DNA from: Gaiellaceae bacterium | GTDB taxonomy: Bacteria > Actinomycetota > Thermoleophilia > Gaiellales > Gaiellaceae | Assembly: GCA_035653115.1 (NCBI GenBank) | Contig: DASRCL010000005.1 | Span: 32,376-96,375 of the forward strand | Direction of reading: 5' to 3' | DNA: 64,000 bases | Part shown: piece by piece, positions 1 through 64,000 of the stretch | Layout: each line of letters begins with the position of its first letter | Numbering within the stretch: the first letter of the stretch is position 1 | Translations under genes and position numbers: made by a program | Notes under the pieces: model-generated | What the model saw: only the letters and a program-made list of their open reading frames with translations | Database searches by the model: none | Told to the model about the DNA's origin: nothing

Positions 1-137
1 ACTCGGCCGGCGCAGAGCGTCGTCTCGTACCCAATCTCGTCGAGGCGGCGGGTCAGGTACGACACGTGCAGCGCGGGCCCGCCTACGTTGAGTCGGGCGA
101 TGATCCGGAGGATCCTCGTCGGCTCGCGCGGAGGCAC
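1..137 (-). CDS. glycosyltransferase (GT-B/GT4-like), N-terminal fragment; gene runs off the window start
   Basis: Reverse complement from GTG at 137 reads VPPREPTRILRIIARLNVGGPALHVSYLTRRLDEIGYETTLCAGR, a typical GT4 N-terminus. Third codon positions are almost all G/C. The frame is open at the window edge. Confidence 0.5.
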   Translation of the reverse strand, partial: MPPREPTRILRIIARLNVGGPALHVSYLTRRLDEIGYETTLCAGR

Positions 138-230
138 GCAGGGAACGGTAGCCAGCAGCGGAACTCGCGCTAACAAGGCCCGTACGTCCGGCTTGTATCC
201 TGGCCGGGGCAGGATGAGAAGGGAGACGCC

Positions 231-2168
231 ATGTGCGGGATCGGCGCGGTCCTGAATCTTCGCGGCGAGCCCGTAGATGGGCTCGACCGCCGCCTCCGCC
301 TGATGAACGACCTGCTGCGCCACCGCGGCCCCGACGGCGAGGGAACGTGGATGCACGACCGCTGCCACGTCGGTTTCGCGCACCGCCGGCTCGAGATCAT
401 CGACCTGCAGACCGGCGACCAGCCGATGCGCGACGAGCCCGGCAACTGGATCACGTACAACGGCGAGATCTACAACTATCTCGAGCTGCGCGACGAGCTC
501 GGCCGCGACGGCTTCCGGACGACGTCGGACACCGAAGTCGTCCTTCGCAGCTACGGGCGGTGGGGGAGCGGGGCGCTCGACCGGCTGCGCGGGATGTACG
601 CGTTCGCGATCTGGGACGAGGGCGCGCAGCGCCTCGTCTGTGCGCGCGACCGCTTCGGGATCAAGCCGCTCTACTACGCCGTCGTCGACGGCACGTTCGT
701 GTGCGCGTCCGAGGCGAAGGCGCTCCTGCCGTTCCTACCCGCGGTCGAAACCGATCTCGAGGGCCTGCGTGACTACCTCACCTTCCAGTTCACGCTCGCC
801 GGCAAGACGCTGTTCAAGCACGTCAGCGAGCTCCTCCCCGGCCACGTGCTCACGGTCCAGAACGGCGTCGTGCAGACGCAGCGCTACTGGGAGGTGCATT
901 TCGAGCCCGACTTCGACCACACCGAGCGGTACTTCGTCGACCGGCTGCGGTCGATCGTCGACGAGTCGGTCGCGCTGCACCTGCGCGCCGACGTGCCCGT
1001 AGGCTCGTACCTCTCCGGCGGCCTCGACTCGAGCATCGTCGCGTCGCTGGCGGCGCACGATGTCGGCGGCGACTTCAAGGCCTTCACCGGTCGCTTTTCC
1101 GAGGGGGGCGACTACGACGAGTCGATGTATGCGCGCGCGCTTGCGGAGTGGCGCCAGCTTGAGCTGCACGAGACCACGATCGAGGCACGCGACTTCGTCG
1201 AGAACATCCGCAAGGTCGTCTACCACCTCGACTATCCCGTCGCGGGGCCGGGCTCGTTTCCGCAGTACATGGTCTCGGAGCTCGCCCGGCGCCACATGAA
1301 GGTCGTGCTGGGCGGCCAGGGCGGCGACGAGATCTTCGGGGGGTACGCGCGGTACCTGCTCGCCTACTTCGAGCAGTGCATCAAGGCGGCGATCGACGGG
1401 ACGATGCACAACGGCAACTTCATCGTCACCTACGAGTCGATCATCCCGAACCTGGAGACGCTGCGCGAGTACAAGCCCCTGATGCAGCAGTTCTGGCGCG
1501 AAGGGCTGTTCTCCGACCTCGACGAGCGCTACTTCCGCCTGATCGACCGGGCGCCGGGCCTGCGGGACGTGGTCGATTGGTCGATCCTCGGGGACTACGA
1601 CCCGTTCGAGACGTTCAGGGCGATCTTCCGCGCCGGCAACGTCAAGAAGGAGTCGTACTTCGACTCGATGACGCATTTCGACTTCAAGACGCTCCTCCCC
1701 GCGCTCCTCCACGTCGAAGATCGCGTGTCGATGGCGCACAGCCTCGAGTCGCGCGTTCCGTTCGTCGACCACGAGGTCGTCGAGTTCGCTGCGCGCCTGC
1801 CGGCCGACGTGAAGTTCCGGAACGGGGAGCTGAAGCACGCGCTGAAGCGCGCCGCGCACGGCGTGCTGCCGCCGCTGATCCTCGAGCGCAAGGACAAGAA
1901 GGGTTTCCCGGTGCCGCTCGGCGACTGGATGCACGGCGAGCTCCACGACTTCATCCGCGACAGCTTCGCGAGCGACGCGGCGCGGTCGCGGCCGTATCTC
2001 GATCCGCGCTTCGACATCGACTCGCTGATCGCAGAAGAGGGCAAGTTCAGCCGAAACCTCTGGGGCCTGCTCTCCCTCGAGCTCTGGCAGCAGGAGTTCC
2101 ACGACCGCTCGCGGTGGTGGCGATTACATTCGATCTCCGAGCCAGCGGGCGAGGCGGCTACGGCATAA
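231..2168 (+). CDS. asnB: asparagine synthase (glutamine-hydrolysing) family amidotransferase
   Basis: 645-aa ORF starting MCGI (Cys2 nucleophile of class-II glutamine amidotransferases). It carries the PP-loop LSGGLDSS in the synthetase domain. GGGAG lies about 5 nt upstream of the ATG. Confidence 0.93.
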   Translation: MCGIGAVLNLRGEPVDGLDRRLRLMNDLLRHRGPDGEGTWMHDRCHVGFAHRRLEIIDLQTGDQPMRDEPGNWITYNGEIYNYLELRDELGRDGFRTTSDTEVVLRSYGRWGSGALDRLRGMYAFAIWDEGAQRLVCARDRFGIKPLYYAVVDGTFVCASEAKALLPFLPAVETDLEGLRDYLTFQFTLAGKTLFKHVSELLPGHVLTVQNGVVQTQRYWEVHFEPDFDHTERYFVDRLRSIVDESVALHLRADVPVGSYLSGGLDSSIVASLAAHDVGGDFKAFTGRFSEGGDYDESMYARALAEWRQLELHETTIEARDFVENIRKVVYHLDYPVAGPGSFPQYMVSELARRHMKVVLGGQGGDEIFGGYARYLLAYFEQCIKAAIDGTMHNGNFIVTYESIIPNLETLREYKPLMQQFWREGLFSDLDERYFRLIDRAPGLRDVVDWSILGDYDPFETFRAIFRAGNVKKESYFDSMTHFDFKTLLPALLHVEDRVSMAHSLESRVPFVDHEVVEFAARLPADVKFRNGELKHALKRAAHGVLPPLILERKDKKGFPVPLGDWMHGELHDFIRDSFASDAARSRPYLDPRFDIDSLIAEEGKFSRNLWGLLSLELWQQEFHDRSRWWRLHSISEPAGEAATA

Positions 2169-2273
2169 CCGCCCGATCGTCCAGCGCTTATGCCAGCGGT
2201 ACGGCTTACCGGCAGTACTACAAGCGCCGTAGAAACGGACGTGGCGCCTCCGGTAGCGACACGTCGTCGGGAT

Positions 2274-3974
2274 TTAGGGGTTCGACACAGGTGCGAGCAG
2301 CGGTCGCAGCGCGTCGAGTAGGAGTGCTGGATCGGAGCGCGTCGCCTTCAACAGAGAGTCGAATCGGTAGATCCCGTAGGAGTCGTACCGTCCAACGTCG
2401 AACTGGATGCGCTTGCGAAGCGGCGACAGGTGCAGGCCTACGTACTGACCAACGGTCGCATGGTTCCAAACGATTTCCTTCAGCCGATCTTCCCTCACAG
2501 CCCGCTCGACTTCGGAGGCGACAGTACCGCGGTTTGCGAGTCGCGTATCGGTACCGTGTGGATTGCTTGTCAGGATCAACCTGCCGGCATCGGGGTCGAA
2601 CGCCGCGGTTACGGTGAACGGGCCCGTGGCCGGAATGAGCGTTCCCATCTGAACGCTTGTCAGCACGCTCAACCGAAGGAGATCCTCGCGCGAGTCGCCG
2701 GCGGCGAGGCGCGGAGCGAGCCTTCGCAGCGCGGGCCAGCGCATGCTGTAGCGAATAGCGAAGCCGCGTAGGATCACGTGCCGGGCAAACCAGTACACCG
2801 TGCTAATCCAGTAGCCGCGCCCGCTGACGATCTCCTCAGCCTTGAGCGCGAGCCGCGATGGCACGTGTCTGCCACGAGGCGTCGCGCGCGCCGCGAGTAG
2901 CTCGTCGAATTCCTCGACGAAGCTGCGGTAGGCGTACTTGCCGGACGCGATCAGGTCGCGGTGCGTGGACTCGACGAGCTGGCCGAGGAACGAGTCGTCG
3001 CGAATTAGGCGCCCGACTTCCTCGATGTTTGAGAAGTCCTTCTCCAGCGGAATGTAATGCCGCCACGGCTCGACGATCTCCGAGTACGACCCCGGGAACA
3101 TTACGAGAGCGCTCCGATGGGCCGCTGCCTCGAACACGCGCGGCGAGATCGTCGCGATCTCCGGACCGCCGAGGAACGGCCTGAGAACGTTCCGCTCTAC
3201 CTCGACGTAATCGGCTAGCGGGTGTTCCGCGATGTACGCCTTGACGGCCGCCTCGGCAGCTCCGTCCACGTCAATGATCGACGCGCCGCTCTCACTCGCC
3301 AGGACAGAGCGGCAGGACGAGAGAAAGGTCGACCAGGCACGCCCGTAGATCCGCGCGTTCTCCGTCCAGGCGATGTCGCAGCGGAGTCCGAGCCCAGGTG
3401 CGCGCTCGAGAAACCCACGGCCAATCGCCACCTTCTCGTACCCGAGCCGACCGAGCCAGTACGGCAGAGACCGTCCTCTGTAGCCGACGTCGAGTGGGCG
3501 GCTCGCCGTCGGCGGCGTCGCAAGCTGCTCAAGTGCCGGAGCCACGTATCCCGTCAACGTGTGGACGATCTCCGTCTCGGGAAGCCGCTCGGCGTACATG
3601 AACGACGCGGCTGACTCGGATGCGACGGAAAGAAGCACGTTGATTCCGACGGCCCGCTGCGCAGCACACATCATTTCGACCCACCGGTATTCATCTTGGA
3701 TGAACTGCACCTTGAGCCCGTCGTATTCGGCGAGTGCCTCCCGCAGAGCCGGCGCGACGTAGTCGTCCCAGATCAAGACGAGTGAGTAGTGGATGACGAC
3801 CACATCAAAGGCACCGAGATCGAGCCGTTCGGGGGAGGAGATCCCACGCGGGTTGAATACGGTGACGCGGTGTCGCGAGAGACGACGAAGCGCATCGATG
3901 TGTTCGTGGACTGTCCCCGCATTGCCCTTTTGATCGTCTGCGAGCAACAGCACCGCGAGCGGCTCAGCCGTCAC
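2274..3974 (-). CDS. hypothetical protein, tentatively a CgeB-like glycosyltransferase-related protein
   Basis: Non-repetitive 587-aa ORF trimmed to GTG 3974, which forms a GTGA overlap with the stop of the upstream gene at 3971. The C-terminal half (SPRVFEAAAHRSALVMFPGSYSEIVEPWRHYIPLEKDFSNIEEV) resembles CgeB / GT1-like domains. The function is tentative. Confidence 0.6.
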   Translation of the reverse strand: MTAEPLAVLLLADDQKGNAGTVHEHIDALRRLSRHRVTVFNPRGISSPERLDLGAFDVVVIHYSLVLIWDDYVAPALREALAEYDGLKVQFIQDEYRWVEMMCAAQRAVGINVLLSVASESAASFMYAERLPETEIVHTLTGYVAPALEQLATPPTASRPLDVGYRGRSLPYWLGRLGYEKVAIGRGFLERAPGLGLRCDIAWTENARIYGRAWSTFLSSCRSVLASESGASIIDVDGAAEAAVKAYIAEHPLADYVEVERNVLRPFLGGPEIATISPRVFEAAAHRSALVMFPGSYSEIVEPWRHYIPLEKDFSNIEEVGRLIRDDSFLGQLVESTHRDLIASGKYAYRSFVEEFDELLAARATPRGRHVPSRLALKAEEIVSGRGYWISTVYWFARHVILRGFAIRYSMRWPALRRLAPRLAAGDSREDLLRLSVLTSVQMGTLIPATGPFTVTAAFDPDAGRLILTSNPHGTDTRLANRGTVASEVERAVREDRLKEIVWNHATVGQYVGLHLSPLRKRIQFDVGRYDSYGIYRFDSLLKATRSDPALLLDALRPLLAPVSNP

Positions 3975-5362
3975 GGGCAGACAGTTCCGAGCATTTCGTT
4001 GTACGCCGTGACAAGGCGCTCTTGTTCGGTCTCCCACAAAAAGGCGCTACCGCGCTCGGTGAGATTCGCGCGGAACTCAGCGAGTCTGTGCAGCGGAAAC
4101 TCGTCGAGCGCAGCGGCGACCTCGACCGGCGAATCGAGGCTCCTGACGAGACCGAATCCGTTTGTGGTGACGATCGACTCAATGAACTCGAGCCGATTCG
4201 ACAGAATTGGCAGCCGCGCAGCGATGAACTCGTATAGCTTGTTCGGCGAAGCGAAGCGCGTGTTCACGTCGGTTGTCGGCGAATAAGGGATGACACCGAG
4301 ATCGGCCGAGGCCGTGTAATAGAGCAGCGTCTCTTGGGGCTTCGACTCGATGTACATCACGCGGTCACTATCGTTGGCGAGCCGGAGAAGCTCGCGGTGA
4401 TATTCGCCGTATCCCATCAGGACAAGCGTGTAAGCCTGGTGGGCGGTGATGACGCCCTCGACGAGCGCCTCAAGGTTGCGCCGAGGGGCGATCCATCCTT
4501 GGAATAGAAGGATCGGCCGTTCCGCAGGTGCGCCGTGTTCCTCGCGGAGGAGATCGAACCGGTTCTGATGGAGGTCACTTGGAACGCCGACCGCGTTTTG
4601 AACGACGCGGATATCGACGTTGCCGTAGGCGGTCGCGATTGCTTGCGCGAGTCGGGGATTGACTGTGATGCGCAAGTCGGCCGCGCCGATATGCGTGCGC
4701 TCGAGCGCTCGGAATCGCTCGCGCGATTCGGGCGAAAGGACGCGCTGCTCGGGGAAGAACTCGTGCATGTCGTAGACGAGCTTCGTCCCCAAGCGTCGCT
4801 GGATCTCGCGGCCGACGCGGAGCAGCGGCAGGTCATGGACGTGGACGATGTCTGGACGATATGCCAGCGTGCGCTCGATGAACGCGTGCTCGTACGGGTA
4901 AAACCTCGCCGTCTGCCCTCGCGGCCTGCTTAACCGGCTTAAGACGCGTGCGGCGGTGTTGGTCGTCCAGATCGCGAACCGCGTTCCCCGCCACACCGCT
5001 GATGCGCGCGCGCGTGCGGCGAAGACGGCGACCGATCGTTCCGTCCTGTGGAGCCTCCGAAAGACCTCGGAGCCGGCGTTCGCGCGTCGCGCGAGCGGGT
5101 CGGTAAGCGGGTTCCGCCCCGACCCCGGCGGGAAGGGCAGACCCATCAACCGGGTGACAACTGCGAGTCGTGCGAGTTCGAAGCGCTCGCGCATCGGGGG
5201 TTCGGGGAGACGTACGTGCTCCACCGGTACGCCGGAGAGTCGCCTGTACTGGTCGTGTTCGTGCGTTGGCGCGGCTAGGACGTAGACGTCGAAACCCTCG
5301 TCGAGCAACGTCCTCGCTTCGAGGATGATACGGCGGTCAACGATAACGTCAGGGGTCACCAT
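3971..5362 (-). CDS. glycosyltransferase family 4
   Basis: ORF trimmed to ATG 5362 (AGAGGG upstream, 40 nt after the preceding stop). N-terminus is MVTPDVIVDRRIILEARTLLDEGFDV. The GT-B C-terminal half contains LLFQGWIAPRRNLEALV and SPNKLYEFIAARLPIL. It is a paralogue of 7452..8759. Confidence 0.85.
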   Translation of the reverse strand: MVTPDVIVDRRIILEARTLLDEGFDVYVLAAPTHEHDQYRRLSGVPVEHVRLPEPPMRERFELARLAVVTRLMGLPFPPGSGRNPLTDPLARRANAGSEVFRRLHRTERSVAVFAARARASAVWRGTRFAIWTTNTAARVLSRLSRPRGQTARFYPYEHAFIERTLAYRPDIVHVHDLPLLRVGREIQRRLGTKLVYDMHEFFPEQRVLSPESRERFRALERTHIGAADLRITVNPRLAQAIATAYGNVDIRVVQNAVGVPSDLHQNRFDLLREEHGAPAERPILLFQGWIAPRRNLEALVEGVITAHQAYTLVLMGYGEYHRELLRLANDSDRVMYIESKPQETLLYYTASADLGVIPYSPTTDVNTRFASPNKLYEFIAARLPILSNRLEFIESIVTTNGFGLVRSLDSPVEVAAALDEFPLHRLAEFRANLTERGSAFLWETEQERLVTAYNEMLGTVCP

Positions 5363-5402
5363 TACGACCCTCTGGCGCCGCCAGCGCGCCGAAGGGGCTT
5401 CG

Positions 5403-6485
5403 CTATCCGCGGTAGTAAGCGAGAGTTCTCTTTGCGATGACGTCGGGATGATGCACCTGCCGTGCGTAGTCGAACCCGTCGCGCGCGAGCTTTGCGCGCT
5501 GGTCCGGCTCGAGCATTGCCGCTCGCAACACGTCGACGAGGTTCGCTGGGTTTGCATTCAGGACGGGCGGAGGCGCCGGGTAACAGCTCTTGAGGTCGGA
5601 TCGGATGTAGGCGACGACAGGGATCCCCAGCGCCATCATCTCGGCTGCGAAGATCCCGTACGATCCCGCGAGGACCTGGTCGATCGCGAGGTCAGCGGTC
5701 TGCGCCCTCCGGAGCACCTCTGCGTGGTTCAATCGCTCGAGAAGCTCGAGCTCGACCTCGATGCCGTCGTGGCGCAGCGCTTCGACGGCCGCCTCGATGT
5801 AACGCGTTCCCTTGATCGCACGATCGGAGGGCGCGTGGACAATGCGAAACGGCCTGGACCAATCATGTGTGACACGGGGTATGCGTACCGACTCAACGAG
5901 ATCGAAGTCGACCACCTGCGGGAGGAGGATCGATCCGGGAACAAACTCGAGGAGGTCTGGCGTGGCAACGAACAGCGCCGTGGCGTACGCCAGCGCTACC
6001 GCCGTCGACCGCTCCCTGTTGAGGCACAGCTTTGGGAAGCAATCAAGGCAAGCCGAGTACTCGTATGCCAAGAGCGACGTCTTTTCGTCCCTCACCTCAC
6101 ATCCGCAGAACCAGAAGAAGATCTTCTTCTTCATCTTTGCGAGCATCGGGACATCGGCGAGCGACGTGCCAGAGATGCTCTCGCCGAAATAGAAGTGAAA
6201 GACGTCGAACGAGTCGGCGAAGCGTCGTACGAGCTTCGTAAGTCCTGACCGGCTGTTCGGCCGCGGCTCGACCAGATCCTCAGCGAACCCGAAGTCGTGC
6301 CGCGCCACCGAGTAAGAAACGGCGTGGTGGCCGAGCCGCCGCTGCGCCGCAGCAAGAGTCCCGGCCATACCGCCGATGTTGAGCGGCGCGTGGAGAATCC
6401 GTAGCGACGTGCCCAGCGTCGTCTGGTCACCCCGAGTGCTTCCGTTACCGGCGGGTGCCGGCGCGGCTAACTCGCGGCTTCCCAC
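5403..6485 (-). CDS. GT-B-like glycosyltransferase with an unusual N-terminal half (paralogue of 37365..38297)
   Basis: The real coding part begins near LRILHAPLNIGG. It shares FDVFHFYFG, IVHAPS.R..KGT and DQ....G.FA.E.MALG.PVV with the protein at 37365..38297. The start is uncertain: GTG 6485 (19-nt overlap with the upstream stop) or ATG 6368. The Arg-rich first ~100 codons of the track ORF were rejected. Confidence 0.7.
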   Translation of the reverse strand: MGSRELAAPAPAGNGSTRGDQTTLGTSLRILHAPLNIGGMAGTLAAAQRRLGHHAVSYSVARHDFGFAEDLVEPRPNSRSGLTKLVRRFADSFDVFHFYFGESISGTSLADVPMLAKMKKKIFFWFCGCEVRDEKTSLLAYEYSACLDCFPKLCLNRERSTAVALAYATALFVATPDLLEFVPGSILLPQVVDFDLVESVRIPRVTHDWSRPFRIVHAPSDRAIKGTRYIEAAVEALRHDGIEVELELLERLNHAEVLRRAQTADLAIDQVLAGSYGIFAAEMMALGIPVVAYIRSDLKSCYPAPPPVLNANPANLVDVLRAAMLEPDQRAKLARDGFDYARQVHHPDVIAKRTLAYYRG

Positions 6486-7354
6486 GCCTCGAGGATCCGG
6501 CGGATCGGGGCGAGGGACGTTAGCTCCGCACGTTCGCCATCTGCGAGAAAGCGCTCGACGAGCCGGTCGCCGCGCCGCGGCGGGACGTGGACGACGGCGC
6601 ACGTCGGATCGAAGCGACGCGCAAGGTTTTCCACCGGCTCTGCTTCCCCAGCATCGAAGTGATAGAGACCCGGACCGAGCACGAAAGGCGCGAGGATGAG
6701 CCCGACAGCCTCGTCCGGCGTGAGCCAGAACCGCTTGCACGGCGTCACCGCCAGCGCGTCTCCACGTGTCGCCTGCGACTGCCAAATCTCGAGAACCGAC
6801 CCGGACGATCCGAGCACGTTGCCGAGTCTGACTGCGGCGAATCCGGCCTCGAGCGCGACGCGCTCGCCGAGCAGCTTCGTCGCACCGTAAACCGTCTCGG
6901 GCGCCGCTGCCTTGCAGGTTGAGACGAACACGAGCGCTCCAGGCGCAACACCAGCGACTTTCGCCGCCTCGACCACATTCGACGTCCCGTTCACATTTAT
7001 TTGTGCTGTTTCGAGCGGGTGGATCTCACCGAGCGGCGCATGTTTCATCGCGGCGAGATGAACGATCAGCTCCGGCTGGAGTTGCCGGATCGTTCGGTCG
7101 ACGAGGTCCCCATCGGTGATGTCGAGATCGTCGAGGTCGGTCAAGAACGTGTCGGCACCGAGTTCGTCGAGCCGCTGCCCGACGCGCCGCCCAAGGAAGC
7201 CCTCCGCGCCCGTAACCAGGACGCGCTTGCCGTCGAACGCTTCGCGCGGGATGACCGGCACGTGTTCCTCCCGGGGAAGCAAGCTCGCGTAGCCGCCTCC
7301 GAATCGGCGCGTTAGGGCCGCCGTCGTCGCGTCGGATGTATTCGGAATGTGCAT
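6467..7354 (-). CDS. CapD/PseB-like polysaccharide biosynthesis protein (extended SDR nucleotide-sugar dehydratase/epimerase)
   Basis: Rossmann motif KRVLVTGAEGFLG is present. STCKAAAPETVYGATK and RLGNVLGSSGSV match the STDKA....YGATK / RFGNVLGSRGSV pattern of the Polysacc_synt_2 family. Confidence 0.85.
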   Translation of the reverse strand: MHIPNTSDATTAALTRRFGGGYASLLPREEHVPVIPREAFDGKRVLVTGAEGFLGRRVGQRLDELGADTFLTDLDDLDITDGDLVDRTIRQLQPELIVHLAAMKHAPLGEIHPLETAQINVNGTSNVVEAAKVAGVAPGALVFVSTCKAAAPETVYGATKLLGERVALEAGFAAVRLGNVLGSSGSVLEIWQSQATRGDALAVTPCKRFWLTPDEAVGLILAPFVLGPGLYHFDAGEAEPVENLARRFDPTCAVVHVPPRRGDRLVERFLADGERAELTSLAPIRRILEAWEAAS

Positions 7355-7451
7355 AGGATCAATTCACCGAGCGGCCGCCGGGCACGCACCGACGTCCCCC
7401 CGTCGGGCGCCCAGTGTAGCGCCAGCGCTTCGACGGGCTCGATGGGCAGCG

Positions 7452-8759
7452 TCAGGGCGCGTCGAGAAGTCGTGCGAGTGCCTGCCGGTAACCCGCGGAG
7501 CAGCGATCCCAGTTGAATGACGCCTCGAATGCCGACCGAGCATTCGAGCGCGCCGCGCGGCGGAATCGCTCGTCGACCACGAAGCGCCGAACCGCGGCGC
7601 GGAGTGACGCAGCGTCAAGAGGATCGTAAACAAGACCCATGTCGTAGCGGTCGACGAGTTCGCGGACGTAGAGGAGGTCACGCGAAGAGAGAATCGCCAT
7701 CCCAGCGGCCATGTACTGCGAAAGCTTGTTAGGGCACGACAAGACGTGGTTCGGGAGCGGTCCGGGGTATGGGATAACGCCGACATGTGCAGAAGCAGCA
7801 GCGGCGATAAGTTCGTCTTCCGCTACCGCCGGCAACCACTGCGCTCGCCCTTCGTCGAACAGGGCGGAGAATTTGGTGCGGAGTGCCGTTGCATACGCGT
7901 TCTCAGGAGCGCGGATCTGGAGAACGGCACCCGGGACATCGACGGTCGTCCAAGCGCGCAGCAACCGCCCGAAGCCGCGGCCCGGAGCAATTTGGCCCTG
8001 AACGAGGAATGTCACGAGTTCGCTGGCGGGTTCAGGGAACTCGAGCGGAGCCGCCCCGAGCGGAGCCGCATTGGGCGCGACAACGACGTGCCCGAGCCCG
8101 TACACCCGCTCGAGTTCTCGCGCAAGCGGCGGCGAGACTGTGACCACAGCGTCGGCGTCGCGGACGAAGTGCCCCTCCACCAGCTTAAGTGCCTGCGTTT
8201 CCCACCGGGGAGCTGACGGCTTCGCGTAGGGAAAGAATTCGTGGGTGTCGTACAGCATCCGGCTGCCGAAGCGGCGCGCGAGCGGTGCGCCGGCGATCAA
8301 CGCAAAGAGGTCGTGGCAGACGATTACGTCGGGCCGCGGCGCAGTCGCCGCTCGCCGCCGGAGCGCGCTGATGAGAAGCCCGTAAAATCCCCAGTCGGCG
8401 AGCGCCGCGCCAGCGCGCCCTGCTCGTCGGAGGTGATACGCCCGAAAGAATGCGTGCGCGACCGGCGATGAATCACGGTAGTAGTGGGCGCGCACCGCTG
8501 CGCTGTCCACGCCGACCGCTGACTCGTCTGTGGTGGCCGCGACGACTGTCGTGTCCGCGAGTTCGTCGCATAGCGACGCCGACCAGGCGATCCGCGGGTC
8601 CCACCGTGGTTCGTGGGGCACAAGCATGAGAATCCGGCGCTCGTTCGCTTGCCTCCCAGGCCGTCGGCTGGCGAGCGCATCCACTGCTAGAGGTCGGCTG
8701 ACCTCATCGACGGCGGCCGCGTCGACATTGATGGGCGTCGAAGATTCGTCAAGCCTCAC
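7452..8759 (-). CDS. glycosyltransferase family 4
   Basis: ILMLVPHEPRWDPRI N-terminal strand; LVQGQIAPGRGFGRLLRAW and CPNKLSQYMAAGMAIL in the C-terminal half. Start chosen at GTG 8759 (11-nt overlap with the wzt stop). ATG 8627 is an alternative. Confidence 0.8.
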   Translation of the reverse strand: MRLDESSTPINVDAAAVDEVSRPLAVDALASRRPGRQANERRILMLVPHEPRWDPRIAWSASLCDELADTTVVAATTDESAVGVDSAAVRAHYYRDSSPVAHAFFRAYHLRRAGRAGAALADWGFYGLLISALRRRAATAPRPDVIVCHDLFALIAGAPLARRFGSRMLYDTHEFFPYAKPSAPRWETQALKLVEGHFVRDADAVVTVSPPLARELERVYGLGHVVVAPNAAPLGAAPLEFPEPASELVTFLVQGQIAPGRGFGRLLRAWTTVDVPGAVLQIRAPENAYATALRTKFSALFDEGRAQWLPAVAEDELIAAAASAHVGVIPYPGPLPNHVLSCPNKLSQYMAAGMAILSSRDLLYVRELVDRYDMGLVYDPLDAASLRAAVRRFVVDERFRRAARSNARSAFEASFNWDRCSAGYRQALARLLDAP

Positions 8760-10008
8760 GGACGGCCGCGAGCAGCGCGCCCGACTCGGGTCGCACGACC
8801 GACCAACTATGCCGCACGTGGACAACCGAGCGATCCTCTTCTGTGGCCGCCTTAGCCGGTGGAAGCACTTGCATGTCGATCTGGTTCATAACGCGGTCGA
8901 TGATCTCGCCGCCGCGCTCAAGCGTGAACCCGAGCGTGTATTCGCCTGCGCGGAGCGGGAGTTCGTCGAGCATGCATTGAACGACAATCCGCCGCTCCTC
9001 GATGCCGGCGAGCTCGAGCCGCGTTGTGAGCGTGACGAGCTGTCCGATGACTCGGTCGGTGATCCCGATCGTCAGTTCGAGCGACCTCGTCGTGAACGAC
9101 GGCTCGCGGTCCAGCCCAAGCTCGATGACGAGCGGCTCGTCGCGGTGAAGGTCGCGTCCACCGGCGGCGTTCAGTACCGCCACCTCCGAAAAGCGGACAC
9201 CGCCGCTGCCTTCGTGCGGTACGGCGTCGAGACGACCGGCGCCGTGAACGACGAGAGGCCGAGAGCCGAGATAACGCTCGAGCGCTTCATCAGAGGGACC
9301 GACGAACTCGGGACGGCCGTTCCGTAGATAGAGCGCACGATCGCAGAGCTTTGCCACGGATCCCGCATCGTGGCTGACGAAGAGAACCGTCCGACCCGAG
9401 CGCGTCATCTGTTCAATGCGGCTCAACGACTTCTCCTGGAACGCCGCGTCGCCGACACTCAGAACCTCGTCGAGTAGAAGAATCTCGGGGTCGAGGTGCG
9501 CCGCGACCGAGAACGCGAGGCGCATGAACATCCCCGTCGAGTACCGCTTCACCGGGACGTCGATGAAGTCCGCGAGCTCAGAGAACTCGACAATCTCATC
9601 GAACTTCGTCCGGGTCTCTGCGCGAGACATGCCCAGGATCGCGCCGTTTAGGAAGATGTTGTCGCGACCGGAGAGTTCCGGATGAAAGCCGGTTCCGACC
9701 TCGAGAAGGCTGCTGACGCGTCCGCGGATCTCGGCGTATCCCTCCGTCGGATCGGTGATCCGCGCAAGGATCGCAAGCAGCGTCGACTTCCCCGCACCGT
9801 TACTCCCGATGACCCCGAAGACTTCACCGCGGGCGACCTCGAAGGAGGTGTCGCGCAGTGCCCAGATCTCATGCTGACGATGCCGCTGATGCGGCAGGCG
9901 AAACTGGATGTCGTGGATTCGCTCCTTCAGCGTCGTCGGACGAGCGCGGTTCCAAAGCGTGTAGCGCTTGCCGAGTCCGACGACGTGGATGGGCGCGTCA
10001 GACCTCAT
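8749..10008 (-). CDS. wzt: polysaccharide ABC exporter ATP-binding protein with C-terminal Wzt-type extra domain
   Basis: Walker A GSNGAGKSTLL, ABC signature YSTGMFMRLAF and Walker B ILLLDEVLSVGD are present. About 170 extra C-terminal residues follow the NBD. Start is ATG 10008, overlapping the wzm stop by 11 nt. Confidence 0.9.
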   Translation of the reverse strand: MRSDAPIHVVGLGKRYTLWNRARPTTLKERIHDIQFRLPHQRHRQHEIWALRDTSFEVARGEVFGVIGSNGAGKSTLLAILARITDPTEGYAEIRGRVSSLLEVGTGFHPELSGRDNIFLNGAILGMSRAETRTKFDEIVEFSELADFIDVPVKRYSTGMFMRLAFSVAAHLDPEILLLDEVLSVGDAAFQEKSLSRIEQMTRSGRTVLFVSHDAGSVAKLCDRALYLRNGRPEFVGPSDEALERYLGSRPLVVHGAGRLDAVPHEGSGGVRFSEVAVLNAAGGRDLHRDEPLVIELGLDREPSFTTRSLELTIGITDRVIGQLVTLTTRLELAGIEERRIVVQCMLDELPLRAGEYTLGFTLERGGEIIDRVMNQIDMQVLPPAKAATEEDRSVVHVRHSWSVVRPESGALLAAVREA

Positions 10009-10942
10009 CGGCGATCGTCCTTTCGACGCGCGAGAACTGGAACAAGCCGAGCGCGAGTAGCGCAAGCGATTCGACGACCGCGATGGCGAGCAGCCCGTGG
10101 GGAGCCGGCGCGCCGATCAACGCCCAGCGCACAGCCTCCGTCAGACCCACCAGCGGATTGATCGCCTGTACGAGCGTCAGCAGCGACAATCCCGGCGTTC
10201 GGAGCGAGTACGCAACGGGGCTTAGGAAGAACCAGAGCTGGATGACGAATGGGAGGATCTGCGCGACATCGCGGTAGCGCACGTTGAGCGCCGAGAGCAG
10301 GAGCGCGAGGCCGTAGGTCAGCGTAAGCATCACGAGTAGGATCGGAAAGATTGCGAGCGCTCGAGCGCCCGGCGCACGGCCGTAGATCCCCGCGAAGATG
10401 AAGAAGAGCGCGACGCTGATCGCGAAGTCGACGAGCATCGCGGTAATCGAAGCGAGGGGGATCAGCAGGCGAGGTGCCGACGTCTTCTTCACGATCGGAA
10501 TCTCCGTCAGGAGGCTCAGCGAGCCTTGAACCACCGCTCTCGAGATGAAGATCCACAGGACAAGGCCAGACAGGGCGAAGAGTGGGTAGGGAACCCCGGC
10601 GGACGAGAAACGTGCGAGCTGGGTGAATGCGTAGGTGTAGACGCCCATCAGCGCGAGCGGCTGGAACACCGTCCAAGTCGCTCCGAGGGCCGTCTGCGCG
10701 TATCGCACCTTCAGGTCACGCCAGACAAGGAACGCGAAGAGCTCACGATTCGGCCAGAGCTCGCCGAGGCGCAGGCGTCGGATTCCCTGTGCCGGGCGAA
10801 TGATGACTACGTTCGAGGGGCGGCGGTCGACGTCTGCGGCGGCTGACACGCGTAGAGGGTACTCCGGATGTGTTCGCGAAGCGTTAGGCGGGCGTGCCGT
10901 ACGCTGGTCCAGGGGTTCACGCGCGGTCTGCGGCGTCGGCAC
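9998..10942 (-). CDS. wzm: ABC-2 type polysaccharide exporter permease
   Basis: LWPNRELFAFLVWRDLKVRYAQTALGATWTVFQPL is the canonical ABC-2 (Wzm/TagG) N-terminal motif. About 6 hydrophobic segments follow. The start is uncertain (GTG 10942 or GTG 10849). Confidence 0.88.
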   Translation of the reverse strand: MPTPQTAREPLDQRTARPPNASRTHPEYPLRVSAAADVDRRPSNVVIIRPAQGIRRLRLGELWPNRELFAFLVWRDLKVRYAQTALGATWTVFQPLALMGVYTYAFTQLARFSSAGVPYPLFALSGLVLWIFISRAVVQGSLSLLTEIPIVKKTSAPRLLIPLASITAMLVDFAISVALFFIFAGIYGRAPGARALAIFPILLVMLTLTYGLALLLSALNVRYRDVAQILPFVIQLWFFLSPVAYSLRTPGLSLLTLVQAINPLVGLTEAVRWALIGAPAPHGLLAIAVVESLALLALGLFQFSRVERTIADEV

Positions 10943-11035
10943 GCGCGAGCGACCCGTTGTTCACGCAGCCAGCGCAGGCGGACACGTATCGTTGTCTAAT
11001 CGAGGCGACTCCCACCGAACGAGAAGGGCGACACC
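10943..11035. promoter_or_regulatory. divergent promoter region between the wzm operon and the epimerase pair
   Basis: 93-nt gap between divergent starts. It contains a locally AT-richer stretch (acacgtatcgttgtctaatcgagg). GAAGGG lies 8 nt before GTG 11036. No transcription start evidence is available. Confidence 0.3.
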
Positions 11036-12013
11036 GTGACGAAAGTGCTCGTGACCGGCGGCGCTGGCTTCATCGCGTCGCACATTGTCGACCGCCTGCT
11101 CGAGCGGGGCGACGACGTGCTGGTGATCGACAACTTCGCGACCGCGCGCCGCGACACGCTCGCCGAGCACCAGCGGCTGCGGCTGGTCGAGGAGACGATC
11201 GCCGACACCGAGCGCGTCGACTCGTTGTTCGACGACTTCCAGCCCGAGATCGTCGTGCATGCCGCTGCGGCGTACAAGGATCCCGCAGATTGGGACGAAG
11301 ATGCGCGAACGAACGCGCTCGGGACGGCGAACGTCGTTCAGGCGTCGGAGCGCGTCGGTGCCGCGAGGTTCGTCTACTTCCAGACGGCGCTCTGCTACGG
11401 CCTTCATCCTCAGGAGCAGCCGATCACGCTCAGCCACCCACTCGATCCCAAAGACTCGAGCTACGCAGTCTCGAAAACCGCGGGCGAGTACTACGTGCGC
11501 CTGTCGAAGCTCGACTGGATCTCGTTCCGGCTCGCCAACGTGTACGGGCCGAGGAACCTGTCGGGGCCGCTGCCGACGTTCTTCCAGCGGCTCAGCGACG
11601 GCAAGTCGGTCTTCGTGATGGACACGCGACGCGACTTCGTCTACGTCGACGACCTCGTCGCCGTCGCGATGAAGGCCGTCGACGGCGGCGGGAAGAAGGG
11701 TATCTACCACGTGTCATCCGGATCAGACGTCTCGATCAAGGAGCTCTTCGACGCCACGATCAAGGCGATGGACCACCACCTCGACGAGGAGGTCGAGGTT
11801 CGGCCGCGCAACCCCGACGACGCGCCGTCGATCCTGCTCGATCCGTCGAAGACCGAGCGCGATTTCGACTGGGCCGCGCGCACACCGCTCGAGGAGGGGG
11901 TGGCGCGCGCCGTCGAGTACTACCGCGAGCACGGCGTCGCCGAGACGTTCACGCACCTCAAGCCGGTCGAGCCGACGAACGAGCCGCTCGACCAGCCGAT
12001 CGCGCGGAAGTGA
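11036..12013 (+). CDS. NAD-dependent epimerase/dehydratase (extended SDR)
   Basis: MTKVLVTGGAGFIASHIVDRLL Rossmann motif and SSYAVSKTAGE (YxxxK) are present. Confidence 0.9.
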   Translation: MTKVLVTGGAGFIASHIVDRLLERGDDVLVIDNFATARRDTLAEHQRLRLVEETIADTERVDSLFDDFQPEIVVHAAAAYKDPADWDEDARTNALGTANVVQASERVGAARFVYFQTALCYGLHPQEQPITLSHPLDPKDSSYAVSKTAGEYYVRLSKLDWISFRLANVYGPRNLSGPLPTFFQRLSDGKSVFVMDTRRDFVYVDDLVAVAMKAVDGGGKKGIYHVSSGSDVSIKELFDATIKAMDHHLDEEVEVRPRNPDDAPSILLDPSKTERDFDWAARTPLEEGVARAVEYYREHGVAETFTHLKPVEPTNEPLDQPIARK

Positions 12014-13080
12014 ACGGCGCCGACCTCCTCGTCGTCGGGGGTGCCGGCTTCGTGGGGTCGAACCTCGTGCGCGCGGCGCTCGAGCGAGATGCGCGCTCCG
12101 TCCTCGTCGTCGACAACCTCCTGTCCGCCGAGCGCGAGAACGTCCCCGACGACGCGCGCGTTCGATTCCTCGAAGGGTCGATCGCGGACGACGGCGTCCT
12201 CGCGGACCTGGGCGACGACTTCGACTACGTCTTCCACCTCGCCACGTACCACGGGAACCAGAGCTCGATCGCCGATCCGCTCGCAGACCACGACAACAAC
12301 CTGATCACGACGCTCAAGCTGTACGAGCACGTGAAGGGGTTCGAGCGGCTGCGCAAGCTCGTCTATTCGGCGTCCGGGTGCACGCTCGCGCCGCACGAGG
12401 TCTACGAGGAGGCCGAGGCCACCACCGAGGACGGACCAGTGTCGCTCGACCTCGACAGCCCGTACCAGATCTCGAAGGTGGTCGGCGAGTTCTACTCGGT
12501 CTACTACCACCGGCAGTCCGGGCTGCCGACGGTGCGCGCCCGCTTCCAGAACGTCTACGGCCCAGGCGAGATCCTCGGCGCCGGTCGCTGGCGCGGCACC
12601 GTCAACACCGTCTGGCGGAACGTCGTCCCGACGTTCGTCTACCGCGCGCTCAAGCGTCTTCCGCTCAGGATCGACGGAACGGGCGCGGCCAGTCGCGACT
12701 TCGTCTTCGTCGACGACATCGTCGACGGCCTGCTGCTCTGCGCGACGGACGGCACGCCCGGGGACGTCTACAACCTCGCGGTCGGCTCCGACACCTCGAT
12801 CCGCGACCTCGCGGCGCTCGTCAACGAGATCGCCGGCAGCGACGCGAGCGTCGAGTACGGCGCGCGGCGACCCTGGGACCACTCGATCAAACGCTTCGGG
12901 TCGACGGAGAAGGCGAAGCGCGAGCTGGGGTTCGAGGCCGTCGTGCCGCTTCGCGAGGGGATCGAGCGAACCGTCGGGTGGATGCGCGACAACATCGAGC
13001 TCATCGACCGCTGCATCGCGCGCCACGCCGACCGCATGCGCGAGGCCGGCGCGCCGGTCGACGAGCTGGTCGCCGCCTAG
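12010..13080 (+). CDS. NAD-dependent epimerase/dehydratase (extended SDR)
   Basis: GTG 12010 forms a GTGA overlap with the preceding stop. Sequence reads VNGADLLVVGGAGFVGSNLV with SPYQISKVVGE (YxxxK). The upstream 372 Arg-rich codons of track ORF 10894..13080 were rejected. Confidence 0.88.
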   Translation: MNGADLLVVGGAGFVGSNLVRAALERDARSVLVVDNLLSAERENVPDDARVRFLEGSIADDGVLADLGDDFDYVFHLATYHGNQSSIADPLADHDNNLITTLKLYEHVKGFERLRKLVYSASGCTLAPHEVYEEAEATTEDGPVSLDLDSPYQISKVVGEFYSVYYHRQSGLPTVRARFQNVYGPGEILGAGRWRGTVNTVWRNVVPTFVYRALKRLPLRIDGTGAASRDFVFVDDIVDGLLLCATDGTPGDVYNLAVGSDTSIRDLAALVNEIAGSDASVEYGARRPWDHSIKRFGSTEKAKRELGFEAVVPLREGIERTVGWMRDNIELIDRCIARHADRMREAGAPVDELVAA

Positions 13081-13082
13081 CC

Positions 13083-14468
13083 TCAGCGCTCGATCGTCCA
13101 GCTTCCGGCGCCGTGCTGCACGAGCGCGGCGGCCGGTCGGCGTTCGCCGAAGCGCTCCGAGATCGTCCGCGGCTCGCGACCGGTGTCGCCCGCAGCGGCG
13201 ATCGTCGCGCCGACGTCCTCGGCGACGACGAGCGTCGAGCGGACAGAGCGGCCGCGCACGCCGGCGAGCTCGTCCTCCACCTCGATCCGGTCGCGGCGCA
13301 AGCGGATTCGCCGCTCGTGCCCGACACCGCGCGCGTCGCGAACGCGGCCGGCGAGCGTGGTCGCGTCTGCTTCGACGAGCCGGACGTCGGGCAGCGGACC
13401 GGCGCGGAACGCGCCCCACCGCTCGAACTGGCCGCCGCCGACGCACACCGTCGAGTGCGCGGCCGTCGACCGCAGGAAGTCGCGTTCGGCGCCGGCTTCG
13501 TAGACCGGCATCCCGGGATCGACGACGACCGCCCGCCCACGGAACCACAGCTGGAACGAGAGGGCGTCCGCGTGCGCGTGCGCCGGCAGGAACGGCGGCG
13601 AGGGCGGTCCGCAGTCGAATGCGAGCCAGAGGTCGTCCTCGTTGACGAAGACGTAGCCGGTCTCCTCGAACACGCTCATCCCCGTGGGCGGGCGGGGCAG
13701 CTCGAGGCGCGGCGCGACGTCGAGCCCGCCGTCGTTGAAGAGCGCGGGCGCGCCGTCGGGTCGCGACGACGCGGCGGCGAACCTCGCCATGCGCTCCACC
13801 TCGTCCTCGACGTCGACGAACGGACGAAGCTCGAGCAGGTCCCGCAGCACGAGGCGGTGGTACGCGGGGCTCCGCTCGTAGTGCCCGCCGTCCGCCAGCA
13901 CCTGCTCCGGCAGCTCGCGCCGCAAAAGCGCCTCGCCGCGGCGCCGCAACGCCGCGTCGTCGAACGCGACGCCGCCGAGGACCAGCGCTTTCGCGTTGCG
14001 GATCACGTGGTTGCCGAGGACGTCGTCCTCGACGTTCGCGGCGACGCGCGCGAGCGCCCGCCGCACCGACTCCGCGATGACAGGACGGAGCGCGGGATCC
14101 AGGGTCGCTGCCGCAATCCAGTTCGCGGCGCGGGTCGAGGCGACGTACGGATGCCAGAGATCGTCCCGGCGCGGCGGGTACGCCGCGATCCAGGCGCGGG
14201 CCGGTGTCAGCGCGTCGCCGCCCTCCCTCGCCGCCTCCAGCACGTCCTCGCCGTAGCCGGCGTGGAAGCGCGCGAGCCGCGATCCCGGCTCGGGCTGCGC
14301 CCCCAGTGGGGCGAACGCCGGCGAGCGCCAGAGCGGCTCGTTCGCCTGCAGGGCTCTGAGAGGGCCGGAGGGGCCCTGAGGGAAGCGGCGACGGCGAACG
14401 GGCCGGGTTGCACGCGCGAGCGCCTGCCGCGGCCGCACGACGCGCAGCGCGTGGAGCCAGAGCCTCAC
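13083..14468 (-). CDS. heparinase II/III family protein
   Basis: 461 aa with WHPYVASTRAANWI, GNHVIRNAKAL, DGGHYERSPAYH and PAHAHADALSFQL, the characteristic motifs of heparinase II/III-like proteins. The GTG start forms a GTGA overlap with the upstream GT. Confidence 0.85.
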   Translation of the reverse strand: MRLWLHALRVVRPRQALARATRPVRRRRFPQGPSGPLRALQANEPLWRSPAFAPLGAQPEPGSRLARFHAGYGEDVLEAAREGGDALTPARAWIAAYPPRRDDLWHPYVASTRAANWIAAATLDPALRPVIAESVRRALARVAANVEDDVLGNHVIRNAKALVLGGVAFDDAALRRRGEALLRRELPEQVLADGGHYERSPAYHRLVLRDLLELRPFVDVEDEVERMARFAAASSRPDGAPALFNDGGLDVAPRLELPRPPTGMSVFEETGYVFVNEDDLWLAFDCGPPSPPFLPAHAHADALSFQLWFRGRAVVVDPGMPVYEAGAERDFLRSTAAHSTVCVGGGQFERWGAFRAGPLPDVRLVEADATTLAGRVRDARGVGHERRIRLRRDRIEVEDELAGVRGRSVRSTLVVAEDVGATIAAAGDTGREPRTISERFGERRPAAALVQHGAGSWTIER

Positions 14469-15463
14469 GAGCCGACGTCCGCGTACAGCGCGACCAGCGC
14501 GTCCGACGCGGCGGCGACCGAGAACCGCTTCCGCGCCGCCCGCCGCGCCTCGGCCCCCAGCCTCGCCCGCTCGTCCGCGTCACGGAGCAGCCGCTCGAGC
14601 GCAGCGCGCAAAGCAGCCACGTCGCGCGGCGGGACGAGCACGGCGGCGTCGCGCAGGTCGCGCAGGCCGCCGACGTCCGAGGCCACCACGGCGCGTCCGT
14701 AGGCCATCGCCTCGCGTGCCGCCATGCCGTAGCCCTCGCGCCGGGAGGGGACGCAGACGACGGCCGCCCGCTCGTAGAAGCCGCCGAGGTCCGCCGGGGC
14801 CGCGAACGGCAGCACGTCCGGCACGCCGCTGCGCAGCGGCCCGTCCCCGACGACCACTCGCGGCAGCCCCTCCGTCGCCTCGAGGAACTCGAGGATCCCC
14901 TTCTCCTCGCTCAGCCGCCCGGCGAAGAGCACGTGCGGCGGCTCGTCCGGCGCCGCGACCCGCTCGGGAATCTCGACGCCGGCGGGGATCACCTCGACGC
15001 GCCGCGCGCCGAGCGCGCGCGCCTCGTCGGCGAGAAAGCTCGACGCGGCGACGACGGCGCGCGCGCCGCGCAGGAGCGGCCGCACGAGCGCCGGCGCGCG
15101 CCGCGCCAGCTCGACGTCCGTCCCCCACACCTGCAGCACGTACGGCTTCCCGGTCGCGCGCGCCGCGAGCGCGGACGGGATCCAGTGCGCGTGCACGAGG
15201 TCGGCGTCGCGCGCCGCGCGGCGCGCGGCGGCCGCGTATGCCGCGACGAACGAGGGCACGAGCGCGAGCTTCCACGGCGCCGCCCGCAGGTTCTGCGCGA
15301 TGCCGCTGCCGTACGCGACGCCGAAGTGTGGGAAGCTCGCGGGCGAGACGACCGCGACGTCGAGGCCGCGCTCGCGCACGCCGCGCACCGCGGTCGCCAC
15401 GAAGCTGCCGGCGACGTCCCGCGCGTCGCGCGGGTACGACGTCGTCAGCACGACGACCTTCAT
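14465..15463 (-). CDS. glycosyltransferase family 4
   Basis: ATG 15463 forms an ATGA overlap. Sequence has MKVVVLTTSYPR, HVLFAGRLSEEKG and the EX7E region PSRREGYGMAAREAMAYGRAVV. Confidence 0.9.
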   Translation of the reverse strand: MKVVVLTTSYPRDARDVAGSFVATAVRGVRERGLDVAVVSPASFPHFGVAYGSGIAQNLRAAPWKLALVPSFVAAYAAAARRAARDADLVHAHWIPSALAARATGKPYVLQVWGTDVELARRAPALVRPLLRGARAVVAASSFLADEARALGARRVEVIPAGVEIPERVAAPDEPPHVLFAGRLSEEKGILEFLEATEGLPRVVVGDGPLRSGVPDVLPFAAPADLGGFYERAAVVCVPSRREGYGMAAREAMAYGRAVVASDVGGLRDLRDAAVLVPPRDVAALRAALERLLRDADERARLGAEARRAARKRFSVAAASDALVALYADVGS

Positions 15464-16761
15464 TCCGCCGGCGCGAAGACGACGGGCAGCGCGAGCGCGA
15501 GGGCGAGGAACGCGAAGAAGTAATAGAACTGCATCGTCAGGTAGAAGGCGTTCGCCGCCAGCGTCCCCGCGAGCGCGGCGGTGCATCCCCACGCGAGCGG
15601 ACGCACGCGCGCCGCGAGCGGATCGCGTGCCGCGGCGAGCGCGCGGCCGAGCCGGCGGGCGACGCTCAGCCGGTGGAACACCCAGAGGATGAAGGCGGCG
15701 AAGACCGCCGTGCCGACGATGCCCGTCTCGACGATCAGCGCGACGTAGTACGAGTGCGGGCCCCAGTTGGACTTTCCGGTGACGAACTCGTAGTAGACCG
15801 AGAACGTGTTCAGCCCGAGCCCGAACAGCGGGTCGATGTGCAGCACCTGCGGCACGAACCCGTAGACCGAGAAGTGCGCGCTCTCCGAGGCTCCGCTCGT
15901 CTGCACGCGCGACTTCAGCACGGTCGTGAAGAAGCTGCGTCGCGAGAGGACGATCGCGAGCAGGATCAGCAGCGCCGCGCCGATCGGCACGAGCAGCTGG
16001 GGCGTGCGCAGGTAGCGGCGATACGGGACGGCGAGGATGATCGCGCCGACGGCGAGGCCGAGCACGCCGCTGCGCGACAGCGTCGCCGCCTCCACGACGA
16101 GCAGGAACCCGATCGTCAGCATCAGCCAGCGCCGCCACGGGTGTCCGCGCTCCAGGCGCAGGTACACCGGCGTCAGGATCAGCAGCGGGACGATCAGCAT
16201 GATCCCGAGGTGGTTCGGGTCGCCGGTGAGCGCGTTCGGCCGGTAGACGTTGGCGCCGTTGATCGCGCCGTAGATGTTGATCTGGCTCGCGCCGCCCGTG
16301 ATCGGCGACAGCAGCGTCGCATCGAGGTTGCCGCCGCGCCGCGCGTCGAGCAGCTGCAGCACGCCGTAGATCGCGTTGACGACGATGCCCGCGCTGAACC
16401 AGCCGAGCGCCCGCCAGAAGTAGCCCCGCCCGCGGCGCGCGAGCCAGACGACCGCCGCGGCGAGGAACACGAAGTGGATGAGCCACTTGGTCAGCCCCTT
16501 CGCCCACTGTGCGAGCGCGGTCGAGTCGGCGAGGTCGAAGTAGCCGCACAGGTACACGAGCAGGAAGAGCGCGAAGAAGCCGAGCAGCGTCACCGTCGTC
16601 CGCGGCACGCGCCAGCGCACCGTCAGGATCGCGAACGAGACCAGGAAGAGGATCGCGAGGATGTCCGAGATGCCGACGTTGCCCGCGACGTTCCAGTGGA
16701 TCTTCTCGAAGGTCGCGGCGAAGAGCGTCGCGAGGAAGAAGAAGCTCGTCAGCGTCCTCAT
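15460..16761 (-). CDS. O-antigen ligase/polymerase family membrane protein (Wzy_C-type)
   Basis: ATG 16761 forms an ATGA overlap. About 10-12 hydrophobic helices. A large loop (GASQINIYGAINGANVYRPNALTGDPNHLG) is followed by VVEAATLSRSGVLG, typical of O-antigen ligase/polymerase domains. Confidence 0.78.
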   Translation of the reverse strand: MRTLTSFFFLATLFAATFEKIHWNVAGNVGISDILAILFLVSFAILTVRWRVPRTTVTLLGFFALFLLVYLCGYFDLADSTALAQWAKGLTKWLIHFVFLAAAVVWLARRGRGYFWRALGWFSAGIVVNAIYGVLQLLDARRGGNLDATLLSPITGGASQINIYGAINGANVYRPNALTGDPNHLGIMLIVPLLILTPVYLRLERGHPWRRWLMLTIGFLLVVEAATLSRSGVLGLAVGAIILAVPYRRYLRTPQLLVPIGAALLILLAIVLSRRSFFTTVLKSRVQTSGASESAHFSVYGFVPQVLHIDPLFGLGLNTFSVYYEFVTGKSNWGPHSYYVALIVETGIVGTAVFAAFILWVFHRLSVARRLGRALAAARDPLAARVRPLAWGCTAALAGTLAANAFYLTMQFYYFFAFLALALALPVVFAPAE

Positions 16762-18005
16762 GCGACACGCTCCAGCACGCGCGCGAGCTCCTGCACCCGC
16801 GCGCGCCGCGAGACGCGCGCGCGCCAGTCGGGCGAGAGCGGCGCCGCCTCGAGCGTCCCCTCGCGCCAGCGCCGGTGCAGCGCGCCGAGCGCGGCGGCGA
16901 TCGCGTCGACGTCCTCGGGCGCGACGACGACGCCGGCCCGCGCCTCGCGGATCAGCTCGGCGGCCGCGCCGTCCGGAGGCACGAGCGCAAGGATCGGGCG
17001 CTCGGCCGCCAGGTACTCGAACACCTTTCCGCTGAGGACGCCGCGGCCGCGGCCGCCCGCTTCGGGGATCAGGAGCAGCAGCGCCTCGGAGTCGCGTTGC
17101 AGCTCGAGCGAGCGGCGCCGCGGAGCGTACGGGATCAGCTCCAGCCGGTCGCCGAGCCCGAGCTGCTCCGCCCACTCGCGGTCGCTCGAGCGGAAGTCGC
17201 CGACGAAGCGGGCGACGACGTCGAGGCCGGAGCGCTCGAGCGCGGTCAGGAACGGCCGCGGGTCGCGCTTGCCGAAGAACGAGCCGGTATGCGTGATGCG
17301 GAAGCGCTGCGCCGGCTGGTAGGCGAGCCCGGCGAAATCGTCGAAGTCCGCGCCGTTCGCGATCGTCGTCACGGTGCCGCTGGGGGAGCGCGCGCGGATC
17401 TCGCCGGCGATCGCCTCGGAGACGGTGACGATCGCGTCGGCCTGCGACGCGACGAGCCGCGCGACGGCGTGCTCGCCCTGCTCCTTGACGCGCACGGCGA
17501 GCCGCTCCGCGTGCCGGTGCGGGTGCGCGACGAGCGAGTCGCGCAGGTCGGCGACCCAGCGCACCCCGGTTGCGCGCTTGACGGCGGCGCCGACGAGGTG
17601 CACCGAGCTCGGCGGCGACGTGGTGATGACGACGTCGATCCCCTCCTGCCGCACGAGCCGGATCGCCGCCGGGATCGCGGTCAGGTTCCAGCTGACGTTC
17701 TCGTCGGGCAGGAGCAAGCGCCGGCTGAGCAGCTTCGCCTGCACGCCCACGCGCTCGAGGCCCTGCTTGCCGTGCAGCTCCTCGGCCGGTTTGCGTCCCT
17801 TCGGCCCGATGTAGCGCGCGCGGTGCACCCAGGCGAGCGTCGGCGGCTGCAGCTCGTCGTCGCGGTGGATCCACTTCGGATCGTCGGGTGCGAGCACGTG
17901 CGTCTCGATCCCGAGCTTGGGCAGGTGCGTCGCGAACTTGAGCGGGCGCTGGACGCCGCCGCCGCCCGCGGGCGGGAAGTACATCGTCACGAGGAGGACC
18001 TTCAC
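16758..18005 (-). CDS. glycosyltransferase family 4
   Basis: GTG 18005 forms a GTGA overlap. N-terminus is VKVLLVTMYFPPAGGGGVQRPLKFATHL, with a GT-B C-terminal half (ITHTGSFFGKRDP..., GKVFEYLAAERPILALV). Confidence 0.88.
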   Translation of the reverse strand: MKVLLVTMYFPPAGGGGVQRPLKFATHLPKLGIETHVLAPDDPKWIHRDDELQPPTLAWVHRARYIGPKGRKPAEELHGKQGLERVGVQAKLLSRRLLLPDENVSWNLTAIPAAIRLVRQEGIDVVITTSPPSSVHLVGAAVKRATGVRWVADLRDSLVAHPHRHAERLAVRVKEQGEHAVARLVASQADAIVTVSEAIAGEIRARSPSGTVTTIANGADFDDFAGLAYQPAQRFRITHTGSFFGKRDPRPFLTALERSGLDVVARFVGDFRSSDREWAEQLGLGDRLELIPYAPRRRSLELQRDSEALLLLIPEAGGRGRGVLSGKVFEYLAAERPILALVPPDGAAAELIREARAGVVVAPEDVDAIAAALGALHRRWREGTLEAAPLSPDWRARVSRRARVQELARVLERVA

Positions 18006-19840
18006 CCGGTGAGAGGGTAGAGACGGCCGCGACGGTACGCCCACGTGGCGTGATAGCGGCGCGGTACGGACGGGTCGCCGCTGCGCAGCCAGTACAGCAC
18101 CGCCTTCTTGCGCGCGTACGGCATGTTCTTCGTCGTGTTGGCGACGTGCGTCGGCGGCGCCGCGACGATGTAGATCGGCGCGATCGCCGCCGCCTCGTAG
18201 CTCACCTGCAAGGGCGCGATCAGGACGGCCCCTTTCGGCACGCGCGCGCGGATCTGCCGCGCGAGCGGCGCCGGCAGGCGCTGCGGGTCGGTCGCCTCGC
18301 GGGGCGTCCAGTGCAGCGAGCCGTGGACGACCGACGGCAGCACGAAGAGGACCGCCGCAGCCGCGCCGAGACCGTGGCGCTCGACGTGGTCGCGCGGGCG
18401 GCGCCAGAGGGCGAGCGCGAGGGCGACGGCGCCGCCGGCGAGCGCGACCCACACCGCCGCCGCCGGTCCCCCGTGGCGGAGGCCGAGGTCGTAGTCGCCC
18501 GGCCACAGCCGCTGCAGCGCGATGCCGGCCGCGAACGCAAGCGGCAGCACGACGGCCGACCGCGCGAGCAGCGCGAAGGCGCCCGCGAGCGCGAACGCGA
18601 ACGGCACGAAGCCGGCGGCGCGGCGCGACTGCGACAACGACACGGCCTGGGAGAAGTGCACGAAGAGCCACGGCACCTCCATCAGCGCGACGACGAGCAG
18701 CGTCCCGCCGAGCGCGAAGGCAGCCCACCGGCGCCGCCACGCGAGCCCGCAGACCGGGACGAGGAAGAGCGCGGCGACCGTGACGATGCCGGCGCGGTCG
18801 ATCACCTGCGGCGCGAGCCGGTAGTGGTGCACGTTCTCGACGACGAGCTGCGCGCGGTACTGCGAGATCGCGCGCCGCTGCTCGTGCACGCCGGGGTCCT
18901 GCGCGACCGTCTCGTCGAGCACCGGCTTCAGCCACAGCAGCGCGAGCGCCGCCGGAACGACCGCGCACGCAAGCAACTGCCCCCATTCGCGCCAGCGGCG
19001 CGGCTGCAGCACGCACCAGGCGACGAGCGGGATCAGCAGGAAGAGCGCGTAGGTCGAGTGCGTCAGCGCGAGCGCGCCGAACAGGAGCGCCGTCTCGACT
19101 CGGCGGCCGCCGAACCAGAGCGCGGTCGCCGCCGGCACGAGCAGCTGCCGCGCCGCCGTTCCCGGTTCGGCGAGAATCGCGAACGAGCCCCCGTGCGCCG
19201 GGCCGAAGCAGAACAGGGCGAGCGTGAGCGCGAGCACGCTCGCGCCCGCCCAGCGCGAGGCGAAGACGGCGGCTCCCGCCTCCCACGCGACCGCACAGGC
19301 GAGCGGCGCGAGCAGCGACGGCTCGTGCTGCAGCACCGACCCCGGGTCGGCACCCGACACCCACGCGACGACCGCGAGCAGCTCGTGCCACAGCGGGAAG
19401 GCGTAGCCCGGGTGCAGGCCGCCGTCCCTGAACTCGTCGAGCGTCGTCAGGTGCAGGCCGCCCATGTCGACCAGCTTGCGGACGCGCGCTTCGTGGAACA
19501 GGCCGTCGCCGACGACCGCCCCCTCGACCCACCAGAGCGCGATCCCGAGCGCGAGCCCGACGCCGGCGGCGATCCAGGCGCCGTCCGCGTCCGGCCGTTC
19601 CGGGCGTGCGCGGCGGCGCCGGGCGACGGCGAGCGCGCCGAGGAAGATCGCGGCGAGGACCGAGACCGCGAGCGCGATCGACGCGTGCAGCGCGAACACC
19701 AGCGCCCAGGCGACGAACTGCGCCGCCAGCGCCCACGCCAGCAGCGCCGAGGCCGAGCGCTGCCCGGCGGCGCGTGCGAGCGCCCAGCCGGGCGCGAGCA
19801 CGGCGACCGTGCCGGCGGCGAGGCGCAGGTAGAGGATCAC
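18002..19840 (-). CDS. large polytopic membrane protein, possible GT-C-type glycosyltransferase/polymerase (function unassigned)
   Basis: GTG 19840 forms a GTGA overlap. 612 aa with at least 12 hydrophobic segments. A soluble-looking C-terminal ~90 aa follows (HWTPREATDPQRLPAPLARQIRARVPKGAVLIAP...). It sits inside the translationally coupled glycan operon. Confidence 0.6.
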   Translation of the reverse strand: MILYLRLAAGTVAVLAPGWALARAAGQRSASALLAWALAAQFVAWALVFALHASIALAVSVLAAIFLGALAVARRRRARPERPDADGAWIAAGVGLALGIALWWVEGAVVGDGLFHEARVRKLVDMGGLHLTTLDEFRDGGLHPGYAFPLWHELLAVVAWVSGADPGSVLQHEPSLLAPLACAVAWEAGAAVFASRWAGASVLALTLALFCFGPAHGGSFAILAEPGTAARQLLVPAATALWFGGRRVETALLFGALALTHSTYALFLLIPLVAWCVLQPRRWREWGQLLACAVVPAALALLWLKPVLDETVAQDPGVHEQRRAISQYRAQLVVENVHHYRLAPQVIDRAGIVTVAALFLVPVCGLAWRRRWAAFALGGTLLVVALMEVPWLFVHFSQAVSLSQSRRAAGFVPFAFALAGAFALLARSAVVLPLAFAAGIALQRLWPGDYDLGLRHGGPAAAVWVALAGGAVALALALWRRPRDHVERHGLGAAAAVLFVLPSVVHGSLHWTPREATDPQRLPAPLARQIRARVPKGAVLIAPLQVSYEAAAIAPIYIVAAPPTHVANTTKNMPYARKKAVLYWLRSGDPSVPRRYHATWAYRRGRLYPLTG

Positions 19841-20712
19841 TTGCGCAGCAGCGTGTGCACGTCGCCGGACGAGAGGAACCGCACGCCTTCGCGGTACTGC
19901 TCGCGCCGCAGCAGCGCGGCCCGCAGCCGCAGCGACCAGAGCAGCAGGCGCCGGACGCGCTCGGCCTCGCGCGGGCCGCGATGCTTGGCGAACCAGCGCA
20001 GGTGCCCGCGCAGGTTCTCGACGTACAGCCGGCCGCCGTGCGAGGCGCCGCCGACGTGCACCACCTCGGCGCCGGGAAAGAACAGCACCTTCCAGCCGGC
20101 GCGGCGGAAGCGTGTCATCCAGTCGACCTCCTCGCTGAACATGAAGAAGTCCTCGTCGAAGAGCCCGACGTCGTCGACCGCCGCGCGCCGGACGAGTAGC
20201 GCGGGCCCGAACAGCCAGTCGACCTCCGCCACCTCGTCGTGGTCGAAGCCGCCGGCGTAGAGCGGGTTCAGCAGGCGCGAGCGCGGGGCCAGCTTGCGCA
20301 CGAACAGGTACTCGGTGGCGAGGCGCCACAGCGTCGGCTCGCCGCGCGCGGAGCGCTGCAGCGTCCCGTCCGGGTTCAGGAGCCTCGGGCCGACGACCGC
20401 CGCGTCGGGATGCGCGTCGGCGAACGCGACCAGTTGCTCGACCGCATCTCCCAGCACCCACGCGTCGGAGTTGAGCAGGAGGAAGTAGCGACTGTCGGCG
20501 GCGCGCATGCCCGCGTTGTTGCCAGCGCCCATGCCGACGTTCGCCTGCTCGAGCAGGCGCACGTCGCGATAGCGCTCGCGGATGAGCTCGAGCGTGCCGT
20601 CGGTCGAGCCGTTGTCGACGACGACGACGTCGTGGCCGCGGACGGAGTCGAGGCAGCGCTCGACCCAGGGCAGCGCGTTGAACGTGACGACGACGACCGT
20701 GACGTCAGCCAC
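19837..20712 (-). CDS. glycosyltransferase family 2
   Basis: Sequence shows VVVVTFNALPWVERCLDSV, VVVDNGSTDGT and LLLNSDAW (DXD-type). No TM segment is present. Confidence 0.9.
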   Translation of the reverse strand: MADVTVVVVTFNALPWVERCLDSVRGHDVVVVDNGSTDGTLELIRERYRDVRLLEQANVGMGAGNNAGMRAADSRYFLLLNSDAWVLGDAVEQLVAFADAHPDAAVVGPRLLNPDGTLQRSARGEPTLWRLATEYLFVRKLAPRSRLLNPLYAGGFDHDEVAEVDWLFGPALLVRRAAVDDVGLFDEDFFMFSEEVDWMTRFRRAGWKVLFFPGAEVVHVGGASHGGRLYVENLRGHLRWFAKHRGPREAERVRRLLLWSLRLRAALLRREQYREGVRFLSSGDVHTLLRK

Positions 20713-21685
20713 TGTGCGGCAGCGGCGCGCGCGCGCGGCGATCGAAGACGTTCTCCCAGAGGATCACGGCGACGCCGGGGAGCGCGAGCACGATCGTCAT
20801 CACGAAGAACAGGAACCCGCACGCGAACGCCTTGTCGGAGTGCACGCCAAGGTGTCCGAGGAAGTTGACGAAGAACGCCTCGCGCACGCCGATCCCGTTG
20901 ACGGTGAACGGCACGAGCATGACGAGGAAGAGCAGCGGACCGAGCGCGACGTACGGGAGGATCGAGAGGTGAATGCCGACGGCGCGGCCGGACGCGTAGA
21001 TCGCGACGATCCGGATCAGCTGCTGCGACGCCGACACGACCGCGACCACGAACAGCGTGCCGACGTGGTCGCGGTAGCCGTGCAGCCCCTCGTAGACGGC
21101 GCGCGCGGGCCGCTCGACGCGCAGGCGGCGCGCGTACGGCAGCGCGAACCGCAGCCGCGACCGGATCGAGCGCGAGAAGAAGACGAACGCGACGCCGATC
21201 GTCGCGACGACGAAGATCGCCTCCACCCACAGGTAGGCGCCGATCGGATAGCCGCGCCCGAGCGCGAGCAGCAGGCCGACGCCGGCGAGGAACAGCGTCA
21301 CGGCCCCGCCGAGCGCGCGCTCGAGCAGCACCGAGCCGGTGATCGGCGTCCCGCGGCCGGGGTTGCGGCGGATCGTCTCGAAGATGCGGGACGCGTCGCC
21401 GCCGACGGACGTCGGCAGCACCTGCCCGACGGCGTACGAGACGAAGTACGCCCGCGTCAGCCACGGGACGCCTTCGTGCACGCCGCGCACGCGCAGCAGC
21501 TGCTGCCAGCGCCACGCCATCGGCGGCACCGTCACGATCGTGAGCGCCGCCGACAGGACGAGCCACGGCACGCTCGCGTTGCCGATGATGTCGACCGTCT
21601 TGTGGACGTCGATCTTCGAGAGGATGTAGGCGATCGCCGCCGCCGTGACGAGCAGCGTCGCGGCGACGCGCAGCGGCTTGCTCAT
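20705..21685 (-). CDS. flippase-like (LPG-synthase-TM / UPF0104) membrane protein
   Basis: ATG 21685 forms an ATGA overlap. 326 aa with about 8 TM segments. RWQQLLRVRG and LPTSVGGDASRIF are typical of the lysylphosphatidylglycerol-synthase TM / flippase-like family, which is often paired with GT2 enzymes. Confidence 0.75.
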   Translation of the reverse strand: MSKPLRVAATLLVTAAAIAYILSKIDVHKTVDIIGNASVPWLVLSAALTIVTVPPMAWRWQQLLRVRGVHEGVPWLTRAYFVSYAVGQVLPTSVGGDASRIFETIRRNPGRGTPITGSVLLERALGGAVTLFLAGVGLLLALGRGYPIGAYLWVEAIFVVATIGVAFVFFSRSIRSRLRFALPYARRLRVERPARAVYEGLHGYRDHVGTLFVVAVVSASQQLIRIVAIYASGRAVGIHLSILPYVALGPLLFLVMLVPFTVNGIGVREAFFVNFLGHLGVHSDKAFACGFLFFVMTIVLALPGVAVILWENVFDRRARAPLPHSG

Positions 21686-22800
21686 CGGTTCAGCCGCTCG
21701 TGCACGCGCCGCAGCGCCGCGGCGGCGTCGCGGATGTCGTCGTCCGAGTGCGCCGGCGAGAGCGGCAGCGACAGCACCTCGCGGCCGGCGCGCTCGGCGA
21801 CCGGCAGCGGCGGCTGGTGCGGCGCGAGACGGTCCCGGTACGCGCTCAGGCGGTGCACAGGCAGGAAGTGGATCGACGTGCCGACGTTCTCGTCGGCGAG
21901 CGCGCGCTGCACCTCGTCGCGGCCGGCGAAGGTGATGCGGACGACGTAGAGGTGGTTCGCGTGCAGGTCGCGCGGGTCGCGTGCGACGGCCTCCACGCCG
22001 TCGAGCTCCGCGACCGTCTCGTCGTAGATCTCGACCTGCCGCCGCCGCCGCTCCGCGTGCTCGGCGAGCTTGTCGAACTGCACGAGCGCGATCGTCGCCA
22101 GCACGTCGCTCAGGTTCGCCTTGTAGCCGGGCACGGCGATGTCGTAGAGCGACCCGTGGCCGCGCCGCATCACGCGCAGGTCGTCGAGCCGCGCGGCGAG
22201 CTCGTCGGAGCTCGTGCTGATCAGCCCGCCCTCGCCCGCGGCGATGTTCTTCGTCGCATAGAGCGAGAAGCAGGTGAGGTCGGAGATCGAGCCGACCTTG
22301 CGGCCGCGGTAGCGCGACTCGGCCGCGTGCGCGGCGTCCTCGACCAACGGCAGCCCGAGCTCGCGCAGCGGGTCGAGGTCGGCCGGCTGCCCGTAGAGGT
22401 CGACCGGGACGATCGCCTTCGTGCGCTCGTTGACCAGCGCGGCAACATGGTCGGGGTCGACGTTCAGCGTGTCGTCGCGAACGTCGGCGAAGACGGGCGT
22501 CGCGCCGCAGTGCACGATCACGTTCGCCGTCGCAGGCCACGTGATCGGGGTGGTGATCACCTCGTCGCCCGGACCGACGCCCAGCGCGACGAGCGACAGG
22601 TGGAGCGCCGCGGTGCCCGACGACACCGCGAGCACGTGCCTCGCCTCGAGGTACTCCCGCAGCCGCGCCTCGAGCTCGGCGGTGCGCGGCCCGGTCGTCA
22701 GCCAGCCGGAGCGGAGCGTCTCGGCGACGGCGTCGATCTCTGCCTCGGTGATCGCCGGCGGCTGGAACGACAGGAACGTGCTGCGCCGGGTCGCCTCCAC
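21682..22800 (-). CDS. DegT/DnrJ/EryC1/StrS family PLP-dependent sugar aminotransferase
   Basis: Sequence has AVSSGTAALHLSLVALG and FSLYATKNIAAGEGG (Schiff-base Lys context). Confidence 0.92.
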   Translation of the reverse strand: MEATRRSTFLSFQPPAITEAEIDAVAETLRSGWLTTGPRTAELEARLREYLEARHVLAVSSGTAALHLSLVALGVGPGDEVITTPITWPATANVIVHCGATPVFADVRDDTLNVDPDHVAALVNERTKAIVPVDLYGQPADLDPLRELGLPLVEDAAHAAESRYRGRKVGSISDLTCFSLYATKNIAAGEGGLISTSSDELAARLDDLRVMRRGHGSLYDIAVPGYKANLSDVLATIALVQFDKLAEHAERRRRQVEIYDETVAELDGVEAVARDPRDLHANHLYVVRITFAGRDEVQRALADENVGTSIHFLPVHRLSAYRDRLAPHQPPLPVAERAGREVLSLPLSPAHSDDDIRDAAAALRRVHERLNR

Positions 22801-22826
22801 GATCCGGAAGCGTATCCCGCGCTACC

Positions 22827-23573
22827 TTGGGCCCCGTGCTGCGTCGGCTCGTCGTCGCGGCAGGCATCGTCGCGGTCGCCGCCGGCGCCGCTCGTGCCGC
22901 GACGCATCCGTTCCCGCGCTTCGCGCCTGGCTCGGGCTGCGTGCGCGCCGACTTCCGAAGCGGCGGGCAGACGATTCGCGCCGAGCGCTGCGGGCCTGCG
23001 TCGGGACGGCGCGCGGTCATCGTGCTCCACGGCTGCGGCGGCTTCTCGACCTTCGACCACGAGCTCGCGGTCGACCTGCCGCGGTTCGGCCTCTCGACGC
23101 TCTATGTCGACTACTTCGGGCCCACCCCGCCGCCGGGGACGAAGGGGTTCTGCCAGGGATTCGCGGGGCCGGATCCGTTCCCGACATGGGAGCGCGTGGC
23201 GGCCGACGCGGCGCGGACGCTGCGCGCGCGCTTCGCCGCCGTCGGGGCGGTCGGCTGGTCGCTCGGCGCCGGCGTCGCGCTCGCGGCGGCCGAGGACTCG
23301 CATCCGTTCGACGCGGTCGCCGCGTTCTCGCCGCTCGCGTTCCCGCCCGAGCTCGCACGCGCCGGCGAGCTTCCGCCGACGATCTTCCTCGACGGCGGCA
23401 CGCACGACATCGTCCCGCCCGAGAACGCGCGGGCGTGGTACACGGCGGCGCGGCGTGCGCACGTCCCTGCGGCGCTCTACGTCTACGGCGACGGGACGCA
23501 CAACTGGCCCGGGCGGCAGGGCGCGCTCGGTCGTGCGCGCGCCGCGGCGTTCCTGCTGCGCTACCTCAGATAA
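22827..23573 (+). CDS. secreted alpha/beta hydrolase (dienelactone-hydrolase-like)
   Basis: Signal-peptide-like N-terminus RRLVVAAGIVAVAAGAARA. VIVLHGCGG and the nucleophile elbow GWSLGAG are present. The start is TTG 22827 or GTG 22836. Confidence 0.75.
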   Translation: MGPVLRRLVVAAGIVAVAAGAARAATHPFPRFAPGSGCVRADFRSGGQTIRAERCGPASGRRAVIVLHGCGGFSTFDHELAVDLPRFGLSTLYVDYFGPTPPPGTKGFCQGFAGPDPFPTWERVAADAARTLRARFAAVGAVGWSLGAGVALAAAEDSHPFDAVAAFSPLAFPPELARAGELPPTIFLDGGTHDIVPPENARAWYTAARRAHVPAALYVYGDGTHNWPGRQGALGRARAAAFLLRYLR

Positions 23574-23576
23574 CGC

Positions 23577-24782
23577 TCAGGGAGCGGCGGCTTCGATCCG
23601 GAGCGCGGCGGCGCCCTCGCTCGCGCGGCGCAGCGCGTCGTTCGCGTCGTCGCCCGTCGCGATCACGTAGCCGCGCCGGTCGGCGTCGACGCGCAGCGGA
23701 CCGATCTCCGCGCCGACGTCGAAGTAGAGGCCGACGTCGAGGACGCCGTCGCACGCGCGCGCGTCGTCGAGGCCGTCGATACGGGTCACCCGGCCGACGG
23801 GCAGGAAGCCCGGCGACGCCGTCAGGAACCGAATAGCGACCGGGCGGACGAACCGCGGCGTGATCAGCTCGTCGGGCACCGCGCGCCCGAGCGCCTGGGC
23901 GATCGCGACGTCGTAGAGGTCGATGCCGGTCGCGTGCAGGACGAGGTCGGCCATCTGCCCGGCCGCGATCCGCGCCGCCACCTCGACGACGACGACGCCG
24001 TCCGGGGTCGCGAGCAGTTGCGGGAACGCGATCCCGTCGCGCAGGCCGAGGCAGCGGATCGCGTCGGCGGCGACACGGTCCGCTTCCGCGAGGAGCTCGT
24101 CGGGCAGCGTCGAGGGGAAGCGGTGGATCCAGCCGACGCCGAAGCCGGCGCCGCCGGGGCGGAGGCGGTCGGAGAGCGTGAGGAGGGTCGGCTCGCCGTC
24201 GCGGACGACGTAGAGCGCGTTCAGCTCGTCGCCCGCGACGTACTCCTCGAGCAGCGCCTCCCCACGCTGCGAGAGCGCGATCGCCTCCGGGAGGACCTCC
24301 TCGAGCCCGTCGCGACGCTCCACGAGGAAGAGCCCGCGCTGGCCGCCCGAGTCGGCCGGCTTCAGCACCGCGGGGAACCGCAGCCCGTCGAGCTCGGCGA
24401 AGCCGTCCTCGGTCAGGACCGCATGGGGCGGCTGCGGGACGCCGCAGTCCGCGAGCCGCGCGCGCATCGTCGGCTTGTGCGTCATCCGGCGGGCGACCTC
24501 CGGCCCGATTCCGGGCAGCCCGCAGCGCTCGGCCACGCTCGCCGCCGGGACGACAGCACGGTCGGTGCAGACGGCGAGGACGCCGTCCACGCGCTCGCGC
24601 TCCGCGACGCGCGCGACCGCGTCGACGTCGCTGAAGTCGACGGCCTCGGCGACGTCGCAGAGCGCGAAGCCGGGTGCGTCGGGCGCCGCGTCGCAGGCGA
24701 CGACGCGATGGCCTGCGGCGCGCGCGCGCCGGATCCCGGCGAGCTGCGAGACGCTGGCTCCCAGGAAGAGGAGCGTTGCCAA
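23577..24782 (-). CDS. ATP-grasp domain ligase (paralogue 1)
   Basis: Contains LLFLGASVSQL, THKPTMRARLADCGVPQP, FPAVLKPADSGGQRGLFLV and GVGWIHRFPS. TTG start at 24782. Confidence 0.88.
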   Translation of the reverse strand: MATLLFLGASVSQLAGIRRARAAGHRVVACDAAPDAPGFALCDVAEAVDFSDVDAVARVAERERVDGVLAVCTDRAVVPAASVAERCGLPGIGPEVARRMTHKPTMRARLADCGVPQPPHAVLTEDGFAELDGLRFPAVLKPADSGGQRGLFLVERRDGLEEVLPEAIALSQRGEALLEEYVAGDELNALYVVRDGEPTLLTLSDRLRPGGAGFGVGWIHRFPSTLPDELLAEADRVAADAIRCLGLRDGIAFPQLLATPDGVVVVEVAARIAAGQMADLVLHATGIDLYDVAIAQALGRAVPDELITPRFVRPVAIRFLTASPGFLPVGRVTRIDGLDDARACDGVLDVGLYFDVGAEIGPLRVDADRRGYVIATGDDANDALRRASEGAAALRIEAAAP

Positions 24783-24883
24783 CCTCGCAGGACGGTACGC
24801 CGCGTCGTCTTACCGGTTGCTGAACGCGTCACGGCGGGGGCGGGCGGCGGCGGCGCGGGTTGTGGCGGGCGGGTCTCGCCCGG

Positions 24884-26257
24884 TCAGGAGGCGAGCGCGG
24901 GGTCGGAGGCGACGCGGAAGCGGATCGCCTGCGCGGCCTGCTCGGCGCGCTCGACGGCGTCGTCGCGCGAGGCGCCGGTGACGAGAACGGCTCCGGCCCG
25001 GTCGGCGCCGCGGCGGAGCGGCGTGAAGACGTAGCCGGGCGTGCGGTAGATGCGGACGCGTTCGAGCTCCGGCGGCACCTCGACGCCTTCGAACACGCCC
25101 GGCGGGGCGACGAGGAAGCGCGTGACCGCGCCGCCGACGCGGGCGACCGGGGTCGGCAGCGCAAGCGGGCGCCCGAGCGCGGCGTCGATCGCCAGGTCGT
25201 TGAGCGGCACGCCGGTCGCAGCCTCCACGAGCTCCGCGTCGTGGCCGCCCCCGAGCCGCGCCGCCACCTCGATCACCTTCGGCCCGTCCCCGTCGACACG
25301 CAGCTGCGTGTAGCTCGGCCCCTCGGTGATTCCGAGGGCAGCCACCGCTGCTCGGGCCACGTCTTGGCTCAGAGCCAGGACGTGGCCCGGCGAGCCAGTG
25401 GCCCGAGCGGCTCCGACGCCGTCGTTCGCGCGCGTAGTGCGGCTCGGAGCGGCAGAGGACGTCGCCTCCGCGGCCACGTCCCGGCCTGGAGGCTGGACAT
25501 GGTCCGTTGCCGCACCGGACGCGGCCGCTTCGGCCGCGTCCTGGCTCAGAGCCAGGACGCGGCTCGGCCAGACATGTGCGAGCGCGACGCCGAAGGCGGG
25601 CGGGTCGGCGACGACCCGGTCGGTGACGGCGAGCGCGGCGAAGCGGCCGCCGCCCGAGAAGCCGATCACCGTCACCTCCGGCCCGTCGACGAGCTCCTCG
25701 ACGAGCGCGAGGCCGTTTCGCGCCGCGCCGCGCGCGGTGGCGACCGCGCCCGCGAGATCGCCGCCCGGCAGCACGAGCGTGAGACCCTTCTGCCCCTGCC
25801 GGTCGGGCGCCTTCACCACCGCAGCCCCCGCCACGTCCGGCAGCGGGTCGCCGGCTCCGACGACCCACCAACGCGGCTGCGGCACGCCCGCCGCGGCGAG
25901 GCGCTCGCGCTGACGCAGCTTGTTCGTGGCGAGCACCGCCGCTTGCGGCGTGAGCGGATGCGGCAGCCCGAGCCGCTCCGCGACGCGCGCCGCGACCGCG
26001 ACCGGCCAGTCCGTCCCCGGCGCGACGAGCCCGCCGACGCCGAGCGCCGCCGCGAGCCGCTCGATCGCCGGCTCGTCCTCCGTCGAGAGGATGCAGCGCC
26101 GATCGGCGAGCGCGAATCCCGGCGCCGCCGGGTCACGGTCGACGACCGCCGTCCAGACACCGCGCGCCCGCGCCGCCTCGAGCAGGCCGAGCTGCGCCGG
26201 CCCCGCGCCTAGGACGAGTAGGCGCGGGCTTCGCGCGCGAGGATCGCCCTCCACCAC
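24884..26257 (-). CDS. ATP-grasp domain ligase (paralogue 2) carrying an in-frame 59-codon repeat-flanked insertion
   Basis: Contains LLVLGAGPAQL, TNKLRQRERLAAAGVPQP and AAVVKAPDRQGQKGLTLV. The ATP-grasp core is interrupted between HVWPSR and VLALSQDVARAAV by 59 low-complexity residues that the paralogues lack. The GTG start overlaps the rfbB stop by 49 nt. Confidence 0.8.
   Translation of the reverse strand: MVEGDPRARSPRLLVLGAGPAQLGLLEAARARGVWTAVVDRDPAAPGFALADRRCILSTEDEPAIERLAAALGVGGLVAPGTDWPVAVAARVAERLGLPHPLTPQAAVLATNKLRQRERLAAAGVPQPRWWVVGAGDPLPDVAGAAVVKAPDRQGQKGLTLVLPGGDLAGAVATARGAARNGLALVEELVDGPEVTVIGFSGGGRFAALAVTDRVVADPPAFGVALAHVWPSRVLALSQDAAEAAASGAATDHVQPPGRDVAAEATSSAAPSRTTRANDGVGAARATGSPGHVLALSQDVARAAVAALGITEGPSYTQLRVDGDGPKVIEVAARLGGGHDAELVEAATGVPLNDLAIDAALGRPLALPTPVARVGGAVTRFLVAPPGVFEGVEVPPELERVRIYRTPGYVFTPLRRGADRAGAVLVTGASRDDAVERAEQAAQAIRFRVASDPALAS
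25354..25563. repeat. palindrome-flanked repeat element, copy 1 (inside the ATP-grasp CDS)
   Basis: 25354..25388 is a 35-nt palindrome, GGGCCACGTCTTGGCTC-A-GAGCCAGGACGTGGCCC, with 1 mismatch. 25533..25563 is a perfect 31-nt palindrome, GCCGCGTCCTGGCTC-A-GAGCCAGGACGCGGC. Their centres are 177 nt apart. The internal sequence shares TGGACATGG, CCGTTGC and GCCGCTT(T)CGGCC blocks with 37234..37369. Confidence 0.75.
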
Positions 26258-27207
26258 GCCTCATTGTCGAGGTACCACGCGACGGTCCGAGCAAGCCCTT
26301 CGTCGATCGACGTGCGCGCGCGCCAGCCGAGCAGCCGCGCCGCCTTGTCCGTCGAGCCGATGTGGCGGTCGACCTGCCCCGGCCGCTCCGGAACGTGCTG
26401 CTTCAGGTCGGCAGGCTTGTCGAGCGCCTCGAGCACCTTGTCGGCGATCTCCGAGACGGAGATGTCGACGCCGGTGGCAACGTTGATCACCTCGCCCGCG
26501 AGCTCCTCGATCGGCGCCGCGATGATTGCCTCGATCGCCTCTGCGTCGTCGTCGACGTACAGCCAGTCGCGCGAGGCGTGGCCGTCGCCGTGGATCGTGA
26601 GCGGCTCGTCGGCGAGCGCCTGCGTGATGAAGCGCGGCACGACCTTCTCGGGGTGTTGGCGCGGGCCGTAGTTGTTGAACGGCCGCACGATCACGATCGG
26701 GAGCTCGTACGTCGTCCAGTACGAGTACGCGAGACGGTCGGCGCCGGCCTTCGTCGCCGCGTACGGCGAGCGCGGCTCGAGCGGGTGGTCCTCGTCCATC
26801 GGCGACTGCCGCGCCGTCCCGTACACCTCCGACGACGAGATGAGGATGAAGCGCTCGACCGGCGTCTCCCGGATCGCGTCCAGAAGGATCTGCGTCCCCT
26901 CGACGTTCGTCGTGACGAACTCGGACGCGCCGTACTCGATCGACTTCTCGACATGCGACTCGGCCGCCGCGTTGACGATCACGTCCACGCCGCCGACCAG
27001 CTCGCGCACGAGGCCCTCGTCGCGGACGTCGCCGTGCACGAACGACAGGCGCGGATGGCTGAGCACGTCGGCGAGGTTCTCGAGGTTGCCGGCGTACGTG
27101 AGCGCGTCGAGCGTGACGACCTCGTAATCCGTCGCGTCGAGCAGGTGCCGGATGAAGTTCGACGAGATGAATCCCGCCCCCCCGGTCACGAGAACCCGCC
27201 TGCTCAA
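26209..27207 (-). CDS. rfbB: dTDP-glucose 4,6-dehydratase
   Basis: Contains RRVLVTGGAGFISSNFIRHLL, YAATKAGADRL and NNYGPRQHPEKVVPRFI, a typical RmlB pattern. The TTG start forms a TTGA overlap with the upstream GT2 stop. Confidence 0.9.
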   Translation of the reverse strand: MSRRVLVTGGAGFISSNFIRHLLDATDYEVVTLDALTYAGNLENLADVLSHPRLSFVHGDVRDEGLVRELVGGVDVIVNAAAESHVEKSIEYGASEFVTTNVEGTQILLDAIRETPVERFILISSSEVYGTARQSPMDEDHPLEPRSPYAATKAGADRLAYSYWTTYELPIVIVRPFNNYGPRQHPEKVVPRFITQALADEPLTIHGDGHASRDWLYVDDDAEAIEAIIAAPIEELAGEVINVATGVDISVSEIADKVLEALDKPADLKQHVPERPGQVDRHIGSTDKAARLLGWRARTSIDEGLARTVAWYLDNEAWWRAILAREARAYSS

Positions 27208-28106
27208 AGCTCCTCCTCGATCGTGTACAACGGCCGTCCCTCGACGTTCCGCTGGATCCGTCCGAGCGACTCACCGATGAGCGCGAGGACGAACCCCTGG
27301 ATGCCGAGCACGAGCACTATGCCGACTCCCGCGAAGAGCGGCCCCGGGAAGTTGCTGTTCGCGACCCAGTAGACGAGCCCCCAGATCCCGATCGCGAACG
27401 CCGCGAGCGTGCACACGATCCCGAGCGTCACGCCGATCCACTGCACCGGCTGCGGCCAGAACCCGGCCACGACGTGCAGCGCGAGCCGGATCAGCCGCAG
27501 CGGGGAGTAGCGCGACCCCGAGCGCGCGGGGGCGTGCGCGACGTCCACCTCCTCGAACGAGACGCCGGACGACAGCACCAGCGCCTTCGTGAACTTCTGC
27601 CGGCCGATCGCGCCCAGCAGCGGCTCGACCGCCTCGCGGCGGTAGGCGTTGAAGGCGCAGCCGAAGTCGGAGATGCGGACGCCGGTGAAGCGCCGCAGCA
27701 GCCCGTTGATCGCGCGGCTCGGCAGCGTGCGGCCGGCCGAGTCGCGGCGCGCCACGCGACGTCCCGACGCCACGTCGACGCGTGTGAGCGCGTCGAGCAG
27801 CCTCGGGATGTCCTCCGGCTGGTTCTGAAGGTCGCCGTCCATCGTGACGATGCGGTCGCCGCGCGCGCGCACGAGCCCGGCGTGCATCGCCGGGTGCTGG
27901 CCGAAGTTGCGCTTGAACCGAACGACGCGGACGCGCGGGTCGCGCGCGTGCAGCGTCCGCAGCCGCGCGAACGTCTCGTCGGTCGAGCCGTCGTCGACGA
28001 AGATCGCCTCCCAGTCCGCACCGTCGAGGCTCGCGGCGATCCGCCGGTAGAGCTCGTCCACGGCGTGTTCCTCGTTCAGCAACGTCACGACGACCGAGAC
28101 GTCCAT
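27204..28106 (-). CDS. polyprenyl-phosphate glycosyltransferase (GT2, ArnC/GtrB/DPM1-like)
   Basis: Contains MDVSVVVTLLNEE, FVDDGSTDET, RNFGQHPA and MDGDLQNQPEDI. Two C-terminal TM helices follow. This is the architecture of ArnC/GtrB-type enzymes. Confidence 0.88.
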   Translation of the reverse strand: MDVSVVVTLLNEEHAVDELYRRIAASLDGADWEAIFVDDGSTDETFARLRTLHARDPRVRVVRFKRNFGQHPAMHAGLVRARGDRIVTMDGDLQNQPEDIPRLLDALTRVDVASGRRVARRDSAGRTLPSRAINGLLRRFTGVRISDFGCAFNAYRREAVEPLLGAIGRQKFTKALVLSSGVSFEEVDVAHAPARSGSRYSPLRLIRLALHVVAGFWPQPVQWIGVTLGIVCTLAAFAIGIWGLVYWVANSNFPGPLFAGVGIVLVLGIQGFVLALIGESLGRIQRNVEGRPLYTIEEEL

Positions 28107-28164
28107 CGGGTGCAGGCTAGTTCCTGCGGTACGAGCAGGTAAAAGCGAGCCTCAGGTCAAGGTC

Positions 28165-29286
28165 GTGGCTTTCGCGAGGACATATCGCGCGGCGCTCCCC
28201 ACCCTGTTCGGGTTCGTCGCGCTCGGCCTCTTCTGGGGCGCGTGGGCGTCGGTGCTCCCGAGCGTGCAGCGGGCGACGAACGTCTCCAAAGGGGCGCTCG
28301 GGTTCGCGCTGCTCTTCGTGACGGTCGGCTCGCTGCCGTCGATGTTCTTCCTGGCGCGACCGGCTGTCGACCGCTTCGGCGGCCGGACGGCGACCGTTTC
28401 GTGCGCATTGTTCGCCGCCGCAACGACGTTGCCAGGGTTGGCGACGTCACTCCCGGCCCTGGCCGGGACGCTCTTTCTCGCGGGCGCGGCGTCCGGAGCG
28501 CTCGACGTCGGCATCAACGCGAACGCGGCGGCGCTGGAGTCTGCAGAGAGCCGCCGGCTGATGCCGCTCGCGCACGGTCTCTACTCGGCCGGCGTGCTCC
28601 TCGGCGCGGTCGCCGCCGGGCTGGCACGCGCGGCGGGCGTGCACCGCGAGCCGATTCTGCTGGTCGTCGCCGCGGTCATCGCCCTCGCCGCGGCCCTGCT
28701 CGCACTCGACCGCCAGGCGGACCACGTGCTCGGCGCCGCGGCGGAGCCCGCGCCGCGGATCCGCATCCCGCGCGCGCTGCTCGCGATCGGCGCGGTCGGC
28801 GCCCTCGCGTTCATGATCGAGGGAGGAAGCGAGAGCTGGAGCGCGCTCTTCCTCGAGCGGCAGCTGCACGCTCACCCCGGAGTCAGCGGGCTCGGCCCCG
28901 GCGTCTTCGGTGCGTCGATGGCGGTCGGCCGCTTCTACGGGCAGGCGACGCGCTTCGGCGACCGCGCGCTGCTCGCCGGCGGCGCGCTCGTTGCGGCGGC
29001 CGGCTGTGCCGTCGTCGCGGGCGCGCCGGGGGCGTGGGCGGCGCTGCTCGGCCTCGCCCTGGCCGGAATCGGGATCGCGCTCAACGCGCCGATCCTGTTC
29101 GGCGCCGCGGGGCGCGTCGCCCCGAGCGCGGTCGCGACGGTGACGACGCTCGGCTACGTCGGGCTGCTCGTCGGGCCGCCGCTCGTCGGGGGCATCGCGC
29201 AGCTCACCAACCTCCGCGGGTCCTTCCTGCTCCTCGCCGCGGCGGCGGCCGGCGTCGCGGCCGCCGCCTCGAGGCTCCGGCTCTAG
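28165..29286 (+). CDS. MFS transporter
   Basis: 373 aa with about 12 hydrophobic helices throughout. GTG start. Confidence 0.8.
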   Translation: MAFARTYRAALPTLFGFVALGLFWGAWASVLPSVQRATNVSKGALGFALLFVTVGSLPSMFFLARPAVDRFGGRTATVSCALFAAATTLPGLATSLPALAGTLFLAGAASGALDVGINANAAALESAESRRLMPLAHGLYSAGVLLGAVAAGLARAAGVHREPILLVVAAVIALAAALLALDRQADHVLGAAAEPAPRIRIPRALLAIGAVGALAFMIEGGSESWSALFLERQLHAHPGVSGLGPGVFGASMAVGRFYGQATRFGDRALLAGGALVAAAGCAVVAGAPGAWAALLGLALAGIGIALNAPILFGAAGRVAPSAVATVTTLGYVGLLVGPPLVGGIAQLTNLRGSFLLLAAAAAGVAAAASRLRL

Positions 29287-30710
29287 GCTGCCCGCTCGAG
29301 CGCCGGCTCGAGCGCGGCGGACTCCGTCCGGACGCGCCGCACCCTGCCGATCGCGAACGCGGCGACGGCGCCGAGCGCGACCACCGCCGCGCCGATCCAG
29401 ACGGCGGCGTCCATGCCGTGGACGAACGTCTGGCCCGTCCGGTACCCGCCGTCGTGCGCGAAGACGGTCGCGAGCACCGCGACGCCGAAGACGCCCCCGA
29501 GCTCGCGGATCGCGTTGTTCACGCCGGAGGCCTGCCCTTCCTGCTCGCCGCGCACGCTCGACAGGACGACGTTCGCGATCGGCGCGAAGAACATCCCCAT
29601 GCCGGCGCCCGACACCGCGAAGGGGACGACGAGCGACCAGTAGCCGAGCGACGGCGTCGACACGGCGGCGATCCACGCGAGCCCAAGCGCCTGCAAGGCG
29701 AGGCCGGTGCCGATGATGCGGCTCGGCGGGATCCGGTCGGACAGCGCCCCGGCGACCGGCGCGACGATCATCGGCATGGCAGTCCACGGCAGGATCCGCA
29801 GCCCCGAGTTGAGCGGCGTCGCGTGCTGGACCGTCTGGAAGAACTGGGCGAGCAGGAACACCGACCCGAACATGCCGAAGCTCATCAGCAGCGACGCGAC
29901 GTTCGCCAGCGCGAACGTCCGGCGGCGGAAGAAGGCGATCGGCAGCATCGGGTGCTGGGCGCGCAGCTCCCAGGCGACGAACCCCGCGAGGACGGCCGCG
30001 CCGCCTGCGAGCGCCGCCACGACCTCCGCCGAGGTCCAGCCGACGGTGTTCGCGCGCACGAGGCCCCAGACGATCCCGAAGAGCCCGCCGCTCGCGAGCA
30101 GGAGGCCGCGCAGGTCGATGCGGCCGAAGGGCCCCGTGCTCTCGTCGAGGCGCGTGAGCGCGAGCGGCAGTAGCACGAGCCCGACCGGGACGTTCAGCCA
30201 GAAGACCCAGTGCCAGGAGATGCCGTCGACGACGGCGCCGCCGACCAGCGGCCCGAAGGCCACCGCAAGCCCGCTGATCCCGCCCCAGGCGCCGAGGAAG
30301 ACGCCGCGCCGCTCGGGCGGGACGGCGGCCGAGAGGATCGTCAGCGTGAGCGGCATGACGATCGCGCCGCCGACGCCCTGGACGGCACGCGCCGCATCGA
30401 GAACCCCGATCGTCGGCGCGAGCGCCGCGGCCGCGGAGGCGATGGTGAAGAGGCCGATGCCGAGCGCGAACAGGCGCCGCCGCCCGAACCGGTCGCCGAG
30501 CGCCGCACCCGTCAGGAGGAGCACGGCGAACGTCAGTGTGTAGGCGTTCACCGTCCATTCGAGACCGCTCAGCCCGGCGTGCAGGTCGCGGCGGATCACC
30601 GGGATCGCCGTCGTGACCACGAGGTTGTCGAGCGTGACCATGAAGAGCGCCGCGGAGGTGATCGCGAACGTCCACCAGCTACTCGAGCGCTTTTGTATGT
30701 GATTCATCAC
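29283..30710 (-). CDS. MFS transporter, DHA2 (EmrB/QacA) drug:H+ antiporter family
   Basis: Contains FMVTLDNLVVTTAIPVI, LEWTVNAYTLTFAVLLLTGAALGDRFGRRRLF (motif A) and about 14 TM segments. The start is GTG 30710 or ATG 30707. Confidence 0.9.
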   Translation of the reverse strand: MMNHIQKRSSSWWTFAITSAALFMVTLDNLVVTTAIPVIRRDLHAGLSGLEWTVNAYTLTFAVLLLTGAALGDRFGRRRLFALGIGLFTIASAAAALAPTIGVLDAARAVQGVGGAIVMPLTLTILSAAVPPERRGVFLGAWGGISGLAVAFGPLVGGAVVDGISWHWVFWLNVPVGLVLLPLALTRLDESTGPFGRIDLRGLLLASGGLFGIVWGLVRANTVGWTSAEVVAALAGGAAVLAGFVAWELRAQHPMLPIAFFRRRTFALANVASLLMSFGMFGSVFLLAQFFQTVQHATPLNSGLRILPWTAMPMIVAPVAGALSDRIPPSRIIGTGLALQALGLAWIAAVSTPSLGYWSLVVPFAVSGAGMGMFFAPIANVVLSSVRGEQEGQASGVNNAIRELGGVFGVAVLATVFAHDGGYRTGQTFVHGMDAAVWIGAAVVALGAVAAFAIGRVRRVRTESAALEPALERAA

Positions 30711-30739
30711 TTCCCTACTTGCGAAAAAAGTTCAGCGGA

Positions 30740-30765
30740 GTGAGGTATGGGTACCCATACCTCAC
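30740..30765. promoter_or_regulatory. perfect 26-nt palindrome: candidate TetR operator, or a hairpin between tetR and the MFS gene
   Basis: GTGAGGTATGGGT/ACCCATACCTCAC is a perfect palindrome and is AT-rich for this genome. It overlaps the last 4 nt of the TetR ORF and ends 29 nt upstream of the MFS start. On the transcribed strand it is followed 10 nt later by TTTTTT. Confidence 0.5.
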
Positions 30766-31307
30766 CGGGCGTCCTGGCAGCCGGCGATGAGGCGCCGCCC
30801 CCAGTCCTCCCCGGGCGCGCCCATCGAGGCGAGCACGTTCAGCAGCATCCCGTGCGCGAAGAAGCGCGACACGTCCTGCGGCGACAGGCCGGAGACGCGC
30901 TCGACGTAGGCGACCAGGTCGCCGAACCCGTTTCGAACCGCCGTCGCGACGGCCGGGTCCTCGCAGGCTGCGTACGCCTGCATCTGCGCCCGCAGGTAGA
31001 GACGGTCGGCGCCGAGCAGTTGCTCGTACGCCTGACCGATCGCGTCGAGCGCCTCTTCACCGCGCAGTCCCTCCGCCGCGCGTTGGAAGAGCTCCAATGT
31101 CTGGCGGAAGCAGCGGTTGACGACCGCGAGGTACAGGTCCTTCTTCGTTCCGAAGAGACGGAACACGTACGGCTGGGAGATGCCGGCCGCCCGGGCGATG
31201 TCCTCGGTCGACGAGCCGTGGAGGCCGTTCGCGGCGAAGACGGCCATGGCCGCGTCGAGGATCTCCTCGCGCCGCTCCTCCCTCGTCTTGCGTTCGCTCG
31301 CGACCAC
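30762..31307 (-). CDS. TetR/AcrR family transcriptional regulator
   Basis: N-terminal HTH: REEILDAAMAVFAANGLHGSSTEDIARAAGISQPYVFRLFGTK. Confidence 0.92.
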   Translation of the reverse strand: MVASERKTREERREEILDAAMAVFAANGLHGSSTEDIARAAGISQPYVFRLFGTKKDLYLAVVNRCFRQTLELFQRAAEGLRGEEALDAIGQAYEQLLGADRLYLRAQMQAYAACEDPAVATAVRNGFGDLVAYVERVSGLSPQDVSRFFAHGMLLNVLASMGAPGEDWGRRLIAGCQDAR

Positions 31308-31316
31308 GGCGAGAGG

Positions 31317-32393
31317 TTAGTGATTACTCACTTCTCTGTCAAGCGCCTCGGCGACGCGGTCGAGATCCGACTCGGTCAGCCGCGTGTGGAACGGCAGGGC
31401 GAGCGCGCGCTCGAACACGCGGGACGCGCCGGGGAACTCGCCCTGGTCGCGGTAGGCGCCGAGCAGGTGCAGGGCGTACGTGCCGATCTGCGCCTCGATC
31501 CCCTGGGCTCGCAGCGCCGCGAGGATGCGGTCGCGGTCGTCGACCTGGACGACGTAGGCCTGCCAGCCGTGGACGTCGCCGTCGTCGGTGTCCGGCAGCT
31601 GCACCGGCAGGTGGCGGAGGCGGTCGGCGTACCCCGCCGCGACGCGCGTGCGCGCGGCGAGCAGCTCGTCGAGGCGCCTCAGCTGCGGCAGCCCGACGGC
31701 GCAGAGGATGTCCGACAGCCGGTAGTTGAAGCCGGGCTCCGGCATGTCCGCCGGAGCGAGCGAGCGCCAGCCGTGATTGCGCCGCGCGCCGACCGCGGCG
31801 GCGACGTCCGCGTCGTCGGTGGTCACGGCGCCGCCCTCGCCCGTGGTGACGATCTTGCGCGGGTGGAAGCTCAGGCAGCCGAGCAGGCCGAGGCCGCCGC
31901 AGGCGAGCCCGCGCCGTCGCGCGCCGAGCGCGCCGGCGGCGTCCTCGAGCACCGGCACGCCGTCCGGGAGCTCCTCGACCGGCGCCGGGCGCCCGAAGAG
32001 GTGGACGACGAGCACCGCCTTCGTCCGCGGCCCTACCCGGATTCGCTCCGGGTCCACGTTCATCGTCCGCGGGTCGACGTCCACGAGGACGGGCCGCAGC
32101 CCGGCGAGCGCGACGACGTTCGCCGTCGCCGGAAACGTGTACGCAGGCACGAGCACCTCGTCGCCCCGCTCGAGCCCGAGCGCGAGCACCGCCAGGTGCA
32201 GCGCGGCCGTCCCGGACGAGACCGCGAGCGCGTGCTCGACCTCGCAGGCGCGCGCGAGCTCGCGCTCGAACTCGGCCACCTTCGGACCCATCGTCAGCGT
32301 GCCGCTGTCGAGGACCTCACGCACCTCGGCCAGCTCGGCGTCGCCGAGGTCGGGCAGTCCTAGGCGGATGCGAGCGCCTTCGCCCTGTACCAC
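31317..32393 (-). CDS. DegT/DnrJ/EryC1/StrS family PLP-dependent sugar aminotransferase
   Basis: Contains IRLGLPDLGDAELAEVREVLDSG, AVSSGTAALHLAVLALG and LSFHPRKIVTTGEGG. The start is set at GTG 32393 (34-nt overlap with the upstream gene) and is uncertain. Confidence 0.88.
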   Translation of the reverse strand: MVQGEGARIRLGLPDLGDAELAEVREVLDSGTLTMGPKVAEFERELARACEVEHALAVSSGTAALHLAVLALGLERGDEVLVPAYTFPATANVVALAGLRPVLVDVDPRTMNVDPERIRVGPRTKAVLVVHLFGRPAPVEELPDGVPVLEDAAGALGARRRGLACGGLGLLGCLSFHPRKIVTTGEGGAVTTDDADVAAAVGARRNHGWRSLAPADMPEPGFNYRLSDILCAVGLPQLRRLDELLAARTRVAAGYADRLRHLPVQLPDTDDGDVHGWQAYVVQVDDRDRILAALRAQGIEAQIGTYALHLLGAYRDQGEFPGASRVFERALALPFHTRLTESDLDRVAEALDREVSNH

Positions 32394-33328
32394 GCGATCG
32401 TCTTCTCGAGGCCCTCGTCGAGCTCGACGACCGGCTCCCAGTCGAGCAGCTCGCGCGCCTTCTCGACGTTCGGGATCCGCAGCTCGACGTCGGCGTAGTG
32501 CAACGGCTGGAAGACGATGTCGACAGGCGCGCCCGACAGCCGCCTGATGCGCTGCGCGAGGTCGTAGATCGTCACCGCCGAGCGCGGGTTGCCGATGTTG
32601 AAGGTCTGCCCGACGGCCGCCGGGTGCTCCAGGCAGGCGAGCACGCCGGCCACCATGTCCGTCACGTACGTCCACGCGCGGATCTGCGACCCGTCGCCGT
32701 GGATCCTCAGGTCGCGCTCGGCGAGCGCCGCCTCGATGAAGGCGCGGATCGCGCCGCCGCCGATCTGCCCGGGCCCGTAGACGTTGAACGGATGGACGGT
32801 CACGGTCGGCAGCCCGAGCTCGTCGTGGTACGCGTGCGCCATGTGCTCCCCGGCGAGCTTCGAGACGGCGTACGTCCAGCGCGCCTCGCCGACCGAGCCG
32901 ATCGTCGACACCTGCCCCTCCTGCACGCGGAACGCGTGGGTTCCGAAGACCTCGCTCGTCGAGAAGTCGACGAAGCGCTCGAGCGTCGACCCCGTCGCGA
33001 GCGCCGCCTCGAGCGCGTTGTACGTGCCGATGACGTTCACGCGCATCGTCCGCACGGGGCTCTCGAGCACCGTGTCGACGCCGGCGATCGCGGCGCAGTG
33101 GACGACGTGCGTGGCGCCCGCCGCAGCCTCGCGCAGCGCGTCCGCGTCGAGGACGTCGCCGTGGATCAGCTCGAAGTTCGGGTGGTCGCCGAGGTCGGTG
33201 CCCGAGAGCGCGTCGCGGTGCAGGTTGTCGTAGGCGACGATCGTGTTGCGGTCGACGAGCTCGCGCGCCAGCGTCGTCGCGATGAAGCCCGCGCCGCCGG
33301 TGACGAAGATGCGCTTCCCCTCGAGCAT
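32360..33328 (-). CDS. NAD-dependent epimerase/dehydratase (extended SDR)
   Basis: Contains MLEGKRIFVTGGAGFIATTLAREL and WTYAVSKLAGE (YxxxK). ATG 33328 is preferred. The track ORF begins at GTG 33367. Confidence 0.88.
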   Translation of the reverse strand: MLEGKRIFVTGGAGFIATTLARELVDRNTIVAYDNLHRDALSGTDLGDHPNFELIHGDVLDADALREAAAGATHVVHCAAIAGVDTVLESPVRTMRVNVIGTYNALEAALATGSTLERFVDFSTSEVFGTHAFRVQEGQVSTIGSVGEARWTYAVSKLAGEHMAHAYHDELGLPTVTVHPFNVYGPGQIGGGAIRAFIEAALAERDLRIHGDGSQIRAWTYVTDMVAGVLACLEHPAAVGQTFNIGNPRSAVTIYDLAQRIRRLSGAPVDIVFQPLHYADVELRIPNVEKARELLDWEPVVELDEGLEKTIAWYRAKALASA

Positions 33329-33351
33329 GCGGCGAAGGTTAGCTTTGGCGC

Positions 33352-34290
33352 GTGGACCCTCGGGCACGGGCGGAAACCGCGCGCGCGGTCGAGGCGGCCC
33401 CAGTCGCCGGCGGACCGCTCAAGCGGCGGCTCGCGCGCGCGGCGGAGCCGCTCGCGCGAGCGCAGCGCGCGTTCAACGACGCGATCCTCGCTGTCTCCGA
33501 CGCGCTCTCGGAGCGGATCGACGACGCGTCCGCGCGCGCCGCGGCGGCCGAGCGGCGCGTACGCGAGCTCGAGGAGCGGCTGCTGCGGCTCGAGCGCCGC
33601 GCCGGCGACGCACCACGCACCGTCGCGGCGCAGCCGCGGCAGGACGCGCTGCCGGATTACTTCGTCTACGAGTCGCGCATGCGGGCGCCTGCTGCGGAGG
33701 TGCGCGAGCGGCAGCGCCCCTACGTCGAGCTGCTGCGCGGGCGCGCTCCGGTGCTCGACGTCGGCTGCGGACGCGGGGAGCTGCTCGCACTGCTGCGCGA
33801 GGCGGGGATCGAGGCCCGCGGCGTGGACGCGGACGCGGACATGGTCGCGTTCGCGCGCGGCGACGGGCTCGCGGTCGAGCAGCAGGACCTTTTCGAGGCG
33901 CTGGCCGACGCACATGATCTCGGGGCGATCACGGCGCTGCAGGTCGTCGAGCACCTGCCGCCGCCGCTGCTCGGGCGCTTCCTGGAGCTTGCGCGCGCGG
34001 CGCTGCGCCCCGGCGGCCTGCTCGTCGCCGAGACGATCAACCCGGCGACGCCCGCGGCGCTGCGGCACTACTTCGCCGACCTGACGCACGCCCAGCCGCT
34101 CGTCCCCGAGACGCTCGAGCTACTCGTCCGCCATGCGGGCTTCCGCGAGGTCGAGATCCGCTGGCTCAACGCGCCGCCGCCGCACGACGACGAGCGGATC
34201 ACCGCGCAGCTCTTCGCGCCGCTCGACTACGCCATTGTCGCGCGGCCTGACGTCCGCCGCCGCCCGGCCGCGCCACGGCCGCCGCAGTAG
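33352..34290 (+). CDS. class I SAM-dependent methyltransferase with N-terminal coiled-coil
   Basis: SAM motif I VLDVGCGRGELL, plus LVAETINP. The N-terminal ~90 aa are heptad-like (ERRVRELEERLLRLERR). The exact start is uncertain. Confidence 0.82.
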   Translation: MDPRARAETARAVEAAPVAGGPLKRRLARAAEPLARAQRAFNDAILAVSDALSERIDDASARAAAAERRVRELEERLLRLERRAGDAPRTVAAQPRQDALPDYFVYESRMRAPAAEVRERQRPYVELLRGRAPVLDVGCGRGELLALLREAGIEARGVDADADMVAFARGDGLAVEQQDLFEALADAHDLGAITALQVVEHLPPPLLGRFLELARAALRPGGLLVAETINPATPAALRHYFADLTHAQPLVPETLELLVRHAGFREVEIRWLNAPPPHDDERITAQLFAPLDYAIVARPDVRRRPAAPRPPQ

Positions 34291-34300
34291 CATCGCGCGG

Positions 34301-35512
34301 GTGGCGAAGACCGTCCTCTTCGTCGGCGCGGGCCGCCACCAGCAGCGTGCGATCGCGCAGGCGAAGGAGATGGGACTTCGCGTCGCCGCCGTCGACGGCG
34401 ACGCGGAGGCGCCGGGACTGCGGGAAGCCGACGTCGCGAAGGTGGTCGACTTCTCGGACGTCGAGGCGGTGCTCAAGGCGACCGCGCGGCTGAAGCTCGA
34501 CGGCGTGCTGACGGTCAGCGCCGACCGCGCCGTGCCGGTCGTCGCGGCGATCGCCGAAGCGCGGGGGCTTCCCGGCATCGGCACGAGCACCGCGCATTTG
34601 ATGACGCACAAGGTCGCGATGCGGCGGCGGCTCGCCGAGGCCGGCGTGCCGCAGCCGCGGTTCGCGGCGATCCGGACGATGTCGGAGCGCCGGCGCGCGG
34701 CCGACGAGGTCGGCTTCCCCGCGGTGTTGAAGCCCGCCGACTCGGGCGGCCAGCGCGGCGTCTTCCGCGTCGACTCGCTCGACGACGTCGAGGCCCACCT
34801 CCACGAGGCGCTGATCGCGTCCCCGACCGGCGAGGCGATCCTCGAGGAGTTCGTCGACGGCACGGAGATGAACGGCATCGTCCTCGCGCGGCGCGGCGAC
34901 GCGATCCCGCTCACGCTTTCCGACCGGCTACGGCCCCCGGGGATCGGCTTCGGCGTCGGCTGGATCCACGTCTACCCGGCGTCCGTGTTCGGCGACCAGC
35001 TCGAGCTGGCGGAGCGCGTCGCGGTGCACACCGTGCACGCGCTCGGGCTCGCGACCGGCATCGCGTTCCCGCAGCTGATCGCGACGGCGGACGGCCGCGT
35101 CGTCGTGGTCGAGTGCGCCGCCCGCATTCCGGGCGGGCAGATGGCCGACCTGGTGCGATTCGCGGTCGGCGTCGACCTCGTCGAGCTGCAGATCCGGATA
35201 GCGCTCGGCGAGGAGCTCCCCGACGAGCTCGTGCGGCCAAAGTTCTCGCAGCCGCTCGCGATCCGGTTCCTCACGGCTCAGCCCGGCCCCCTGCCGACGG
35301 GCCGCGTCAAGCGCGTGGGGCCGCTCGATAAGGTGCTTGCATTTCCGGGAGTGGTGCAGGCGGAGAGCTACCTGCAGGTGGGCGAGACGATCCGCCCCGT
35401 GCGGCTCGACGGCGACCGGCGCGGCTACGTGATCGCGACCGCGGAGACCAGCATCGAAGCGCTCGAGCGCGCCGAGGCGGCCGCGCGGCTCCTCGACGTG
35501 GAGGTCGAGTGA
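34301..35512 (+). CDS. ATP-grasp domain ligase (paralogue 3)
   Basis: GTG 34301. Contains VAKTVLFVGAGRHQQ, THKVAMRRRLAEAGVPQP, FPAVLKPADSGGQRGVFRV and GVGWIHVYPAS. It is very similar to 23577..24782. Confidence 0.88.
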   Translation: MAKTVLFVGAGRHQQRAIAQAKEMGLRVAAVDGDAEAPGLREADVAKVVDFSDVEAVLKATARLKLDGVLTVSADRAVPVVAAIAEARGLPGIGTSTAHLMTHKVAMRRRLAEAGVPQPRFAAIRTMSERRRAADEVGFPAVLKPADSGGQRGVFRVDSLDDVEAHLHEALIASPTGEAILEEFVDGTEMNGIVLARRGDAIPLTLSDRLRPPGIGFGVGWIHVYPASVFGDQLELAERVAVHTVHALGLATGIAFPQLIATADGRVVVVECAARIPGGQMADLVRFAVGVDLVELQIRIALGEELPDELVRPKFSQPLAIRFLTAQPGPLPTGRVKRVGPLDKVLAFPGVVQAESYLQVGETIRPVRLDGDRRGYVIATAETSIEALERAEAAARLLDVEVE

Positions 35513-36177
35513 CTCGTCCGGCGGAGGCGCTCGCCGCAGCCTGCGACTTCTCGCTCGAGCACTACCGCGAGCTGCTCCGGGCCGCCCGCGCCGGCGGCTA
35601 CCGGTGGGCCGGCTTCGACCGGCCGCCGCAGCCCGGCGACCTGCTCCTGCGCCACGACGTCGACCTGTCGCTCGACGCCGCGCTCGTGCTCGCGGAGGTG
35701 GAGGCCGACGAGGGCGCGTGGTCGACGTGGTTCCTGATGACGCGGTCGGTCTTCTACAACCTCGCCTCGGAGCCGGGCGAGCGCGCGGTCGCGCGGCTGC
35801 GCGAGCTCGGTCATCGCGTCGCGCATCACGCCGTGTACCCGCACGTCGACCTCGACGAGCGCTTCGACCGCGTCTTCGCGTGGCACAACCCCGACCCGTC
35901 GTGGATGCACTCGAACGTCGACGGCGCCGTCAACGTGATGGCGCCGCCGTTCTTCGACCCGGCGCGCTACCGCTCGGACTCGAACCACCGGTGGCGGAAC
36001 GGCTGCCCGCACGACGCGCTCGCGCGCGGCGAGTTCGACTGGCTGCAGCTGCTGACGCACCCGGAGATCTGGGCGTTCGACGGCGCGACGATGCGCGAGA
36101 CGATGGAGTCGATGCTCGAGCACGACCGCGCGGTGCGGCTCGAGCACCTGCGGCAGGACCGGATCGACCTCACGTGA
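35509..36177 (+). CDS. hypothetical protein, tentatively polysaccharide-deacetylase-like
   Basis: The GTG start forms a GTGA overlap. LLLRHDVDLSLDAALVLAEVEADEGAWSTWFLM resembles the HDVD-type N-terminus of deacetylase-fold proteins. His-rich stretches are present (HRVAHHAVYPH). The assignment is tentative. Confidence 0.5.
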   Translation: MTRPAEALAAACDFSLEHYRELLRAARAGGYRWAGFDRPPQPGDLLLRHDVDLSLDAALVLAEVEADEGAWSTWFLMTRSVFYNLASEPGERAVARLRELGHRVAHHAVYPHVDLDERFDRVFAWHNPDPSWMHSNVDGAVNVMAPPFFDPARYRSDSNHRWRNGCPHDALARGEFDWLQLLTHPEIWAFDGATMRETMESMLEHDRAVRLEHLRQDRIDLT

Positions 36178-36190
36178 CTACCGTGGCGGC

Positions 36191-37240
36191 GTGAAGCCGA
36201 TCACGGTGCTGGTGAGCGCGGCGGGCGCGCCCGGAACCGCGGCGCTACTGCGCGCGCTGCGCTCGAACGGCGAGCGCGACGTGCGGCTCGTCGGCACCGA
36301 CATGAGCGACCGCTCGGTCGGCCGGCATCTCTGCGACGCGTTCCACCGCGTCCCGGCCGGGTCGGATCCCGCGTTTCCGGACGCGATGCTCGACGTCGCG
36401 ACACGAGAGCGGGTCGACGCGATCCTGCCCCAGTCGTCCTTCGACCTCGCCGGCCTCGCCGAGCACGTCAACCGGTTCCCGATGCCGGTGCTCGTCTCGA
36501 GCCCCGACACGATCCGGCGCTCAAACGACAAGGCGGAGACGTACGAGCTACTGCACCGGCTCGGCGTCCCGGCGCCGCGGTTCAGGCGCGTGAACGGCGG
36601 ACACGCAGTCGCGGCCGCAGCGGAGGAGCTCGGCTACCCGGAGCGGCCGGTGTGCTTCAAGCCGGTCTTCTCGTCGGGCTCGCGCGGCTTTCGGATCCTC
36701 GACGCGTCCGTCGACCGCGCGCACCAGCTGTTGCACGAGCGGCCGGGATCGGTGGCGATGCGGCTCGACGAGGCGGTCGAGCTGCTGCCGCCGGAGGGCG
36801 GCCCGGACCTGCTCGTGATGGAGCTCGCGACCGGCGGCGAGCGCACGGTCGACGGCATCGCCGACCGGCGCTCCGTCGTGCTCGGGCATCCGAAGACGCG
36901 CGAGGCGATGCGCGCGGGGCTCGCGATGTACTTCGTCACGCTCGAGGACGCCGAGCTGATGCGGCTCGCGGACGTGATCGTCTGCGAGCTCGGCATCGAG
37001 CACTTCTTCAACATCCAGCTCGTCGGCGAGCACGTGATCGAGATCAATCCGCGCATCTCGACGATCGTCTACCAGGAAGACCTCAACCTGCCGTACCTCG
37101 GCGTCAAGCGCGCGCTGGGCGAGATCTCCGACGACGAGCTGCGCGCGTACGCGACTCGCGTCCGCCCGGGCCGAACCGCGCTGCGCTACTTCGACCAGCT
37201 CGAGTTCGACACGTCCCCGCGGGCCATGGACGTGCTCTGA
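36191..37240 (+). CDS. ATP-grasp domain ligase (paralogue 4, CPSase-large-subunit-like / PylC-like subtype)
   Basis: Contains MKPITVLVSAAGAPGTAALLRAL, NDKAETYELLHRLGVPAP, PVCFKPVFSSGSRGFRIL and IEINPRIS. Confidence 0.85.
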   Translation: MKPITVLVSAAGAPGTAALLRALRSNGERDVRLVGTDMSDRSVGRHLCDAFHRVPAGSDPAFPDAMLDVATRERVDAILPQSSFDLAGLAEHVNRFPMPVLVSSPDTIRRSNDKAETYELLHRLGVPAPRFRRVNGGHAVAAAAEELGYPERPVCFKPVFSSGSRGFRILDASVDRAHQLLHERPGSVAMRLDEAVELLPPEGGPDLLVMELATGGERTVDGIADRRSVVLGHPKTREAMRAGLAMYFVTLEDAELMRLADVIVCELGIEHFFNIQLVGEHVIEINPRISTIVYQEDLNLPYLGVKRALGEISDDELRAYATRVRPGRTALRYFDQLEFDTSPRAMDVL

Positions 37241-37369
37241 GCCAGGACATGGCTCGTTTGGACATGGAGCCCGATCCTGCCGTGGCGGCCGTTGCGTCCC
37301 GGCGGCGGCCTGCATCACACGCCCAATTGCCGCTTTCGGCCCTGGCCGGGCTCTGAGCCAGGACATGGC
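37234..37369. repeat. palindrome-flanked repeat element, copy 2 (intergenic; duplicates the stop/start junction)
   Basis: GCTCTGAGCCAGGACATGGC occurs exactly at 37234..37253 and at 37350..37369, a 116-nt offset. The first copy contains the TGA stop of the ATP-grasp gene. The second contains the ATG of the next gene. The interior shares sequence blocks with 25354..25563. Confidence 0.75.
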
Positions 37370-38297
37370 GCTTCGGGTCACGCACTGCCCCGTCAACATC
37401 GCCGGCATCCCGTGGGAGAACGTGCAGGCGCTGCGGCGGAAGGGCGTCGACGCGCGGCTCGTCGTCTTCAACCGCGGCCGCCTGCATCCCGAGGCCGACT
37501 GGAGCCTCGACCGCCACGGCCCGCTGCCGCAGCGGCTCGCGCAGCAGGCCGCGGCGTTCGCGCGGCTGGCGCCGCGCACCGACGTCTTCCACTTCTACTT
37601 CGGCCTGACGCTGCTGCCGAAGTCCGTCCAGTTCCCGCTCCTCCGCGCGCTGCGCAAGAAGAGCGTCTTCCACTACCTCGGCTCCGACATCCGCGGCAAG
37701 CCGCGTGCCGAGCTCGCCTACGGCGAGCGAGCGGACGCGGAGATCGTCGGCTCCTACGACGCGCAGCGCTGGGTGCCGCACGCGCACGTCGTCCCGCCTG
37801 GCCTCGACCTGCGGCCGTTCGCGCCGGTGCCGCCGTCCGACAGCCCGCGTCCGCTCGTCGTGCACGCGCCGTCGAACCGCGAGAAGAAGGGGACGGAGCA
37901 CGTCATCGACGCGTGCGCCCGGCTGTCGGTCGAGCTCGACGTCGTCGAGGGCGTGCCGCACGACGAGGCGCGCGCGCGTTACGCCCGCGCGGACATCGTC
38001 GTCGACCAGCTCTACGCGGGCTGGCACGGTGTGTTCGCGCTCGAGTGCATGGCGCTCGGCAAGCCGGTCGTGACCTACCTGAAGCCGGACGTCGTGGAGC
38101 GAAGCGCGGAGGGCTACGGCATGCGGATTCCGATCGTGCCGGCGACGAAGGAGACGCTCGTCGACGCGCTCCGCCCGCTCGTCGAACGGCCGGCGCTGCG
38201 CCGGGAGCTCGGCGCGGCCGGGCGTGCATACGTCGAGCAGGTGCACGACATCGACCGGATCGCCGACCGCCTGCTGGACGTCTACCGTTCGCTGTAG
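37365..38297 (+). CDS. GT-B-like glycosyltransferase (paralogue of 5403..6485)
   Basis: Contains MALRVTHCPVNIAGIPWENV, TDVFHFYFG, LVVHAPSNREKKGTEHV and DQLYAGWHGVFALECMALGKPVV. Confidence 0.8.
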   Translation: MALRVTHCPVNIAGIPWENVQALRRKGVDARLVVFNRGRLHPEADWSLDRHGPLPQRLAQQAAAFARLAPRTDVFHFYFGLTLLPKSVQFPLLRALRKKSVFHYLGSDIRGKPRAELAYGERADAEIVGSYDAQRWVPHAHVVPPGLDLRPFAPVPPSDSPRPLVVHAPSNREKKGTEHVIDACARLSVELDVVEGVPHDEARARYARADIVVDQLYAGWHGVFALECMALGKPVVTYLKPDVVERSAEGYGMRIPIVPATKETLVDALRPLVERPALRRELGAAGRAYVEQVHDIDRIADRLLDVYRSL

Positions 38298-39731
38298 ATG
38301 CGGCTCGGCCACGAGCTGAAGCGCCTGGGGCGCCACTCCGCGATCTACGGGTTGGGCGGGCTCGTCTCGCGGATCCTCGCGACGATCCTGCTGCCCCTGT
38401 ACACGCACTACCTGCCGCCGGGGGCATACGGCCGCGTCGAGATCGTCACCGCCGCGACGGCCGTGCTCGCGATCGTGCTGCAGCTCGGGATCTCGAGTGC
38501 ATTCTTCCGCTTCTACTTCGACACGAACGAGCCGGTCGAGCGGTTGACCGTCGTGCGCACCTCGTTCTGGTTCACGATGGCGAGCGCGACGATCGGCCTC
38601 GCCGCCGGCCTGGTGTTCGCGGCGCCGCTCGGCCACTGGCTCGGCCTCGGGCACGACCCGACGCTCGTCCGCGCCGGCGCAGTCGGTCTCTGGGCGCAGA
38701 CGAACTACCAGCAGCTGACGAACCTCTTCCGCGCGGAGGAGCGCTCGACGTCGTACGCGCTGGCGAGCCTCGCGAACGTGCTGATCACCGTCGCGGCGAT
38801 GGTCGTGTTCGTCGCCGTATTCCACTGGGGCGCCGTCGGTCTCGTCGCCGGCAACTTCACCGGCACGCTGGTCGTCTACGTCGTCCTGCTCGCGTACCGG
38901 AACGAGCAGCTCGGCCTCGAGTTCGACCGGCGGCTGTTCCGGCGCATGCAGCACTTCGGGATGCCGCTCGTCCCGTCGGCGCTCGCGCTGTGGGTGATCA
39001 ACTTCGTCGACCGCGAGTTCGTCGTGTGGTACTGGGGCAAGAAAGAGGTCGGCGTCTACTCCGCGGCGGTGAAGATCGCCGGCGTCATCACGTTCGTGAT
39101 GATCGCGTTCCGGACCGCGTGGCCCGCCTTCGCGTACTCGATCGAAGACGACCGCGAGGCCCGGCGGACGTATGCGTTCGTGCTGACGTACCTGCTCGTG
39201 TTCGCGTCGTGGGTCGCGCTCGCGCTCGGCGCGCTCGCGCCGTGGTGGACGGCGCTGCTGACCGCGCCGGACTACCAGCGCGCGGCGAAGGGGATCGCGC
39301 TACTCGCGTTCGCGGGCGCGGTCTACGCGGGCTACACCGTGCTCGCGATCGGCAGCGGCCGCGCGCGCAAGACGCAGCTGAACTGGGTCGTCACGGGCGT
39401 CGGCGCGGCGGCGAACGTCGGACTCAACTTCTGGCTCATCCCGCGCTGGGGGATGGTCGGCGCGGCGATCTCGACGCTGGCGTCGTACGTCGTGCTGTTC
39501 GTCGGCATGACGCTGTACGCGCAGCACGTCTACCCGGTGCCGTACCAGTGGCGCCGCGTCGTGACCGCGGTCGGCGCTGCGGTCGGGCTCGACGTCGCGG
39601 CGCGCGCGGCGAGCCTTCCGTTCGCGCCCTCGCTGCTTCTCGTCGCCGCGTACCCGCTCGCGCTGGCCCTGCTCGGCTTCTACCTACCGGCAGAGCGGCA
39701 GCGGCTGCGGCGACTCGTTCCCAGTCTCTAG
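38298..39731 (+). CDS. wzx: polysaccharide biosynthesis protein, Wzx-type (MOP superfamily) flippase
   Basis: The ATG directly abuts the preceding TAG. 477 aa with about 12-14 TM segments. The N-terminus SAIYGLGGLVSRILATILLPLYTHYL..YG is typical of Wzx / polysaccharide-synthesis flippases. Confidence 0.82.
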   Translation: MRLGHELKRLGRHSAIYGLGGLVSRILATILLPLYTHYLPPGAYGRVEIVTAATAVLAIVLQLGISSAFFRFYFDTNEPVERLTVVRTSFWFTMASATIGLAAGLVFAAPLGHWLGLGHDPTLVRAGAVGLWAQTNYQQLTNLFRAEERSTSYALASLANVLITVAAMVVFVAVFHWGAVGLVAGNFTGTLVVYVVLLAYRNEQLGLEFDRRLFRRMQHFGMPLVPSALALWVINFVDREFVVWYWGKKEVGVYSAAVKIAGVITFVMIAFRTAWPAFAYSIEDDREARRTYAFVLTYLLVFASWVALALGALAPWWTALLTAPDYQRAAKGIALLAFAGAVYAGYTVLAIGSGRARKTQLNWVVTGVGAAANVGLNFWLIPRWGMVGAAISTLASYVVLFVGMTLYAQHVYPVPYQWRRVVTAVGAAVGLDVAARAASLPFAPSLLLVAAYPLALALLGFYLPAERQRLRRLVPSL

Positions 39732-40273
39732 GCGGGCCGGCCGGGGCCGCCGCGGCGGCGCTTCACGATCAGCCCGGCAGCACCGGCCGCCGCGAGCAGC
39801 AGCGCCAGGCCGCCGAGCACGAGCAGCGGCACGGGCAGGCCGGGACCACCGCCGCCGGTGGCGCTCGTTCCGGTTGCGAGCGGGCCCGTCGACGTCGGGG
39901 TGGCCGTCGTCACGACCCCGACGCCCGGCTTCTTCGCCCGCCGGCGCGTCGCGAGCCGCTGGTTCGACCGCGTCGGGAAGTTCTTCGAGACGACGACCGC
40001 AGCGGCCTTCTTTCCGTGCCGGCGGGCGAGCGCATCCGCCATCGCGGCGCGGATGTCGGTCGGAAGCGACGAGTAGACCTCGAGATCGGGGATGTGCTTC
40101 GCGTACGCGAGCGCCTGGCGGTAGCACGCGATCGGATACGTCGTCGAGATCTTGCCGGTCGCCTCCCACTGGTTGAGGATCCGGTTGCGGCAGACGGCCG
40201 AGGCGGAGGCGGGAGTCGAGCCGGCCGCGAGGACGGCGCCGGCGAGCAGCTCTACGGCGAGCAGGCGCTTCAT
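39728..40273 (-). CDS. secreted hypothetical protein with C-terminal membrane anchor
   Basis: ATG 40273 gives MKRLLAVELLAGAVLAAGS (signal peptide). A small 2-Cys domain follows, then a Thr/Gly-rich linker, a hydrophobic helix (LLVLGGLALLLAAAGAAGLIV) and a KRRR tail. Confidence 0.65.
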   Translation of the reverse strand: MKRLLAVELLAGAVLAAGSTPASASAVCRNRILNQWEATGKISTTYPIACYRQALAYAKHIPDLEVYSSLPTDIRAAMADALARRHGKKAAAVVVSKNFPTRSNQRLATRRRAKKPGVGVVTTATPTSTGPLATGTSATGGGGPGLPVPLLVLGGLALLLAAAGAAGLIVKRRRGGPGRPA

Positions 40274-40339
40274 CCGCGCCCATCTTCCCTGTCGGTCCTC
40301 AACATCCACCCTGCGGGGCGTAAGGCTTCCGTAAAGGTG

Positions 40340-41260
40340 TTAGGCCGGCAGCAGGCATGCGTCGTGGCACGACGACGCGACCTGGACCTGCGCGAGCAGC
40401 GACCCGCGCGCGTCGAGCACGGTGAGCGTACCGCGTAGGAGTGACGGAGTGACCACCCGGCCGAATCCGTACTGGACGTTGTACGACTCCGTCGGAATCG
40501 GCGTCGTGCGCACGATGCGGCCGTCGAGCGTCTGCATGTGCAGCGTGCCGGAGTCGCCGCTCGTGACGAAGGCGCGGTCGGGCGCGAACGTCACGTGCTG
40601 CGGCGCAAGGTCGGCCGGATGCGTCGCATGTCCCACGGCGAGCTCCCGCGACGCGCCCGACGTGATCCACAGGCGCCCGTCCGGCGCGTGGCCGACGTCG
40701 TGGGCGAGGAAGCCCGGCGTCAGCAGCGCGGTGCGGCGAAGCCGGCTCGTCTCGACGACCGCGACGTGCTCCGACGCGTTGCCGAGGCTGACCCAGACGA
40801 TGCGGCCGGTGCGGTCGATCGTGATGTGGCGCGCCCACCCCGGCAGCGACGCGCGGGCGACGACGCGTCCACGGAGCGTGTCGACGGCGGAGACGCTGCT
40901 CCGGCCGGAGTCGCTGACGAACGCATGCACGCCGTCCGGGTGCGCGGCGACGTAGCGGGGCTCGACGAAGTCGCGCAGGACGTGCCTGACGCCGTGCGCG
41001 TCGACGATCGAGACGGCGCCGGCTGCCGTGTGGCACACGACGGCGCGGTCGCCGACGAGCTCGACCGCGCGCGGGTCGTCGACGGTGCGGATCGAACGCA
41101 CCACGCGGAACGCGCCGAGGTCGACGACGGCGAGGCGCGCCTCCGTGTCGCAGGTCACGAGCGCGACCGGTGCGGCTGCCGCGGCCGCCGCGGCGGCGAC
41201 CACCGTCCTCACGGCGAACGGGGCCACGGCCGCGGCGGCCAGGAACTCGCGCCGGTTCAC
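40340..41260 (-). CDS. TAT-secreted beta-propeller repeat protein (YncE/YVTN-like)
   Basis: GTG 41260 gives VNRREFLAAAAVAPFA (twin-arginine signal). Repeated strand motifs follow (V..D....RVV..I, AAHPDG...FVSD, ITSG). Upstream codons of the track ORF were rejected. Confidence 0.72.
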   Translation of the reverse strand: MNRREFLAAAAVAPFAVRTVVAAAAAAAAAPVALVTCDTEARLAVVDLGAFRVVRSIRTVDDPRAVELVGDRAVVCHTAAGAVSIVDAHGVRHVLRDFVEPRYVAAHPDGVHAFVSDSGRSSVSAVDTLRGRVVARASLPGWARHITIDRTGRIVWVSLGNASEHVAVVETSRLRRTALLTPGFLAHDVGHAPDGRLWITSGASRELAVGHATHPADLAPQHVTFAPDRAFVTSGDSGTLHMQTLDGRIVRTTPIPTESYNVQYGFGRVVTPSLLRGTLTVLDARGSLLAQVQVASSCHDACLLPA

Positions 41261-41296
41261 GTGACGAGATACGCGCGAAAGCGGGTCGCAGGTCCG

Positions 41297-41323
41297 CGCG
41301 GGGTCTGACCCGGGTCTGACCCC
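41297..41323. repeat. 27-nt direct repeat A (tandem GGGTCTGACCC units)
   Basis: CGCGGGGTCTGACCCGGGTCTGACCCC is identical to 41389..41415. Each GGGTC-T-GACCC unit is a 5+5 inverted repeat. Confidence 0.85.
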
Positions 41324-41388
41324 ACCCTGGGGCGCGCGGACGGCCCCCGCGGCCGTGCGACGGCGCATGGCTCCTCGGTTCGCGGCGT

Positions 41389-41415
41389 CGCGGGGTCTGA
41401 CCCGGGTCTGACCCC
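41389..41415. repeat. 27-nt direct repeat B (tandem GGGTCTGACCC units)
   Basis: An exact copy of 41297..41323, 92 nt downstream. It lies in the 360-nt gap between the beta-propeller gene and helD. Confidence 0.85.
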
Positions 41416-41424
41416 GGGTGTCCC

Positions 41425-41586
41425 CTAGTACGGGTCGTCGGCGGGCCGCGGGTCGACCGTCCAGGCCTCGAGCTCGCGCTCCGTGCCGTCGGCGCCGACC
41501 TCGACGACGGCGCCGCGGACGGCGCGGGTCTCGTCGTCCGTCTCGTTCCCGTCCGCGTCGTAGAGGATCGAGCGCGTCTCCGCCAC
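41425..41586 (-). CDS. candidate small acidic protein (53 aa), hypothetical
   Basis: Not in the ORF track (<60 aa). The reverse-strand frame from GTG 41586 reads VAETRSILYDADGNETDDETRAVRGAVVEVGADGTERELEAWTVDPRPADDPY and ends at TAG. Essentially every third codon position is G/C. The opposite-strand frame is Arg-rich junk. Confidence 0.4.
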   Translation of the reverse strand: MAETRSILYDADGNETDDETRAVRGAVVEVGADGTERELEAWTVDPRPADDPY

Positions 41587-41621
41587 GGGCGGGTCGTCAC
41601 CGCCGCGGTAGGTTGGGAAAC

Positions 41622-43571
41622 GTGAGCCACCCGGAGCTGGCGGCGGAGCAGGCGTACGTCGACTCGGCGTACGCGCACCTCGAGCGGATGCGCGTCGCGG
41701 TCGCGGGCGCGGGCGACCGCGTGGACGGCGAGGTGGCGCAGGCGGGGATGGACGCCTGGGCCGCGAAGCGGCTGCGCACCTTCGAGGATGCCGACCGCGG
41801 CCTGTGCTTCGGGCGCCTCGACGTCGAGCTCGCGGACCGGCCGCTGTACGTCGGCCGCCGCTGGGTGCACGACGAGGAGCGCCGGCAGGTCGTCGTCAAC
41901 TGGCAGGCGCCGGCGGCGCGGCCGTTCTACACGGCGACGCCGCAGGATCCGCATGGGGTCACGCTGCGGCGTCGCTTCCGCACCAGCGGCCGCACGCTGC
42001 TCGACATCGCAGACGAGACGCTCGACGGCTCGATGGTCGACGGCGCGGGAGTGGAGGACTTCCTGCTCGAGGAGCTGGAGCGCAGCCGCGAGCAGCACAT
42101 GCGCGACATCGTCGCGACGATCCAGGCCGATCAGTACCGCCTGATCACCGCGGACGGCGACACGCCGCTCGTGATCCAGGGCGGTCCGGGCACCGGGAAG
42201 ACGGCGGTGGGCCTGCATCGCGCGAGCTGGCTGCTCTACACGCACCGCGAGCGGTTCGCGCGCCGCGGCGTGCTCGTCGTCGGGCCCAACCGGACGTTCA
42301 TGGAGTACGTCTCGCACGTGCTGCCCGCGCTCGGCGAGGACGCCGTCGAGCAGCGCGCCGTGTCGGAGCTCGTCGACGGCGTGGCGCCGACGCGTGTCGA
42401 CGCGCCGGACGTCGCGGCGCTCAAGGCCGACCCCCGCATGGTCGCCGTGATCCGCAACGCCGCCGAGCGCGCGCTGCGCAGCGACCCGCAGGAGCTCGTG
42501 CTCCGGCTCGAGGGGTCGTTCGTGTGCGTCCGCGAGCGCGAGGTGCGCGCGCTGCTCGAGGCGACGCAGGTGCGGGGGCTCGCGCGCGCCGACCGCGAGC
42601 GGTTCCGCATGGCTCTGCTCCGTCGCTTCTACGAGGACTACGGCCGCGTCCTGGGCGGCGCAGCGGTCCGCAGCTTCGACGACGTCGAGCGCGCCCTCCG
42701 CGCGCAGGGCTATCTCGACCGCGTGCTGAAGGCCGCTTGGCCGGTCGTCGATCCCGACCGCCTGGTGCGGCGGCTGTTGACGTCGCGGCGCGCGCTCGCG
42801 GAAGCCGCGCACGGCGTCCTCGCCGCGGACGAGCAGCGGCTCCTGGTCGCGCGCGCGGACGGCTGGTCGGAGGCGGACGTCCCGCTCGTCGACGAGGCGC
42901 GTGCGCTGCTCGGCGAGCCGCCGCCGTCGTACGGACACGTGATCGTGGACGAGGCGCAGGACCTGACGCCGATGCAGCTCCGCGCGGTGGGCCGCCGCTC
43001 GCGCACCGGCGCGCTGACGATTCTCGGCGACGTCGCCCAGGCAACCGGCGCCGTGCTGTACCGCGACTGGAACGAGGTGCTCCCGCACCTTCCGCGCGGC
43101 GACGAGGCAGCGGTCGAGGAGCTCCGGCACGCCTACCGCGTGCCGCGCGAGATCATGGAGCTGGCGCTGCCGCTGCTCGAGACGATTGCGCCCGCGGTCG
43201 CGCCGCCGATCTCGTACCGGACAGGCGCAGCCGCGCCCACCATCCGCCGCGTCGAGCGCCAGCACCTGCTCGCGGAGGCCTGTCGAGAGGCGGCGCGCCT
43301 CGCACGCGAGGACGGGCTGCTGGCGGTGATCGTCCCCGACGAGCTCGTCGGCGCCCTTCCCGCCGGCGACCTCTGGGACGGCGTGCCGGTGCTCACGCCG
43401 CGCGGCGCGAAAGGGCTCGAGTTCGACCACGTCGTCGTGGTCGAGCCGGCGCTGATCGCGGGGCACGCGCAGGGGCTGCGCGAGCTCTACGTCGCGCTGA
43501 CGCGGCCGACGAAGACGCTCGTCGTGCTGCACGCGCACCCGCTGCCCGAGCAGCTCACCCGCAGGGCGTGA
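41622..43571 (+). CDS. helD: HelD-like UvrD/Rep superfamily-1 helicase (RNA-polymerase-associated ATPase)
   Basis: GTG 41622. The N-terminal AEQAYVDSAYAHLERMR coiled region and LYVGRRWV..VVNWQAPAARPFY are typical of HelD / helicase IV. Walker A is IQGGPGTGKT, followed by IVDEAQDL and a C-terminal KGLEFDHVVVVEP. Confidence 0.82.
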   Translation: MSHPELAAEQAYVDSAYAHLERMRVAVAGAGDRVDGEVAQAGMDAWAAKRLRTFEDADRGLCFGRLDVELADRPLYVGRRWVHDEERRQVVVNWQAPAARPFYTATPQDPHGVTLRRRFRTSGRTLLDIADETLDGSMVDGAGVEDFLLEELERSREQHMRDIVATIQADQYRLITADGDTPLVIQGGPGTGKTAVGLHRASWLLYTHRERFARRGVLVVGPNRTFMEYVSHVLPALGEDAVEQRAVSELVDGVAPTRVDAPDVAALKADPRMVAVIRNAAERALRSDPQELVLRLEGSFVCVREREVRALLEATQVRGLARADRERFRMALLRRFYEDYGRVLGGAAVRSFDDVERALRAQGYLDRVLKAAWPVVDPDRLVRRLLTSRRALAEAAHGVLAADEQRLLVARADGWSEADVPLVDEARALLGEPPPSYGHVIVDEAQDLTPMQLRAVGRRSRTGALTILGDVAQATGAVLYRDWNEVLPHLPRGDEAAVEELRHAYRVPREIMELALPLLETIAPAVAPPISYRTGAAAPTIRRVERQHLLAEACREAARLAREDGLLAVIVPDELVGALPAGDLWDGVPVLTPRGAKGLEFDHVVVVEPALIAGHAQGLRELYVALTRPTKTLVVLHAHPLPEQLTRRA

Positions 43572-45873
43572 GCGTGAGCGCGCGGTCGCCCGCCGCCGTC
43601 GTCTTGACGACGAGCTCGTGCGGCCGCCCCGGAACCGCCGCCCACCCCGACGCGCGCCCGCGCAGCGCCGACGTCGTCACTCGCGTCAGCAAGGAGCCGC
43701 CGAGCCGGGCGCGACAGACGCGGGCGGGCGCCAGGACGAGGAACTGCTGCTCGCGCAGCGGACGCGACAGGCGGATGACGGTCGCGCCGCACCGGTCGGT
43801 CGCGACGGCGAGGGTCGTCGCCCGGTCGCGGGCCGACGTCGACAGGCCGAGCGCGGGCGCGACGAGCCATCCCTGCCGGTCGCCGCGTTGCAGGTCGTTC
43901 GTGCGCCAGCGCGCGCGCCAAAGCTCGGGCGTGCGCAGGCCGAATGCGATCGCCGAGCCGGCGTGCACGTAGAGCGGGAACGTCGTGGGACCCGACCTGC
44001 GGCGCACGGTCGCGCCGCCGCGCACGCGGCGACCGGTGAAGAAGTCGATCCACGTGCCCCGCGGGAGGTACACCGCCGATACTGGTCGTCGCTCGTGAGC
44101 GGCGCCGCGAGCAGCGCGTCGCCGACGGTGAACTCGCCGTCGTGTGACCACGCGCGCGGGTCGCCCGGCCACGTGAGCCCGAGCGGGCGGACGACGGGCA
44201 GCGCCGTCGTCGTCGCCTCGCGCGCGAGCTCGTACAGGTACGGCACGAGCTCGTAGTGGAGCGTCGCCGCGGCCGCGAACTGCGAGACCGTGTCCGCCCC
44301 GAAGTTCCAGAAGGTCGCGTTCTCGCCCCCGCCGCCGACCTCGAAGATCGGCGTCAGCGCCGCGAACTGCGCCCAGCGCACGAACACCGTCGGGGTCAGC
44401 GACCCGCCGACGTAGCCGCCGACGTCGGAGCCCCAAACGACCGCGCCCGTGAAGCCTTCCGTCTGCGCCGCCCGAATTGCGCCGCTCAGGCCGGTGTACG
44501 TCTGCGGCTCGTCAGGTCCGACCGCGCCGGGAAGCAGCGGCCCTGCGCCGTAGCCGAACGTGCGGTCGAGTGTCGCGTACGCCGCGCCGCGAGTTCCGGC
44601 GAACGCCTGTCGGATCGACTCCGCGTACAGCCGCGTGTACGCGTTCTGCATCGTCGTCCCGCTTCCGCCGACGAGCCGGTCGGGCTCGAGGTTGATCTCG
44701 TCGCCGCGGTCGCCCTTGAAACCGTCGACGCCGAGCGCGACGAGTCGGCGCAGGTCGCGCGTGAACTCGGCACGCTCGCCGGGGTTCGAGAGGTCGCGCA
44801 CGAAGACTCTGTCGTTGCCGGTCAGGTACCCGTCCGGAAGCGACGGCACGGGGCAGGGGCCACGCGCGATCTGCGGCGAGATCCAGAGCATGAAGCGGAC
44901 TCCGAGCCGGTGGATGCGCGCGATCGTCGCCTTCGGGTCCGGGTACGCCGAACGGTCGAACGTGAGCGACCCGTAGCAGCCGTGCGCCGCGCCCTGTTCC
45001 CATGGGTTGTCGAGGAGGATCCAGCCGATCGGGAGGTTGCGCGAGCGAAGCTGGTGGACGTCGTCGAACAGGTCGCCGCGGGCCGGCGACGACATCGCGC
45101 CACTTGATCAGCGCGAACTGCGGCAGCCACGGGGGTCGCGGAAAGGCGGTGGCGGCCGCGTGAGTCCGAACGAGCTGCGTCAGCGAGCCGAACGCGACGT
45201 CGAACGCGACCGCAGCCTGCTTCAGGCAGACGCGCACCGCGGCGACCGGCGGCCCGACACTGCACGGCGGCGAGCCGAGATCGCAGGCGAACGTCGAGTC
45301 GTCGACCGCACCGGGAAACGCGATGCGTCCGACGCCGTCGGACTCGATCCAGCTGCCGAAGCCGGCCGTGGACGCGTAGAAGGTCGTCGGCGACGAGCTC
45401 GCGCAGTCGTTGTAGACCTTCAACGGGACGACAGTCGAGCGCATGTCGACCCAGCGCTGGCGCTCGCCCGTGCCGAGGAAGTGCGCCGACGACGACGCAC
45501 GCAGCGTGTAGCCGAGCGCCGCGACGCCGTCGGGGCGGTCGAGCGCGTACGACAATTGCAGCCCGCGCCGCGTCACACGCACCGTCACGCGCGCCGTGCG
45601 GGCATGCTCGTCCGTCGCGACGGTGAGGACGGGCTCTGCGCGCGACTGCCGTTCTGCGACGACGCGCGTCAACCGGTGCTGCACCCCCGCAGCGGTCACG
45701 TACGTGAGCGGTGCGTCGCCGCCGAGCGACGTGACGACACGGTCGTCGTGGAGCAGGTCGATCCGAAACGGGGACGACGTGACGCGCCACGGCGCGCTCG
45801 GGTGCGGCTGGTGCGCCCGGACGAGGACGAGCGCGACGAGGGCGGCCGCGACGACGGCGAGCGGCTTGACCAC
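43555..45873 (-). pseudogene. glycoside hydrolase family 31, disrupted by two frameshifts (or two sequencing errors)
   Basis: Three consecutive track ORFs in different frames together make one GH31-like protein. 44512..45873 has a signal peptide MVKPLAVVAAALVALVLV and runs to PPWLPQFALIKWRDV. 43686..45095 runs from LFDDVHQLRSRNLPIGWILLDNPWE through VDGFKGDRGDE to ALLAAPLTSDDQ. 43555..44436 reads VSAVYLPRGTWIDFFTG onward. The frame switches lie near 45080-45100 and 44075-44090. Confidence 0.8.
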
Positions 45874-45918
45874 GCACAGACGGCGGCCGTCCGCGCCGGC
45901 GCCTGCGCCTGCGCCGAG

Positions 45919-46089
45919 CTAGACCCAGTAGTAGACCGCGAGCGTCACGCCGAGCGCGAGGCCGACGATGACGCCGAGGCCGAGCAGGATCGCCGCGAGC
46001 ACGATCACGAGCGCGGCGGGCTGGTAGCCCTCGCTGGCGATCTCCTGGAGGTGGTGCTCCTCCGCGATCAGCCGCTGTCCGATCGTCAT
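45919..46089 (-). CDS. small membrane protein (56 aa), hypothetical
   Basis: ATG 46089 gives MTIGQRLIAEEHHLQEIASEGYQPAALVIVLAAILLGLGVIVGLALGVTLAVYYWV, with one clear TM helix. The upstream part of the track ORF is Arg/Thr-rich and was rejected. Confidence 0.55.
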   Translation of the reverse strand: MTIGQRLIAEEHHLQEIASEGYQPAALVIVLAAILLGLGVIVGLALGVTLAVYYWV

Positions 46090-46132
46090 GTGCTGATTGT
46101 GGCGTATCGCCGGCGCGACACGCAAGGCCCGT

Positions 46133-46951
46133 TCAGCCGGCGGGGGCGAGCGCGAACACGTTGCCCGAGGGGTCGCGCGCGGTGCCGTCGTCGTCCGCGC
46201 CGACACGCGACGCGAACTCCCGGCGCGTCGCCTCGTCCGGCAGGACGATCGTGAAGCCGAGCAGGCGCGCCGTGTCGGTCGGAGCCGGCGCGGCGCCGCG
46301 GCTCTCCCACGTGTTGGCGCCGAGATGGTGGTGGTAGCCTCCGGCGGAGAGGAACGCCGCCTGGTGCCCGAGCTCGGCCATCAGGTCGAACCCGACGACG
46401 CCGGCGTAGAACGAGACCGTGTCGTCGATCGCCGCGACGCGCAGGTGGACGTGCCCGACCCGCGTGGCGGGGGGCTGGCGTTCGAACTCGTCGCCGCCGT
46501 CGAGCTCGCCGAGCAGGTCGTCGAGGTCGAGGGGCCAGGTGCCCATCCGCTGCACCTGTCCTTCCCACCGCGCGCGCGGGCGGTCCCAGTAGATCTCGAT
46601 CCCGTGGTGGTCCGGGTCGCGCAGGTAGATGGCCTCGCTCACGAAGTGGTCCGACGCGCCGACGAGCGGAACGCGCGCGCGGGCGGCGTGGGCCAGCCAG
46701 CGCGCGAGGTCACGGCGCTCGGGGAGCAGCAGCGCGACGTGGTACAGCCCCGCGTACCCGTCGGCCGGCCGCGCACCCGGCTGCTCGACGAGATGGAGGA
46801 GCTCCGTCGCGTCCGCACCGAAGCTTGCCTCGCCGCCGCCCTCGTCGATCACGTCGAGCCCGATCGCGTCGCGGTAGTACGCAAGCGAACGGCGCAGGTC
46901 GGCCACGCTCAGGTGCACCGCGCCCATGTGGGTGTCGGCGGGCAGCGACAT
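46133..46951 (-). CDS. VOC family protein, two-domain catechol-2,3-dioxygenase-like
   Basis: ATG 46951. Two glyoxalase/VOC modules are present: GAVHLSVADLRRSLAYYRDAIGL ... YHVALLLP, and VGHVHLRVAAIDDTVSFYAGVVGF ... GGYHHHLGAN. Confidence 0.82.
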   Translation of the reverse strand: MSLPADTHMGAVHLSVADLRRSLAYYRDAIGLDVIDEGGGEASFGADATELLHLVEQPGARPADGYAGLYHVALLLPERRDLARWLAHAARARVPLVGASDHFVSEAIYLRDPDHHGIEIYWDRPRARWEGQVQRMGTWPLDLDDLLGELDGGDEFERQPPATRVGHVHLRVAAIDDTVSFYAGVVGFDLMAELGHQAAFLSAGGYHHHLGANTWESRGAAPAPTDTARLLGFTIVLPDEATRREFASRVGADDDGTARDPSGNVFALAPAG

Positions 46952-47069
46952 CAGACGGTCGCCGCACCGGCGTCGGGCGCCGCTTGCGGCCGCATCGGCC
47001 GATCGTAGTGCAAACTCGTTCAATCGTTCGACAACGCGCCCGAGTGCAGGCATTTCCTAGAGTGCCGCG

Positions 47070-47447
47070 GTGACCCCGGACCCGGTCCGCGTCCTGATCG
47101 TCGACGACCACGACGTGTTCGCGGGCGCGCTCGAGGCGCTGCTCGACCGCTGCGCCGACATCAGCGTCGTGGGCGTCGCGCACGACGGCGCCGAGGCCGT
47201 CGAGCTCGCCGACAGCGCCGAGGCGGACGTCGTGCTGATGGACCTCTCGATGCCGGTGCTCGACGGATTCGAAGCGGCGCGCCGCCTGCGCGAGCGTCGG
47301 GCCGCGCTGACGGTGATCGCGCTCACGGGGCATGCACAGGAGGAGGTCGCGGACCGCCTGCGCGAGCACGGGATGACGTACCTCAGCAAGGACCTGGTGC
47401 ACGAGCACGTCATCGACGCCATTCGCGCGGCCGTCCAGCAGCATTGA
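47070..47447 (+). CDS. stand-alone response-regulator receiver domain protein
   Basis: 125 aa. Contains VLIVDDHD (acidic pocket), VVLMDLSMPVLDG (phospho-Asp), VIALTGH and YLSKD (conserved Lys). No output domain is present. Confidence 0.88.
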   Translation: MTPDPVRVLIVDDHDVFAGALEALLDRCADISVVGVAHDGAEAVELADSAEADVVLMDLSMPVLDGFEAARRLRERRAALTVIALTGHAQEEVADRLREHGMTYLSKDLVHEHVIDAIRAAVQQH

Positions 47448-48019
47448 CCGCGCGCAACGACGACCCGGCGGCGCGCGAGCGCGAGCTCGCCGAGTGGGAG
47501 GCGAGACTCGAGCGGCGCCGCCGCTTCGCCGTCCGCGTCGAGGAGGCGGCGCGCACGGTGTTCGCCGAGCGGCAGGCGGAGCTGGAGCAGCGCGAGGCCG
47601 AGCTTGCTCGGCGGGAGCGCGAGCTGGAGGCCGAGCGCGCGCGGGCCGACCGGGTTGCGCATGAGCAGGAGGCGCGCGCCGAGCCGGAGCCGCCCGCCAA
47701 GCCGGAGCCGGCCGCGCCCGCCGAGCCGGAGCAGGAGGCGCGCCCCGAGCCGGAGCCGGCCGCGCCCGCCGAGGCGGAGCCGGAGCCGGCGGCCGGGCCG
47801 TCGGCCGTCGCGCCCGACGACTGGGGCGACCCGGCCGCCGGCCGCTGGCGCTTCGCGCGACTCGAAGCCGCGGCTGCCGGCGTCGGCGACCCCGCGCGCG
47901 CGGAGGAGCTCGGCTTCTACCTCGAGGCGCTGCGCCCGCTCGTCGAACGGGACGGACTGCTCCCGGCGAACGTCGACCCGGTCGTCGACGAGGCCTTCGG
48001 CGACCTGCTGCCCCGCTAG
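47444..48019 (+). CDS. hypothetical coiled-coil protein with Pro/Glu/Ala-rich linker
   Basis: The TTG start forms a TTGA overlap with the receiver gene. An N-terminal E/R-rich helical region (ELAEWEARLERRRR..ELEQREAELARRERELEAER) is followed by PEPAAPAE repeats and a ~70-aa C-terminal domain. Confidence 0.6.
   Translation: MTARNDDPAARERELAEWEARLERRRRFAVRVEEAARTVFAERQAELEQREAELARRERELEAERARADRVAHEQEARAEPEPPAKPEPAAPAEPEQEARPEPEPAAPAEAEPEPAAGPSAVAPDDWGDPAAGRWRFARLEAAAAGVGDPARAEELGFYLEALRPLVERDGLLPANVDPVVDEAFGDLLPR
47701..47773. repeat. in-CDS direct repeat (25 nt x2, 48-nt period) encoding PEPAAPAE
   Basis: GCCGGAGCCGGCCGCGCCCGCCGAG occurs at 47701..47725 and again at 47749..47773. Confidence 0.8.
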
Positions 48020-48028
48020 ACGACCGCC

Positions 48029-48367
48029 TCAGTACCGGTCGAGCTCGACCAGCCGGTCGTCGTCGATGCCGAAGTGGTGCGCGATCTCGTGCAGCACCGT
48101 CCGCCGCACCTCCGCCGCGAGCCGCGCCGGGTCGCGGCCGTAGGCGCGCTCGAGCGGGCCCCGGAAGATCGTGATCTTGTCCGGCAGGCGGCCGCTGTCG
48201 AAGTGCGTCCGTTCCGGCAGCGGAACGCCCTGGTAGAGACCGAACAGCCGCTCGCCGGGCGGCGGCTCGTCCTCGACCACGACCGCCACGTTCGCCATCC
48301 CCTGCTGCAGCGGCGCGGGCAGCGAGTCGAGCGCGTCCGCGATCGCGTCGTCGAAGACGTCGGCCAC
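48029..48367 (-). CDS. metallopeptidase family protein (zincin, HExxH)
   Basis: GTG 48367. 112 aa ending in VLHEIAHHFGIDDDRLVELDRY (HEIAHH motif). The size and layout match the small Zincin_1 / DUF1025-type family. Confidence 0.78.
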   Translation of the reverse strand: MADVFDDAIADALDSLPAPLQQGMANVAVVVEDEPPPGERLFGLYQGVPLPERTHFDSGRLPDKITIFRGPLERAYGRDPARLAAEVRRTVLHEIAHHFGIDDDRLVELDRY

Positions 48368-48384
48368 AGCCGCGTTCCTCCGCC

Positions 48385-49020
48385 CTACGCGATCACGCGG
48401 TAGACCTGGAACACCTCGGCGTACTCGCGATTCACGTTGATGCCGTGCGTGCGCGCGACGCTCCACACGTATTCGGAGTTCGCGTAGCGGCGGTGCTGCT
48501 GCGACGCGTACTTCTCGAGCGCGGCGACCTTGCGCTCGACGTGGCGGCGGTCGCAGGTGAAGTACGCCTGGTAGGAGAAGTCGAGGTTGTTCCACGGGAT
48601 CTCGTAGCCGAGCACCGTCGTCCGCTTGAACGCACGAAGGCCCTCGCTCGCGATCGTCTGGTGATCCTGGTGCACGTCGTGGAGCGACGGCTGGAACACG
48701 CAGTCGGGCCGCCAGTCGTTCCAGATCTCGATCAGCAGCTCGAGGATCTCCTGGCGGTGCTCCGGGAACGTGCGGACGTCGAAGTCGTGCACCGTCAGGT
48801 TCGCCGGCGGGATGCCGAGCTCCGCGGTCGCCTCGCGCACCTCGCGCGCCAGCGTGTCCGGCGCGAAGCCCTCCGGCAGCGACCGCGTGGCGATCGAGAA
48901 CGCGACGTAGCGCACGTCGGCGCCCGCCTCGACGAGCCGCGCCATCGTCGCGCCGCAGCCGAACTCGCCGTCGTCGGTGTGCGGCGCGAGCACGAGCGCG
49001 CGCTCGATCGACTGGATCAC
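48385..49020 (-). CDS. PIG-L / LmbE family N-acetylglucosaminyl deacetylase
   Basis: GTG 49020 forms a GTGA overlap. Contains LVLAPHTDDGEFGCG (PHxDD motif) and HDVHQDHQ (HxDH motif). Confidence 0.88.
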   Translation of the reverse strand: MIQSIERALVLAPHTDDGEFGCGATMARLVEAGADVRYVAFSIATRSLPEGFAPDTLAREVREATAELGIPPANLTVHDFDVRTFPEHRQEILELLIEIWNDWRPDCVFQPSLHDVHQDHQTIASEGLRAFKRTTVLGYEIPWNNLDFSYQAYFTCDRRHVERKVAALEKYASQQHRRYANSEYVWSVARTHGINVNREYAEVFQVYRVIA

Positions 49021-50474
49021 GTGCGGCCTTCCGGCGGCACGAGCACGTCGGCGCGGACGCCGACGACGATCAGCGCGAGCAGCGCCCACGTCGTCGGGTC
49101 CTCGAAGAACGCGTTGTACGCCTGGCTGTGCACGAGGATCGCGGCGAAGGCTAGTCCGAACGCGAGCCGCGCACTTCCCGCGAAACCCGCACCGAGGCGG
49201 CGGAATGCGAGCGCGAGCGTCGCGACCACGAGCCAGAGGAAGATGAGCAAGCCCGGAACTCCGACCTCGGCGAACTGGGTGACGATCGTCGTGTGCGACG
49301 GTCGGCCGCCGCGCGTGTGCGCCTCCTCGGCGTCCGCCTTGCGGAACCCGCCGACGCCCACGCCGAGCAGCGGGTGGTGCACGCCGATCTTGACGCCGCG
49401 CGAGACGAGCGTCGACCGGCCGCTCGTCAGGTTGGAGAGCGAGGAGGACGTCTTCCCGCTGATGCGGTGGCGCACCTGCGGCGAGCCGACGCCTGCGACC
49501 ACGAGCGCGAGCACGGCCGCGCCGATCAGGAACAACGATCGCTTGCGCCAGGCGAGGATCGCGCCCAGCAGCGTCGCCACGATCAACGAGACAAACGACG
49601 ACTGCGAGAACGACACGAGCAGGCCGACCCACGTGATCCCCGCCGCGAGCGCCGCCGCGACGAGCCAGAGCGGGTCGGCGCGCCTGCGCAGGAACACGAC
49701 GACCGTGGCGAGCAGCGCGACGACGAGGAAGCGCCCGTAGATCGACGGGTCATAGAAGACCGAGTTGACGCGGTAGAACCACCCGCTCGGCGCGTAGGCG
49801 TTGTCGACGCGCACCTTCGGGTTCCAGAAGATCTCGCGCGTCTCGTACTGCACGATCCCGACGACGGCGAAGACGAGCGCCATCGCCGTCAGCTGCAGGT
49901 AGAGCGTCAGCACCCAGAAGCGCGACCACGCGAGCCGCGCGAGCGCAACCGCGAGCAGCCCGAACGGCAGGACGAAGAAGAGGAGCTCGATCGATCCCTG
50001 CCGCAGGTCCTTCGTCCACAGGATCGACAGCCCCTCCCACGCGACGAACACCGCCGCGGGCGCGGCGAGCGGGCCGAGCTCCCGCGTGCGCCGGTCGTCG
50101 CCGAACAGCTCCCACGCGAGCGCGAGCGCCGCCACCGCGACGACGCCGTACATCGGCAGCAGGAGGTTCGCCTGCGCGTGCCCCACGTGCACCGGGAACC
50201 GCGCCGGCACGCAGGCGAGCGTCGCGACGGCGAGCAGCCACGGCACGCGCACGACGATCCACGCGCCGGCGGCGGCGAGGATCACACCGACGACCGCGGC
50301 CGCCGCGAACAGGCGGTGGTGGCCGTGGGGCGCGAGGTAGACGGCGAGCAGCAGGCAGCCCAGCGCCCACGCCGCGAGGCCGCCGATCCGCGCGTCGCGC
50401 CTCGGCGCGACGAGCAGCGCTGCGAGCCCGAACGCCGCAATCACGCCGCCTGCCTGCGCGAGGTGCGCCGTCAC
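49017..50474 (-). CDS. O-antigen ligase family membrane protein (second copy in the window)
   Basis: GTG 50474 forms a GTGA overlap. 485 aa with about 12 TM segments. The periplasmic loop WNPKVRVDNAYAPSGWFYRVNSVFYDPSIYG is followed by LLVSFSQSSFVSL and GVGVGGF. Confidence 0.75.
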   Translation of the reverse strand: MTAHLAQAGGVIAAFGLAALLVAPRRDARIGGLAAWALGCLLLAVYLAPHGHHRLFAAAAVVGVILAAAGAWIVVRVPWLLAVATLACVPARFPVHVGHAQANLLLPMYGVVAVAALALAWELFGDDRRTRELGPLAAPAAVFVAWEGLSILWTKDLRQGSIELLFFVLPFGLLAVALARLAWSRFWVLTLYLQLTAMALVFAVVGIVQYETREIFWNPKVRVDNAYAPSGWFYRVNSVFYDPSIYGRFLVVALLATVVVFLRRRADPLWLVAAALAAGITWVGLLVSFSQSSFVSLIVATLLGAILAWRKRSLFLIGAAVLALVVAGVGSPQVRHRISGKTSSSLSNLTSGRSTLVSRGVKIGVHHPLLGVGVGGFRKADAEEAHTRGGRPSHTTIVTQFAEVGVPGLLIFLWLVVATLALAFRRLGAGFAGSARLAFGLAFAAILVHSQAYNAFFEDPTTWALLALIVVGVRADVLVPPEGRT

Positions 50475-51433
50475 GCGACCACCACGGTGCAGCGCGCCGC
50501 GTGACCGGCCGCGAACACGTAGAGGTGGAACCTGCCGCGCCGCTTCGGGGCGCGGAACCGCAGCGTCCCGCTGCGCTCGACGCCGCTGCGCCCGGCGAGC
50601 TTCCAGCGGACGGAGGGCGCGTCGGTCGACACGCGCACGAAGAAGGTCGCGCCCGGCCCGACGACCACGCGCGACCGCGCGAGCACGACGTACCGCACCT
50701 GGATGATCGCGAACGGGTACGGCGTCGAGACGTTCCCCGCCGTGTCCTGCGCGGCGGCATAGAGCACGTACAGCCCGGGCCGCACCGGACGCGGCGGATG
50801 CCCGAGCTCGCCGTTCCACGTGAGCTTCCCGGCGAGCGGCTGGAAGCGCGTGTACTCGACGAGATGCCCGCGCTCGTACAGAACCGCGTGCGCGGGCTCG
50901 CTCAGACGGTACGTCGTCGTGAACGAGTCGTGGTGGTGGTCGCCGTCGGGCGAGATGATCGCGTGCTGCGGCTTGCGGACGTGGATCACGGGCGGCTTCG
51001 TGTCGACCGTGATCGGGTTCGGCAGCTCGATCGTCCGGTGCGAGTTCTCGAGCTTCACGACCGGCTTGTACTCGCCGTCCGGTACCGCGAGCCCCGCGTC
51101 GCCGAGGCCGTCCCAGACGAGGTCGAGCCCGTGGTGCGCGGGGACGGTGACCGGAGGCTGCAGCATGCGCACGCGCCGTCCGCGGGCGTCGACGAGCCAG
51201 ACGGTGACACGCTCGCGCACGCGGAGGCGAAAGCGGATGTGCGCCGTCAGGTGCGCGTTCCGCGCGTGCCGCGGCAGCGCCTTCGCCGCCGGCGAGAAGA
51301 CGGGCGGCGACGGGTCGACGTGCGTCGCGTAGATCGGCGAGCGCTCGAGCTTGGCGCCCTCGGTTACGGCAAAGGCCGCCGCGGTCGCCGCGAGCAGCGC
51401 GAGGACGACCCCCGTCGACAGGACCCGAGCCAC
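50471..51433 (-). CDS. membrane-anchored/secreted protein with Ig-like beta-sandwich repeats (FlgD-Ig-like, tentative)
   Basis: N-terminal anchor MARVLSTGVVLALLAATAAAFAV. Two repeats follow, of the type WDG.....VP.GEYKPVV and WNGELG......PGLYVLYAAAQDTAGN. Confidence 0.6.
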   Translation of the reverse strand: MARVLSTGVVLALLAATAAAFAVTEGAKLERSPIYATHVDPSPPVFSPAAKALPRHARNAHLTAHIRFRLRVRERVTVWLVDARGRRVRMLQPPVTVPAHHGLDLVWDGLGDAGLAVPDGEYKPVVKLENSHRTIELPNPITVDTKPPVIHVRKPQHAIISPDGDHHHDSFTTTYRLSEPAHAVLYERGHLVEYTRFQPLAGKLTWNGELGHPPRPVRPGLYVLYAAAQDTAGNVSTPYPFAIIQVRYVVLARSRVVVGPGATFFVRVSTDAPSVRWKLAGRSGVERSGTLRFRAPKRRGRFHLYVFAAGHAARCTVVVA

Positions 51434-51448
51434 GAGCCGCCGATTCTC

Positions 51449-52315
51449 TCAGAGGCTGTCGGGCGCGAGGCGGCGTGTCCGCAGGTGCAGCGCGCCCCAC
51501 ACGACGAAGCCGGCGACCGCGACGGCGAGGCCGACCTCGATGATCTGCGTCGCCGCGGGGACGCCGAGCAGCTTGATGCCGGAAAGCACGAGCACGACCG
51601 CGAACGCGACGCGAAGCGCGCGCTCGGGAACGCGCACCGAGAGGTGCGAGCCGAGCAGGACGCCCGGAATCGACCCGATCAGCAGCCAGCCGATCGCGTG
51701 CAGGTCGACGTTGTGGTGGATCAGGTGCCCGAAGCCGGCGACCCAGAGAAGAAGCGCGGCGTGCAGCATGTCGGTGCCGACGATCCGCCGCGCGGTGAGC
51801 GGGTAGACGAGCAGCATCGCGAGGCCGAAGAAGGTGCCCGAGCCGACGGAGGTCAGGCCGACGACGAAGCCGCACGTCGCGCCGATCAGGATCGCGAGGA
51901 TCTTGTCGCGCGCCGTCAGGTGCAGCGGCGCGTCGCCGGTGTAGCCGCGCAGGAACGTCTTGACGGCGAAGCCGACGCCGCCTGCGACGAGCGCCCCGCC
52001 GACGATCTGGCCCATCTTCGACGTCGTCGCGTCGGAGAACGAGCTCGCGATCTGCACGCCGACGAGGGAGAGCGGGCCCGAGCCGGCGAGCATCCACAAC
52101 GCAAGCGGCACGTGGACGTTGCCGAGCTGCCGGTGGCGCCAGGCGCCGAAGGACTTGAAGACCGCGCCGTGGAGAATGTCCGTTCCGACCGCGGTCTTGG
52201 GGTCGAAGCCGAACAGCAGGATCAGCATCGGCGTCATCAGGCTGCCGCCGCCCATGCCCGTCATCCCGACGAGGATCCCGACGGCGAGCCCGGCGATGAC
52301 GAACTGCCAGGTCAC
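51449..52315 (-). CDS. TauE/SafE family sulfite/sulfonate exporter
   Basis: 288 aa with about 8 TM segments. GLAVGILVGMTGMGGGSLMTPMLILLFG is the typical TauE/SafE N-terminal motif, and an internal repeat is present (GFVVGLTSVGSGTF). Confidence 0.85.
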   Translation of the reverse strand: MTWQFVIAGLAVGILVGMTGMGGGSLMTPMLILLFGFDPKTAVGTDILHGAVFKSFGAWRHRQLGNVHVPLALWMLAGSGPLSLVGVQIASSFSDATTSKMGQIVGGALVAGGVGFAVKTFLRGYTGDAPLHLTARDKILAILIGATCGFVVGLTSVGSGTFFGLAMLLVYPLTARRIVGTDMLHAALLLWVAGFGHLIHHNVDLHAIGWLLIGSIPGVLLGSHLSVRVPERALRVAFAVVLVLSGIKLLGVPAATQIIEVGLAVAVAGFVVWGALHLRTRRLAPDSL

Positions 52316-52364
52316 GTGCGACCGCCGCAGCCGCAGGCGCGCACACGCAGAGACTCGGCGCGCG

Positions 52365-53666
52365 TCACGACGCCTCCACGACCATGCCGGCGCCGACGGT
52401 GTCGTTCGTCGCCTCGTCGACGACGATGAAGGCGCCGGTCGCCCGGTTGCGCGCGTACGGGTCGACCATCAGCGGCTCGGCGAGGCGGAAACGAACGACG
52501 CCGAGGTCGTTCAGCTCCATGCGCCCCGGCAGCGGACGGTCCTCGAGCGTCGCGATGTCGACTACCGAGACGACCTCGTCGGCGCGCGCCGCGACCGTGC
52601 GCGTCGTCTGCTTGACGAGCAGGCGCGCGCGCTCCTCGAGCGGCCGGTCGCTCATCCAGCACACGCGCGCGAGCAGCTCGCGCGCGACGGAGGGCGGCGA
52701 CGCGGGATCGGCGAGCATGTCCCCGCGCGAGACGTCGACGTCGTCGGCCAGCCGCAGCGTGACCGACTGCCCGGGCAGCGCCTCTTCGAGCTCCACGCCG
52801 GCAGCCTCGACCGAGGCGACGCGGCTGCGCAGGCCCGAGGGAAGGACGACGACCTCGTCGCCCGCGCGCCAGTCGCCGCTCGCCACCTGCCCGGCGTAGC
52901 CCCGGTAGTCGTGGAACTCGTCGGCCATCGGCCGGATCACCCACTGAACCGGGAACCGGCGGTCGTCGTGGTTGCGGTCGGCGGCGATCTCGACGCCCTC
53001 GAGATGCTCGAGCAGCGTCGGCCCGGCGTACCACGGCATCGCGTGCGTCGCCTCGACCACGTTGTCGCCGCGCAGCGCGCTGATCGGGATCACCTGCGCG
53101 TCGTGCAGTCCGAGGCGGGAGCCGAGGCCGGCGAGGTCGCGCGCGATCTCGTCGAAGCGTTCCTCGGCGAAGTCGACGAGGTCCATCTTGTTGACGGCGA
53201 AGACGACGTGCGGGAGCTCGAGCATCGCGGCGATGTACGAGTGGCGGCGCGTCTGCTCGACGACGCCCTTGCGCGCGTCCACGAGGATCACCGCGAGGTC
53301 GGCGGTCGAGGCGCCCGTGACCATGTTGCGCGTGTACTGGACGTGGCCGGGCGCGTCCGCGAGCTGGAACCGCCTGCGCGGCGTGACGAACGAGCGGTAG
53401 GCGACGTCGATCGTGATCCCCTGCTCGCGCTCGGCACGCAGACCGTCCGTCAGCAGCGCGAGGTCGACGTAGTCGTAGCCTCGGCGCCGCGACGCGTCCT
53501 CGATGTGCTCGAGCTGGTCGGCGAGGATCTGCTTCGTGTCGTAGAGCAGCCGCCCGATCAGCGTCGACTTGCCGTCGTCCACCGACCCCGCGGTGACGAG
53601 ACGGAGGAGCTCGGTGTCCGACAGGGTGCCCGTCAGCTCGACCGCGGGATCAGAAGTACCCGACAC
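52365..53666 (-). CDS. cysN: sulfate adenylyltransferase subunit 1 (GTPase); no fused APS-kinase domain
   Basis: Contains GSVDDGKSTLIGRLL (G1), DAPGH (G3) and NKMD (G4). 433 aa, so no CysC fusion. The GTG start overlaps the cysD stop by 17 nt. Confidence 0.93.
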   Translation of the reverse strand: MSGTSDPAVELTGTLSDTELLRLVTAGSVDDGKSTLIGRLLYDTKQILADQLEHIEDASRRRGYDYVDLALLTDGLRAEREQGITIDVAYRSFVTPRRRFQLADAPGHVQYTRNMVTGASTADLAVILVDARKGVVEQTRRHSYIAAMLELPHVVFAVNKMDLVDFAEERFDEIARDLAGLGSRLGLHDAQVIPISALRGDNVVEATHAMPWYAGPTLLEHLEGVEIAADRNHDDRRFPVQWVIRPMADEFHDYRGYAGQVASGDWRAGDEVVVLPSGLRSRVASVEAAGVELEEALPGQSVTLRLADDVDVSRGDMLADPASPPSVARELLARVCWMSDRPLEERARLLVKQTTRTVAARADEVVSVVDIATLEDRPLPGRMELNDLGVVRFRLAEPLMVDPYARNRATGAFIVVDEATNDTVGAGMVVEAS

Positions 53667-54567
53667 GCTTGCGGTCCTCCATCGCCGCCTCGGAGACGCG
53701 GTCGTCGGCGCGCGTCTCGCCGCGCTCCGTGACGCGGGTCGCGGCGATCTCGCCGACGACCTCGTCGAGCGTCGCCGCCTCGCTGAGCACGCCGCCGGTG
53801 CAGGTCATGTCGCCGACGGTGCGGAAGCGGACCGTCGCGGTGAAGGGCTCCTCGTCGGGATACCGCTCGACGAAGGGCGAGACGGCGTAGAGCATCCCGT
53901 CGCGCCTGAACACGTCGCGCTCGTGCGCGAAGTAGATCGAGGGCAGCTCGAGGTTCTCGCGTGCGACGTACTGCCACACGTCGAGCTCCGTCCAATTCGA
54001 GATCGGGAAGACGCGGATGTGCTCGCCCTTGCGGATGCGCGCGTTGTAGAGGTTCCAGAGCTCGGGGCGCTGGGCGCGCGGGTTCCACTGCCCGAAGTCG
54101 TCGCGGAAGCTGAAGATGCGCTCCTTCGCGCGCGCGCGCTCCTCGTCGCGGCGCGCGCCGCCCATCGCCGCGTCGAATCCGTGCTCCTCGATCGCGTCGA
54201 GCAGCGTCACCGTCTGGAGCTGGTTGCGCGACGCGCGCGGGCCGGTCTGGTCGCGCACGCGCCCGCGGTCGATCGAGTCCTGCACGCTCGCGACGACGAG
54301 GCGCTCGCCCAGCTCCGCCACGCGCCGATCGCGGAACTCGATCACCTCCGGGAAGTTGTGGCCGGTGTCGACGTGCATGATCGGGAACGGGAACCGCGCC
54401 GGACGGAACGCCTTCTCCGCGAGCCGCAGCAGCACGATCGAGTCCTTGCCCCCCGAGAAGAGCAGCACGGGGCGCTCCCGCTCGGCGGCGACCTCGCGCA
54501 TGATGTGGATCGCCTCCGACTCGAGCTCGTCGAGGTGCGACAGCGTCCTGCGTGCGAGCACGCTCAC
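53650..54567 (-). CDS. cysD: sulfate adenylyltransferase subunit 2
   Basis: GTG 54567 forms a GTGA overlap. Contains the PP-loop LFSGGKDSIVLL, HVDTGHNFPE, and C-terminal RADDRVSEAAMEDRKRVGYF. Confidence 0.93.
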   Translation of the reverse strand: MSVLARRTLSHLDELESEAIHIMREVAAERERPVLLFSGGKDSIVLLRLAEKAFRPARFPFPIMHVDTGHNFPEVIEFRDRRVAELGERLVVASVQDSIDRGRVRDQTGPRASRNQLQTVTLLDAIEEHGFDAAMGGARRDEERARAKERIFSFRDDFGQWNPRAQRPELWNLYNARIRKGEHIRVFPISNWTELDVWQYVARENLELPSIYFAHERDVFRRDGMLYAVSPFVERYPDEEPFTATVRFRTVGDMTCTGGVLSEAATLDEVVGEIAATRVTERGETRADDRVSEAAMEDRKRVGYF

Positions 54568-55244
54568 GCCGGCTTCCCCTTGCTCACGTGGATGCCGCAC
54601 TCGATCCGGCCCGTGCCCGCCCAGCGGCCCTCGCGGCCGACCCCCGGCTCCGTCGAGTGCGTGTCGCCGATCGACGCGTAGCCGCGGTCGTGGAGCGCGT
54701 GGTACGGCAGGCCGCGCTCCCTGATGTACCGCCAGCAGTCGTCGTCGCTCCAGTCGGCGAGCGGGTTCGCCTTCCAGAGCTCGTGCACCTCGTCCCAGCC
54801 GAGCTTCGCCGCGTTCGCGCGCGTCGGCGCCTGCTCGCGGCGGACGCCCGTGATCCAGCAGTCGAGGCCGAGCAGCGCGCGGTTGAGCGGCTCGACCTTC
54901 GCGACAGCGAGGTAGAGGTCGGGATCGCGCTCCCAGAGCCGCTCGCCGTGCCGCGCCGCGAGCTCCTCGGGCGAGGGGCCCTCGAACACCTCGATCGTCG
55001 TCGCGTAGCGGCGCTCGACCTCGCGCCAGAGCTCGTACGTCTCCGGGAAGAGGTAGTGGGTATCGATCGCGAACACGCGCGCGTTCGGCTCGAGCCCGAA
55101 GAGCATGTCGAGCAGCACCGACTCCTCCTTCTGGAAGGAGCACGCGAGCGCGACCCGCCCCGGCCACTGCTCCAGGCAGAAGCGGACGACCTCCTCGGCC
55201 GGCATCGCCTCGATCTCAGTCGGCTGCAGATCCAGCGTCTGCAA
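54564..55244 (-). CDS. cysH: phosphoadenosine-phosphosulfate reductase family (PAPS-reductase-type, no Fe-S motif)
   Basis: Contains LACSFQKEESVLLDML and KVEPLNRAL. SIGDTHST takes the place of the SIGC.PCT of APS reductases. The C-terminal ECGIH redox motif is present. The start is TTG 55244 or ATG 55205. Confidence 0.88.
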   Translation of the reverse strand: MQTLDLQPTEIEAMPAEEVVRFCLEQWPGRVALACSFQKEESVLLDMLFGLEPNARVFAIDTHYLFPETYELWREVERRYATTIEVFEGPSPEELAARHGERLWERDPDLYLAVAKVEPLNRALLGLDCWITGVRREQAPTRANAAKLGWDEVHELWKANPLADWSDDDCWRYIRERGLPYHALHDRGYASIGDTHSTEPGVGREGRWAGTGRIECGIHVSKGKPA

Positions 55245-55980
55245 GGAGCACCTCCTTCAACGTGTCGCCGCGCAGCCCGAGCCGCAGCGTCTCGAGCGGG
55301 ATGACCTCTTCGGGCGGGATGTTGCCGAGGTTGACCTCGGGCCCGAAGTGCTTGATGAACCATGCCTGCGACGCCTTCGTCGGCGCCTCCCAGACGAGGT
55401 CGTGGAAGTCGATCGAGTGCGCGATCTCGTCGACGAGCCCGGTGCGCATCTCGCCCGAGGGCCTGAAGATGCCGGCGGTGCCGCCCTCGCGCGACTCCGT
55501 GATCACCTTCCACGCGCCCGCGTCGCGCTCGGCCTTGATCCACTCGACCCACTCGTACGGCGCGAACACGACCTCGGAGTCCTTCGAGCCGACCTCCGAG
55601 AGCACGGTGAAGTCGCGTGCGAAGTCCGCGATCAGCTCGAGCTTGCGCTCGCGCGGCATCTCGACGGTGCCGTCGGAGATCTCGACGTGCGTCAGCCCGA
55701 GGTCGGCGAGCCAGCGCTTGTAGTCGTCGAACGCGCCCTTCGTGTAGACGACCTCGAAGAACGTGCCGCCGATGACGACGCGCTTGTCGCGCAGCACCTC
55801 GAGCTTGCGCCGCAGGTTCGCGGTCACGTAGGCGGTGCCCCAGCCCAGCTTGACGATGTCGACGTAGTCGCCGCAGGTTTCGAGCAGGTCCTCCCACGCG
55901 CGCGGGCCGAGGCCCTTGTCGAGCACGTGCGTCAGGCCGCCGTCGCGCTGCAGGCCGAGGTCGGGCTTAGAGCCGTGCAT
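55216..55980 (-). CDS. comA: (2R)-phospho-3-sulfolactate synthase
   Basis: ATG 55980 is preceded by GGAGGAG. Contains YVDIVKLGWGTAYV, IGGTFFEV, THVEISDGTVEM and LSEVGSKD, the ComA family pattern. Confidence 0.85.
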   Translation of the reverse strand: MHGSKPDLGLQRDGGLTHVLDKGLGPRAWEDLLETCGDYVDIVKLGWGTAYVTANLRRKLEVLRDKRVVIGGTFFEVVYTKGAFDDYKRWLADLGLTHVEISDGTVEMPRERKLELIADFARDFTVLSEVGSKDSEVVFAPYEWVEWIKAERDAGAWKVITESREGGTAGIFRPSGEMRTGLVDEIAHSIDFHDLVWEAPTKASQAWFIKHFGPEVNLGNIPPEEVIPLETLRLGLRGDTLKEVLLADAGSAAD

Positions 55981-56557
55981 GGAGCTCCTCCAGCTTGCGC
56001 CGCGCACGCTCCTGCACGTCCCGGTACAGCGACCCGCCGTGCGCGTCGATGCCGACGATCAGCGGCCCGAAGTCTCGGACGCGGAACTTCCACAGGCACT
56101 CCGGCATCAGGTCCTCCCACGCCACCTCCTCGATCGCCTCGATCTGCGTCGTCTCGAGCGCGGCGGCGCCGCCGACGACCGCGAGGTAGACCATCCCGAG
56201 GTCGCGCATCGTGTCGATGCACTCGTCGGGGAAGCCGCCCTTGCCGCAGATCGCGCGGACGCCGTAGCGCCGGCCGAGCGGCTCAGTGAACCGCGCCATC
56301 CGCGCGCTCGTCGTCGTGCCGATGCAGATCTTCTCGTAGCTGCCGTCGTCGAGCTTGCGGACGTTCGGCGCCGTGTGCAGGAGCAGCGCGCCCGACAGGT
56401 CGATCGGCGGTTCCCGGCCGTCGTCGAAGATGCGGGTCTGCGTGCGGTCGCGGATGCCGATCACGTGGCCCTGCACGACGACCTCGTCGCCCGCGCGCAG
56501 CTTCAGGATCTCGGCCGCGTCGTGGACTGGGAACGTGAGCTCGTGCGTCGTCGTCAT
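55967..56557 (-). CDS. Fe-S type hydro-lyase, beta subunit (class-I fumarate hydratase / tartrate dehydratase C-terminal type)
   Basis: ATG 56557 forms an ATGA overlap. 196 aa with GTTTSARM and ICGKGG, matching the GPTTS.RMD / IGKGG pattern of Fumerase_C. Confidence 0.85.
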   Translation of the reverse strand: MTTTHELTFPVHDAAEILKLRAGDEVVVQGHVIGIRDRTQTRIFDDGREPPIDLSGALLLHTAPNVRKLDDGSYEKICIGTTTSARMARFTEPLGRRYGVRAICGKGGFPDECIDTMRDLGMVYLAVVGGAAALETTQIEAIEEVAWEDLMPECLWKFRVRDFGPLIVGIDAHGGSLYRDVQERARRKLEELHARL

Positions 56558-57453
56558 GCGTCCCTGTCGTAGTGCGTCGCGCCGTCGGCGTCGATCCGCG
56601 CGGAGGCGCGGCGCGCGGCCCAGCACTGGTAGTTGACGGCGACGGGATTGAGGGTCATGTGTGTGTCCGCGTGCTCGACGTGCACCTGCAGCACCGTCAC
56701 GTCGCCGCCGAGGCCCATCGGCCCGATGCCGGTCTCGTTGAGGAGCTCGTACAGCTCGTCCTCGAGCCGCGCGACCACGGGGTCGGGGTTCCGCGTCCCA
56801 ACCGGCCGCATGATCGCCTCTTTCGCGAGGTGCATCGCGTAGTCGGCGGAGCCGCCGATGCCGACGCCCACGATCCCAGGCGGGCACGGCTTGCCGCCGG
56901 CGCCGACGACCGACTCGAGCACGAACTGCTTGACGCCCTTCACGCCGTCGGCGGGGACGCACATCTTCAGAAAACTCATGTTCTCGCTGCCCGACCCCTT
57001 GGGGACGCACTTCAGGTCGAGCGCGTCGCCGTCCGCCACGAACTCCCAGTGCACGATCGGCAGCCGGTAGCCGATGTTCGGCCCCGTGCGCTCACGTGTG
57101 ATCGTGTGCACGGCGTTCGAGCGCAGCGGATGCTCGATCGTGGCGCGCGCGGTGCCGGCGCGCAGCGCCTCGTAGATCCGCGCCGGGTGCAGCGGGAAGT
57201 GCTCGCCGACGGTCGCGTGGTAGACGGCGATGCCGGTGTCCTGGCAGACGAGGTTGCGCTCGTCGTCGGCGACGGCGACGTTGCGATGGATCGTCTCGAG
57301 CACGCGCCGGCCGGTCGGCGAGGTCTCCCGCTCGCGGGCGGCCGCGAGCGCGTCGCGCAGGTCCTGCGGGATGTCCTTGAGCGCCCACACGTACAGGTGC
57401 GCGGCGGCGTCCTCGACGGCGTGCTGCAGGTCGGTGGCGGTGAGCGCCGTCAC
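56554..57453 (-). CDS. Fe-S type hydro-lyase, alpha subunit (class-I fumarate hydratase / tartrate dehydratase N-terminal type)
   Basis: GTG 57453 forms a GTGA overlap. Contains VCQDTGIAV, PKGSGSENMS and KPCPPGIVGVGIGGS, the hallmark cluster-ligand and substrate motifs of class-I fumarase-type enzymes. Confidence 0.87.
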   Translation of the reverse strand: MTALTATDLQHAVEDAAAHLYVWALKDIPQDLRDALAAARERETSPTGRRVLETIHRNVAVADDERNLVCQDTGIAVYHATVGEHFPLHPARIYEALRAGTARATIEHPLRSNAVHTITRERTGPNIGYRLPIVHWEFVADGDALDLKCVPKGSGSENMSFLKMCVPADGVKGVKQFVLESVVGAGGKPCPPGIVGVGIGGSADYAMHLAKEAIMRPVGTRNPDPVVARLEDELYELLNETGIGPMGLGGDVTVLQVHVEHADTHMTLNPVAVNYQCWAARRASARIDADGATHYDRDA

Positions 57454-58643
57454 GCGCGCGCCTTCTCCGCGGCCGCCCGTCCCGCGCGGCGCCCGAAGAC
57501 GACGCACTCGAGCAGGCTGTTGCCCATCATGCGGTTCCGGCCGTGGGTGCCGCCGGCGATCTCGCCGCACGCGAACACGCCTTCGAGCGTCGTCTCTCCG
57601 TGCGCGTCGATGACGAGGCCGCCGTTCTGGTAGTGGAGCACCGGGTAGGTGAGGATCGGCTCCCTGAGCGGGTCGATGCCCGCGCCGCGGTACCTGCGCA
57701 GCATGTAGGGGAGCGACACCTCGGCGTCCGCGCGCGGGATGCGCGTCGTGTCGAGGTAGACGGCAGGGCGTCCGTCGGGCGTGGTGACGCCGAGGCCCTT
57801 GCCGACCTCGTCGAAGATCGCCTGGCTGACCGTGTCGCGCGGGCCGAGCGAGTCGGTGAACTCCTCGCCCTCGGCGTTCAGCAGCACGGCGCCGTACGCG
57901 CGGGTCGTCTCGGGGATCGAGTACCCCTGCATGTTCGGCGGCCACGCGCCGCCGTTCGGGTGGTACTGCAGCGCGTCGAGGTCGCGCGCCTCCGCGCCGG
58001 CCTCGATCGCGAGCCGCGTCACCTCGCCGGTCGCGTTCGGATGGTTCGTCGACAGCTCGCCGCGCCGCTCCGCCTCCGCGTAGCAGCGTCCTCCGGCCGC
58101 GAGCACCAGCGTCGTCGCGCTCAGCTCGTGGTCACCGGCGCGCACGTGCCAGGCGCCGTTGGCGTCGAGCTCGCGCAGCGGCGCGTTGGTGTAGCTCGTC
58201 CCGCCGGAGCCCTCCCACGCCTCGCGCAGCGCCTTCGTGATGGCGTGGCCCGTGCGGTCGCCGACCTGCAGAAGGCGCTTCGCGCTCGCGCCGCCGCAGC
58301 GCGCCAGGCGGTAGCCGCCGTCGGGGTCCCGCGTGAACTCGACCCCCAGCTCCTCGAGCCAGCGGATCGCGCTCCGCGCGTCGCCCGTCAGCGCCTCGAC
58401 CAACGTCGGGTCGGCGGTGTCGTGCGAGCTGCGCATGACGTCGTCCGCGTGCCGTTCCGGCGAATCGTCGGCGCCGAAGGCGGCCTGGATCCCGCCCTGC
58501 GCCTTCGACGAGTTGTTCGCCTGCAGCGACCCCTTGGTCGCGAGCGCGACGCGCGCGCCGGCCCGCTCCGCGGAGACGGCCGCCGCCAGCCCGGCCGCGC
58601 CGGAGCCGACCACAAGCACGTCGAAGTGCGCCTCGCGCGTCAC
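57450..58643 (-). CDS. FAD-dependent oxidoreductase, truncated fumarate-reductase / L-aspartate-oxidase-like flavoprotein
   Basis: Contains DVLVVGSGAAGLAAA, SKAQGGIQA, HPNGG and THGRNRMMGNSLLECVVFGRRAG. At only 397 aa it lacks the C-terminal helical domain of SdhA/FrdA/NadB. Confidence 0.82.
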   Translation of the reverse strand: MTREAHFDVLVVGSGAAGLAAAVSAERAGARVALATKGSLQANNSSKAQGGIQAAFGADDSPERHADDVMRSSHDTADPTLVEALTGDARSAIRWLEELGVEFTRDPDGGYRLARCGGASAKRLLQVGDRTGHAITKALREAWEGSGGTSYTNAPLRELDANGAWHVRAGDHELSATTLVLAAGGRCYAEAERRGELSTNHPNATGEVTRLAIEAGAEARDLDALQYHPNGGAWPPNMQGYSIPETTRAYGAVLLNAEGEEFTDSLGPRDTVSQAIFDEVGKGLGVTTPDGRPAVYLDTTRIPRADAEVSLPYMLRRYRGAGIDPLREPILTYPVLHYQNGGLVIDAHGETTLEGVFACGEIAGGTHGRNRMMGNSLLECVVFGRRAGRAAAEKARA

Positions 58644-58721
58644 GGCTCCGAGAATACCTGAGATTAGAGTTGTTTATGCCTTGTTCAGCGCGCCGGTGGG
58701 CTTTCCGGGGCCCCGGGCTCG
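58644..58721 (-). promoter_or_regulatory. AT-rich putative promoter of the flavoprotein-hydrolyase-comA-cysHDN operon
   Basis: 58651..58690 is about 40% G+C by my count (agaatacctgagattagagttgtttatgccttgttcagcg) in a >70% G+C context. On the reverse strand it carries TGAACA and TAATCT hexamers upstream of GTG 58643. This is not experimentally anchored. Confidence 0.35.
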
Positions 58722-60926
58722 TCAGTCGACCGGGAGCGGCGGTGCGTCGACCCGGCGCTCGCCGTCGATGCGCGGGAGCCACTCGAGCCAGCGCGGGAGG
58801 TACCAGTTCCAGTCGCCGAGCAGCTTCATCACGGCGGGCAGGAGCACCGCCCGCACGACGGTCGCGTCGATCAGAATCGCGGCGCCGAGCCCGAAGCCCA
58901 TCTGCTTGATGTCGATCTCGTGCAGCGTGACGAAGATCGCGAACACCGCGACCATCACGATCGCCGCGCTCGTCACCGTCGCCGCCGTCCGCTTGATCCC
59001 CTGCGCGACCGCCTCCTCCGTCTGCATCCCGCCGTCGACGAGCTCCTTGACCCGGCTGAGGATGAACACGTGGTAGTCCATCGAGAGCCCGAACAGCACG
59101 ACGAACAGGAACAGCGGCAGCCACGAAGCGATCGCGCCGTTCGAGTGGAACTGCAGGATCCCCTGCGCCCAGGTGTGCTGGAAGACGAGCACGAGCAGTC
59201 CGTACGCGGCGCCGGCCGACAGCAGGTTGAGCAGCACCGCCTTCAGCGGGATCACGATCGAACGGAACGTGACGAGCAGCAGCACGAAGCAGAGAAGGAG
59301 CACGAAGCCGAACACGAGCGGGGCGTGCGACTTCATCTGGTCGTTGAAGTCGTGCGTGCCCGCCGTCTCGCCGGTGATCGGCGCGACCACCCCCGGGAGC
59401 GCACCGACCGTGCGCGGCACGATCGTCTGCCGCAGCAGCTCGAGCGCCGCCACCGAGCGGCCGTCGTCGCCGTTGCCGACGAGCGGCAGGTTGACGAGCT
59501 CGACGTCGCCGCGCGGGTTGATCTTCGTCGAGACGGGCTCCTCGACGCGACCCGACGCGAGCGCCTGCCGTTCGAGCGCCGCGATCGCACGCTGCACCGC
59601 CGGCGCGCGCACGTCGGGCGCGCTCACGACGACGTTCGCAGGCGTCTGCGCGCCGGGGAACTCCTTCTGGATCGCCTCGTACGTGCGGACGATCGGGATC
59701 GAGCGCGGAAGGTCGGTGAAGCTCGGCAGCTGCGTGTGCAGCTGGAGCACCGGCACGGCGAGCGCGAGCAACGCGCCGCCGGCGACGATCGCCGAGACCC
59801 ACGGCCGCGCGAGGACGCGTTCGAGCACCCAGCCCCAGAGCCGCGACTCGCGGCCGGTTCGCCGCGCAAGCAGCGGGATCCGACCCTTGTCGACGCGGTC
59901 GCCGAGCTTCGACAGCAGCGCGGGCAGGATCGACAGCGACCCGATCAGCGCCACCGCGACCATCAACATGGCGCCGACGGCGATCGACGTGAAGATCGCG
60001 TTGCCGGTGAAGAGCATCCCGGCCATCGCGATCATGACGGTGCCGCCGGAGATGAGGACGGCGAGGCCCGAAGTGCCGGCGGTCTTCAGCAGCGCGTCGC
60101 GCTTCGAGAGGCCGGCCGCGCGCTCCTCCCGCTCGCGGCGGATGTAGAACAGCGAGTAGTCGACGCCGACCGCCATCCCGATCAGCAGGATCACCGACTG
60201 CGTCGGGTCGCCGGCCGCGAACACGTGGCTCGCCACCGCCGCGAGGCCGATCGTCGCGAGCACGCCCGAGAAGCCGAGCAGCACCGGCAGCCCGGCCGCG
60301 ACGAGCGCGCCGAACGCGAAGATCAGGACGACCAGCGTCACCGGCAGCGACGAGTACTCGGCGCGCTTGAAGTCCTTGCCGAGCGTCTGGTTGAGCACGT
60401 GGTTCGCGCTCGCCTCGCCGAACTCCTCGACGCGGAACGAGGGGTTCGCGCGCTGCACGGCGGCGACGGCGTCGAGCACCGGCTGCACCTTGTCCATCGC
60501 CTTGTCCTGCGCGCCCCGGATCTGGAACTGGACGAGCGCGGCCCGGCCGTCCTTGGAGATCTGACCGCCGTTCCCCGGTGCGAGCGGCGAGCGGACGTTC
60601 GTCACGACCGGTTGCGCCGAGACGGCGGCGACGACCTGCCGCACGACGCGCGCGAAGGCTGGCGCGTGCGGACCGACGGCCGCCGTCCTCGACTCGACGA
60701 GCACGCTCTCACCCGCGCGGCCGGGGAAGCCGGCGGTGGCCAGGATCCGCTCCGCCGCGGCCGTCCCCCCGGACGCCGTCTGCGCCTGCGTCAGCTTGTG
60801 CGTGCCGACGGCGCCGCCGACGACGACGGCGAGGACGCAGAAGAGCACCCACAGCCCGACGGCCGTCTTCCAGTGCGCAGCGCTCCAGCGGCCCGCGCGT
60901 GCGGCGATGTTCGTGCGCCCTCCCAT
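58722..60926 (-). CDS. MMPL family (RND superfamily) transporter
   Basis: 734 aa with a duplicated architecture (TM1, large loop, 5 TM, repeated). Contains GMAVGVDYSLFYIRRERE and GLSMDYHVFILSRVKE, the characteristic MMPL repeats. Confidence 0.9.
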   Translation of the reverse strand: MGGRTNIAARAGRWSAAHWKTAVGLWVLFCVLAVVVGGAVGTHKLTQAQTASGGTAAAERILATAGFPGRAGESVLVESRTAAVGPHAPAFARVVRQVVAAVSAQPVVTNVRSPLAPGNGGQISKDGRAALVQFQIRGAQDKAMDKVQPVLDAVAAVQRANPSFRVEEFGEASANHVLNQTLGKDFKRAEYSSLPVTLVVLIFAFGALVAAGLPVLLGFSGVLATIGLAAVASHVFAAGDPTQSVILLIGMAVGVDYSLFYIRREREERAAGLSKRDALLKTAGTSGLAVLISGGTVMIAMAGMLFTGNAIFTSIAVGAMLMVAVALIGSLSILPALLSKLGDRVDKGRIPLLARRTGRESRLWGWVLERVLARPWVSAIVAGGALLALAVPVLQLHTQLPSFTDLPRSIPIVRTYEAIQKEFPGAQTPANVVVSAPDVRAPAVQRAIAALERQALASGRVEEPVSTKINPRGDVELVNLPLVGNGDDGRSVAALELLRQTIVPRTVGALPGVVAPITGETAGTHDFNDQMKSHAPLVFGFVLLLCFVLLLVTFRSIVIPLKAVLLNLLSAGAAYGLLVLVFQHTWAQGILQFHSNGAIASWLPLFLFVVLFGLSMDYHVFILSRVKELVDGGMQTEEAVAQGIKRTAATVTSAAIVMVAVFAIFVTLHEIDIKQMGFGLGAAILIDATVVRAVLLPAVMKLLGDWNWYLPRWLEWLPRIDGERRVDAPPLPVD

Positions 60927-60978
60927 CCCTGCGACGACGGTAGCGGCTGCGCTCTCGTTCTCGCGGATGATTCTCGGC

Positions 60979-61917
60979 TCACCAGATCTCGGCGAACAGC
61001 CGCTCGATCTCCTCGGGGGTCGCCTCCACCGGGTTGTTCCGGTTCCCTCCGCGCTGCGCCGTCGCCTCCGCGATGCGCGGCAGGTCGTCGCGCGGAACGC
61101 CGTGGTCGCGCAGGCGGCCGAAGCCGCCGGGGCGGGCGAGCTCGCGTGCGCGCTCGGCCGGCTCGCCGCCGACCGCCTCGGCGAACGCGGCCGGAACGTA
61201 GTCGCGGTTGAACTCGAGCGCGGGCGGCAGGCAGAGCGCGTTCATCACGCCGTGCGGCAGGCCGTAGAGGCCGCCGACCGCCTGCGCCATCGCGTGCGCG
61301 AGCCCGAGGCCGGCGAGCGCGAGCGCGCGTCCGGCGTGGGCCGCGCCGTGCAGCAGCTCGTCGCGTGCGCTCCAATCTGAGCCGTCGGCGGCGACGCGCG
61401 GCAGCGCGGCCGCGAGCGCGGCCGCGCCCGCGAGCGCCGCCGCGTCGCCCTCGTCGCTGCGGCCCTTGACGTACGTCGCCTCGGCGCAGTGGGCGAGCGC
61501 GTTGATCGCCGTCCCGACGGACTCGGCGCGTGGCAGGTCGAGGGTGAGCTCGACGTCGTAGACGATCGCGACGGGCCGCGCGCCGCCGCCGCCGCCCTGC
61601 ATGCGCCGGTCGGGCGAGCGGATGCCGAAGGTCGCCGTCCACTCGCTGCCGCTGTAGGTCGTCGGCACGCTGACGAGCGGCAGCCCGGCGCGCGCGGACG
61701 CGAGCTTGGCCGTGTCGATCGCCGAGCCGCCGCCGATCGCGAGGATGCCGTCCGCATCCGGCGCCGCCTCGACGCGATGCGACGGCACCTCGCTCCACCA
61801 CGCCACGTGCGGCACGTCGAGGTGCGTCCACCGCTCGCTCGCGACGACGAACGGCCGCTCGACGCCGACGTCGCCGAGCGTGTCGTTCAGCTCGCGCAGG
61901 CCCCAGCGGACGATCAC
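60979..61917 (-). CDS. iron-containing alcohol dehydrogenase family (maleylacetate-reductase-like)
   Basis: GTG 61917 forms a GTGA overlap with the lysR stop. Contains ILAIGGGSAIDTAK and metal-site His residues in LAHCAE / LAHAMAQAVGGLYGLPHG. Confidence 0.82.
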   Translation of the reverse strand: MIVRWGLRELNDTLGDVGVERPFVVASERWTHLDVPHVAWWSEVPSHRVEAAPDADGILAIGGGSAIDTAKLASARAGLPLVSVPTTYSGSEWTATFGIRSPDRRMQGGGGGARPVAIVYDVELTLDLPRAESVGTAINALAHCAEATYVKGRSDEGDAAALAGAAALAAALPRVAADGSDWSARDELLHGAAHAGRALALAGLGLAHAMAQAVGGLYGLPHGVMNALCLPPALEFNRDYVPAAFAEAVGGEPAERARELARPGGFGRLRDHGVPRDDLPRIAEATAQRGGNRNNPVEATPEEIERLFAEIW

Positions 61918-62807
61918 CGCAGGCGCTCCGCGGCGAACTCGAGGAACGCGCGCGCCGCCCGCGTCTCCGACCGTCCCGCGGCGCGCACGAGGAGGATCTC
62001 GCGCTCCAGCCGCAGCCCCTCGACGCGCGCCTCCGCGAGCGTTCCCGCGGCCAGGTCGTTCTCGACGACGCGGCGCGAGATGAACGTGCTCCCGTAGCCG
62101 GCGCGCACCGCGCTCAGCACCGACTCCTGCAGCCCGAGCTCGATCCTCACGTCGAGGTCGCGCAGCCGCAGGCCGGCGCGGTGCAGCTCGTCGTCGATCA
62201 TCCGCCGGACGCCCGCGCCCTCCTGCATCACGAGCAGCTTCGCGCCCTTCAGCTCGTCGAGCGTGATCGTCCGCCGCGCCAGCTCGTCGTCCGGCGGCAC
62301 GACGAGCACGACCTCGTCGTGCAGGAACGGCTCGTACTCGACGCCGCGGTGCCGCGGGGCGGCGCCGACGACGCCGAGCTCGAGCGAGCGGTCGGCGACA
62401 CGCTCGACGACGCGCTGCGTGTCGTGGACGTTCAGGGTGACGTGGAGCCGCGGATGGCGCTCGGCGAACTCGCACAGCAGGCTCGCGAGCACGACGCTGC
62501 CGGGCCCCGTCGACGCGCCGATCGCGAAGCCGCCCGTCAGCTCACCCGTCGCCTCCTCGGCGAGCTCGTTCACGAGCTCCTCCTCCAGCTGCAGCAGCCG
62601 CTGCGCGCCGCGGTACAGGCGGAGGCCCGCCTCGGTCGGCTCGACGCGGCGGCCGGAGCGATCGAAGAGCTGCGTCCCGAGCCGCTTCTCGAGCGAGCGC
62701 ACCTGCAGCGACACGGCGGGCTGCGTCACGCCGAGCCGCTCGGCCGCCTGCGAGAACGACTTGCGCTCGACGACGGCGCAGAACGCGCGCAGCTGGCGGG
62801 TATCCAT
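61914..62807 (-). CDS. LysR family transcriptional regulator
   Basis: Sequence begins MDTRQLRAFCAVVERKSFSQAAERLGVTQPAVSLQVRSLEKRLG (wHTH), followed by a LysR substrate-binding domain. Confidence 0.93.
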   Translation of the reverse strand: MDTRQLRAFCAVVERKSFSQAAERLGVTQPAVSLQVRSLEKRLGTQLFDRSGRRVEPTEAGLRLYRGAQRLLQLEEELVNELAEEATGELTGGFAIGASTGPGSVVLASLLCEFAERHPRLHVTLNVHDTQRVVERVADRSLELGVVGAAPRHRGVEYEPFLHDEVVLVVPPDDELARRTITLDELKGAKLLVMQEGAGVRRMIDDELHRAGLRLRDLDVRIELGLQESVLSAVRAGYGSTFISRRVVENDLAAGTLAEARVEGLRLEREILLVRAAGRSETRAARAFLEFAAERLR

Positions 62808-62836
62808 AAGCGAACCTTATCCGGGCGATGGCGAGG

Positions 62837-63208
62837 TCAGCGGCCGGCCGCCTGGAACTCGAGCCGGTTGCCGAACGGGTCGCGGGCGTAGAACCGGCGC
62901 ACGCCGGGGAGCTCGTCGTCCCACTCGACGTCCCCGAGCCGCGCCGCGAGCGCGTCGAGCTCGTCCACCACGAACGCCGGATGCGCCTTGCGCGCCGGCG
63001 CGAACCGCGTCTCGACGCCGACGTGCAGCTGCTGCTCGCCGGTGCGGAACCAGCAGCCGCCGCGGGCGGCGAGCGCCGCCGGCTTCGGCAGCTCCTCGAG
63101 CCCGAGCAGTCCGCCGTAGAACGCGCGCGCCTGCTCCTCGCAGCCCGCCGGCGCCGCGACCTGCACGTGGTCGATGCCGAGGATCCGCACGGAGGGAGGG
63201 TCTACCAT
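62837..63208 (-). CDS. VOC/glyoxalase family protein
   Basis: ATG 63208. 123 aa with ILGIDHVQVAAPAGCEEQARAFYGGLLGL and FYARDPFGNRLEF. Confidence 0.82.
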   Translation of the reverse strand: MVDPPSVRILGIDHVQVAAPAGCEEQARAFYGGLLGLEELPKPAALAARGGCWFRTGEQQLHVGVETRFAPARKAHPAFVVDELDALAARLGDVEWDDELPGVRRFYARDPFGNRLEFQAAGR

Positions 63209-63214
63209 CGCGCC

Positions 63215-63886
63215 GTGACCGCTGCGCCGCCGCGCCTCGAGGACACGCTGATCAGCGGGTACTCGCGGCTCGCAGCAGAGGCGCCGAAGCGGCGGATCGA
63301 CGCCGAGCTGCGCGCGCTCGACGTCGCATTCGCGCTGCTCTTCGGGATCTTGGCGCTGCCGGTCGCGCTCCTCATCGCGTTCGTCGTGCTCGTCACCAGC
63401 GGCCGGCCGGTGCTGTACCGCGGCGAGCGCGTCGGCCGCCGCGGTCACTTCTTCACGATGCTCAAGTTCCGGACGATGCGCCCCGGCGCGGAGGCGCGCA
63501 TCGGGCAGTACCTCGGCGAGCAGCTCGTGCAGGCGACGGAGCAGGAGCTGACGCGCGTCGGCCGCTGGCTGAAGCGGTCGCAGCTCGACGAGATCCCGCA
63601 GCTGTGGAACGTGCTGCGCGGCGACATGTCGTTCGTCGGACCGCGGCCGATCCGGCCGCGCTTCTTCGCCGAGCTGGCGCACGAGCTGCCCGCGTACTGG
63701 CAGCGGCTCGTGGTCCCGCCGGGGCTGACGGGGCTCGCGCAGGTGCGGCGCGGCTACGAGACGTCGATGGCGGAGAAGCTCGCGCACGACCTCGAGTGGA
63801 TCGCCGACCGCTCCGTGCGGCTGTACCTGCGCACGGTGCTGGTGACGGCGCTGCGCGTGCTCGCGCAGACGTTCGGCCGCGGATAG
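63215..63886 (+). CDS. small (monotopic) phosphoglycosyl transferase, bacterial sugar transferase family
   Basis: GTG 63215. One N-terminal reentrant helix (ALLFGILALPVALLIAFVVLV). Contains RPVLYRGERVGRRGHFFTMLKFRTM and the signature DEIPQLWNVLRGDMSFVGPRP. Confidence 0.88.
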   Translation: MTAAPPRLEDTLISGYSRLAAEAPKRRIDAELRALDVAFALLFGILALPVALLIAFVVLVTSGRPVLYRGERVGRRGHFFTMLKFRTMRPGAEARIGQYLGEQLVQATEQELTRVGRWLKRSQLDEIPQLWNVLRGDMSFVGPRPIRPRFFAELAHELPAYWQRLVVPPGLTGLAQVRRGYETSMAEKLAHDLEWIADRSVRLYLRTVLVTALRVLAQTFGRG

Positions 63887-63904
63887 CGTCACTACGATTG
63901 CCGC

Positions 63905-64000
63905 ATGTGCGGGATCTGCGGCATCGCCTCGGCTCGCGATCCCGTCGACCCGACACGGCTCGCGGCGATGGCGCAGACGCTGCGCCACCGCGGCCCCGAC
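63905..64000 (+). CDS. asnB: asparagine synthase (glutamine-hydrolysing) family, N-terminal fragment (runs off the window end)
   Basis: ATG 63905 gives MCGICGIASARDPVDPTRLAAMAQTLRHRGPD, the same Cys2 amidotransferase N-terminus as 231..2168. Confidence 0.75.
   Translation, partial: MCGICGIASARDPVDPTRLAAMAQTLRHRGPD

What the first reader, a model, noticed from the sequence alone, without database searches (positions are those of the whole stretch)
23577..39731. Four ATP-grasp ligase paralogues inside a glycan locus: peptide- or amide-decorated polysaccharide?
SEEN:
- ATP-grasp genes lie at 23577..24782, 24884..26257, 34301..35512 and 36191..37240.
- The first three are close paralogues. They share the N-terminal LxxLGAG Rossmann-like strand, (T)HK/NK...L...GVPQP, the Lys/Gly loop (F)PAVLKPADSGGQRG and GVGWIH.
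- They are interleaved with rfbB (26209..27207), an ArnC-like GT2, two DegT aminotransferases (21682..22800 and 31317..32393), SDR epimerases, a SAM methyltransferase, a deacetylase-like protein, a GT and a Wzx flippase.
- Junctions are coupled (GTGA at 35509, TTGA at 27207).

ESTABLISHED:
- ATP-grasp enzymes ligate a carboxylate to an amine via an acyl-phosphate.
- RfbB plus DegT-type enzymes make amino-dideoxy sugars.
- AsnB-type enzymes amidate carboxylates.

INFERENCE:
- The locus probably builds a glycan whose amino sugars or uronic acids carry amino-acyl or short peptide/amide substituents. This would resemble amidated capsules or teichuronopeptide-like polymers.
- Four ligases suggest several successive amide bonds. 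That density is unusual for an O-antigen/EPS-type cluster.
Basis: partly seen in the sequence, partly recalled or inferred. Interest (0 to 1): 0.68.

Follow-up and report, generated by a model that had tools for sequence, protein, structure and literature searches.

The report
Amide-forming ligases in a surface-sugar locus
A soil actinobacterium (family Gaiellaceae) has a large, widely conserved cell-surface polysaccharide locus with four ATP-dependent amide-forming enzymes next to amino-sugar genes, so its surface sugars probably carry amino-acid-like side groups made by chemistry nobody has yet characterised.

Summary
Four ATP-grasp genes lie at the stated coordinates inside a real Wzx/Wzy-type glycan locus.

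- **Enzyme classes.** Three genes (AG1, AG2, AG3) are L-amino-acid-ligase (LAL)-type. The fourth (AG4) is a distant small "CPSase-like" ATP-grasp.
- **Age of the copies.** They are not recent duplicates. They fall into three old orthologous groups conserved across Gaiellaceae MAGs.
- **Conserved core.** TetR-DegT-SDR <> AG3-Unk222-(AG4)-GT-Wzx recurs in 57 of 80 related loci. Two or three ligases per locus is normal for this clade. Only the window's lineage has four, through an inserted AG1 plus a secreted hydrolase.
- **Pairing with amino-sugar genes.** Each LAL-type ligase sits beside a 4,6-dehydratase/aminotransferase pair. No N-acetyltransferase and no UDP-sugar 6-dehydrogenase was found.
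- **Unk222.** This gene is translationally coupled to AG3. It belongs to a large Pfam-less, remotely CE4-like deacetylase family, fused elsewhere to an LpxD-like N-acyltransferase.
- **Firmicutes parallel.** The closest solved structure, 4DIM (deposited as "GAR synthetase"), belongs to a family found in Firmicutes capsule loci. There two LAL ligases sit where the PglD acetyltransferase of a bacillosamine-type pathway would be.

Best reading: the ligases N-acylate, probably aminoacylate, amino-sugar amines. The chemistry is untested.

The parts
11036..13080 (+). Two SDR epimerase/dehydratase genes (11036-12013 and about 12016-13080) at the left edge of the high-GC glycan locus.
   Evidence: Pfam Epimerase E 4e-43 and 3e-43. 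Coding frames from the GC3 plot.
13083..14468 (-). Heparinase II/III-like protein.
   Evidence: Pfam Hepar_II_III_C E 4.5e-37. Syntenic in L004.
14465..18020 (-). GT4 (14465 to about 15460), Wzy_C polymerase/ligase-like protein (15460 to about 16770) and GT4 (16758 to about 18020). Start codons are approximate.
   Evidence: Pfam. The same order occurs in L004 at 83-88% identity.
18002..19840 (-). 612-aa membrane protein with about 12 TM segments (Mem612). It is a candidate extracytoplasmic glycosyltransferase, but this is unverified.
   Evidence: Hydropathy analysis. Only a weak DUF6541 hit and no NCBIfam hit. It is conserved next to GT2a and LPG_TM in 8 loci.
19837..21700 (-). GT2 (19837-20712) and an LPG_synthase_TM flippase-like protein (20705 to about 21700).
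   Evidence: Pfam Glycos_transf_2 E 2e-25. LPG_synthase_TM E 1.3e-34. TIGR00374 flippase-like.
21682..22800 (-). DegT1, a sugar aminotransferase. Its best NCBIfam models are ArnB and PseC.
   Evidence: Pfam DegT E 3e-109. NCBIfam ArnB 314 bits, below the 631 cut-off.
22827..23573 (+). Secreted alpha/beta hydrolase (DLH-like) with an N-terminal signal peptide. It was inserted together with AG1 in this lineage.
   Evidence: Pfam DLH E 4e-7. Signal-like N-terminus. Present only in L001 and L003-L007 among the 87 loci scanned (L001-L087).
23577..24782 (-). AG1, an LAL-type ATP-grasp ligase. It is a tail-less member of a clade that is usually solitary and membrane-anchored.
   Evidence: LAL_C2 66 bits. 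PDB 4dim E 3.9e-20 and LAL 3vot E 2e-12. Homologues and their tails. Tree.
24884..26257 (-). AG2, a diverged LAL-type ATP-grasp that occupies the conserved RfbB-DegT1 slot. It carries a 177-nt internal imperfect duplication.
   Evidence: LAL_C2 50.6 bits. Slot conservation. Duplication 25347-25421 against 25524-25598. The L005 orthologue is about 59 aa shorter.
26209..27207 (-). RfbB-like NDP-hexose 4,6-dehydratase.
   Evidence: TIGR01181 E 3e-100, 335 bits against a 365 cut-off. Pfam.
27204..28106 (-). ArnC/PgfS-like GT2, a probable polyprenyl-phosphate sugar synthase. It overlaps rfbB by TTGA.
   Evidence: NCBIfam ArnC E 1.3e-49 and PgfS E 2e-42, both below cut-off. Two C-terminal TM helices. 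Overlap read directly.
28165..31307 (.). MFS transporter (28165-29286 +), MFS transporter (29283-30710 -) and TetR regulator (30762-31307 -). The second MFS and the TetR are conserved parts of the locus.
   Evidence: Pfam. MFS2 occurs in 37 loci and TetR in 42 (tblastn counts over all 87 loci scanned; 57 carry an AG3-type match).
31317..33367 (-). DegT2 aminotransferase (31317-32393, PseC-like) and SDR2 extended SDR/4,6-dehydratase-like gene (32360-33367).
   Evidence: Pfam. NCBIfam PseC 265 bits below cut-off, and dTDP-glucose dehydratase 158 bits below cut-off. Present in 44 and 53 loci (same counts).
33352..34290 (+). SAM methyltransferase in a variable "tailoring slot".
   Evidence: Methyltransf_23 E 1.8e-18. 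Found in only 2-3 other loci; other genomes carry different genes at this position.
34301..35512 (+). AG3, the core LAL-type ATP-grasp ligase of the conserved locus.
   Evidence: LAL_C2 60.7 bits. AF2 model pLDDT 92. Foldseek 3vot TM 0.85-0.86, 4dim E 1.6e-32, PurT TM 0.79. 57 orthologous loci.
35509..36177 (+). Unk222, a Pfam-less and remotely CE4-like putative sugar de-N-acetylase. It is translationally coupled to AG3 (GTGA).
   Evidence: No Pfam or NCBIfam hit. The PDB profile hits are nearly all CE4 deacetylases, best E 9.4e-4. Foldseek top hit is WbmS 3hft, E 0.02. Invariant H/D/H/H residues. Fusions and contexts.
36191..37240 (+). AG4, a small ATP-grasp of the PylC-N / ATPgrasp_Ter / "CPSase-like PRK12767" type.
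   Evidence: Pfam. NCBIfam PRK12767 E 8.7e-24, below cut-off. Present in 35 of 57 loci, tracking the GT2b/RfbB module.
37365..39731 (+). GT1/GT4-like glycosyltransferase (37365-38297) and Wzx/MOP flippase (38298-39731).
   Evidence: Pfam Glycos_transf_1 E 2.4e-7 and Polysacc_synt E 2.9e-23. Conserved in 51 and 46 loci.
49017..51433 (-). Second Wzy_C protein (49017-50519) and a 320-aa TM + FlgD-Ig protein (50471-51433). In other genomes this pair lies a few kb downstream of Wzx.
   Evidence: Pfam. The 320-aa protein is 37% identical (E 7e-30) to the tail of the long AG1-type ligase P0014. Wzy2 occurs in 27 loci and the tail protein in about 25 AG3-type loci.
62828..63886 (+). Bac_transf phosphoglycosyl transferase, a candidate initiating enzyme.
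   Evidence: Pfam Bac_transf E 1.1e-53.

Best explanation
The window comes from a Gaiellaceae (Thermoleophilia) genome. It holds that family's conserved Wzx/Wzy-type envelope-glycan locus.

**Proposed chemistry.** The LAL-type ATP-grasp enzymes AG3, AG2 and AG1 act as ATP-dependent N-acylating enzymes for amino sugars. Each activates a small carboxylic acid, most probably an amino acid, as an acyl-phosphate. It then transfers that acid to the amine of a nucleotide-linked (or lipid-linked) amino-deoxy sugar made by the adjacent dehydratase/aminotransferase pair. In this role the ligases take the place of the acetyl-CoA-dependent N-acetyltransferase of classical pathways.

**Core module (SDR2, DegT2, AG3, Unk222, AG4).**
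- SDR2 and DegT2 make the amino sugar.
- AG3 acylates its amine.
- The coupled CE4-like Unk222 frees a second amine by de-N-acetylation.
- AG4, where present, acylates that second amine or extends the first substituent.
- A methyltransferase tailors the product.
- The GT1-like enzyme, Wzx, Wzy2 and the TM-Ig protein assemble and export the unit.

**Second module (RfbB, DegT1, AG2, AG1).**
- It makes a second acylated 4-amino-6-deoxyhexose.
- The ArnC-like GT2 loads this sugar on polyprenyl phosphate.
- The sugar is flipped and added outside the membrane, as in the Ara4N pathway.

**What is shown and what is inferred.**
- Shown: gene identities, conserved synteny, fusions and fold class.
- Inferred: substrates, order of steps, identity of the acyl donors, and the polymer.
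For: 1. **Fold and family.**
   - AG1-3 carry LAL_C2 above the gathering score.
   - The AG3 model (pLDDT 92) is closest to LAL BL00235 (TM 0.85-0.86), 4dim, RizA, PurT and PurK.
   - In these enzymes a small acid is activated and the amine sits on the second substrate, which in PurT and PurK is a ribonucleotide. That last point is established enzymology, not tested here.
2. **Synteny.**
   - AG3 orthologues co-occur with SDR2, DegT2, Unk222, GT1 and Wzx (53, 44, 54, 51 and 46 loci; 57 carry an AG3-type match).
   - An ATP-grasp lies between RfbB and DegT1 in every locus where both genes are visible.
3. **Missing alternatives.** No hexapeptide or GNAT N-acetyltransferase and no UDPG_MGDP_dh was found in the window.
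4. **Unk222.**
   - It overlaps AG3 by GTGA.
   - It is remotely CE4-like, with conserved D/H motifs.
   - One relative is fused to an LpxD-like N-acyltransferase beside a Methyltransf_23 gene.
   - One relative is fused to the LAL ligase itself.
   - A distant member sits in a WbpA/B/D/E-type diamino-sugar locus.
5. **Independent parallel in Firmicutes.** The 4dim family lies in capsule loci ordered LCP - PglF-like dehydratase - DegT - LAL ATP-grasp - small PGT - LAL ATP-grasp - GTs - Wzy.
6. **Chemical and genetic precedents.**
   - Aminoacyl-amino sugars are known glycan components. Examples are N-acetyl-D-alanyl-Qui3N and hydroxybutyryl-L-alanyl-Qui4N, from titles in the reference list of PMC8074265.
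   - An ATP-grasp is genetically required for the peptidylamido sugar of C. difficile flagellin (PMC5207246).
Against: - No biochemical or structural-chemistry data exist for any member.
- Fold similarity cannot tell an amino-acid donor from formate, bicarbonate or a hydroxy acid.
- The nearest AG1 relatives (55-69% identity) are mostly solitary genes outside glycan loci, so that clade may have another primary role.
- Conserved MFS and TetR genes inside the locus are more typical of small-molecule clusters.
- The CE4 assignment of Unk222 rests on weak scores: best E 9.4e-4 by profile, and Foldseek E 0.02 on a model with pLDDT 70.
- The AG3::Unk222 fusion could be a one-base assembly error.
- No sugar nucleotidyltransferase was seen in the window, so the nucleotide carrier is unknown.
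- A heparinase II/III-like gene and an AsnB gene hint at uronic acids somewhere in the polymer.
Confidence: 0.55

Rival explanations
1. The ligases N-acylate amino sugars, but the acyl donor is not an amino acid. It would be formate, carbonate/carbamate, a hydroxy acid or a sulfonated acid such as sulfolactate. That is PurT/PurK-like chemistry applied to sugar amines.
For: - AG3 scores E 3.5e-19 against PurT, and it also matches PurK models.
- The AG3 model matches PurT and PurK at TM 0.78-0.80, nearly as well as it matches LALs.
- A ComA (phosphosulfolactate synthase)/CysN/CysD/CysH/TauE block adjoins Wzy2 and the TM-Ig protein in the window. In L026 and L035 the same block lies directly beside an AG-type ligase.
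- CysN-like genes follow solitary AG1-type genes in 7 loci.
- 3-Hydroxybutanoyl is a common N-4 substituent of bacillosamine (PMC8074265).
Against: - The LAL_C2 domain is above its gathering score in AG1-3, while the PurT and PurK models fall far below their cut-offs (68.8 against 339; 44.5 against 318).
- The best structural match is LAL BL00235.
- The sulfur-gene association is positional only and is seen in a minority of loci.
Confidence: 0.17
2. The ligases amidate the C6 carboxylate of uronic acid residues with amino acids or amines, as the Cj1438 C-terminal domain does in the Campylobacter jejuni capsule.
For: - ATP-grasp amidation of GlcA in a capsule has been demonstrated (PMC11800379).
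- A heparinase II/III-like gene and an AsnB-type amidotransferase lie in the wider region.
- Amides of GalNAcA with amino acids are known. An example is Providencia rustigianii O11, from a title in the reference list of PMC8074265.
Against: - None of the four proteins matches the TupA-like ATP-grasp family at E <= 0.01.
- No UDP-sugar 6-dehydrogenase was found in the 64-kb window.
- Every LAL-type ligase is paired with an aminotransferase rather than a dehydrogenase, in both Gaiellaceae and Firmicutes.
Confidence: 0.12
3. The core module makes a small soluble or lipid-anchored glycoconjugate or a peptide rather than decorating a polymer. One option is a mycothiol/bacillithiol-like aminoacyl-aminosugar built in the order GT, deacetylase, ligase. 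Another is a free dipeptide exported by the MFS pumps.
For: - A GT, a deacetylase-like gene, an ATP-dependent ligase and a methyltransferase together mirror the MshA/MshB/MshC/MshD logic. That parallel comes from established knowledge.
- MFS2 and TetR are conserved inside the locus (37 and 42 loci).
- Characterised LALs make free dipeptides (3vot, RizA, BacD).
- The GT1-like protein has weak hits to MshA and to a GlcNAc-PG synthase.
Against: - Wzx is conserved in 46 loci, with Wzy2 downstream and PGTs in or near the loci.
- The Firmicutes parallel is an unmistakable capsule locus with LCP, Wzy, Wzz and a tyrosine-kinase-like ATPase.
- The tailoring slot varies between genomes in the way serotype loci do.
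Confidence: 0.12
4. The ATP-grasp genes are housekeeping enzymes (purine PurK/PurT/PurD, biotin carboxylase, Ddl) that happen to lie in the locus.
For: - JGI annotates homologues as "biotin carboxylase".
- PDB entry 4dim is deposited as a GAR synthetase.
Against: - All NCBIfam equivalog scores are several-fold below their cut-offs.
- There are no purine or fatty-acid gene neighbours.
- Synteny with glycan genes is conserved.
Confidence: 0.01

Closest known systems
L-amino acid ligases (BL00235/3VOT, RizA/4WD3, BacD-YwfE/3VMM)
   Same: - AG1-3 have the same three-domain ATP-grasp fold plus the LAL_C2 C-terminal domain.
- AG3 gives its best structural match to BL00235 (TM 0.85-0.86).
- The reaction type, carboxylate-amine ligation through an acyl-phosphate, is expected to be the same.
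   Different: - Sequence identity is only about 17-22%.
- Known LALs make free dipeptide antibiotics in small-molecule clusters.
- The genes here sit between sugar dehydratase/aminotransferase, GT and Wzx genes, so the amine acceptor is inferred to be an amino sugar.
PDB 4DIM (Anaerococcus prevotii, deposited as "phosphoribosylglycinamide synthetase") and its Firmicutes family
   Same: - It is the closest solved relative by sequence (E 3.9e-20 to AG1) and by Foldseek E-value (1.6e-32 to the AG3 model).
- Its family also carries LAL_C2.
- Its family also lies, as two paralogues, in a polysaccharide locus next to a 4,6-dehydratase and a DegT aminotransferase.
   Different: - Identity is about 20%.
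- The Firmicutes loci use a PglF-like membrane dehydratase and a small PglC-like PGT.
- They lack Unk222, AG4 and the ArnC-like module.
- The function of 4DIM is itself uncharacterised.
Cj1438 C-terminal domain (TupA-like ATP-grasp amidoligase of the C. jejuni HS:2 capsule)
   Same: It is an ATP-grasp enzyme, encoded in a surface-polysaccharide locus, that puts an amide-linked substituent on a sugar (PMC11800379).
   Different: - It belongs to a different ATP-grasp subfamily (TupA-like), which none of the four genes here matches.
- It activates the sugar's own carboxylate (GlcA C6) and adds an amine (serinol-P or ethanolamine-P).
- Here the sugar is inferred to supply the amine.
C. difficile type B flagellin glycan cluster (CDR20291_0244-0247)
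   Same: - An ATP-grasp gene, an FdtB-like sugar aminotransferase and a FemAB-like gene are encoded together.
- The ATP-grasp mutant loses the terminal peptidylamido sugar (PMC5207246).
- Some Gaiellaceae loci also carry a FemAB-like gene and an extra ATP-grasp-like gene.
   Different: - That system is a protein O-glycan, not a Wzx/Wzy polymer.
- The enzyme's reaction has not been defined.
Ara4N (Arn) lipid A modification pathway / three-component polyprenyl-phosphate sugar decoration systems
   Same: - An ArnB-like aminotransferase, an ArnC-like GT2 with C-terminal TM helices, a flippase-like membrane protein and a large polytopic membrane protein lie side by side.
- In the Arn pathway the amine is transiently N-acylated (formylated) before lipid loading.
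   Different: - All scores fall below the equivalog cut-offs.
- The precursor comes from an RfbB-like 4,6-dehydratase, not from ArnA.
- There is no ArnA or ArnD.
- ATP-grasp ligases sit where the formyltransferase would be.
- The GT-C nature of the 612-aa protein is unverified.
CE4 (NodB) polysaccharide deacetylases / WbmS (3HFT)
   Same: - Unk222 shares the D-x-D, H-x4-H and L-x-H motif logic.
- Nearly all its weak profile hits in the PDB are CE4 enzymes.
- The top Foldseek hit is an O-antigen-locus deacetylase-like protein.
   Different: - There is no Pfam or NCBIfam match.
- E-values are marginal.
- The His spacing differs from the canonical H-S/T-x-x-H.
- It has no signal peptide or predicted TM segment, so it is probably cytoplasmic and would act on a nucleotide- or lipid-linked sugar rather than on a polymer.

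Membership tests
ATP-grasp superfamily | ATP-grasp domain profile match above the curated threshold. | tested here: met
   - AG1: CPSase_L_D2 31.5 bits against 19.8.
- AG3: CPSase_L_D2 47.7 bits and ATP-grasp 33.7 bits.
- AG4: ATP-grasp_3 27.4 bits against 23.2, and ATPgrasp_Ter 39.6 bits against 29.1.
- AG2: only sub-threshold ATP-grasp_4, but LAL_C2 is above threshold and it aligns full length with AG1 and AG3.
ATP-grasp superfamily | Three-domain fold with conserved nucleotide- and Mg-binding Lys, Glu and Arg residues. | tested here: met
   - The AG3 AF2 model has pLDDT 92. It has 725 PDB matches with E <= 0.001, and the 50 best listed are all ATP-grasp enzymes.
- Columns K103, K141, E180, E267 and R271 (AG1 numbering) are invariant across all four proteins.
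L-amino acid ligase (LAL) family | LAL_C2 C-terminal domain (PF18603) above the gathering score. | tested here: met
   AG1 scores 66.2, AG2 50.6 and AG3 60.7 bits against 29.4. AG4 has no hit.
L-amino acid ligase (LAL) family | Closest structural neighbours are characterised LALs. | tested here: met
   The AG3 model matches 3vot at TM 0.85-0.86 (rmsd 2.8-3.1), RizA at 0.75 and BacD at 0.78. PurT and PurK are nearly as close at 0.78-0.80.
L-amino acid ligase (LAL) family | Ligates two free L-amino acids into a dipeptide. | not testable with these tools
   This needs enzyme assays. The genomic context argues for a sugar-bound amine instead.
TupA-like ATP-grasp glycan amidoligases (Cj1438C type) | Match to the TupA-like ATP-grasp profile. 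| tested here: not met
   No TupA-like family appears among the Pfam hits at E <= 0.01 for any of the four proteins.
PurT / PurK / PurD / biotin carboxylase / Ddl (housekeeping ATP-grasps) | Score at or above the NCBIfam equivalog cut-off. | tested here: not met
   - Best scores for AG3: PurT 68.8 against 339, PurK 44.5 against 318, PurD 39.7 against 288, biotin carboxylase 43.8 against 768, Ddl 41.6 against 246.
- AG1, AG2 and AG4 score lower still.
Wzx/Wzy-dependent polysaccharide locus | MOP/Wzx flippase, Wzy-type polymerase, glycosyltransferases and an initiating PGT are all present. | tested here: met
   - Polysacc_synt 83 bits.
- Wzy_C 42.5 and 50.1 bits.
- GT2, GT4 and GT1.
- Bac_transf at 62828-63886, which is 23 kb from Wzx.
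- In L059 and L068 the PGT lies inside the locus.
CE4/NodB deacetylase (for Unk222) | Profile or fold match to CE4, with metal-binding Asp/His/His and catalytic Asp/His residues. | tested here: inconclusive
   - No Pfam hit.
- Diverse profile against the PDB: 7bly E 9.4e-4, and about 20 further CE4 entries up to E 0.7.
- Foldseek top hit is WbmS, E 0.02, TM 0.25, on a model with pLDDT 70.
- H49, D50, H107, H126 and H184 are invariant and D52 and H102 nearly so, in a 37-sequence alignment of mean 34% identity.
Arn (Ara4N) pathway | ArnB, ArnC, ArnA, ArnD, ArnE/F and ArnT equivalogs. | tested here: not met
   - DegT1 against ArnB: 314 bits against 631.
- GT2b against ArnC: 169 bits against 529.
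- No ArnA, ArnD or ArnT model hit.
- The resemblance is architectural only.

The most novel reading that the evidence does not exclude
LAL-type ATP-grasp ligases form an uncharacterised, cross-phylum class of sugar N-aminoacyl (or peptidyl) transferases, seen so far in Gaiellaceae and Firmicutes. They replace PglD/WbpD-type acetyl-CoA transferases in 4-amino-6-deoxyhexose pathways.

In Gaiellaceae they work with a new CE4-like de-N-acetylase family that has no Pfam model. Together these enzymes would swap acetyl groups for amino-acid-derived, possibly methylated or sulfonated, substituents on a family-wide envelope glycan.

One clade has additionally fused the cytoplasmic ligase to a transmembrane helix and extracellular Ig-like domains that are homologous to a Wzy-associated protein. 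That fusion would physically couple substituent synthesis to export or assembly.
Probability: 0.35. Interest if true: 0.7.

Novelty: new variant of a known kind. Interest (0 to 1): 0.55.

Why it matters
**Enzymes for a known chemistry.** Aminoacyl- and peptidyl-amino sugars are well documented in O-antigens, capsules and flagellin glycans. I found no biochemically defined enzyme for attaching them, in the papers searched or from memory. A defined LAL-type "sugar aminoacyl ligase" class would have several uses:
- predicting such decorations from genomes;
- correcting misleading annotations ("biotin carboxylase", and "GAR synthetase" for PDB 4DIM);
- providing ATP-dependent biocatalysts for N-acylating nucleotide sugars.

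**An unstudied cell surface.** Gaiellaceae are abundant and almost uncultured soil actinobacteria, and I found no description of their envelope glycans. A family-wide conserved locus with a variable tailoring slot is the natural starting point for studying their cell surface and its interaction with phages.

**A new protein family.** The Unk222 family has thousands of members and no Pfam model, so it is a concrete target for family curation.

Tried and rejected
- **Rfam, whole window.** The gathering-threshold scan found nothing, so the lower-GC block at 2.2-10.9 kb is not an rRNA operon. It encodes GT4s, a Polysacc_synt_2 fragment and a Wzm/Wzt ABC transporter.
- **Secondary-metabolite (aminoglycoside or peptidyl-nucleoside) cluster.** I considered this because of the MFS and TetR genes. 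I rejected it as the primary reading because Wzx, Wzy, GTs and PGTs are conserved with the ligases.
- **DLH hydrolase as a cytoplasmic ArnD-like deacylase.** Rejected. It has a signal peptide and is specific to this lineage.
- **Conserved neighbours of the solitary AG1-type genes.** All-against-all clustering found only a CysN-like GTPase in 7 of 26 loci and nothing else recurrent.
- **Unk222 alone against the PDB, and with a shallow profile.** Both gave only E 0.05-0.25. A diverse profile was needed. The Foldseek search on the pLDDT-70 model gave no significant hit.
- **Literature searches.** I looked for ATP-grasp enzymes in O-antigen or uronic-acid contexts, for Gaiella cell-wall work and for the archaeal AglU threonine-attachment enzyme. 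None returned anything usable. The Aravind-group amidoligase survey (PMC3268129) is not held.
- **AglU as a precedent.** From memory only, I considered that M. maripaludis AglU is an ATP-grasp attaching threonine. This could not be verified and is not used as evidence.

Full report
**Observation**

The window is 72-75% G+C from about 12 kb onward, so raw ORF lists are full of artefacts. I therefore called genes from third-position GC content. The four reported ORFs are real coding regions at the stated coordinates.

Pfam places the first three (AG1 23577-24782, AG2 24884-26257, AG3 34301-35512) in the ATP-grasp superfamily. Each has the L-amino-acid-ligase C-terminal domain LAL_C2 above the gathering score. 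The fourth (AG4 36191-37240) matches ATPgrasp_Ter, ATP-grasp_3 and PylC-like_N.

- AG1 and AG3 are 53% identical, AG1 and AG2 40%, and AG4 only about 31% over aligned columns.
- The GTGA (35509) and TTGA (27207) overlaps are present.

**Surroundings**

From 11 to 40 kb almost every gene belongs to glycan assembly:
- two SDRs, a heparinase II/III-like protein, GT4, Wzy_C and GT4;
- a 12-TM 612-aa protein, a GT2 and an LPG_synthase_TM flippase-like protein;
- DegT1, a secreted DLH-type hydrolase, AG1, AG2 and an RfbB-like dehydratase;
- an ArnC-like GT2, two MFS transporters and a TetR regulator;
- DegT2, SDR2, a methyltransferase, AG3 and a 222-aa protein with no Pfam match (Unk222);
- AG4, a GT1-like protein and Wzx.

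Further parts lie elsewhere in the window:
- a second Wzy_C and a TM + FlgD-Ig protein at 49-51.4 kb;
- a Bac_transf phosphoglycosyl transferase at 62.8 kb;
- an AsnB gene at 231-2168;
- a lower-GC block (2.2-10.9 kb) with GT4s and a Wzm/Wzt ABC exporter.

I found no hexapeptide or GNAT N-acetyltransferase, no UDP-sugar 6-dehydrogenase and no sugar nucleotidyltransferase in the window.

**Subfamily assignment**

No NCBIfam equivalog is reached by any of the four proteins. PurT, PurK, PurD, biotin carboxylase and Ddl models all score several-fold below their cut-offs.
- By sequence, AG1's best solved relatives are 4DIM (E 3.9e-20), the LAL BL00235 (3VOT, E 2e-12), carbamoyl-phosphate synthetase and BacD.
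- AG4 has only weak CPSase hits. Its best NCBIfam model is the uncharacterised "CPSase-like protein" PRK12767.
- An AlphaFold model of AG3 (pLDDT 92) superposes best on BL00235 (TM 0.85-0.86). The lowest Foldseek E-value is to 4DIM. RizA, BacD, PurT and PurK follow closely.
- None of the four matches the TupA-like family of the one biochemically defined glycan amidoligase, Cj1438C (PMC11800379).

**Origin and conservation**

Homologues of AG1 number in the thousands. Where they carry a source name, they come from Gaiellaceae MAGs. A pattern scan of one genome per species returned more than 510 relatives. The best 80 loci are almost all annotated as Gaiellales, Gaiellaceae, Thermoleophilia or unclassified Actinomycetota MAGs; one is labelled Acidobacteriota.

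I ran tblastn with every window protein against these loci and built a neighbour-joining tree of the ligases. Together they resolve three orthologous groups.

1. **AG3 group.**
   - Orthologues are 60-83% identical and occur in 57 loci.
   - The conserved arrangement is MFS-TetR-DegT2-SDR2 <> (variable slot) AG3-Unk222-(AG4)-GT1-Wzx.
   - Counts (tblastn matches over all 87 loci scanned): Unk222 54, SDR2 53, GT1 51, Wzx 46, DegT2 44, TetR 42, MFS 37, AG4 35.
2. **AG2 group.** These genes occupy the slot between RfbB and DegT1 in every locus where both genes are visible.
3. **AG1 group.** These genes are mostly solitary. The window's AG1 and its 78% relative (same synteny, L004-L007) are nested inside this group. 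So AG1 plus the DLH hydrolase is a lineage-specific insertion into the RfbB-DegT1 module.

Two or three ligases per locus is therefore the family norm, and four is the exception. AG4 presence tracks the GT2b/RfbB/AG2/DegT1 module: 15 loci have both, 7 have neither, 2 have AG4 only and none has the module only. Fisher's exact test gives p = 1e-4, not corrected for phylogeny.

The slot between SDR2 and AG3 varies between genomes. It can hold:
- a methyltransferase, as here;
- split transketolase-like genes;
- a block with GT87, an SSI-like secreted protein, a further weak ATP-grasp-like gene, GT4, a PGT, a FemAB/Acetyltransf_6-like protein and a GT2.

This variability is typical of surface-glycan loci.

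**Unk222**

This protein has no Pfam or NCBIfam match but more than 5,900 close homologues. In the 50%-identity library it has 3,404 cluster representatives at E <= 1e-3.
- A 37-sequence alignment (mean 34% identity) keeps H49, D50, Y83, H107, H126, P128, L182 and H184 invariant. D52 and H102 are nearly invariant.
- The profile from that alignment finds almost only CE4 deacetylases in the PDB. The best is 7BLY at E 9.4e-4, followed by about 20 more.
- The top Foldseek hit of a moderate model (pLDDT 70) is WbmS, an O-antigen-locus deacetylase-like protein. It is not significant (E 0.02).
- One relative is fused to an LpxD-like hexapeptide N-acyltransferase and sits beside a Methyltransf_23 gene (P0375, L088).
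- One is fused to the LAL ligase itself in the same conserved locus (P0243, L089). This could be a one-base assembly artefact, because the two genes overlap by GTGA.
- A distant member lies beside WbpA/B/D/E-like diamino-sugar genes in a Wzx/Wzy locus (L093).

The simplest reading is a cytoplasmic sugar de-N-acetylase that hands a free amine to an N-acylating enzyme. LpxC and LpxD work this way in lipid A synthesis, and MshB and MshC in mycothiol synthesis (analogy from established knowledge).

**Independent parallel in Firmicutes**

I rebuilt residues 10-306 of 4DIM from the printed alignment and used them as a query. Orthologues in Anaerococcus and Lacrimispora lie in unmistakable capsule loci (L096-L099). 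The gene order is LytR-CpsA-Psr, PglF-like Polysacc_synt_2 dehydratase, DegT aminotransferase, LAL-type ATP-grasp, small Bac_transf PGT, LAL-type ATP-grasp (the 4DIM orthologue), GT1, GT2, Wzy, LicD, Wzz and a tyrosine-kinase-like ATPase.

This is the layout of a bacillosamine-type pathway (PglF, PglE, PglD, PglC; established knowledge), with two ATP-grasp ligases where the PglD acetyltransferase would be. The same triad of dehydratase, aminotransferase and LAL-type ligase thus recurs in two distant phyla. This is the strongest argument that the amine acceptor is the amino sugar.

**Mechanism proposed**

The following points are shown:
- the gene identities at family level;
- the synteny, the fusions and the fold class;
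- the absence of an acetyltransferase and of a UDP-sugar dehydrogenase from the window.

The rest is inferred. The LAL-type ligases would activate a small acid, most likely an amino acid, as an acyl-phosphate and N-acylate the 4-amino group made by the adjacent SDR/DegT pair. Unk222 would free a second amine. AG4 would acylate that amine or extend the first substituent. The methyltransferase would tailor the product. GT1, Wzx, Wzy2 and the TM-Ig protein would assemble and export it.

The RfbB/DegT1/AG2(+AG1) product would be loaded on polyprenyl phosphate by the ArnC-like GT2. It would then be flipped and added outside the membrane, perhaps by the 612-aa protein. The GT-C nature of that protein is unverified.

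Chemical precedents for aminoacyl-amino sugars exist. Examples are N-acetyl-D-alanyl-Qui3N and hydroxybutyryl-L-alanyl-Qui4N, from titles in the reference list of PMC8074265. There is also a genetic precedent: an ATP-grasp is required for a peptidylamido sugar in C. difficile (PMC5207246).

**Rivals**
- A non-amino-acid donor (formate, carbonate, a hydroxy acid or a sulfonated acid) cannot be excluded from the fold alone.
- Uronic-acid amidation is disfavoured because there is no dehydrogenase and no TupA-like match.
- A small-molecule product is suggested by the conserved MFS and TetR genes but is outweighed by the conserved Wzx, Wzy and PGT genes.
- Housekeeping roles are excluded.

**Side observations**

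*A membrane-anchored form of the AG1 clade.* Most AG1-clade proteins are 510-650 aa long. They consist of the ligase, an Arg-rich linker, one hydrophobic segment and one or two FlgD-Ig-like domains. The window's 320-aa protein at 50471-51433, next to Wzy2, is homologous to that tail (37% identity, E 7e-30). The Wzy2/tail pair lies a few kb downstream of Wzx in about 25 related loci. This fusion links the solitary clade to the same envelope machinery.

*A sulfur-metabolism block.* In the window, Wzy2 and the tail protein are followed by TauE, CysN, CysD, CysH, ComA (phosphosulfolactate synthase), class-I fumarase-like subunits and a flavoprotein. The same order, directly beside an AG-type ligase, occurs in L026 and L035. 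CysN-like genes also follow solitary AG1-type genes in 7 loci. Whether a sulfonated acid feeds the glycan is speculation.

*An internal duplication in AG2.* AG2 carries a 177-nt imperfect internal duplication that orthologues lack.

**Verdict**

This is a conserved Gaiellaceae envelope-glycan locus, and its LAL-type ATP-grasp ligases most probably N-acylate amino sugars. It is a new variant of a known kind of system (glycan amidoligases). It has moderate interest, and a clear and inexpensive biochemical test is available.

Noticed in passing
window 50471-51433 (-); P0014, P0056 and P0009; loci L001, L002, L010, L015, L020, L023, L032: Most AG1-clade ligases are 510-650 aa long. They consist of a cytoplasmic LAL ATP-grasp, an Arg-rich linker, one TM helix and one or two FlgD-Ig-like domains. 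The window encodes a homologous TM+Ig protein as a separate gene next to a second Wzy_C (37% identity, E 7e-30). The Wzy2/tail pair lies downstream of Wzx in about 25 related loci.
   Followed up: partly
window 51449-58643 (-); L026 11.9-19.9 kb; L035 4.0-12.0 kb: A sulfur block directly follows Wzy2 and the TM-Ig protein. It holds a TauE sulfite exporter, CysN, CysD, CysH, ComA phosphosulfolactate synthase, class-I fumarase-like alpha and beta subunits and an FAD flavoprotein. The same order lies beside an AG-type ligase in L026 and L035. CysN-like genes also follow solitary AG1-type genes in 7 loci. A sulfonated substituent or metabolite is possible but untested.
   Followed up: partly
window 35509-36177 (+); P0241-P0390; L088, L089, L093: Unk222 belongs to a large family with no Pfam or NCBIfam model (3,404 cluster representatives at 50% identity). 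It has CE4-like invariant Asp and His residues. Relatives are fused to an LpxD-like N-acyltransferase and to the LAL ligase. The family is a candidate for curation as a new deacetylase family of glycan loci.
   Followed up: yes
PDB 4DIM; L096-L099: PDB entry 4DIM is deposited as "phosphoribosylglycinamide synthetase" from Anaerococcus prevotii. Its family is encoded as two paralogues inside Firmicutes capsule loci, between a PglF-like dehydratase with DegT and a small PGT with GTs and Wzy. The deposited name is almost certainly wrong.
   Followed up: yes
window 25347-25598 (within AG2): AG2 contains a 177-nt (59-codon) imperfect internal tandem duplication (75% identical copies). It produces an Ala/Ser-rich insertion flanked by a repeated VLALSQD motif. 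Orthologues such as the one in L005 lack it, and the GC3 coding signal dips there. The effect on activity is unknown.
   Followed up: partly
window 2200-10900: A lower-GC block (63-65% against 72-75%) has a weak GC3 signal. It encodes GT4s, a truncated-looking Polysacc_synt_2 dehydratase and a Wzm/Wzt ABC exporter with a Wzt_C domain. It looks like a horizontally acquired second glycan pathway, and an AsnB-type amidotransferase lies just upstream at 231-2168.
   Followed up: partly
window 22827-23573 (+): The DLH-type alpha/beta hydrolase has a signal peptide and occurs only where AG1 is inserted (the window and L003-L007). In L001 a DLH gene lies directly upstream of a long AG1-type gene. Its role is unknown; it could be an extracytoplasmic esterase or amidase acting on the glycan.
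   Followed up: partly
loci L059 2.9-10.0 kb and L068 3.1-10.0 kb (slot between SDR2 and AG3): In some Gaiellaceae the slot that holds the methyltransferase here holds a different set of genes instead: GT87, an SSI-like secreted protein, a weak ATP-grasp-like protein, GT4, a Bac_transf PGT, a FemAB/Acetyltransf_6-like protein and a GT2. The FemAB-like gene would give a second, tRNA-dependent route to peptide substituents.
   Followed up: partly
window 48029-49080 (-): A PIG-L (LmbE/MshB-type) de-N-acetylase and a Zincin_1 metallopeptidase-like protein lie immediately beside Wzy2. The first is a further deacetylase candidate for the same glycan system.
   Followed up: no
window 33352-33367: The longest ORFs of the divergent SDR2 and methyltransferase genes overlap by 16 bp at their 5' ends. 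At least one start codon is probably further in, so the true divergent promoter region is undefined.
   Followed up: no
window 39728-41368 (-): Two conserved proteins without a Pfam match follow Wzx and are syntenic in the closest loci (L053, L054, L081, L083). One is 193 aa, with a signal or TM segment plus a C-terminal TM anchor. The other is 342 aa, with a TAT-like N-terminus and possibly a beta-propeller.
   Followed up: no

What the first reader, a model, noticed from the sequence alone, without database searches (positions are those of the whole stretch)
25354..25563. Palindrome-flanked 177-nt element inserted in frame in the core of an ATP-grasp gene
SEEN:
- Two long palindromes have centres exactly 177 nt (59 codons) apart: 25354..25388 (35 nt, one mismatch) and 25533..25563 (31 nt, perfect). 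Both are built on GGCTC-A-GAGCCAGGAC.
- In the coding (minus) frame each palindrome encodes VLALSQD.
- The 59 codons between them (DAAEAAASGAATDHVQPPGRDVAAEATSSAAPSRTTRANDGVGAARATGSPGH) are low-complexity.
- These codons have no counterpart in the paralogues. Those read straight through: GVGWIHRFPSTLPDELLAEADRVAADAIRCLGL and GVGWIHVYPASVFGDQLELAERVAVHTVHALGL, versus HVWPSR[insert]VLALSQDVARAAVAALGI.
- A related copy of the same element is intergenic at 37234..37369.

INFERENCE:
- This is a small non-autonomous repeat (MITE/REP-like), or a hairpin-mediated duplication, that landed inside a coding sequence without breaking the frame.
- Either the ligase tolerates a 59-aa loop, or this paralogue is inactivated.
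- The hairpins could also act as transcript-level structures inside the operon.
Basis: seen in the sequence. Interest (0 to 1): 0.62.

Follow-up and report, generated by a model that had tools for sequence, protein, structure and literature searches.

The report
Translated REP palindromes inside a ligase gene
A short hairpin-forming repeat of the REP type, whose likely transposase gene (RayT) lies on another contig from the same soil sample, sits in three in-frame copies inside a Gaiellaceae ATP-grasp ligase gene, adds a floppy 59-residue loop, and also rebuilt a nearby gene junction.

Summary
Two near-perfect palindromes have centres 177 nt apart. A third, decayed copy lies between them, with spacings of 60 and 117 nt. 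All three are in frame in a 457-aa ATP-grasp (L-amino-acid-ligase-like) gene.

- **Insert is lineage-specific.** All 119 other best homologues are 365-417 aa. Syntenic orthologues at 85-88% identity lack the 59 codons.
- **The palindrome is a repeat family.** The consensus is about 53 nt (TTCGGGCCGTGTCCTGGCTC-T-GAGCCAGGACACGGCCCGAA). Copies are dispersed in high-GC Gaiellales contigs, mostly just after stop codons, and often in doublets about 60 or 93-118 nt apart.
- **A RayT-like gene is linked to it.** On a contig from the same sample, at the same depth, a RayT-like Y1 transposase gene is flanked on both sides by copies. This points to a REP-RAYT system.
- **The "empty" site is not empty.** Orthologues carry one palindrome in the same loop, with other cores and compensatory changes. 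The window therefore shows growth from one resident unit to three, not a clean landing.
- **Second locus.** A doublet replaced an overlapping stop/start and supplies TGA, AGGA and ATG.
- **Structure.** AlphaFold keeps the ATP-grasp fold, and the insert is disordered.

Verdict: a new REP family with rare, translated, intragenic copies. Interest is moderate.

The parts
24884..26257 (-). ATP-grasp ligase gene (457 aa; LAL_C2 C-terminal domain) that carries the in-frame palindrome array
   Evidence: ORF. Pfam PF18603 at 2.4e-13. The AF2 model matches L-amino acid ligase 3vot (TM 0.79 on the target). Synteny GT2-epimerase-ATP-grasp-ATP-grasp holds in L072/L076.
25513..25583 (-). REP unit A. Its perfect 31-nt palindrome is 25533-25563, centre 25548. 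It encodes S-RVLALSQD-AAEAA. Its upstream flank is the native HVWPS codons.
   Evidence: Model R1, built only from intergenic copies of other genomes, scores 67.6 bits, E 6e-12.
25472..25506 (-). REP unit B, decayed (74% complementary to unit C), centre 25488. It encodes HVQPPGRDVAAEA, which resembles the orthologues' single loop HV(S/M/Q)PxGxDVA.
25336..25406 (-). REP unit C. Its 37-nt palindrome is 25353-25389 with one mismatch, centre 25371. It encodes G-HVLALSQD-VARAAVAALGI and runs into the native helix.
   Evidence: R1 scores 56.7 bits, E 1e-9.
25372..25548 (-). The 177 nt (59 codons) that are extra relative to orthologues. These are nominal centre-to-centre limits; the true limits are ambiguous because the ends repeat.
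   Evidence: Orthologue DNA in L072/L075 shows one unit at this site. Codon-position GC is flat in the 51 inner codons (0.78/0.78/0.76) against 0.85/0.56/0.92 in the rest of the gene. Residues 249-291 have pLDDT below 50.
37203..37273 (+). REP unit at locus 2, first copy (centre 37238). Its core supplies the TGA stop of gene 36191..37240.
   Evidence: R1 scores 37.3 bits, E 2e-5. Sequence.
37319..37389 (+). REP unit at locus 2, second copy (centre 37354). Its core supplies AGGA and the ATG start of the glycosyltransferase gene 37365..38297.
   Evidence: R1 scores 49.0 bits, E 6e-8. Sequence.
37249..37356 (+). A 35-codon mini-ORF that runs from the ATG of the first core to the TGA of the second core
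   Evidence: Read directly. Whether it is translated was not tested.
36191..37240 (+). ATPgrasp_Ter/PylC-like gene whose last residues (TSPRAMDVL) and stop codon come from the inserted repeat
   Evidence: Orthologues are 341-345 aa against 349 aa here. In L083 the gene overlaps the next one by 4 nt (GCGTGACC), with no spacer.

Best explanation
The palindromes are members of a REP (repetitive extragenic palindrome) family of Gaiellaceae.

**The family**
- Each unit is a self-complementary hairpin of about 53 nt.
- Units normally lie just downstream of stop codons, singly or as doublets.
- The family is most likely maintained and multiplied by a RayT-type HUH/Y1 single-strand DNA transposase.

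**The ATP-grasp gene**
- The lineage carries one such palindrome in frame in a variable loop, between the strand ending HVWPS and the helix DVAxAAVAALGI.
- In the window's genome that unit carries the canonical family core. It has multiplied to three units (+177 nt, +59 aa).
- The array is read through by the ribosome. It gives an Ala/Gly/Ser-rich disordered loop on an otherwise intact ATP-grasp fold.
- It survives because its length is a multiple of three and its frame has no stop.

**Locus 2 (37.2 kb)**
- A doublet replaced an overlapping stop/start junction. The operon stayed intact because the core CTC-TGA-GCC-AGGA-C-ATG provides a stop, a Shine-Dalgarno-like AGGA and a start.

**Status of the steps**
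- Shown: family membership, orthologues without the extra DNA, a RayT gene flanked by copies on another contig from the same sample, and a preserved fold.
- Inferred: RayT mobilises the units, the array grew in place, and the enzyme still works.
For: **Family**
- A metagenome scan with the 19-nt core gave 59 stretches. About 25 of them, on 0.70-0.74 GC contigs, share a long palindromic consensus well beyond the query.
- One assembly, Ga0209810, has at least 13 loci on 8 contigs of 105-608 kb.
- Arms vary by compensatory changes (CGT/ACG, CAC/GTG, CAT/ATG, CCC/GGG). On alignment A4, 77% of cells pair against 31-42% when the partner is slid. There are 47 double-change cells against 33.8±5 in shuffles (3/500).
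- Copies are mostly intergenic and close to stop codons, often between convergent genes. Doublets are spaced 60-61 or 93-118 nt, as in the window.

**RayT**
- L086 3893-4501 is a Y1 transposase. It scores 31.5 bits on PF01797 (cut-off 23) and 67.5 bits on NF047646 "REP-associated tyrosine transposase" from a partial sequence. It has HFH and RYVVLNPV motifs, and homologues are named RayT.
- It is flanked by family copies at 3811-3881 (49.7 bits) and 4482-4552 (59.1 bits).
- Run X1 holds this locus at 100% identity and depth 22.3. The window is at depth 19.8 and L050 at 13-17.
- Fourteen X1 contigs carry the unit, with summed depth 354 against 19.8 for the flanking sequence.

**Insert is derived**
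- The 119 other best homologues are 365-417 aa. Alignment and DNA of syntenic orthologues show a single unit.
- At locus 2 the orthologues have a 4-nt gene overlap.

**Resident unit**
- Model R1, trained without any ATP-grasp sequence, gives its best hit in L075 (38.1 bits, E 1e-5), L072-74 (30.7 bits), L076 (36.5 bits) and L078 (20 bits). Each hit falls exactly at the orthologous loop.

**Tolerated**
- The AF2 model has pLDDT 82.6 overall and below 50 for residues 249-291. The flanking strand and helix are kept, and the fold matches 3vot.
Against: - Copy number and RayT are therefore shown only for contigs of the same sample at similar depth. They are not proven to belong to the same genome as the window.
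- **No evidence of movement.** No polymorphic empty or filled site was seen within one population.
- **The orthologue palindromes may be something else.** They could be a separate, gene-specific conserved hairpin rather than old REP copies. Their cores were found nowhere else in the roughly 0.68 Mb of sequence held. Part of the model score comes from conserved coding flanks.
- **How the array grew is unresolved.** Inner flanks of units A and C resemble the native gene flanks (16/21 and 17/21), which favours in-place duplication. But the 51 inner codons have no codon-position GC signature, and direct versus inverted flank comparison is not decisive.
- **The REPIN form was not shown.** Units are self-palindromic, their orientation by central base is mixed, and the locus-2 doublet does not fold better than shuffles (z = -0.88).
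Confidence: 0.7

Rival explanations
1. A conserved intragenic hairpin with a function of its own sits in this loop of the ATP-grasp gene. It could be a transcription attenuator or pause site, an RNase site, or a site for a dimeric protein inside the glycan operon. Its resemblance to the REP family let the family core overwrite it and amplify it in this one lineage.
For: - Nine of the ten orthologue lineages examined at the DNA level have a strong palindrome at this loop, with different cores (GGGAC-A-GTCCC, CCCC-W-GGGG, GGCTC-T-GAGCC, GTGTCWGACAC and others), while the peptide varies.
- On 8 aligned units, 89.3% of cells pair against 77.9±2.4 in shuffles (0/500). There are 13 double-change cells against 5.7 (0/500). 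Slid controls give 33-41%.
- One change alters the protein to keep pairing: H(CAT)...D-M(ATG) against H(CAC)...D-V(GTG).
- The site ranks among the most stable hairpin windows of each gene.
Against: - Only 8 units from 6 genes were aligned, and 3 of them come from the window.
- Palindromes can also be kept symmetric by mutation (template switching) or by REP-type homogenisation, without any function.
- L077 has no such hairpin.
- L078 and L079 carry unrelated palindromes with extra residues, which looks like repeated colonisation rather than one conserved element.
- There are no expression data.
Confidence: 0.15
2. The 177-nt piece is a classical MITE that transposed as one unit: inverted terminal repeats, a conserved body, and a duplicated target.
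For: - It has palindromic ends 177 nt apart.
- A second doublet of similar build lies 12 kb away.
Against: - Spacer sequence is not conserved between the two window loci or among 11 doublets from other contigs. Only the palindromes align.
- Spacing varies: 60, 93-118 and 177 nt.
- Single units exist (L022, L024, L039).
- There is no target-site duplication apart from the units themselves.
- The associated gene is a RayT-type Y1 transposase, which makes no such duplications (this last point is from established knowledge of IS200/IS605-type enzymes).
Confidence: 0.07
3. The insert is an assembly artefact created by palindromic k-mers in a metagenome assembly.
For: - Palindromes and multicopy repeats are classic causes of misassembly.
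- Only contigs, not raw reads, could be inspected.
Against: - An independent assembly of run X1 gives the same 702 nt with no differences at a depth typical for the genome.
- The structure is a direct, in-frame array with diverged units, not an inverted duplication.
- The second locus shows the same kind of event with coherent stop and start signals.
Confidence: 0.03

Closest known systems
REP/BIME elements with RAYT (TnpA-REP) transposases of Enterobacteria and Pseudomonas (REPINs)
   Same: - Short imperfect palindromes that are dispersed and mostly extragenic, close to gene ends.
- They cluster in doublets or arrays.
- A RayT-type Y1/HUH gene is flanked by the cognate repeats.
- Background: abstracts of PMC3337134 and PMC3116915; PMC5581495 for RAYT groups.
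   Different: - The phylum differs (Actinomycetota, Thermoleophilia) and the sequence is unrelated.
- Units are longer (about 53 nt) and almost perfectly self-complementary.
- The REPIN form (two inverted REPs folding together) was not demonstrable.
- Three units lie in frame inside a gene and are translated.
- In the library searched, no paper links REPs with Gaiellales.
Rickettsia palindromic elements (RPE)
   Same: Palindromic repeats inserted in frame in unrelated protein-coding genes, adding peptide segments judged compatible with fold and function (PMC10969869, read).
   Different: - RPEs are about 100-150 bp with a conserved encoded peptide and are frequently intragenic.
- Here the unit is 55-60 nt, only 7-10 residues are conserved (VLALSQD), the family is overwhelmingly intergenic, and a RayT is associated.
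Mycobacterial interspersed repetitive units (MIRU) and the Chunjie MITE of Geobacter
   Same: - Repeats sit between genes of an operon without breaking it.
- For MIRU (from my own knowledge), small ORFs in the repeat overlap the stop and start of the flanking genes. This resembles locus 2 and its 35-codon mini-ORF.
[quoted passage not shown]
   Different: - No sequence relation was tested.
- MIRUs are tandem minisatellites, not long hairpins.
- Translation of the mini-ORF here is untested.
L-amino acid ligase BL00235 (PDB 3vot), as host protein
   Same: The ATP-grasp fold and LAL C-terminal domain.
   Different: - Sequence identity is only 19%.
- The substrate is unknown.
- The solved structure has no counterpart of the 59-residue loop. 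The sequence alignment breaks between query residues 195 and 289.

Membership tests
REP-RAYT system | Short (about 20-60 nt) imperfect palindrome able to form a hairpin | tested here: met
   The stem is about 25 bp, and 77% of cells pair across 29 intergenic copies against 31-42% when the partner is slid.
REP-RAYT system | Many dispersed copies in one genome | tested here: inconclusive
   - The window holds five units in 64 kb.
- Ga0209810 has at least 13 loci and about 22 units on 8 large contigs.
- Fourteen contigs in run X1 carry the unit at a depth like the window's.
REP-RAYT system | Predominantly extragenic, near gene ends, often clustered | tested here: met
   Most doublets lie 19-60 nt after stop codons or between convergent genes. 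The gene calls were rough, based on GC3 in stop-to-stop ORFs.
REP-RAYT system | A RAYT (Y1/HUH) gene flanked by the cognate REPs | tested here: met
   - L086 carries REP 3811-3881, the gene 3893-4501, and REP 4482-4552.
- This locus is on a different contig from the window, but it is in the same run at depth 22.3 against 19.8.
- The NCBIfam equivalog score is 67.5 bits, below its 80-bit cut-off, on a partial sequence.
REP-RAYT system | REPIN form: two REPs in inverted orientation that fold together | tested here: inconclusive
   - Units are self-palindromic.
- Orientation judged by the central base is mixed.
- Flank comparison is not decisive.
- The locus-2 doublet folds no better than shuffles.
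REP-RAYT system | Mobilisation or cleavage of the REP by the RAYT | not testable with these tools
   This needs biochemistry or population data.
Rickettsia palindromic elements | In-frame insertion into protein-coding genes | tested here: met
   A single copy also lies in a glycosyltransferase gene of L009/L023.
Rickettsia palindromic elements | Element of about 100-150 bp with a conserved encoded peptide, frequently intragenic | tested here: not met
   The unit is 55-60 nt, spacers are not conserved, and most copies are intergenic.
MITE | Terminal inverted repeats plus a target-site duplication and a conserved body | tested here: not met
   Only the palindromes align, and no separate target-site duplication exists.
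Rfam RNA families | Match at the gathering score | tested here: not met
   There were 0 matches in the window. Only sub-threshold generic hairpin hits were found.

The most novel reading that the evidence does not exclude
The palindrome in this loop is an old, structurally conserved nucleic-acid element kept inside the coding sequence of the glycan-operon ATP-grasp gene across Gaiellaceae. Its stem is preserved by compensatory changes, some of which alter the protein. Its core tracks the REP population of each genome. Under this reading, REP-RAYT systems homogenise or overwrite a hairpin inside a gene, and a REP array can grow within an expressed enzyme. That would link selfish-repeat dynamics directly to protein loop evolution and possibly to intra-operon regulation.
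Probability: 0.2. Interest if true: 0.75.

Novelty: new member of a known kind. Interest (0 to 1): 0.5.

Why it matters
- **Lineage.** REP-RAYT systems are documented chiefly in Gammaproteobacteria (PMC5581495). This case gives a well-defined REP family with its likely RayT in Gaiellaceae, an abundant and almost uncultured soil lineage.
- **Intragenic survival.** It shows that such "extragenic" hairpins can persist, and even multiply, inside an expressed gene and at a translationally coupled junction, provided frame, stop and start are kept. That is a concrete route by which selfish hairpins create disordered protein loops and re-wire operon junctions.
- **Annotation.** Repeats of this kind break assemblies and can mislead gene callers. 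One example is the ABC-F gene in L018, whose ORF runs on through a doublet.
- **Testability.** The recurrent palindromes in one loop across orthologues give a testable case of selection or mutation bias acting on DNA/RNA structure inside a coding region.

Tried and rejected
- **Genome scan.** The genome-contig scan did not return the window's own genome. Only two of its 12 stretches (L005, L009) belong to the family; the rest look like chance matches in high-GC genomes.
- **Simple tandem duplication rejected.** The 102 nt upstream and downstream of the repeat do not resemble the insert interior.
- **Borrowed from the L009 gene rejected.** I asked whether the insert came from the glycosyltransferase gene that also encodes HVLALSQDVAR (L009). 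No homology exists beyond the palindrome.
- **Paralogue.** The paralogue's equivalent loop (24035-24125) has no family hit. The weak hit at 23909-23989 lies elsewhere in that gene.
- **Orthologue-type cores.** A search for these cores elsewhere in the 0.68 Mb held found none. The sample is too small to say they are unique.
- **Flank comparison.** Direct versus inverted flank identity within doublets is not decisive.
- **Data not obtained.** No RNA run holds the gene.
- **GGGTCTGACCC overlap.** The shared 12-13-mer between the L079 loop palindrome and the window repeats at 41.3 kb is about what chance allows. I estimate roughly one such match expected, so it is only noted.
Full report
**1. What is in the sequence**

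- Two palindromes stand at 25353-25389 (18+1+18 nt, one mismatch) and 25533-25563 (15+1+15 nt, perfect).
- In codon register the centres are 25548, 25488 and 25371. The three units are therefore 60 and 117 nt apart, or 20 and 39 codons.
- The 16-nt core occurs at four places in the window against 0.07 matches expected.
- All three units lie in the minus-strand ORF 24884..26257 (457 aa). They read RVLALSQD, HVQPPGRD and HVLALSQD.
- The protein is an ATP-grasp enzyme with the L-amino-acid-ligase C-terminal domain. Its model matches 3vot best.
- An independent assembly of public run X1 contains 25011-25712 without a single difference at depth 19.8.

**2. The 59 codons are lineage-specific**

- The 119 other best homologues are 365-417 aa.
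- Orthologues at 85-88% identity, in the same gene order (GT2, epimerase, ATP-grasp, second ATP-grasp, DegT and so on), read HVWPS-HVSPQGQ-DVAAAAVAALGI. The window has 83 residues over the same span.
- The 51 codons between the outer palindromes have flat codon-position GC (0.78/0.78/0.76), against 0.85/0.56/0.92 in the rest of the gene. They do not look like long-selected coding sequence.
- AlphaFold (70-sequence alignment, pLDDT 82.6) keeps the strand 225-230 and the helix 291-307. Residues 249-291 have pLDDT below 50.

**3. The palindrome is a repeat family**

- A scan of JGI metagenome contigs with the 19-nt core gave 59 stretches.
- In contigs of 0.70-0.74 GC the match always sits in a much longer palindrome. 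The consensus is ...TGGCGGTTCGGGCCGTGTCCTGGCTC-T-GAGCCAGGACACGGCCCGAACCGCCA....
- Arm variants are compensatory.
- One assembly, Ga0209810, has at least 13 loci on eight contigs of 105-608 kb.
- Units are commonly paired at 60-61 or 93-118 nt, the same spacings as in the window. The spacers are not conserved.
- By a rough GC3-based gene call, most copies lie just after stop codons, often between convergent genes.
- No Rfam family matches. The paper library holds nothing that links REPs to Gaiellales.

**4. A RayT gene is flanked by the family**

- Among ten ORFs next to repeats, one (L057:2-520) matches Pfam Y1_Tnp above its cut-off. It also matches NCBIfam "REP-associated tyrosine transposase" at 67.5 bits on a partial sequence, below the 80-bit cut-off.
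- It carries HFH and RYVVLNPV motifs. Its homologues are named RayT, and some come from Gaiellaceae MAGs.
- With both flanks fetched (L086), the order is REP 3811-3881 (49.7 bits), gene 3893-4501, then REP 4482-4552 (59.1 bits) overlapping the stop.
- Run X1 holds this locus at 100% identity and depth 22.3. Another family locus, L050, is at depth 13-17, and the window is at 19.8.
- Fourteen X1 contigs carry the unit, and summed depth on the palindrome is 354 against 19.8 beside it.
- These loci therefore belong to the window's genome or to an equally abundant close relative.

**5. The "empty" site is not empty**

- Covariance model R1 was built only from 29 intergenic copies of other contigs.
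- In every orthologue locus tested except L077 and L079, its best hit falls exactly at the loop. The scores are L075 38.1 bits (E 1e-5), L072-74 30.7 bits, L076 36.5 bits and L078 20 bits.
- The orthologue DNA there is itself palindromic, with other cores:
  - CACGTCTCACCCC-A-GGGGCAGGACGTG
  - CATGTCCGGGGAC-A-GTCCCCAGACATG
  - GGTGTCAGACACCG-GAA-CGGTGTCTGACACC
  - and, with extra residues, unrelated palindromes in L078 and L079.
- Across 70 orthologues the loop peptides are the kind that translated palindromes give: HVRGQSPDV, VSDTxxVSDT, VPGTxxVPGT.
- On eight aligned units, pairing is 89.3% against 77.9±2.4 in shuffles, with 13 double-change cells against 5.7 (0/500 each).
- So a hairpin has been resident in this loop for a long time. 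The window's lineage carries the canonical family core (95-100% identical to intergenic copies, against 53-68% for the orthologue cores) and three units instead of one.

**6. How the array arose is only partly resolved**

- The inner flanks of units A and C resemble the native gene flanks (17/21 and 16/21). This favours duplication in place by slippage or unequal exchange between hairpins.
- L069 shows a clear direct duplication of a unit in an intergenic doublet.
- Against a recent in-frame duplication, the interior lacks codon periodicity. The direct versus inverted comparison is not decisive.
- RayT-mediated addition of units cannot be excluded.

**7. Locus 2**

- In orthologues at 89% identity, the ATPgrasp_Ter gene and the glycosyltransferase gene overlap by 4 nt (GCGTGACC).
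- In the window about 127 nt net have been added, containing two units (R1: 37.3 and 49.0 bits).
- The first core gives the TGA of the upstream gene, whose last residues are new.
- The second core gives AGGA and the ATG of the downstream gene, whose first residues are new.
- A 35-codon ORF bridges the two cores.

**8. Verdict**

- The interpretation "REP-like repeat in frame in a gene" is right in kind. However, the element is a REP-RAYT-type hairpin unit, not a 177-nt MITE, and it expanded at a site that already held a palindrome.
- It is a new family of a known kind, with an unusual, translated, intragenic array.
- The recurrent, structurally conserved palindrome in one protein loop is the part most worth following up.

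Noticed in passing
window 41297-41323 and 41389-41415; L079 8287-8312: Tandem GGGTC-T-GACCC inverted-repeat units occur twice, 92 nt apart, in an intergenic region. The orthologue L079 (P0011, also P0017) has an 11-residue longer loop that holds a perfect 26-nt palindrome, TCTGACCCTCAACGTTGAGGGTCAGA, preceded by GGGGG. This gives GGGGTCTGACCC, the same 12-mer as in the window repeats. This may be a second palindrome family, but a 12-mer match is within chance.
   Followed up: partly
L009 4541-4571 (= L023 6357-6387): A single perfect 31-nt family palindrome lies inside a glycosyltransferase-like gene of a Gaiellaceae MAG. It is read as SHVLALSQDVARR, with no homology to the window beyond the palindrome. 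This is a second intragenic, in-frame copy. Whether it adds residues relative to orthologues was not checked.
   Followed up: partly
L018 2765-2896: A 61-nt-spaced REP doublet directly follows an ABC-F ATPase gene. The reading frame runs on through it for about 130 more codons of Ser/Arg/Cys-rich sequence before a stop. Either the natural stop was lost or gene callers will over-extend this gene.
   Followed up: no
window 25312-25561, as seen in run X1: A 340-nt contig (depth 14.9) of a related strain in the same sample matches both sides of the loop, with 107 other letters replacing 248 nt of the window. Its loop is therefore 47 codons shorter than the window's and 12 codons longer than the minimal orthologue loop. 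Loop length is polymorphic among co-occurring relatives.
   Followed up: no
L077 8045-8117: An intergenic palindrome lies just upstream of the GT2 gene of the same operon in a more distant relative. It scores 33.1 bits with R1 but has a different core (GCCCGGG...CCTGGAC). This hints at lineage-specific variants of the family.
   Followed up: no
L086 5990-7497: The RayT locus sits inside a type IV pilus/T2SS-like cluster: PilX_N, prepilin peptidase, a T2SSE ATPase and three N_methyl pilin genes.
   Followed up: no
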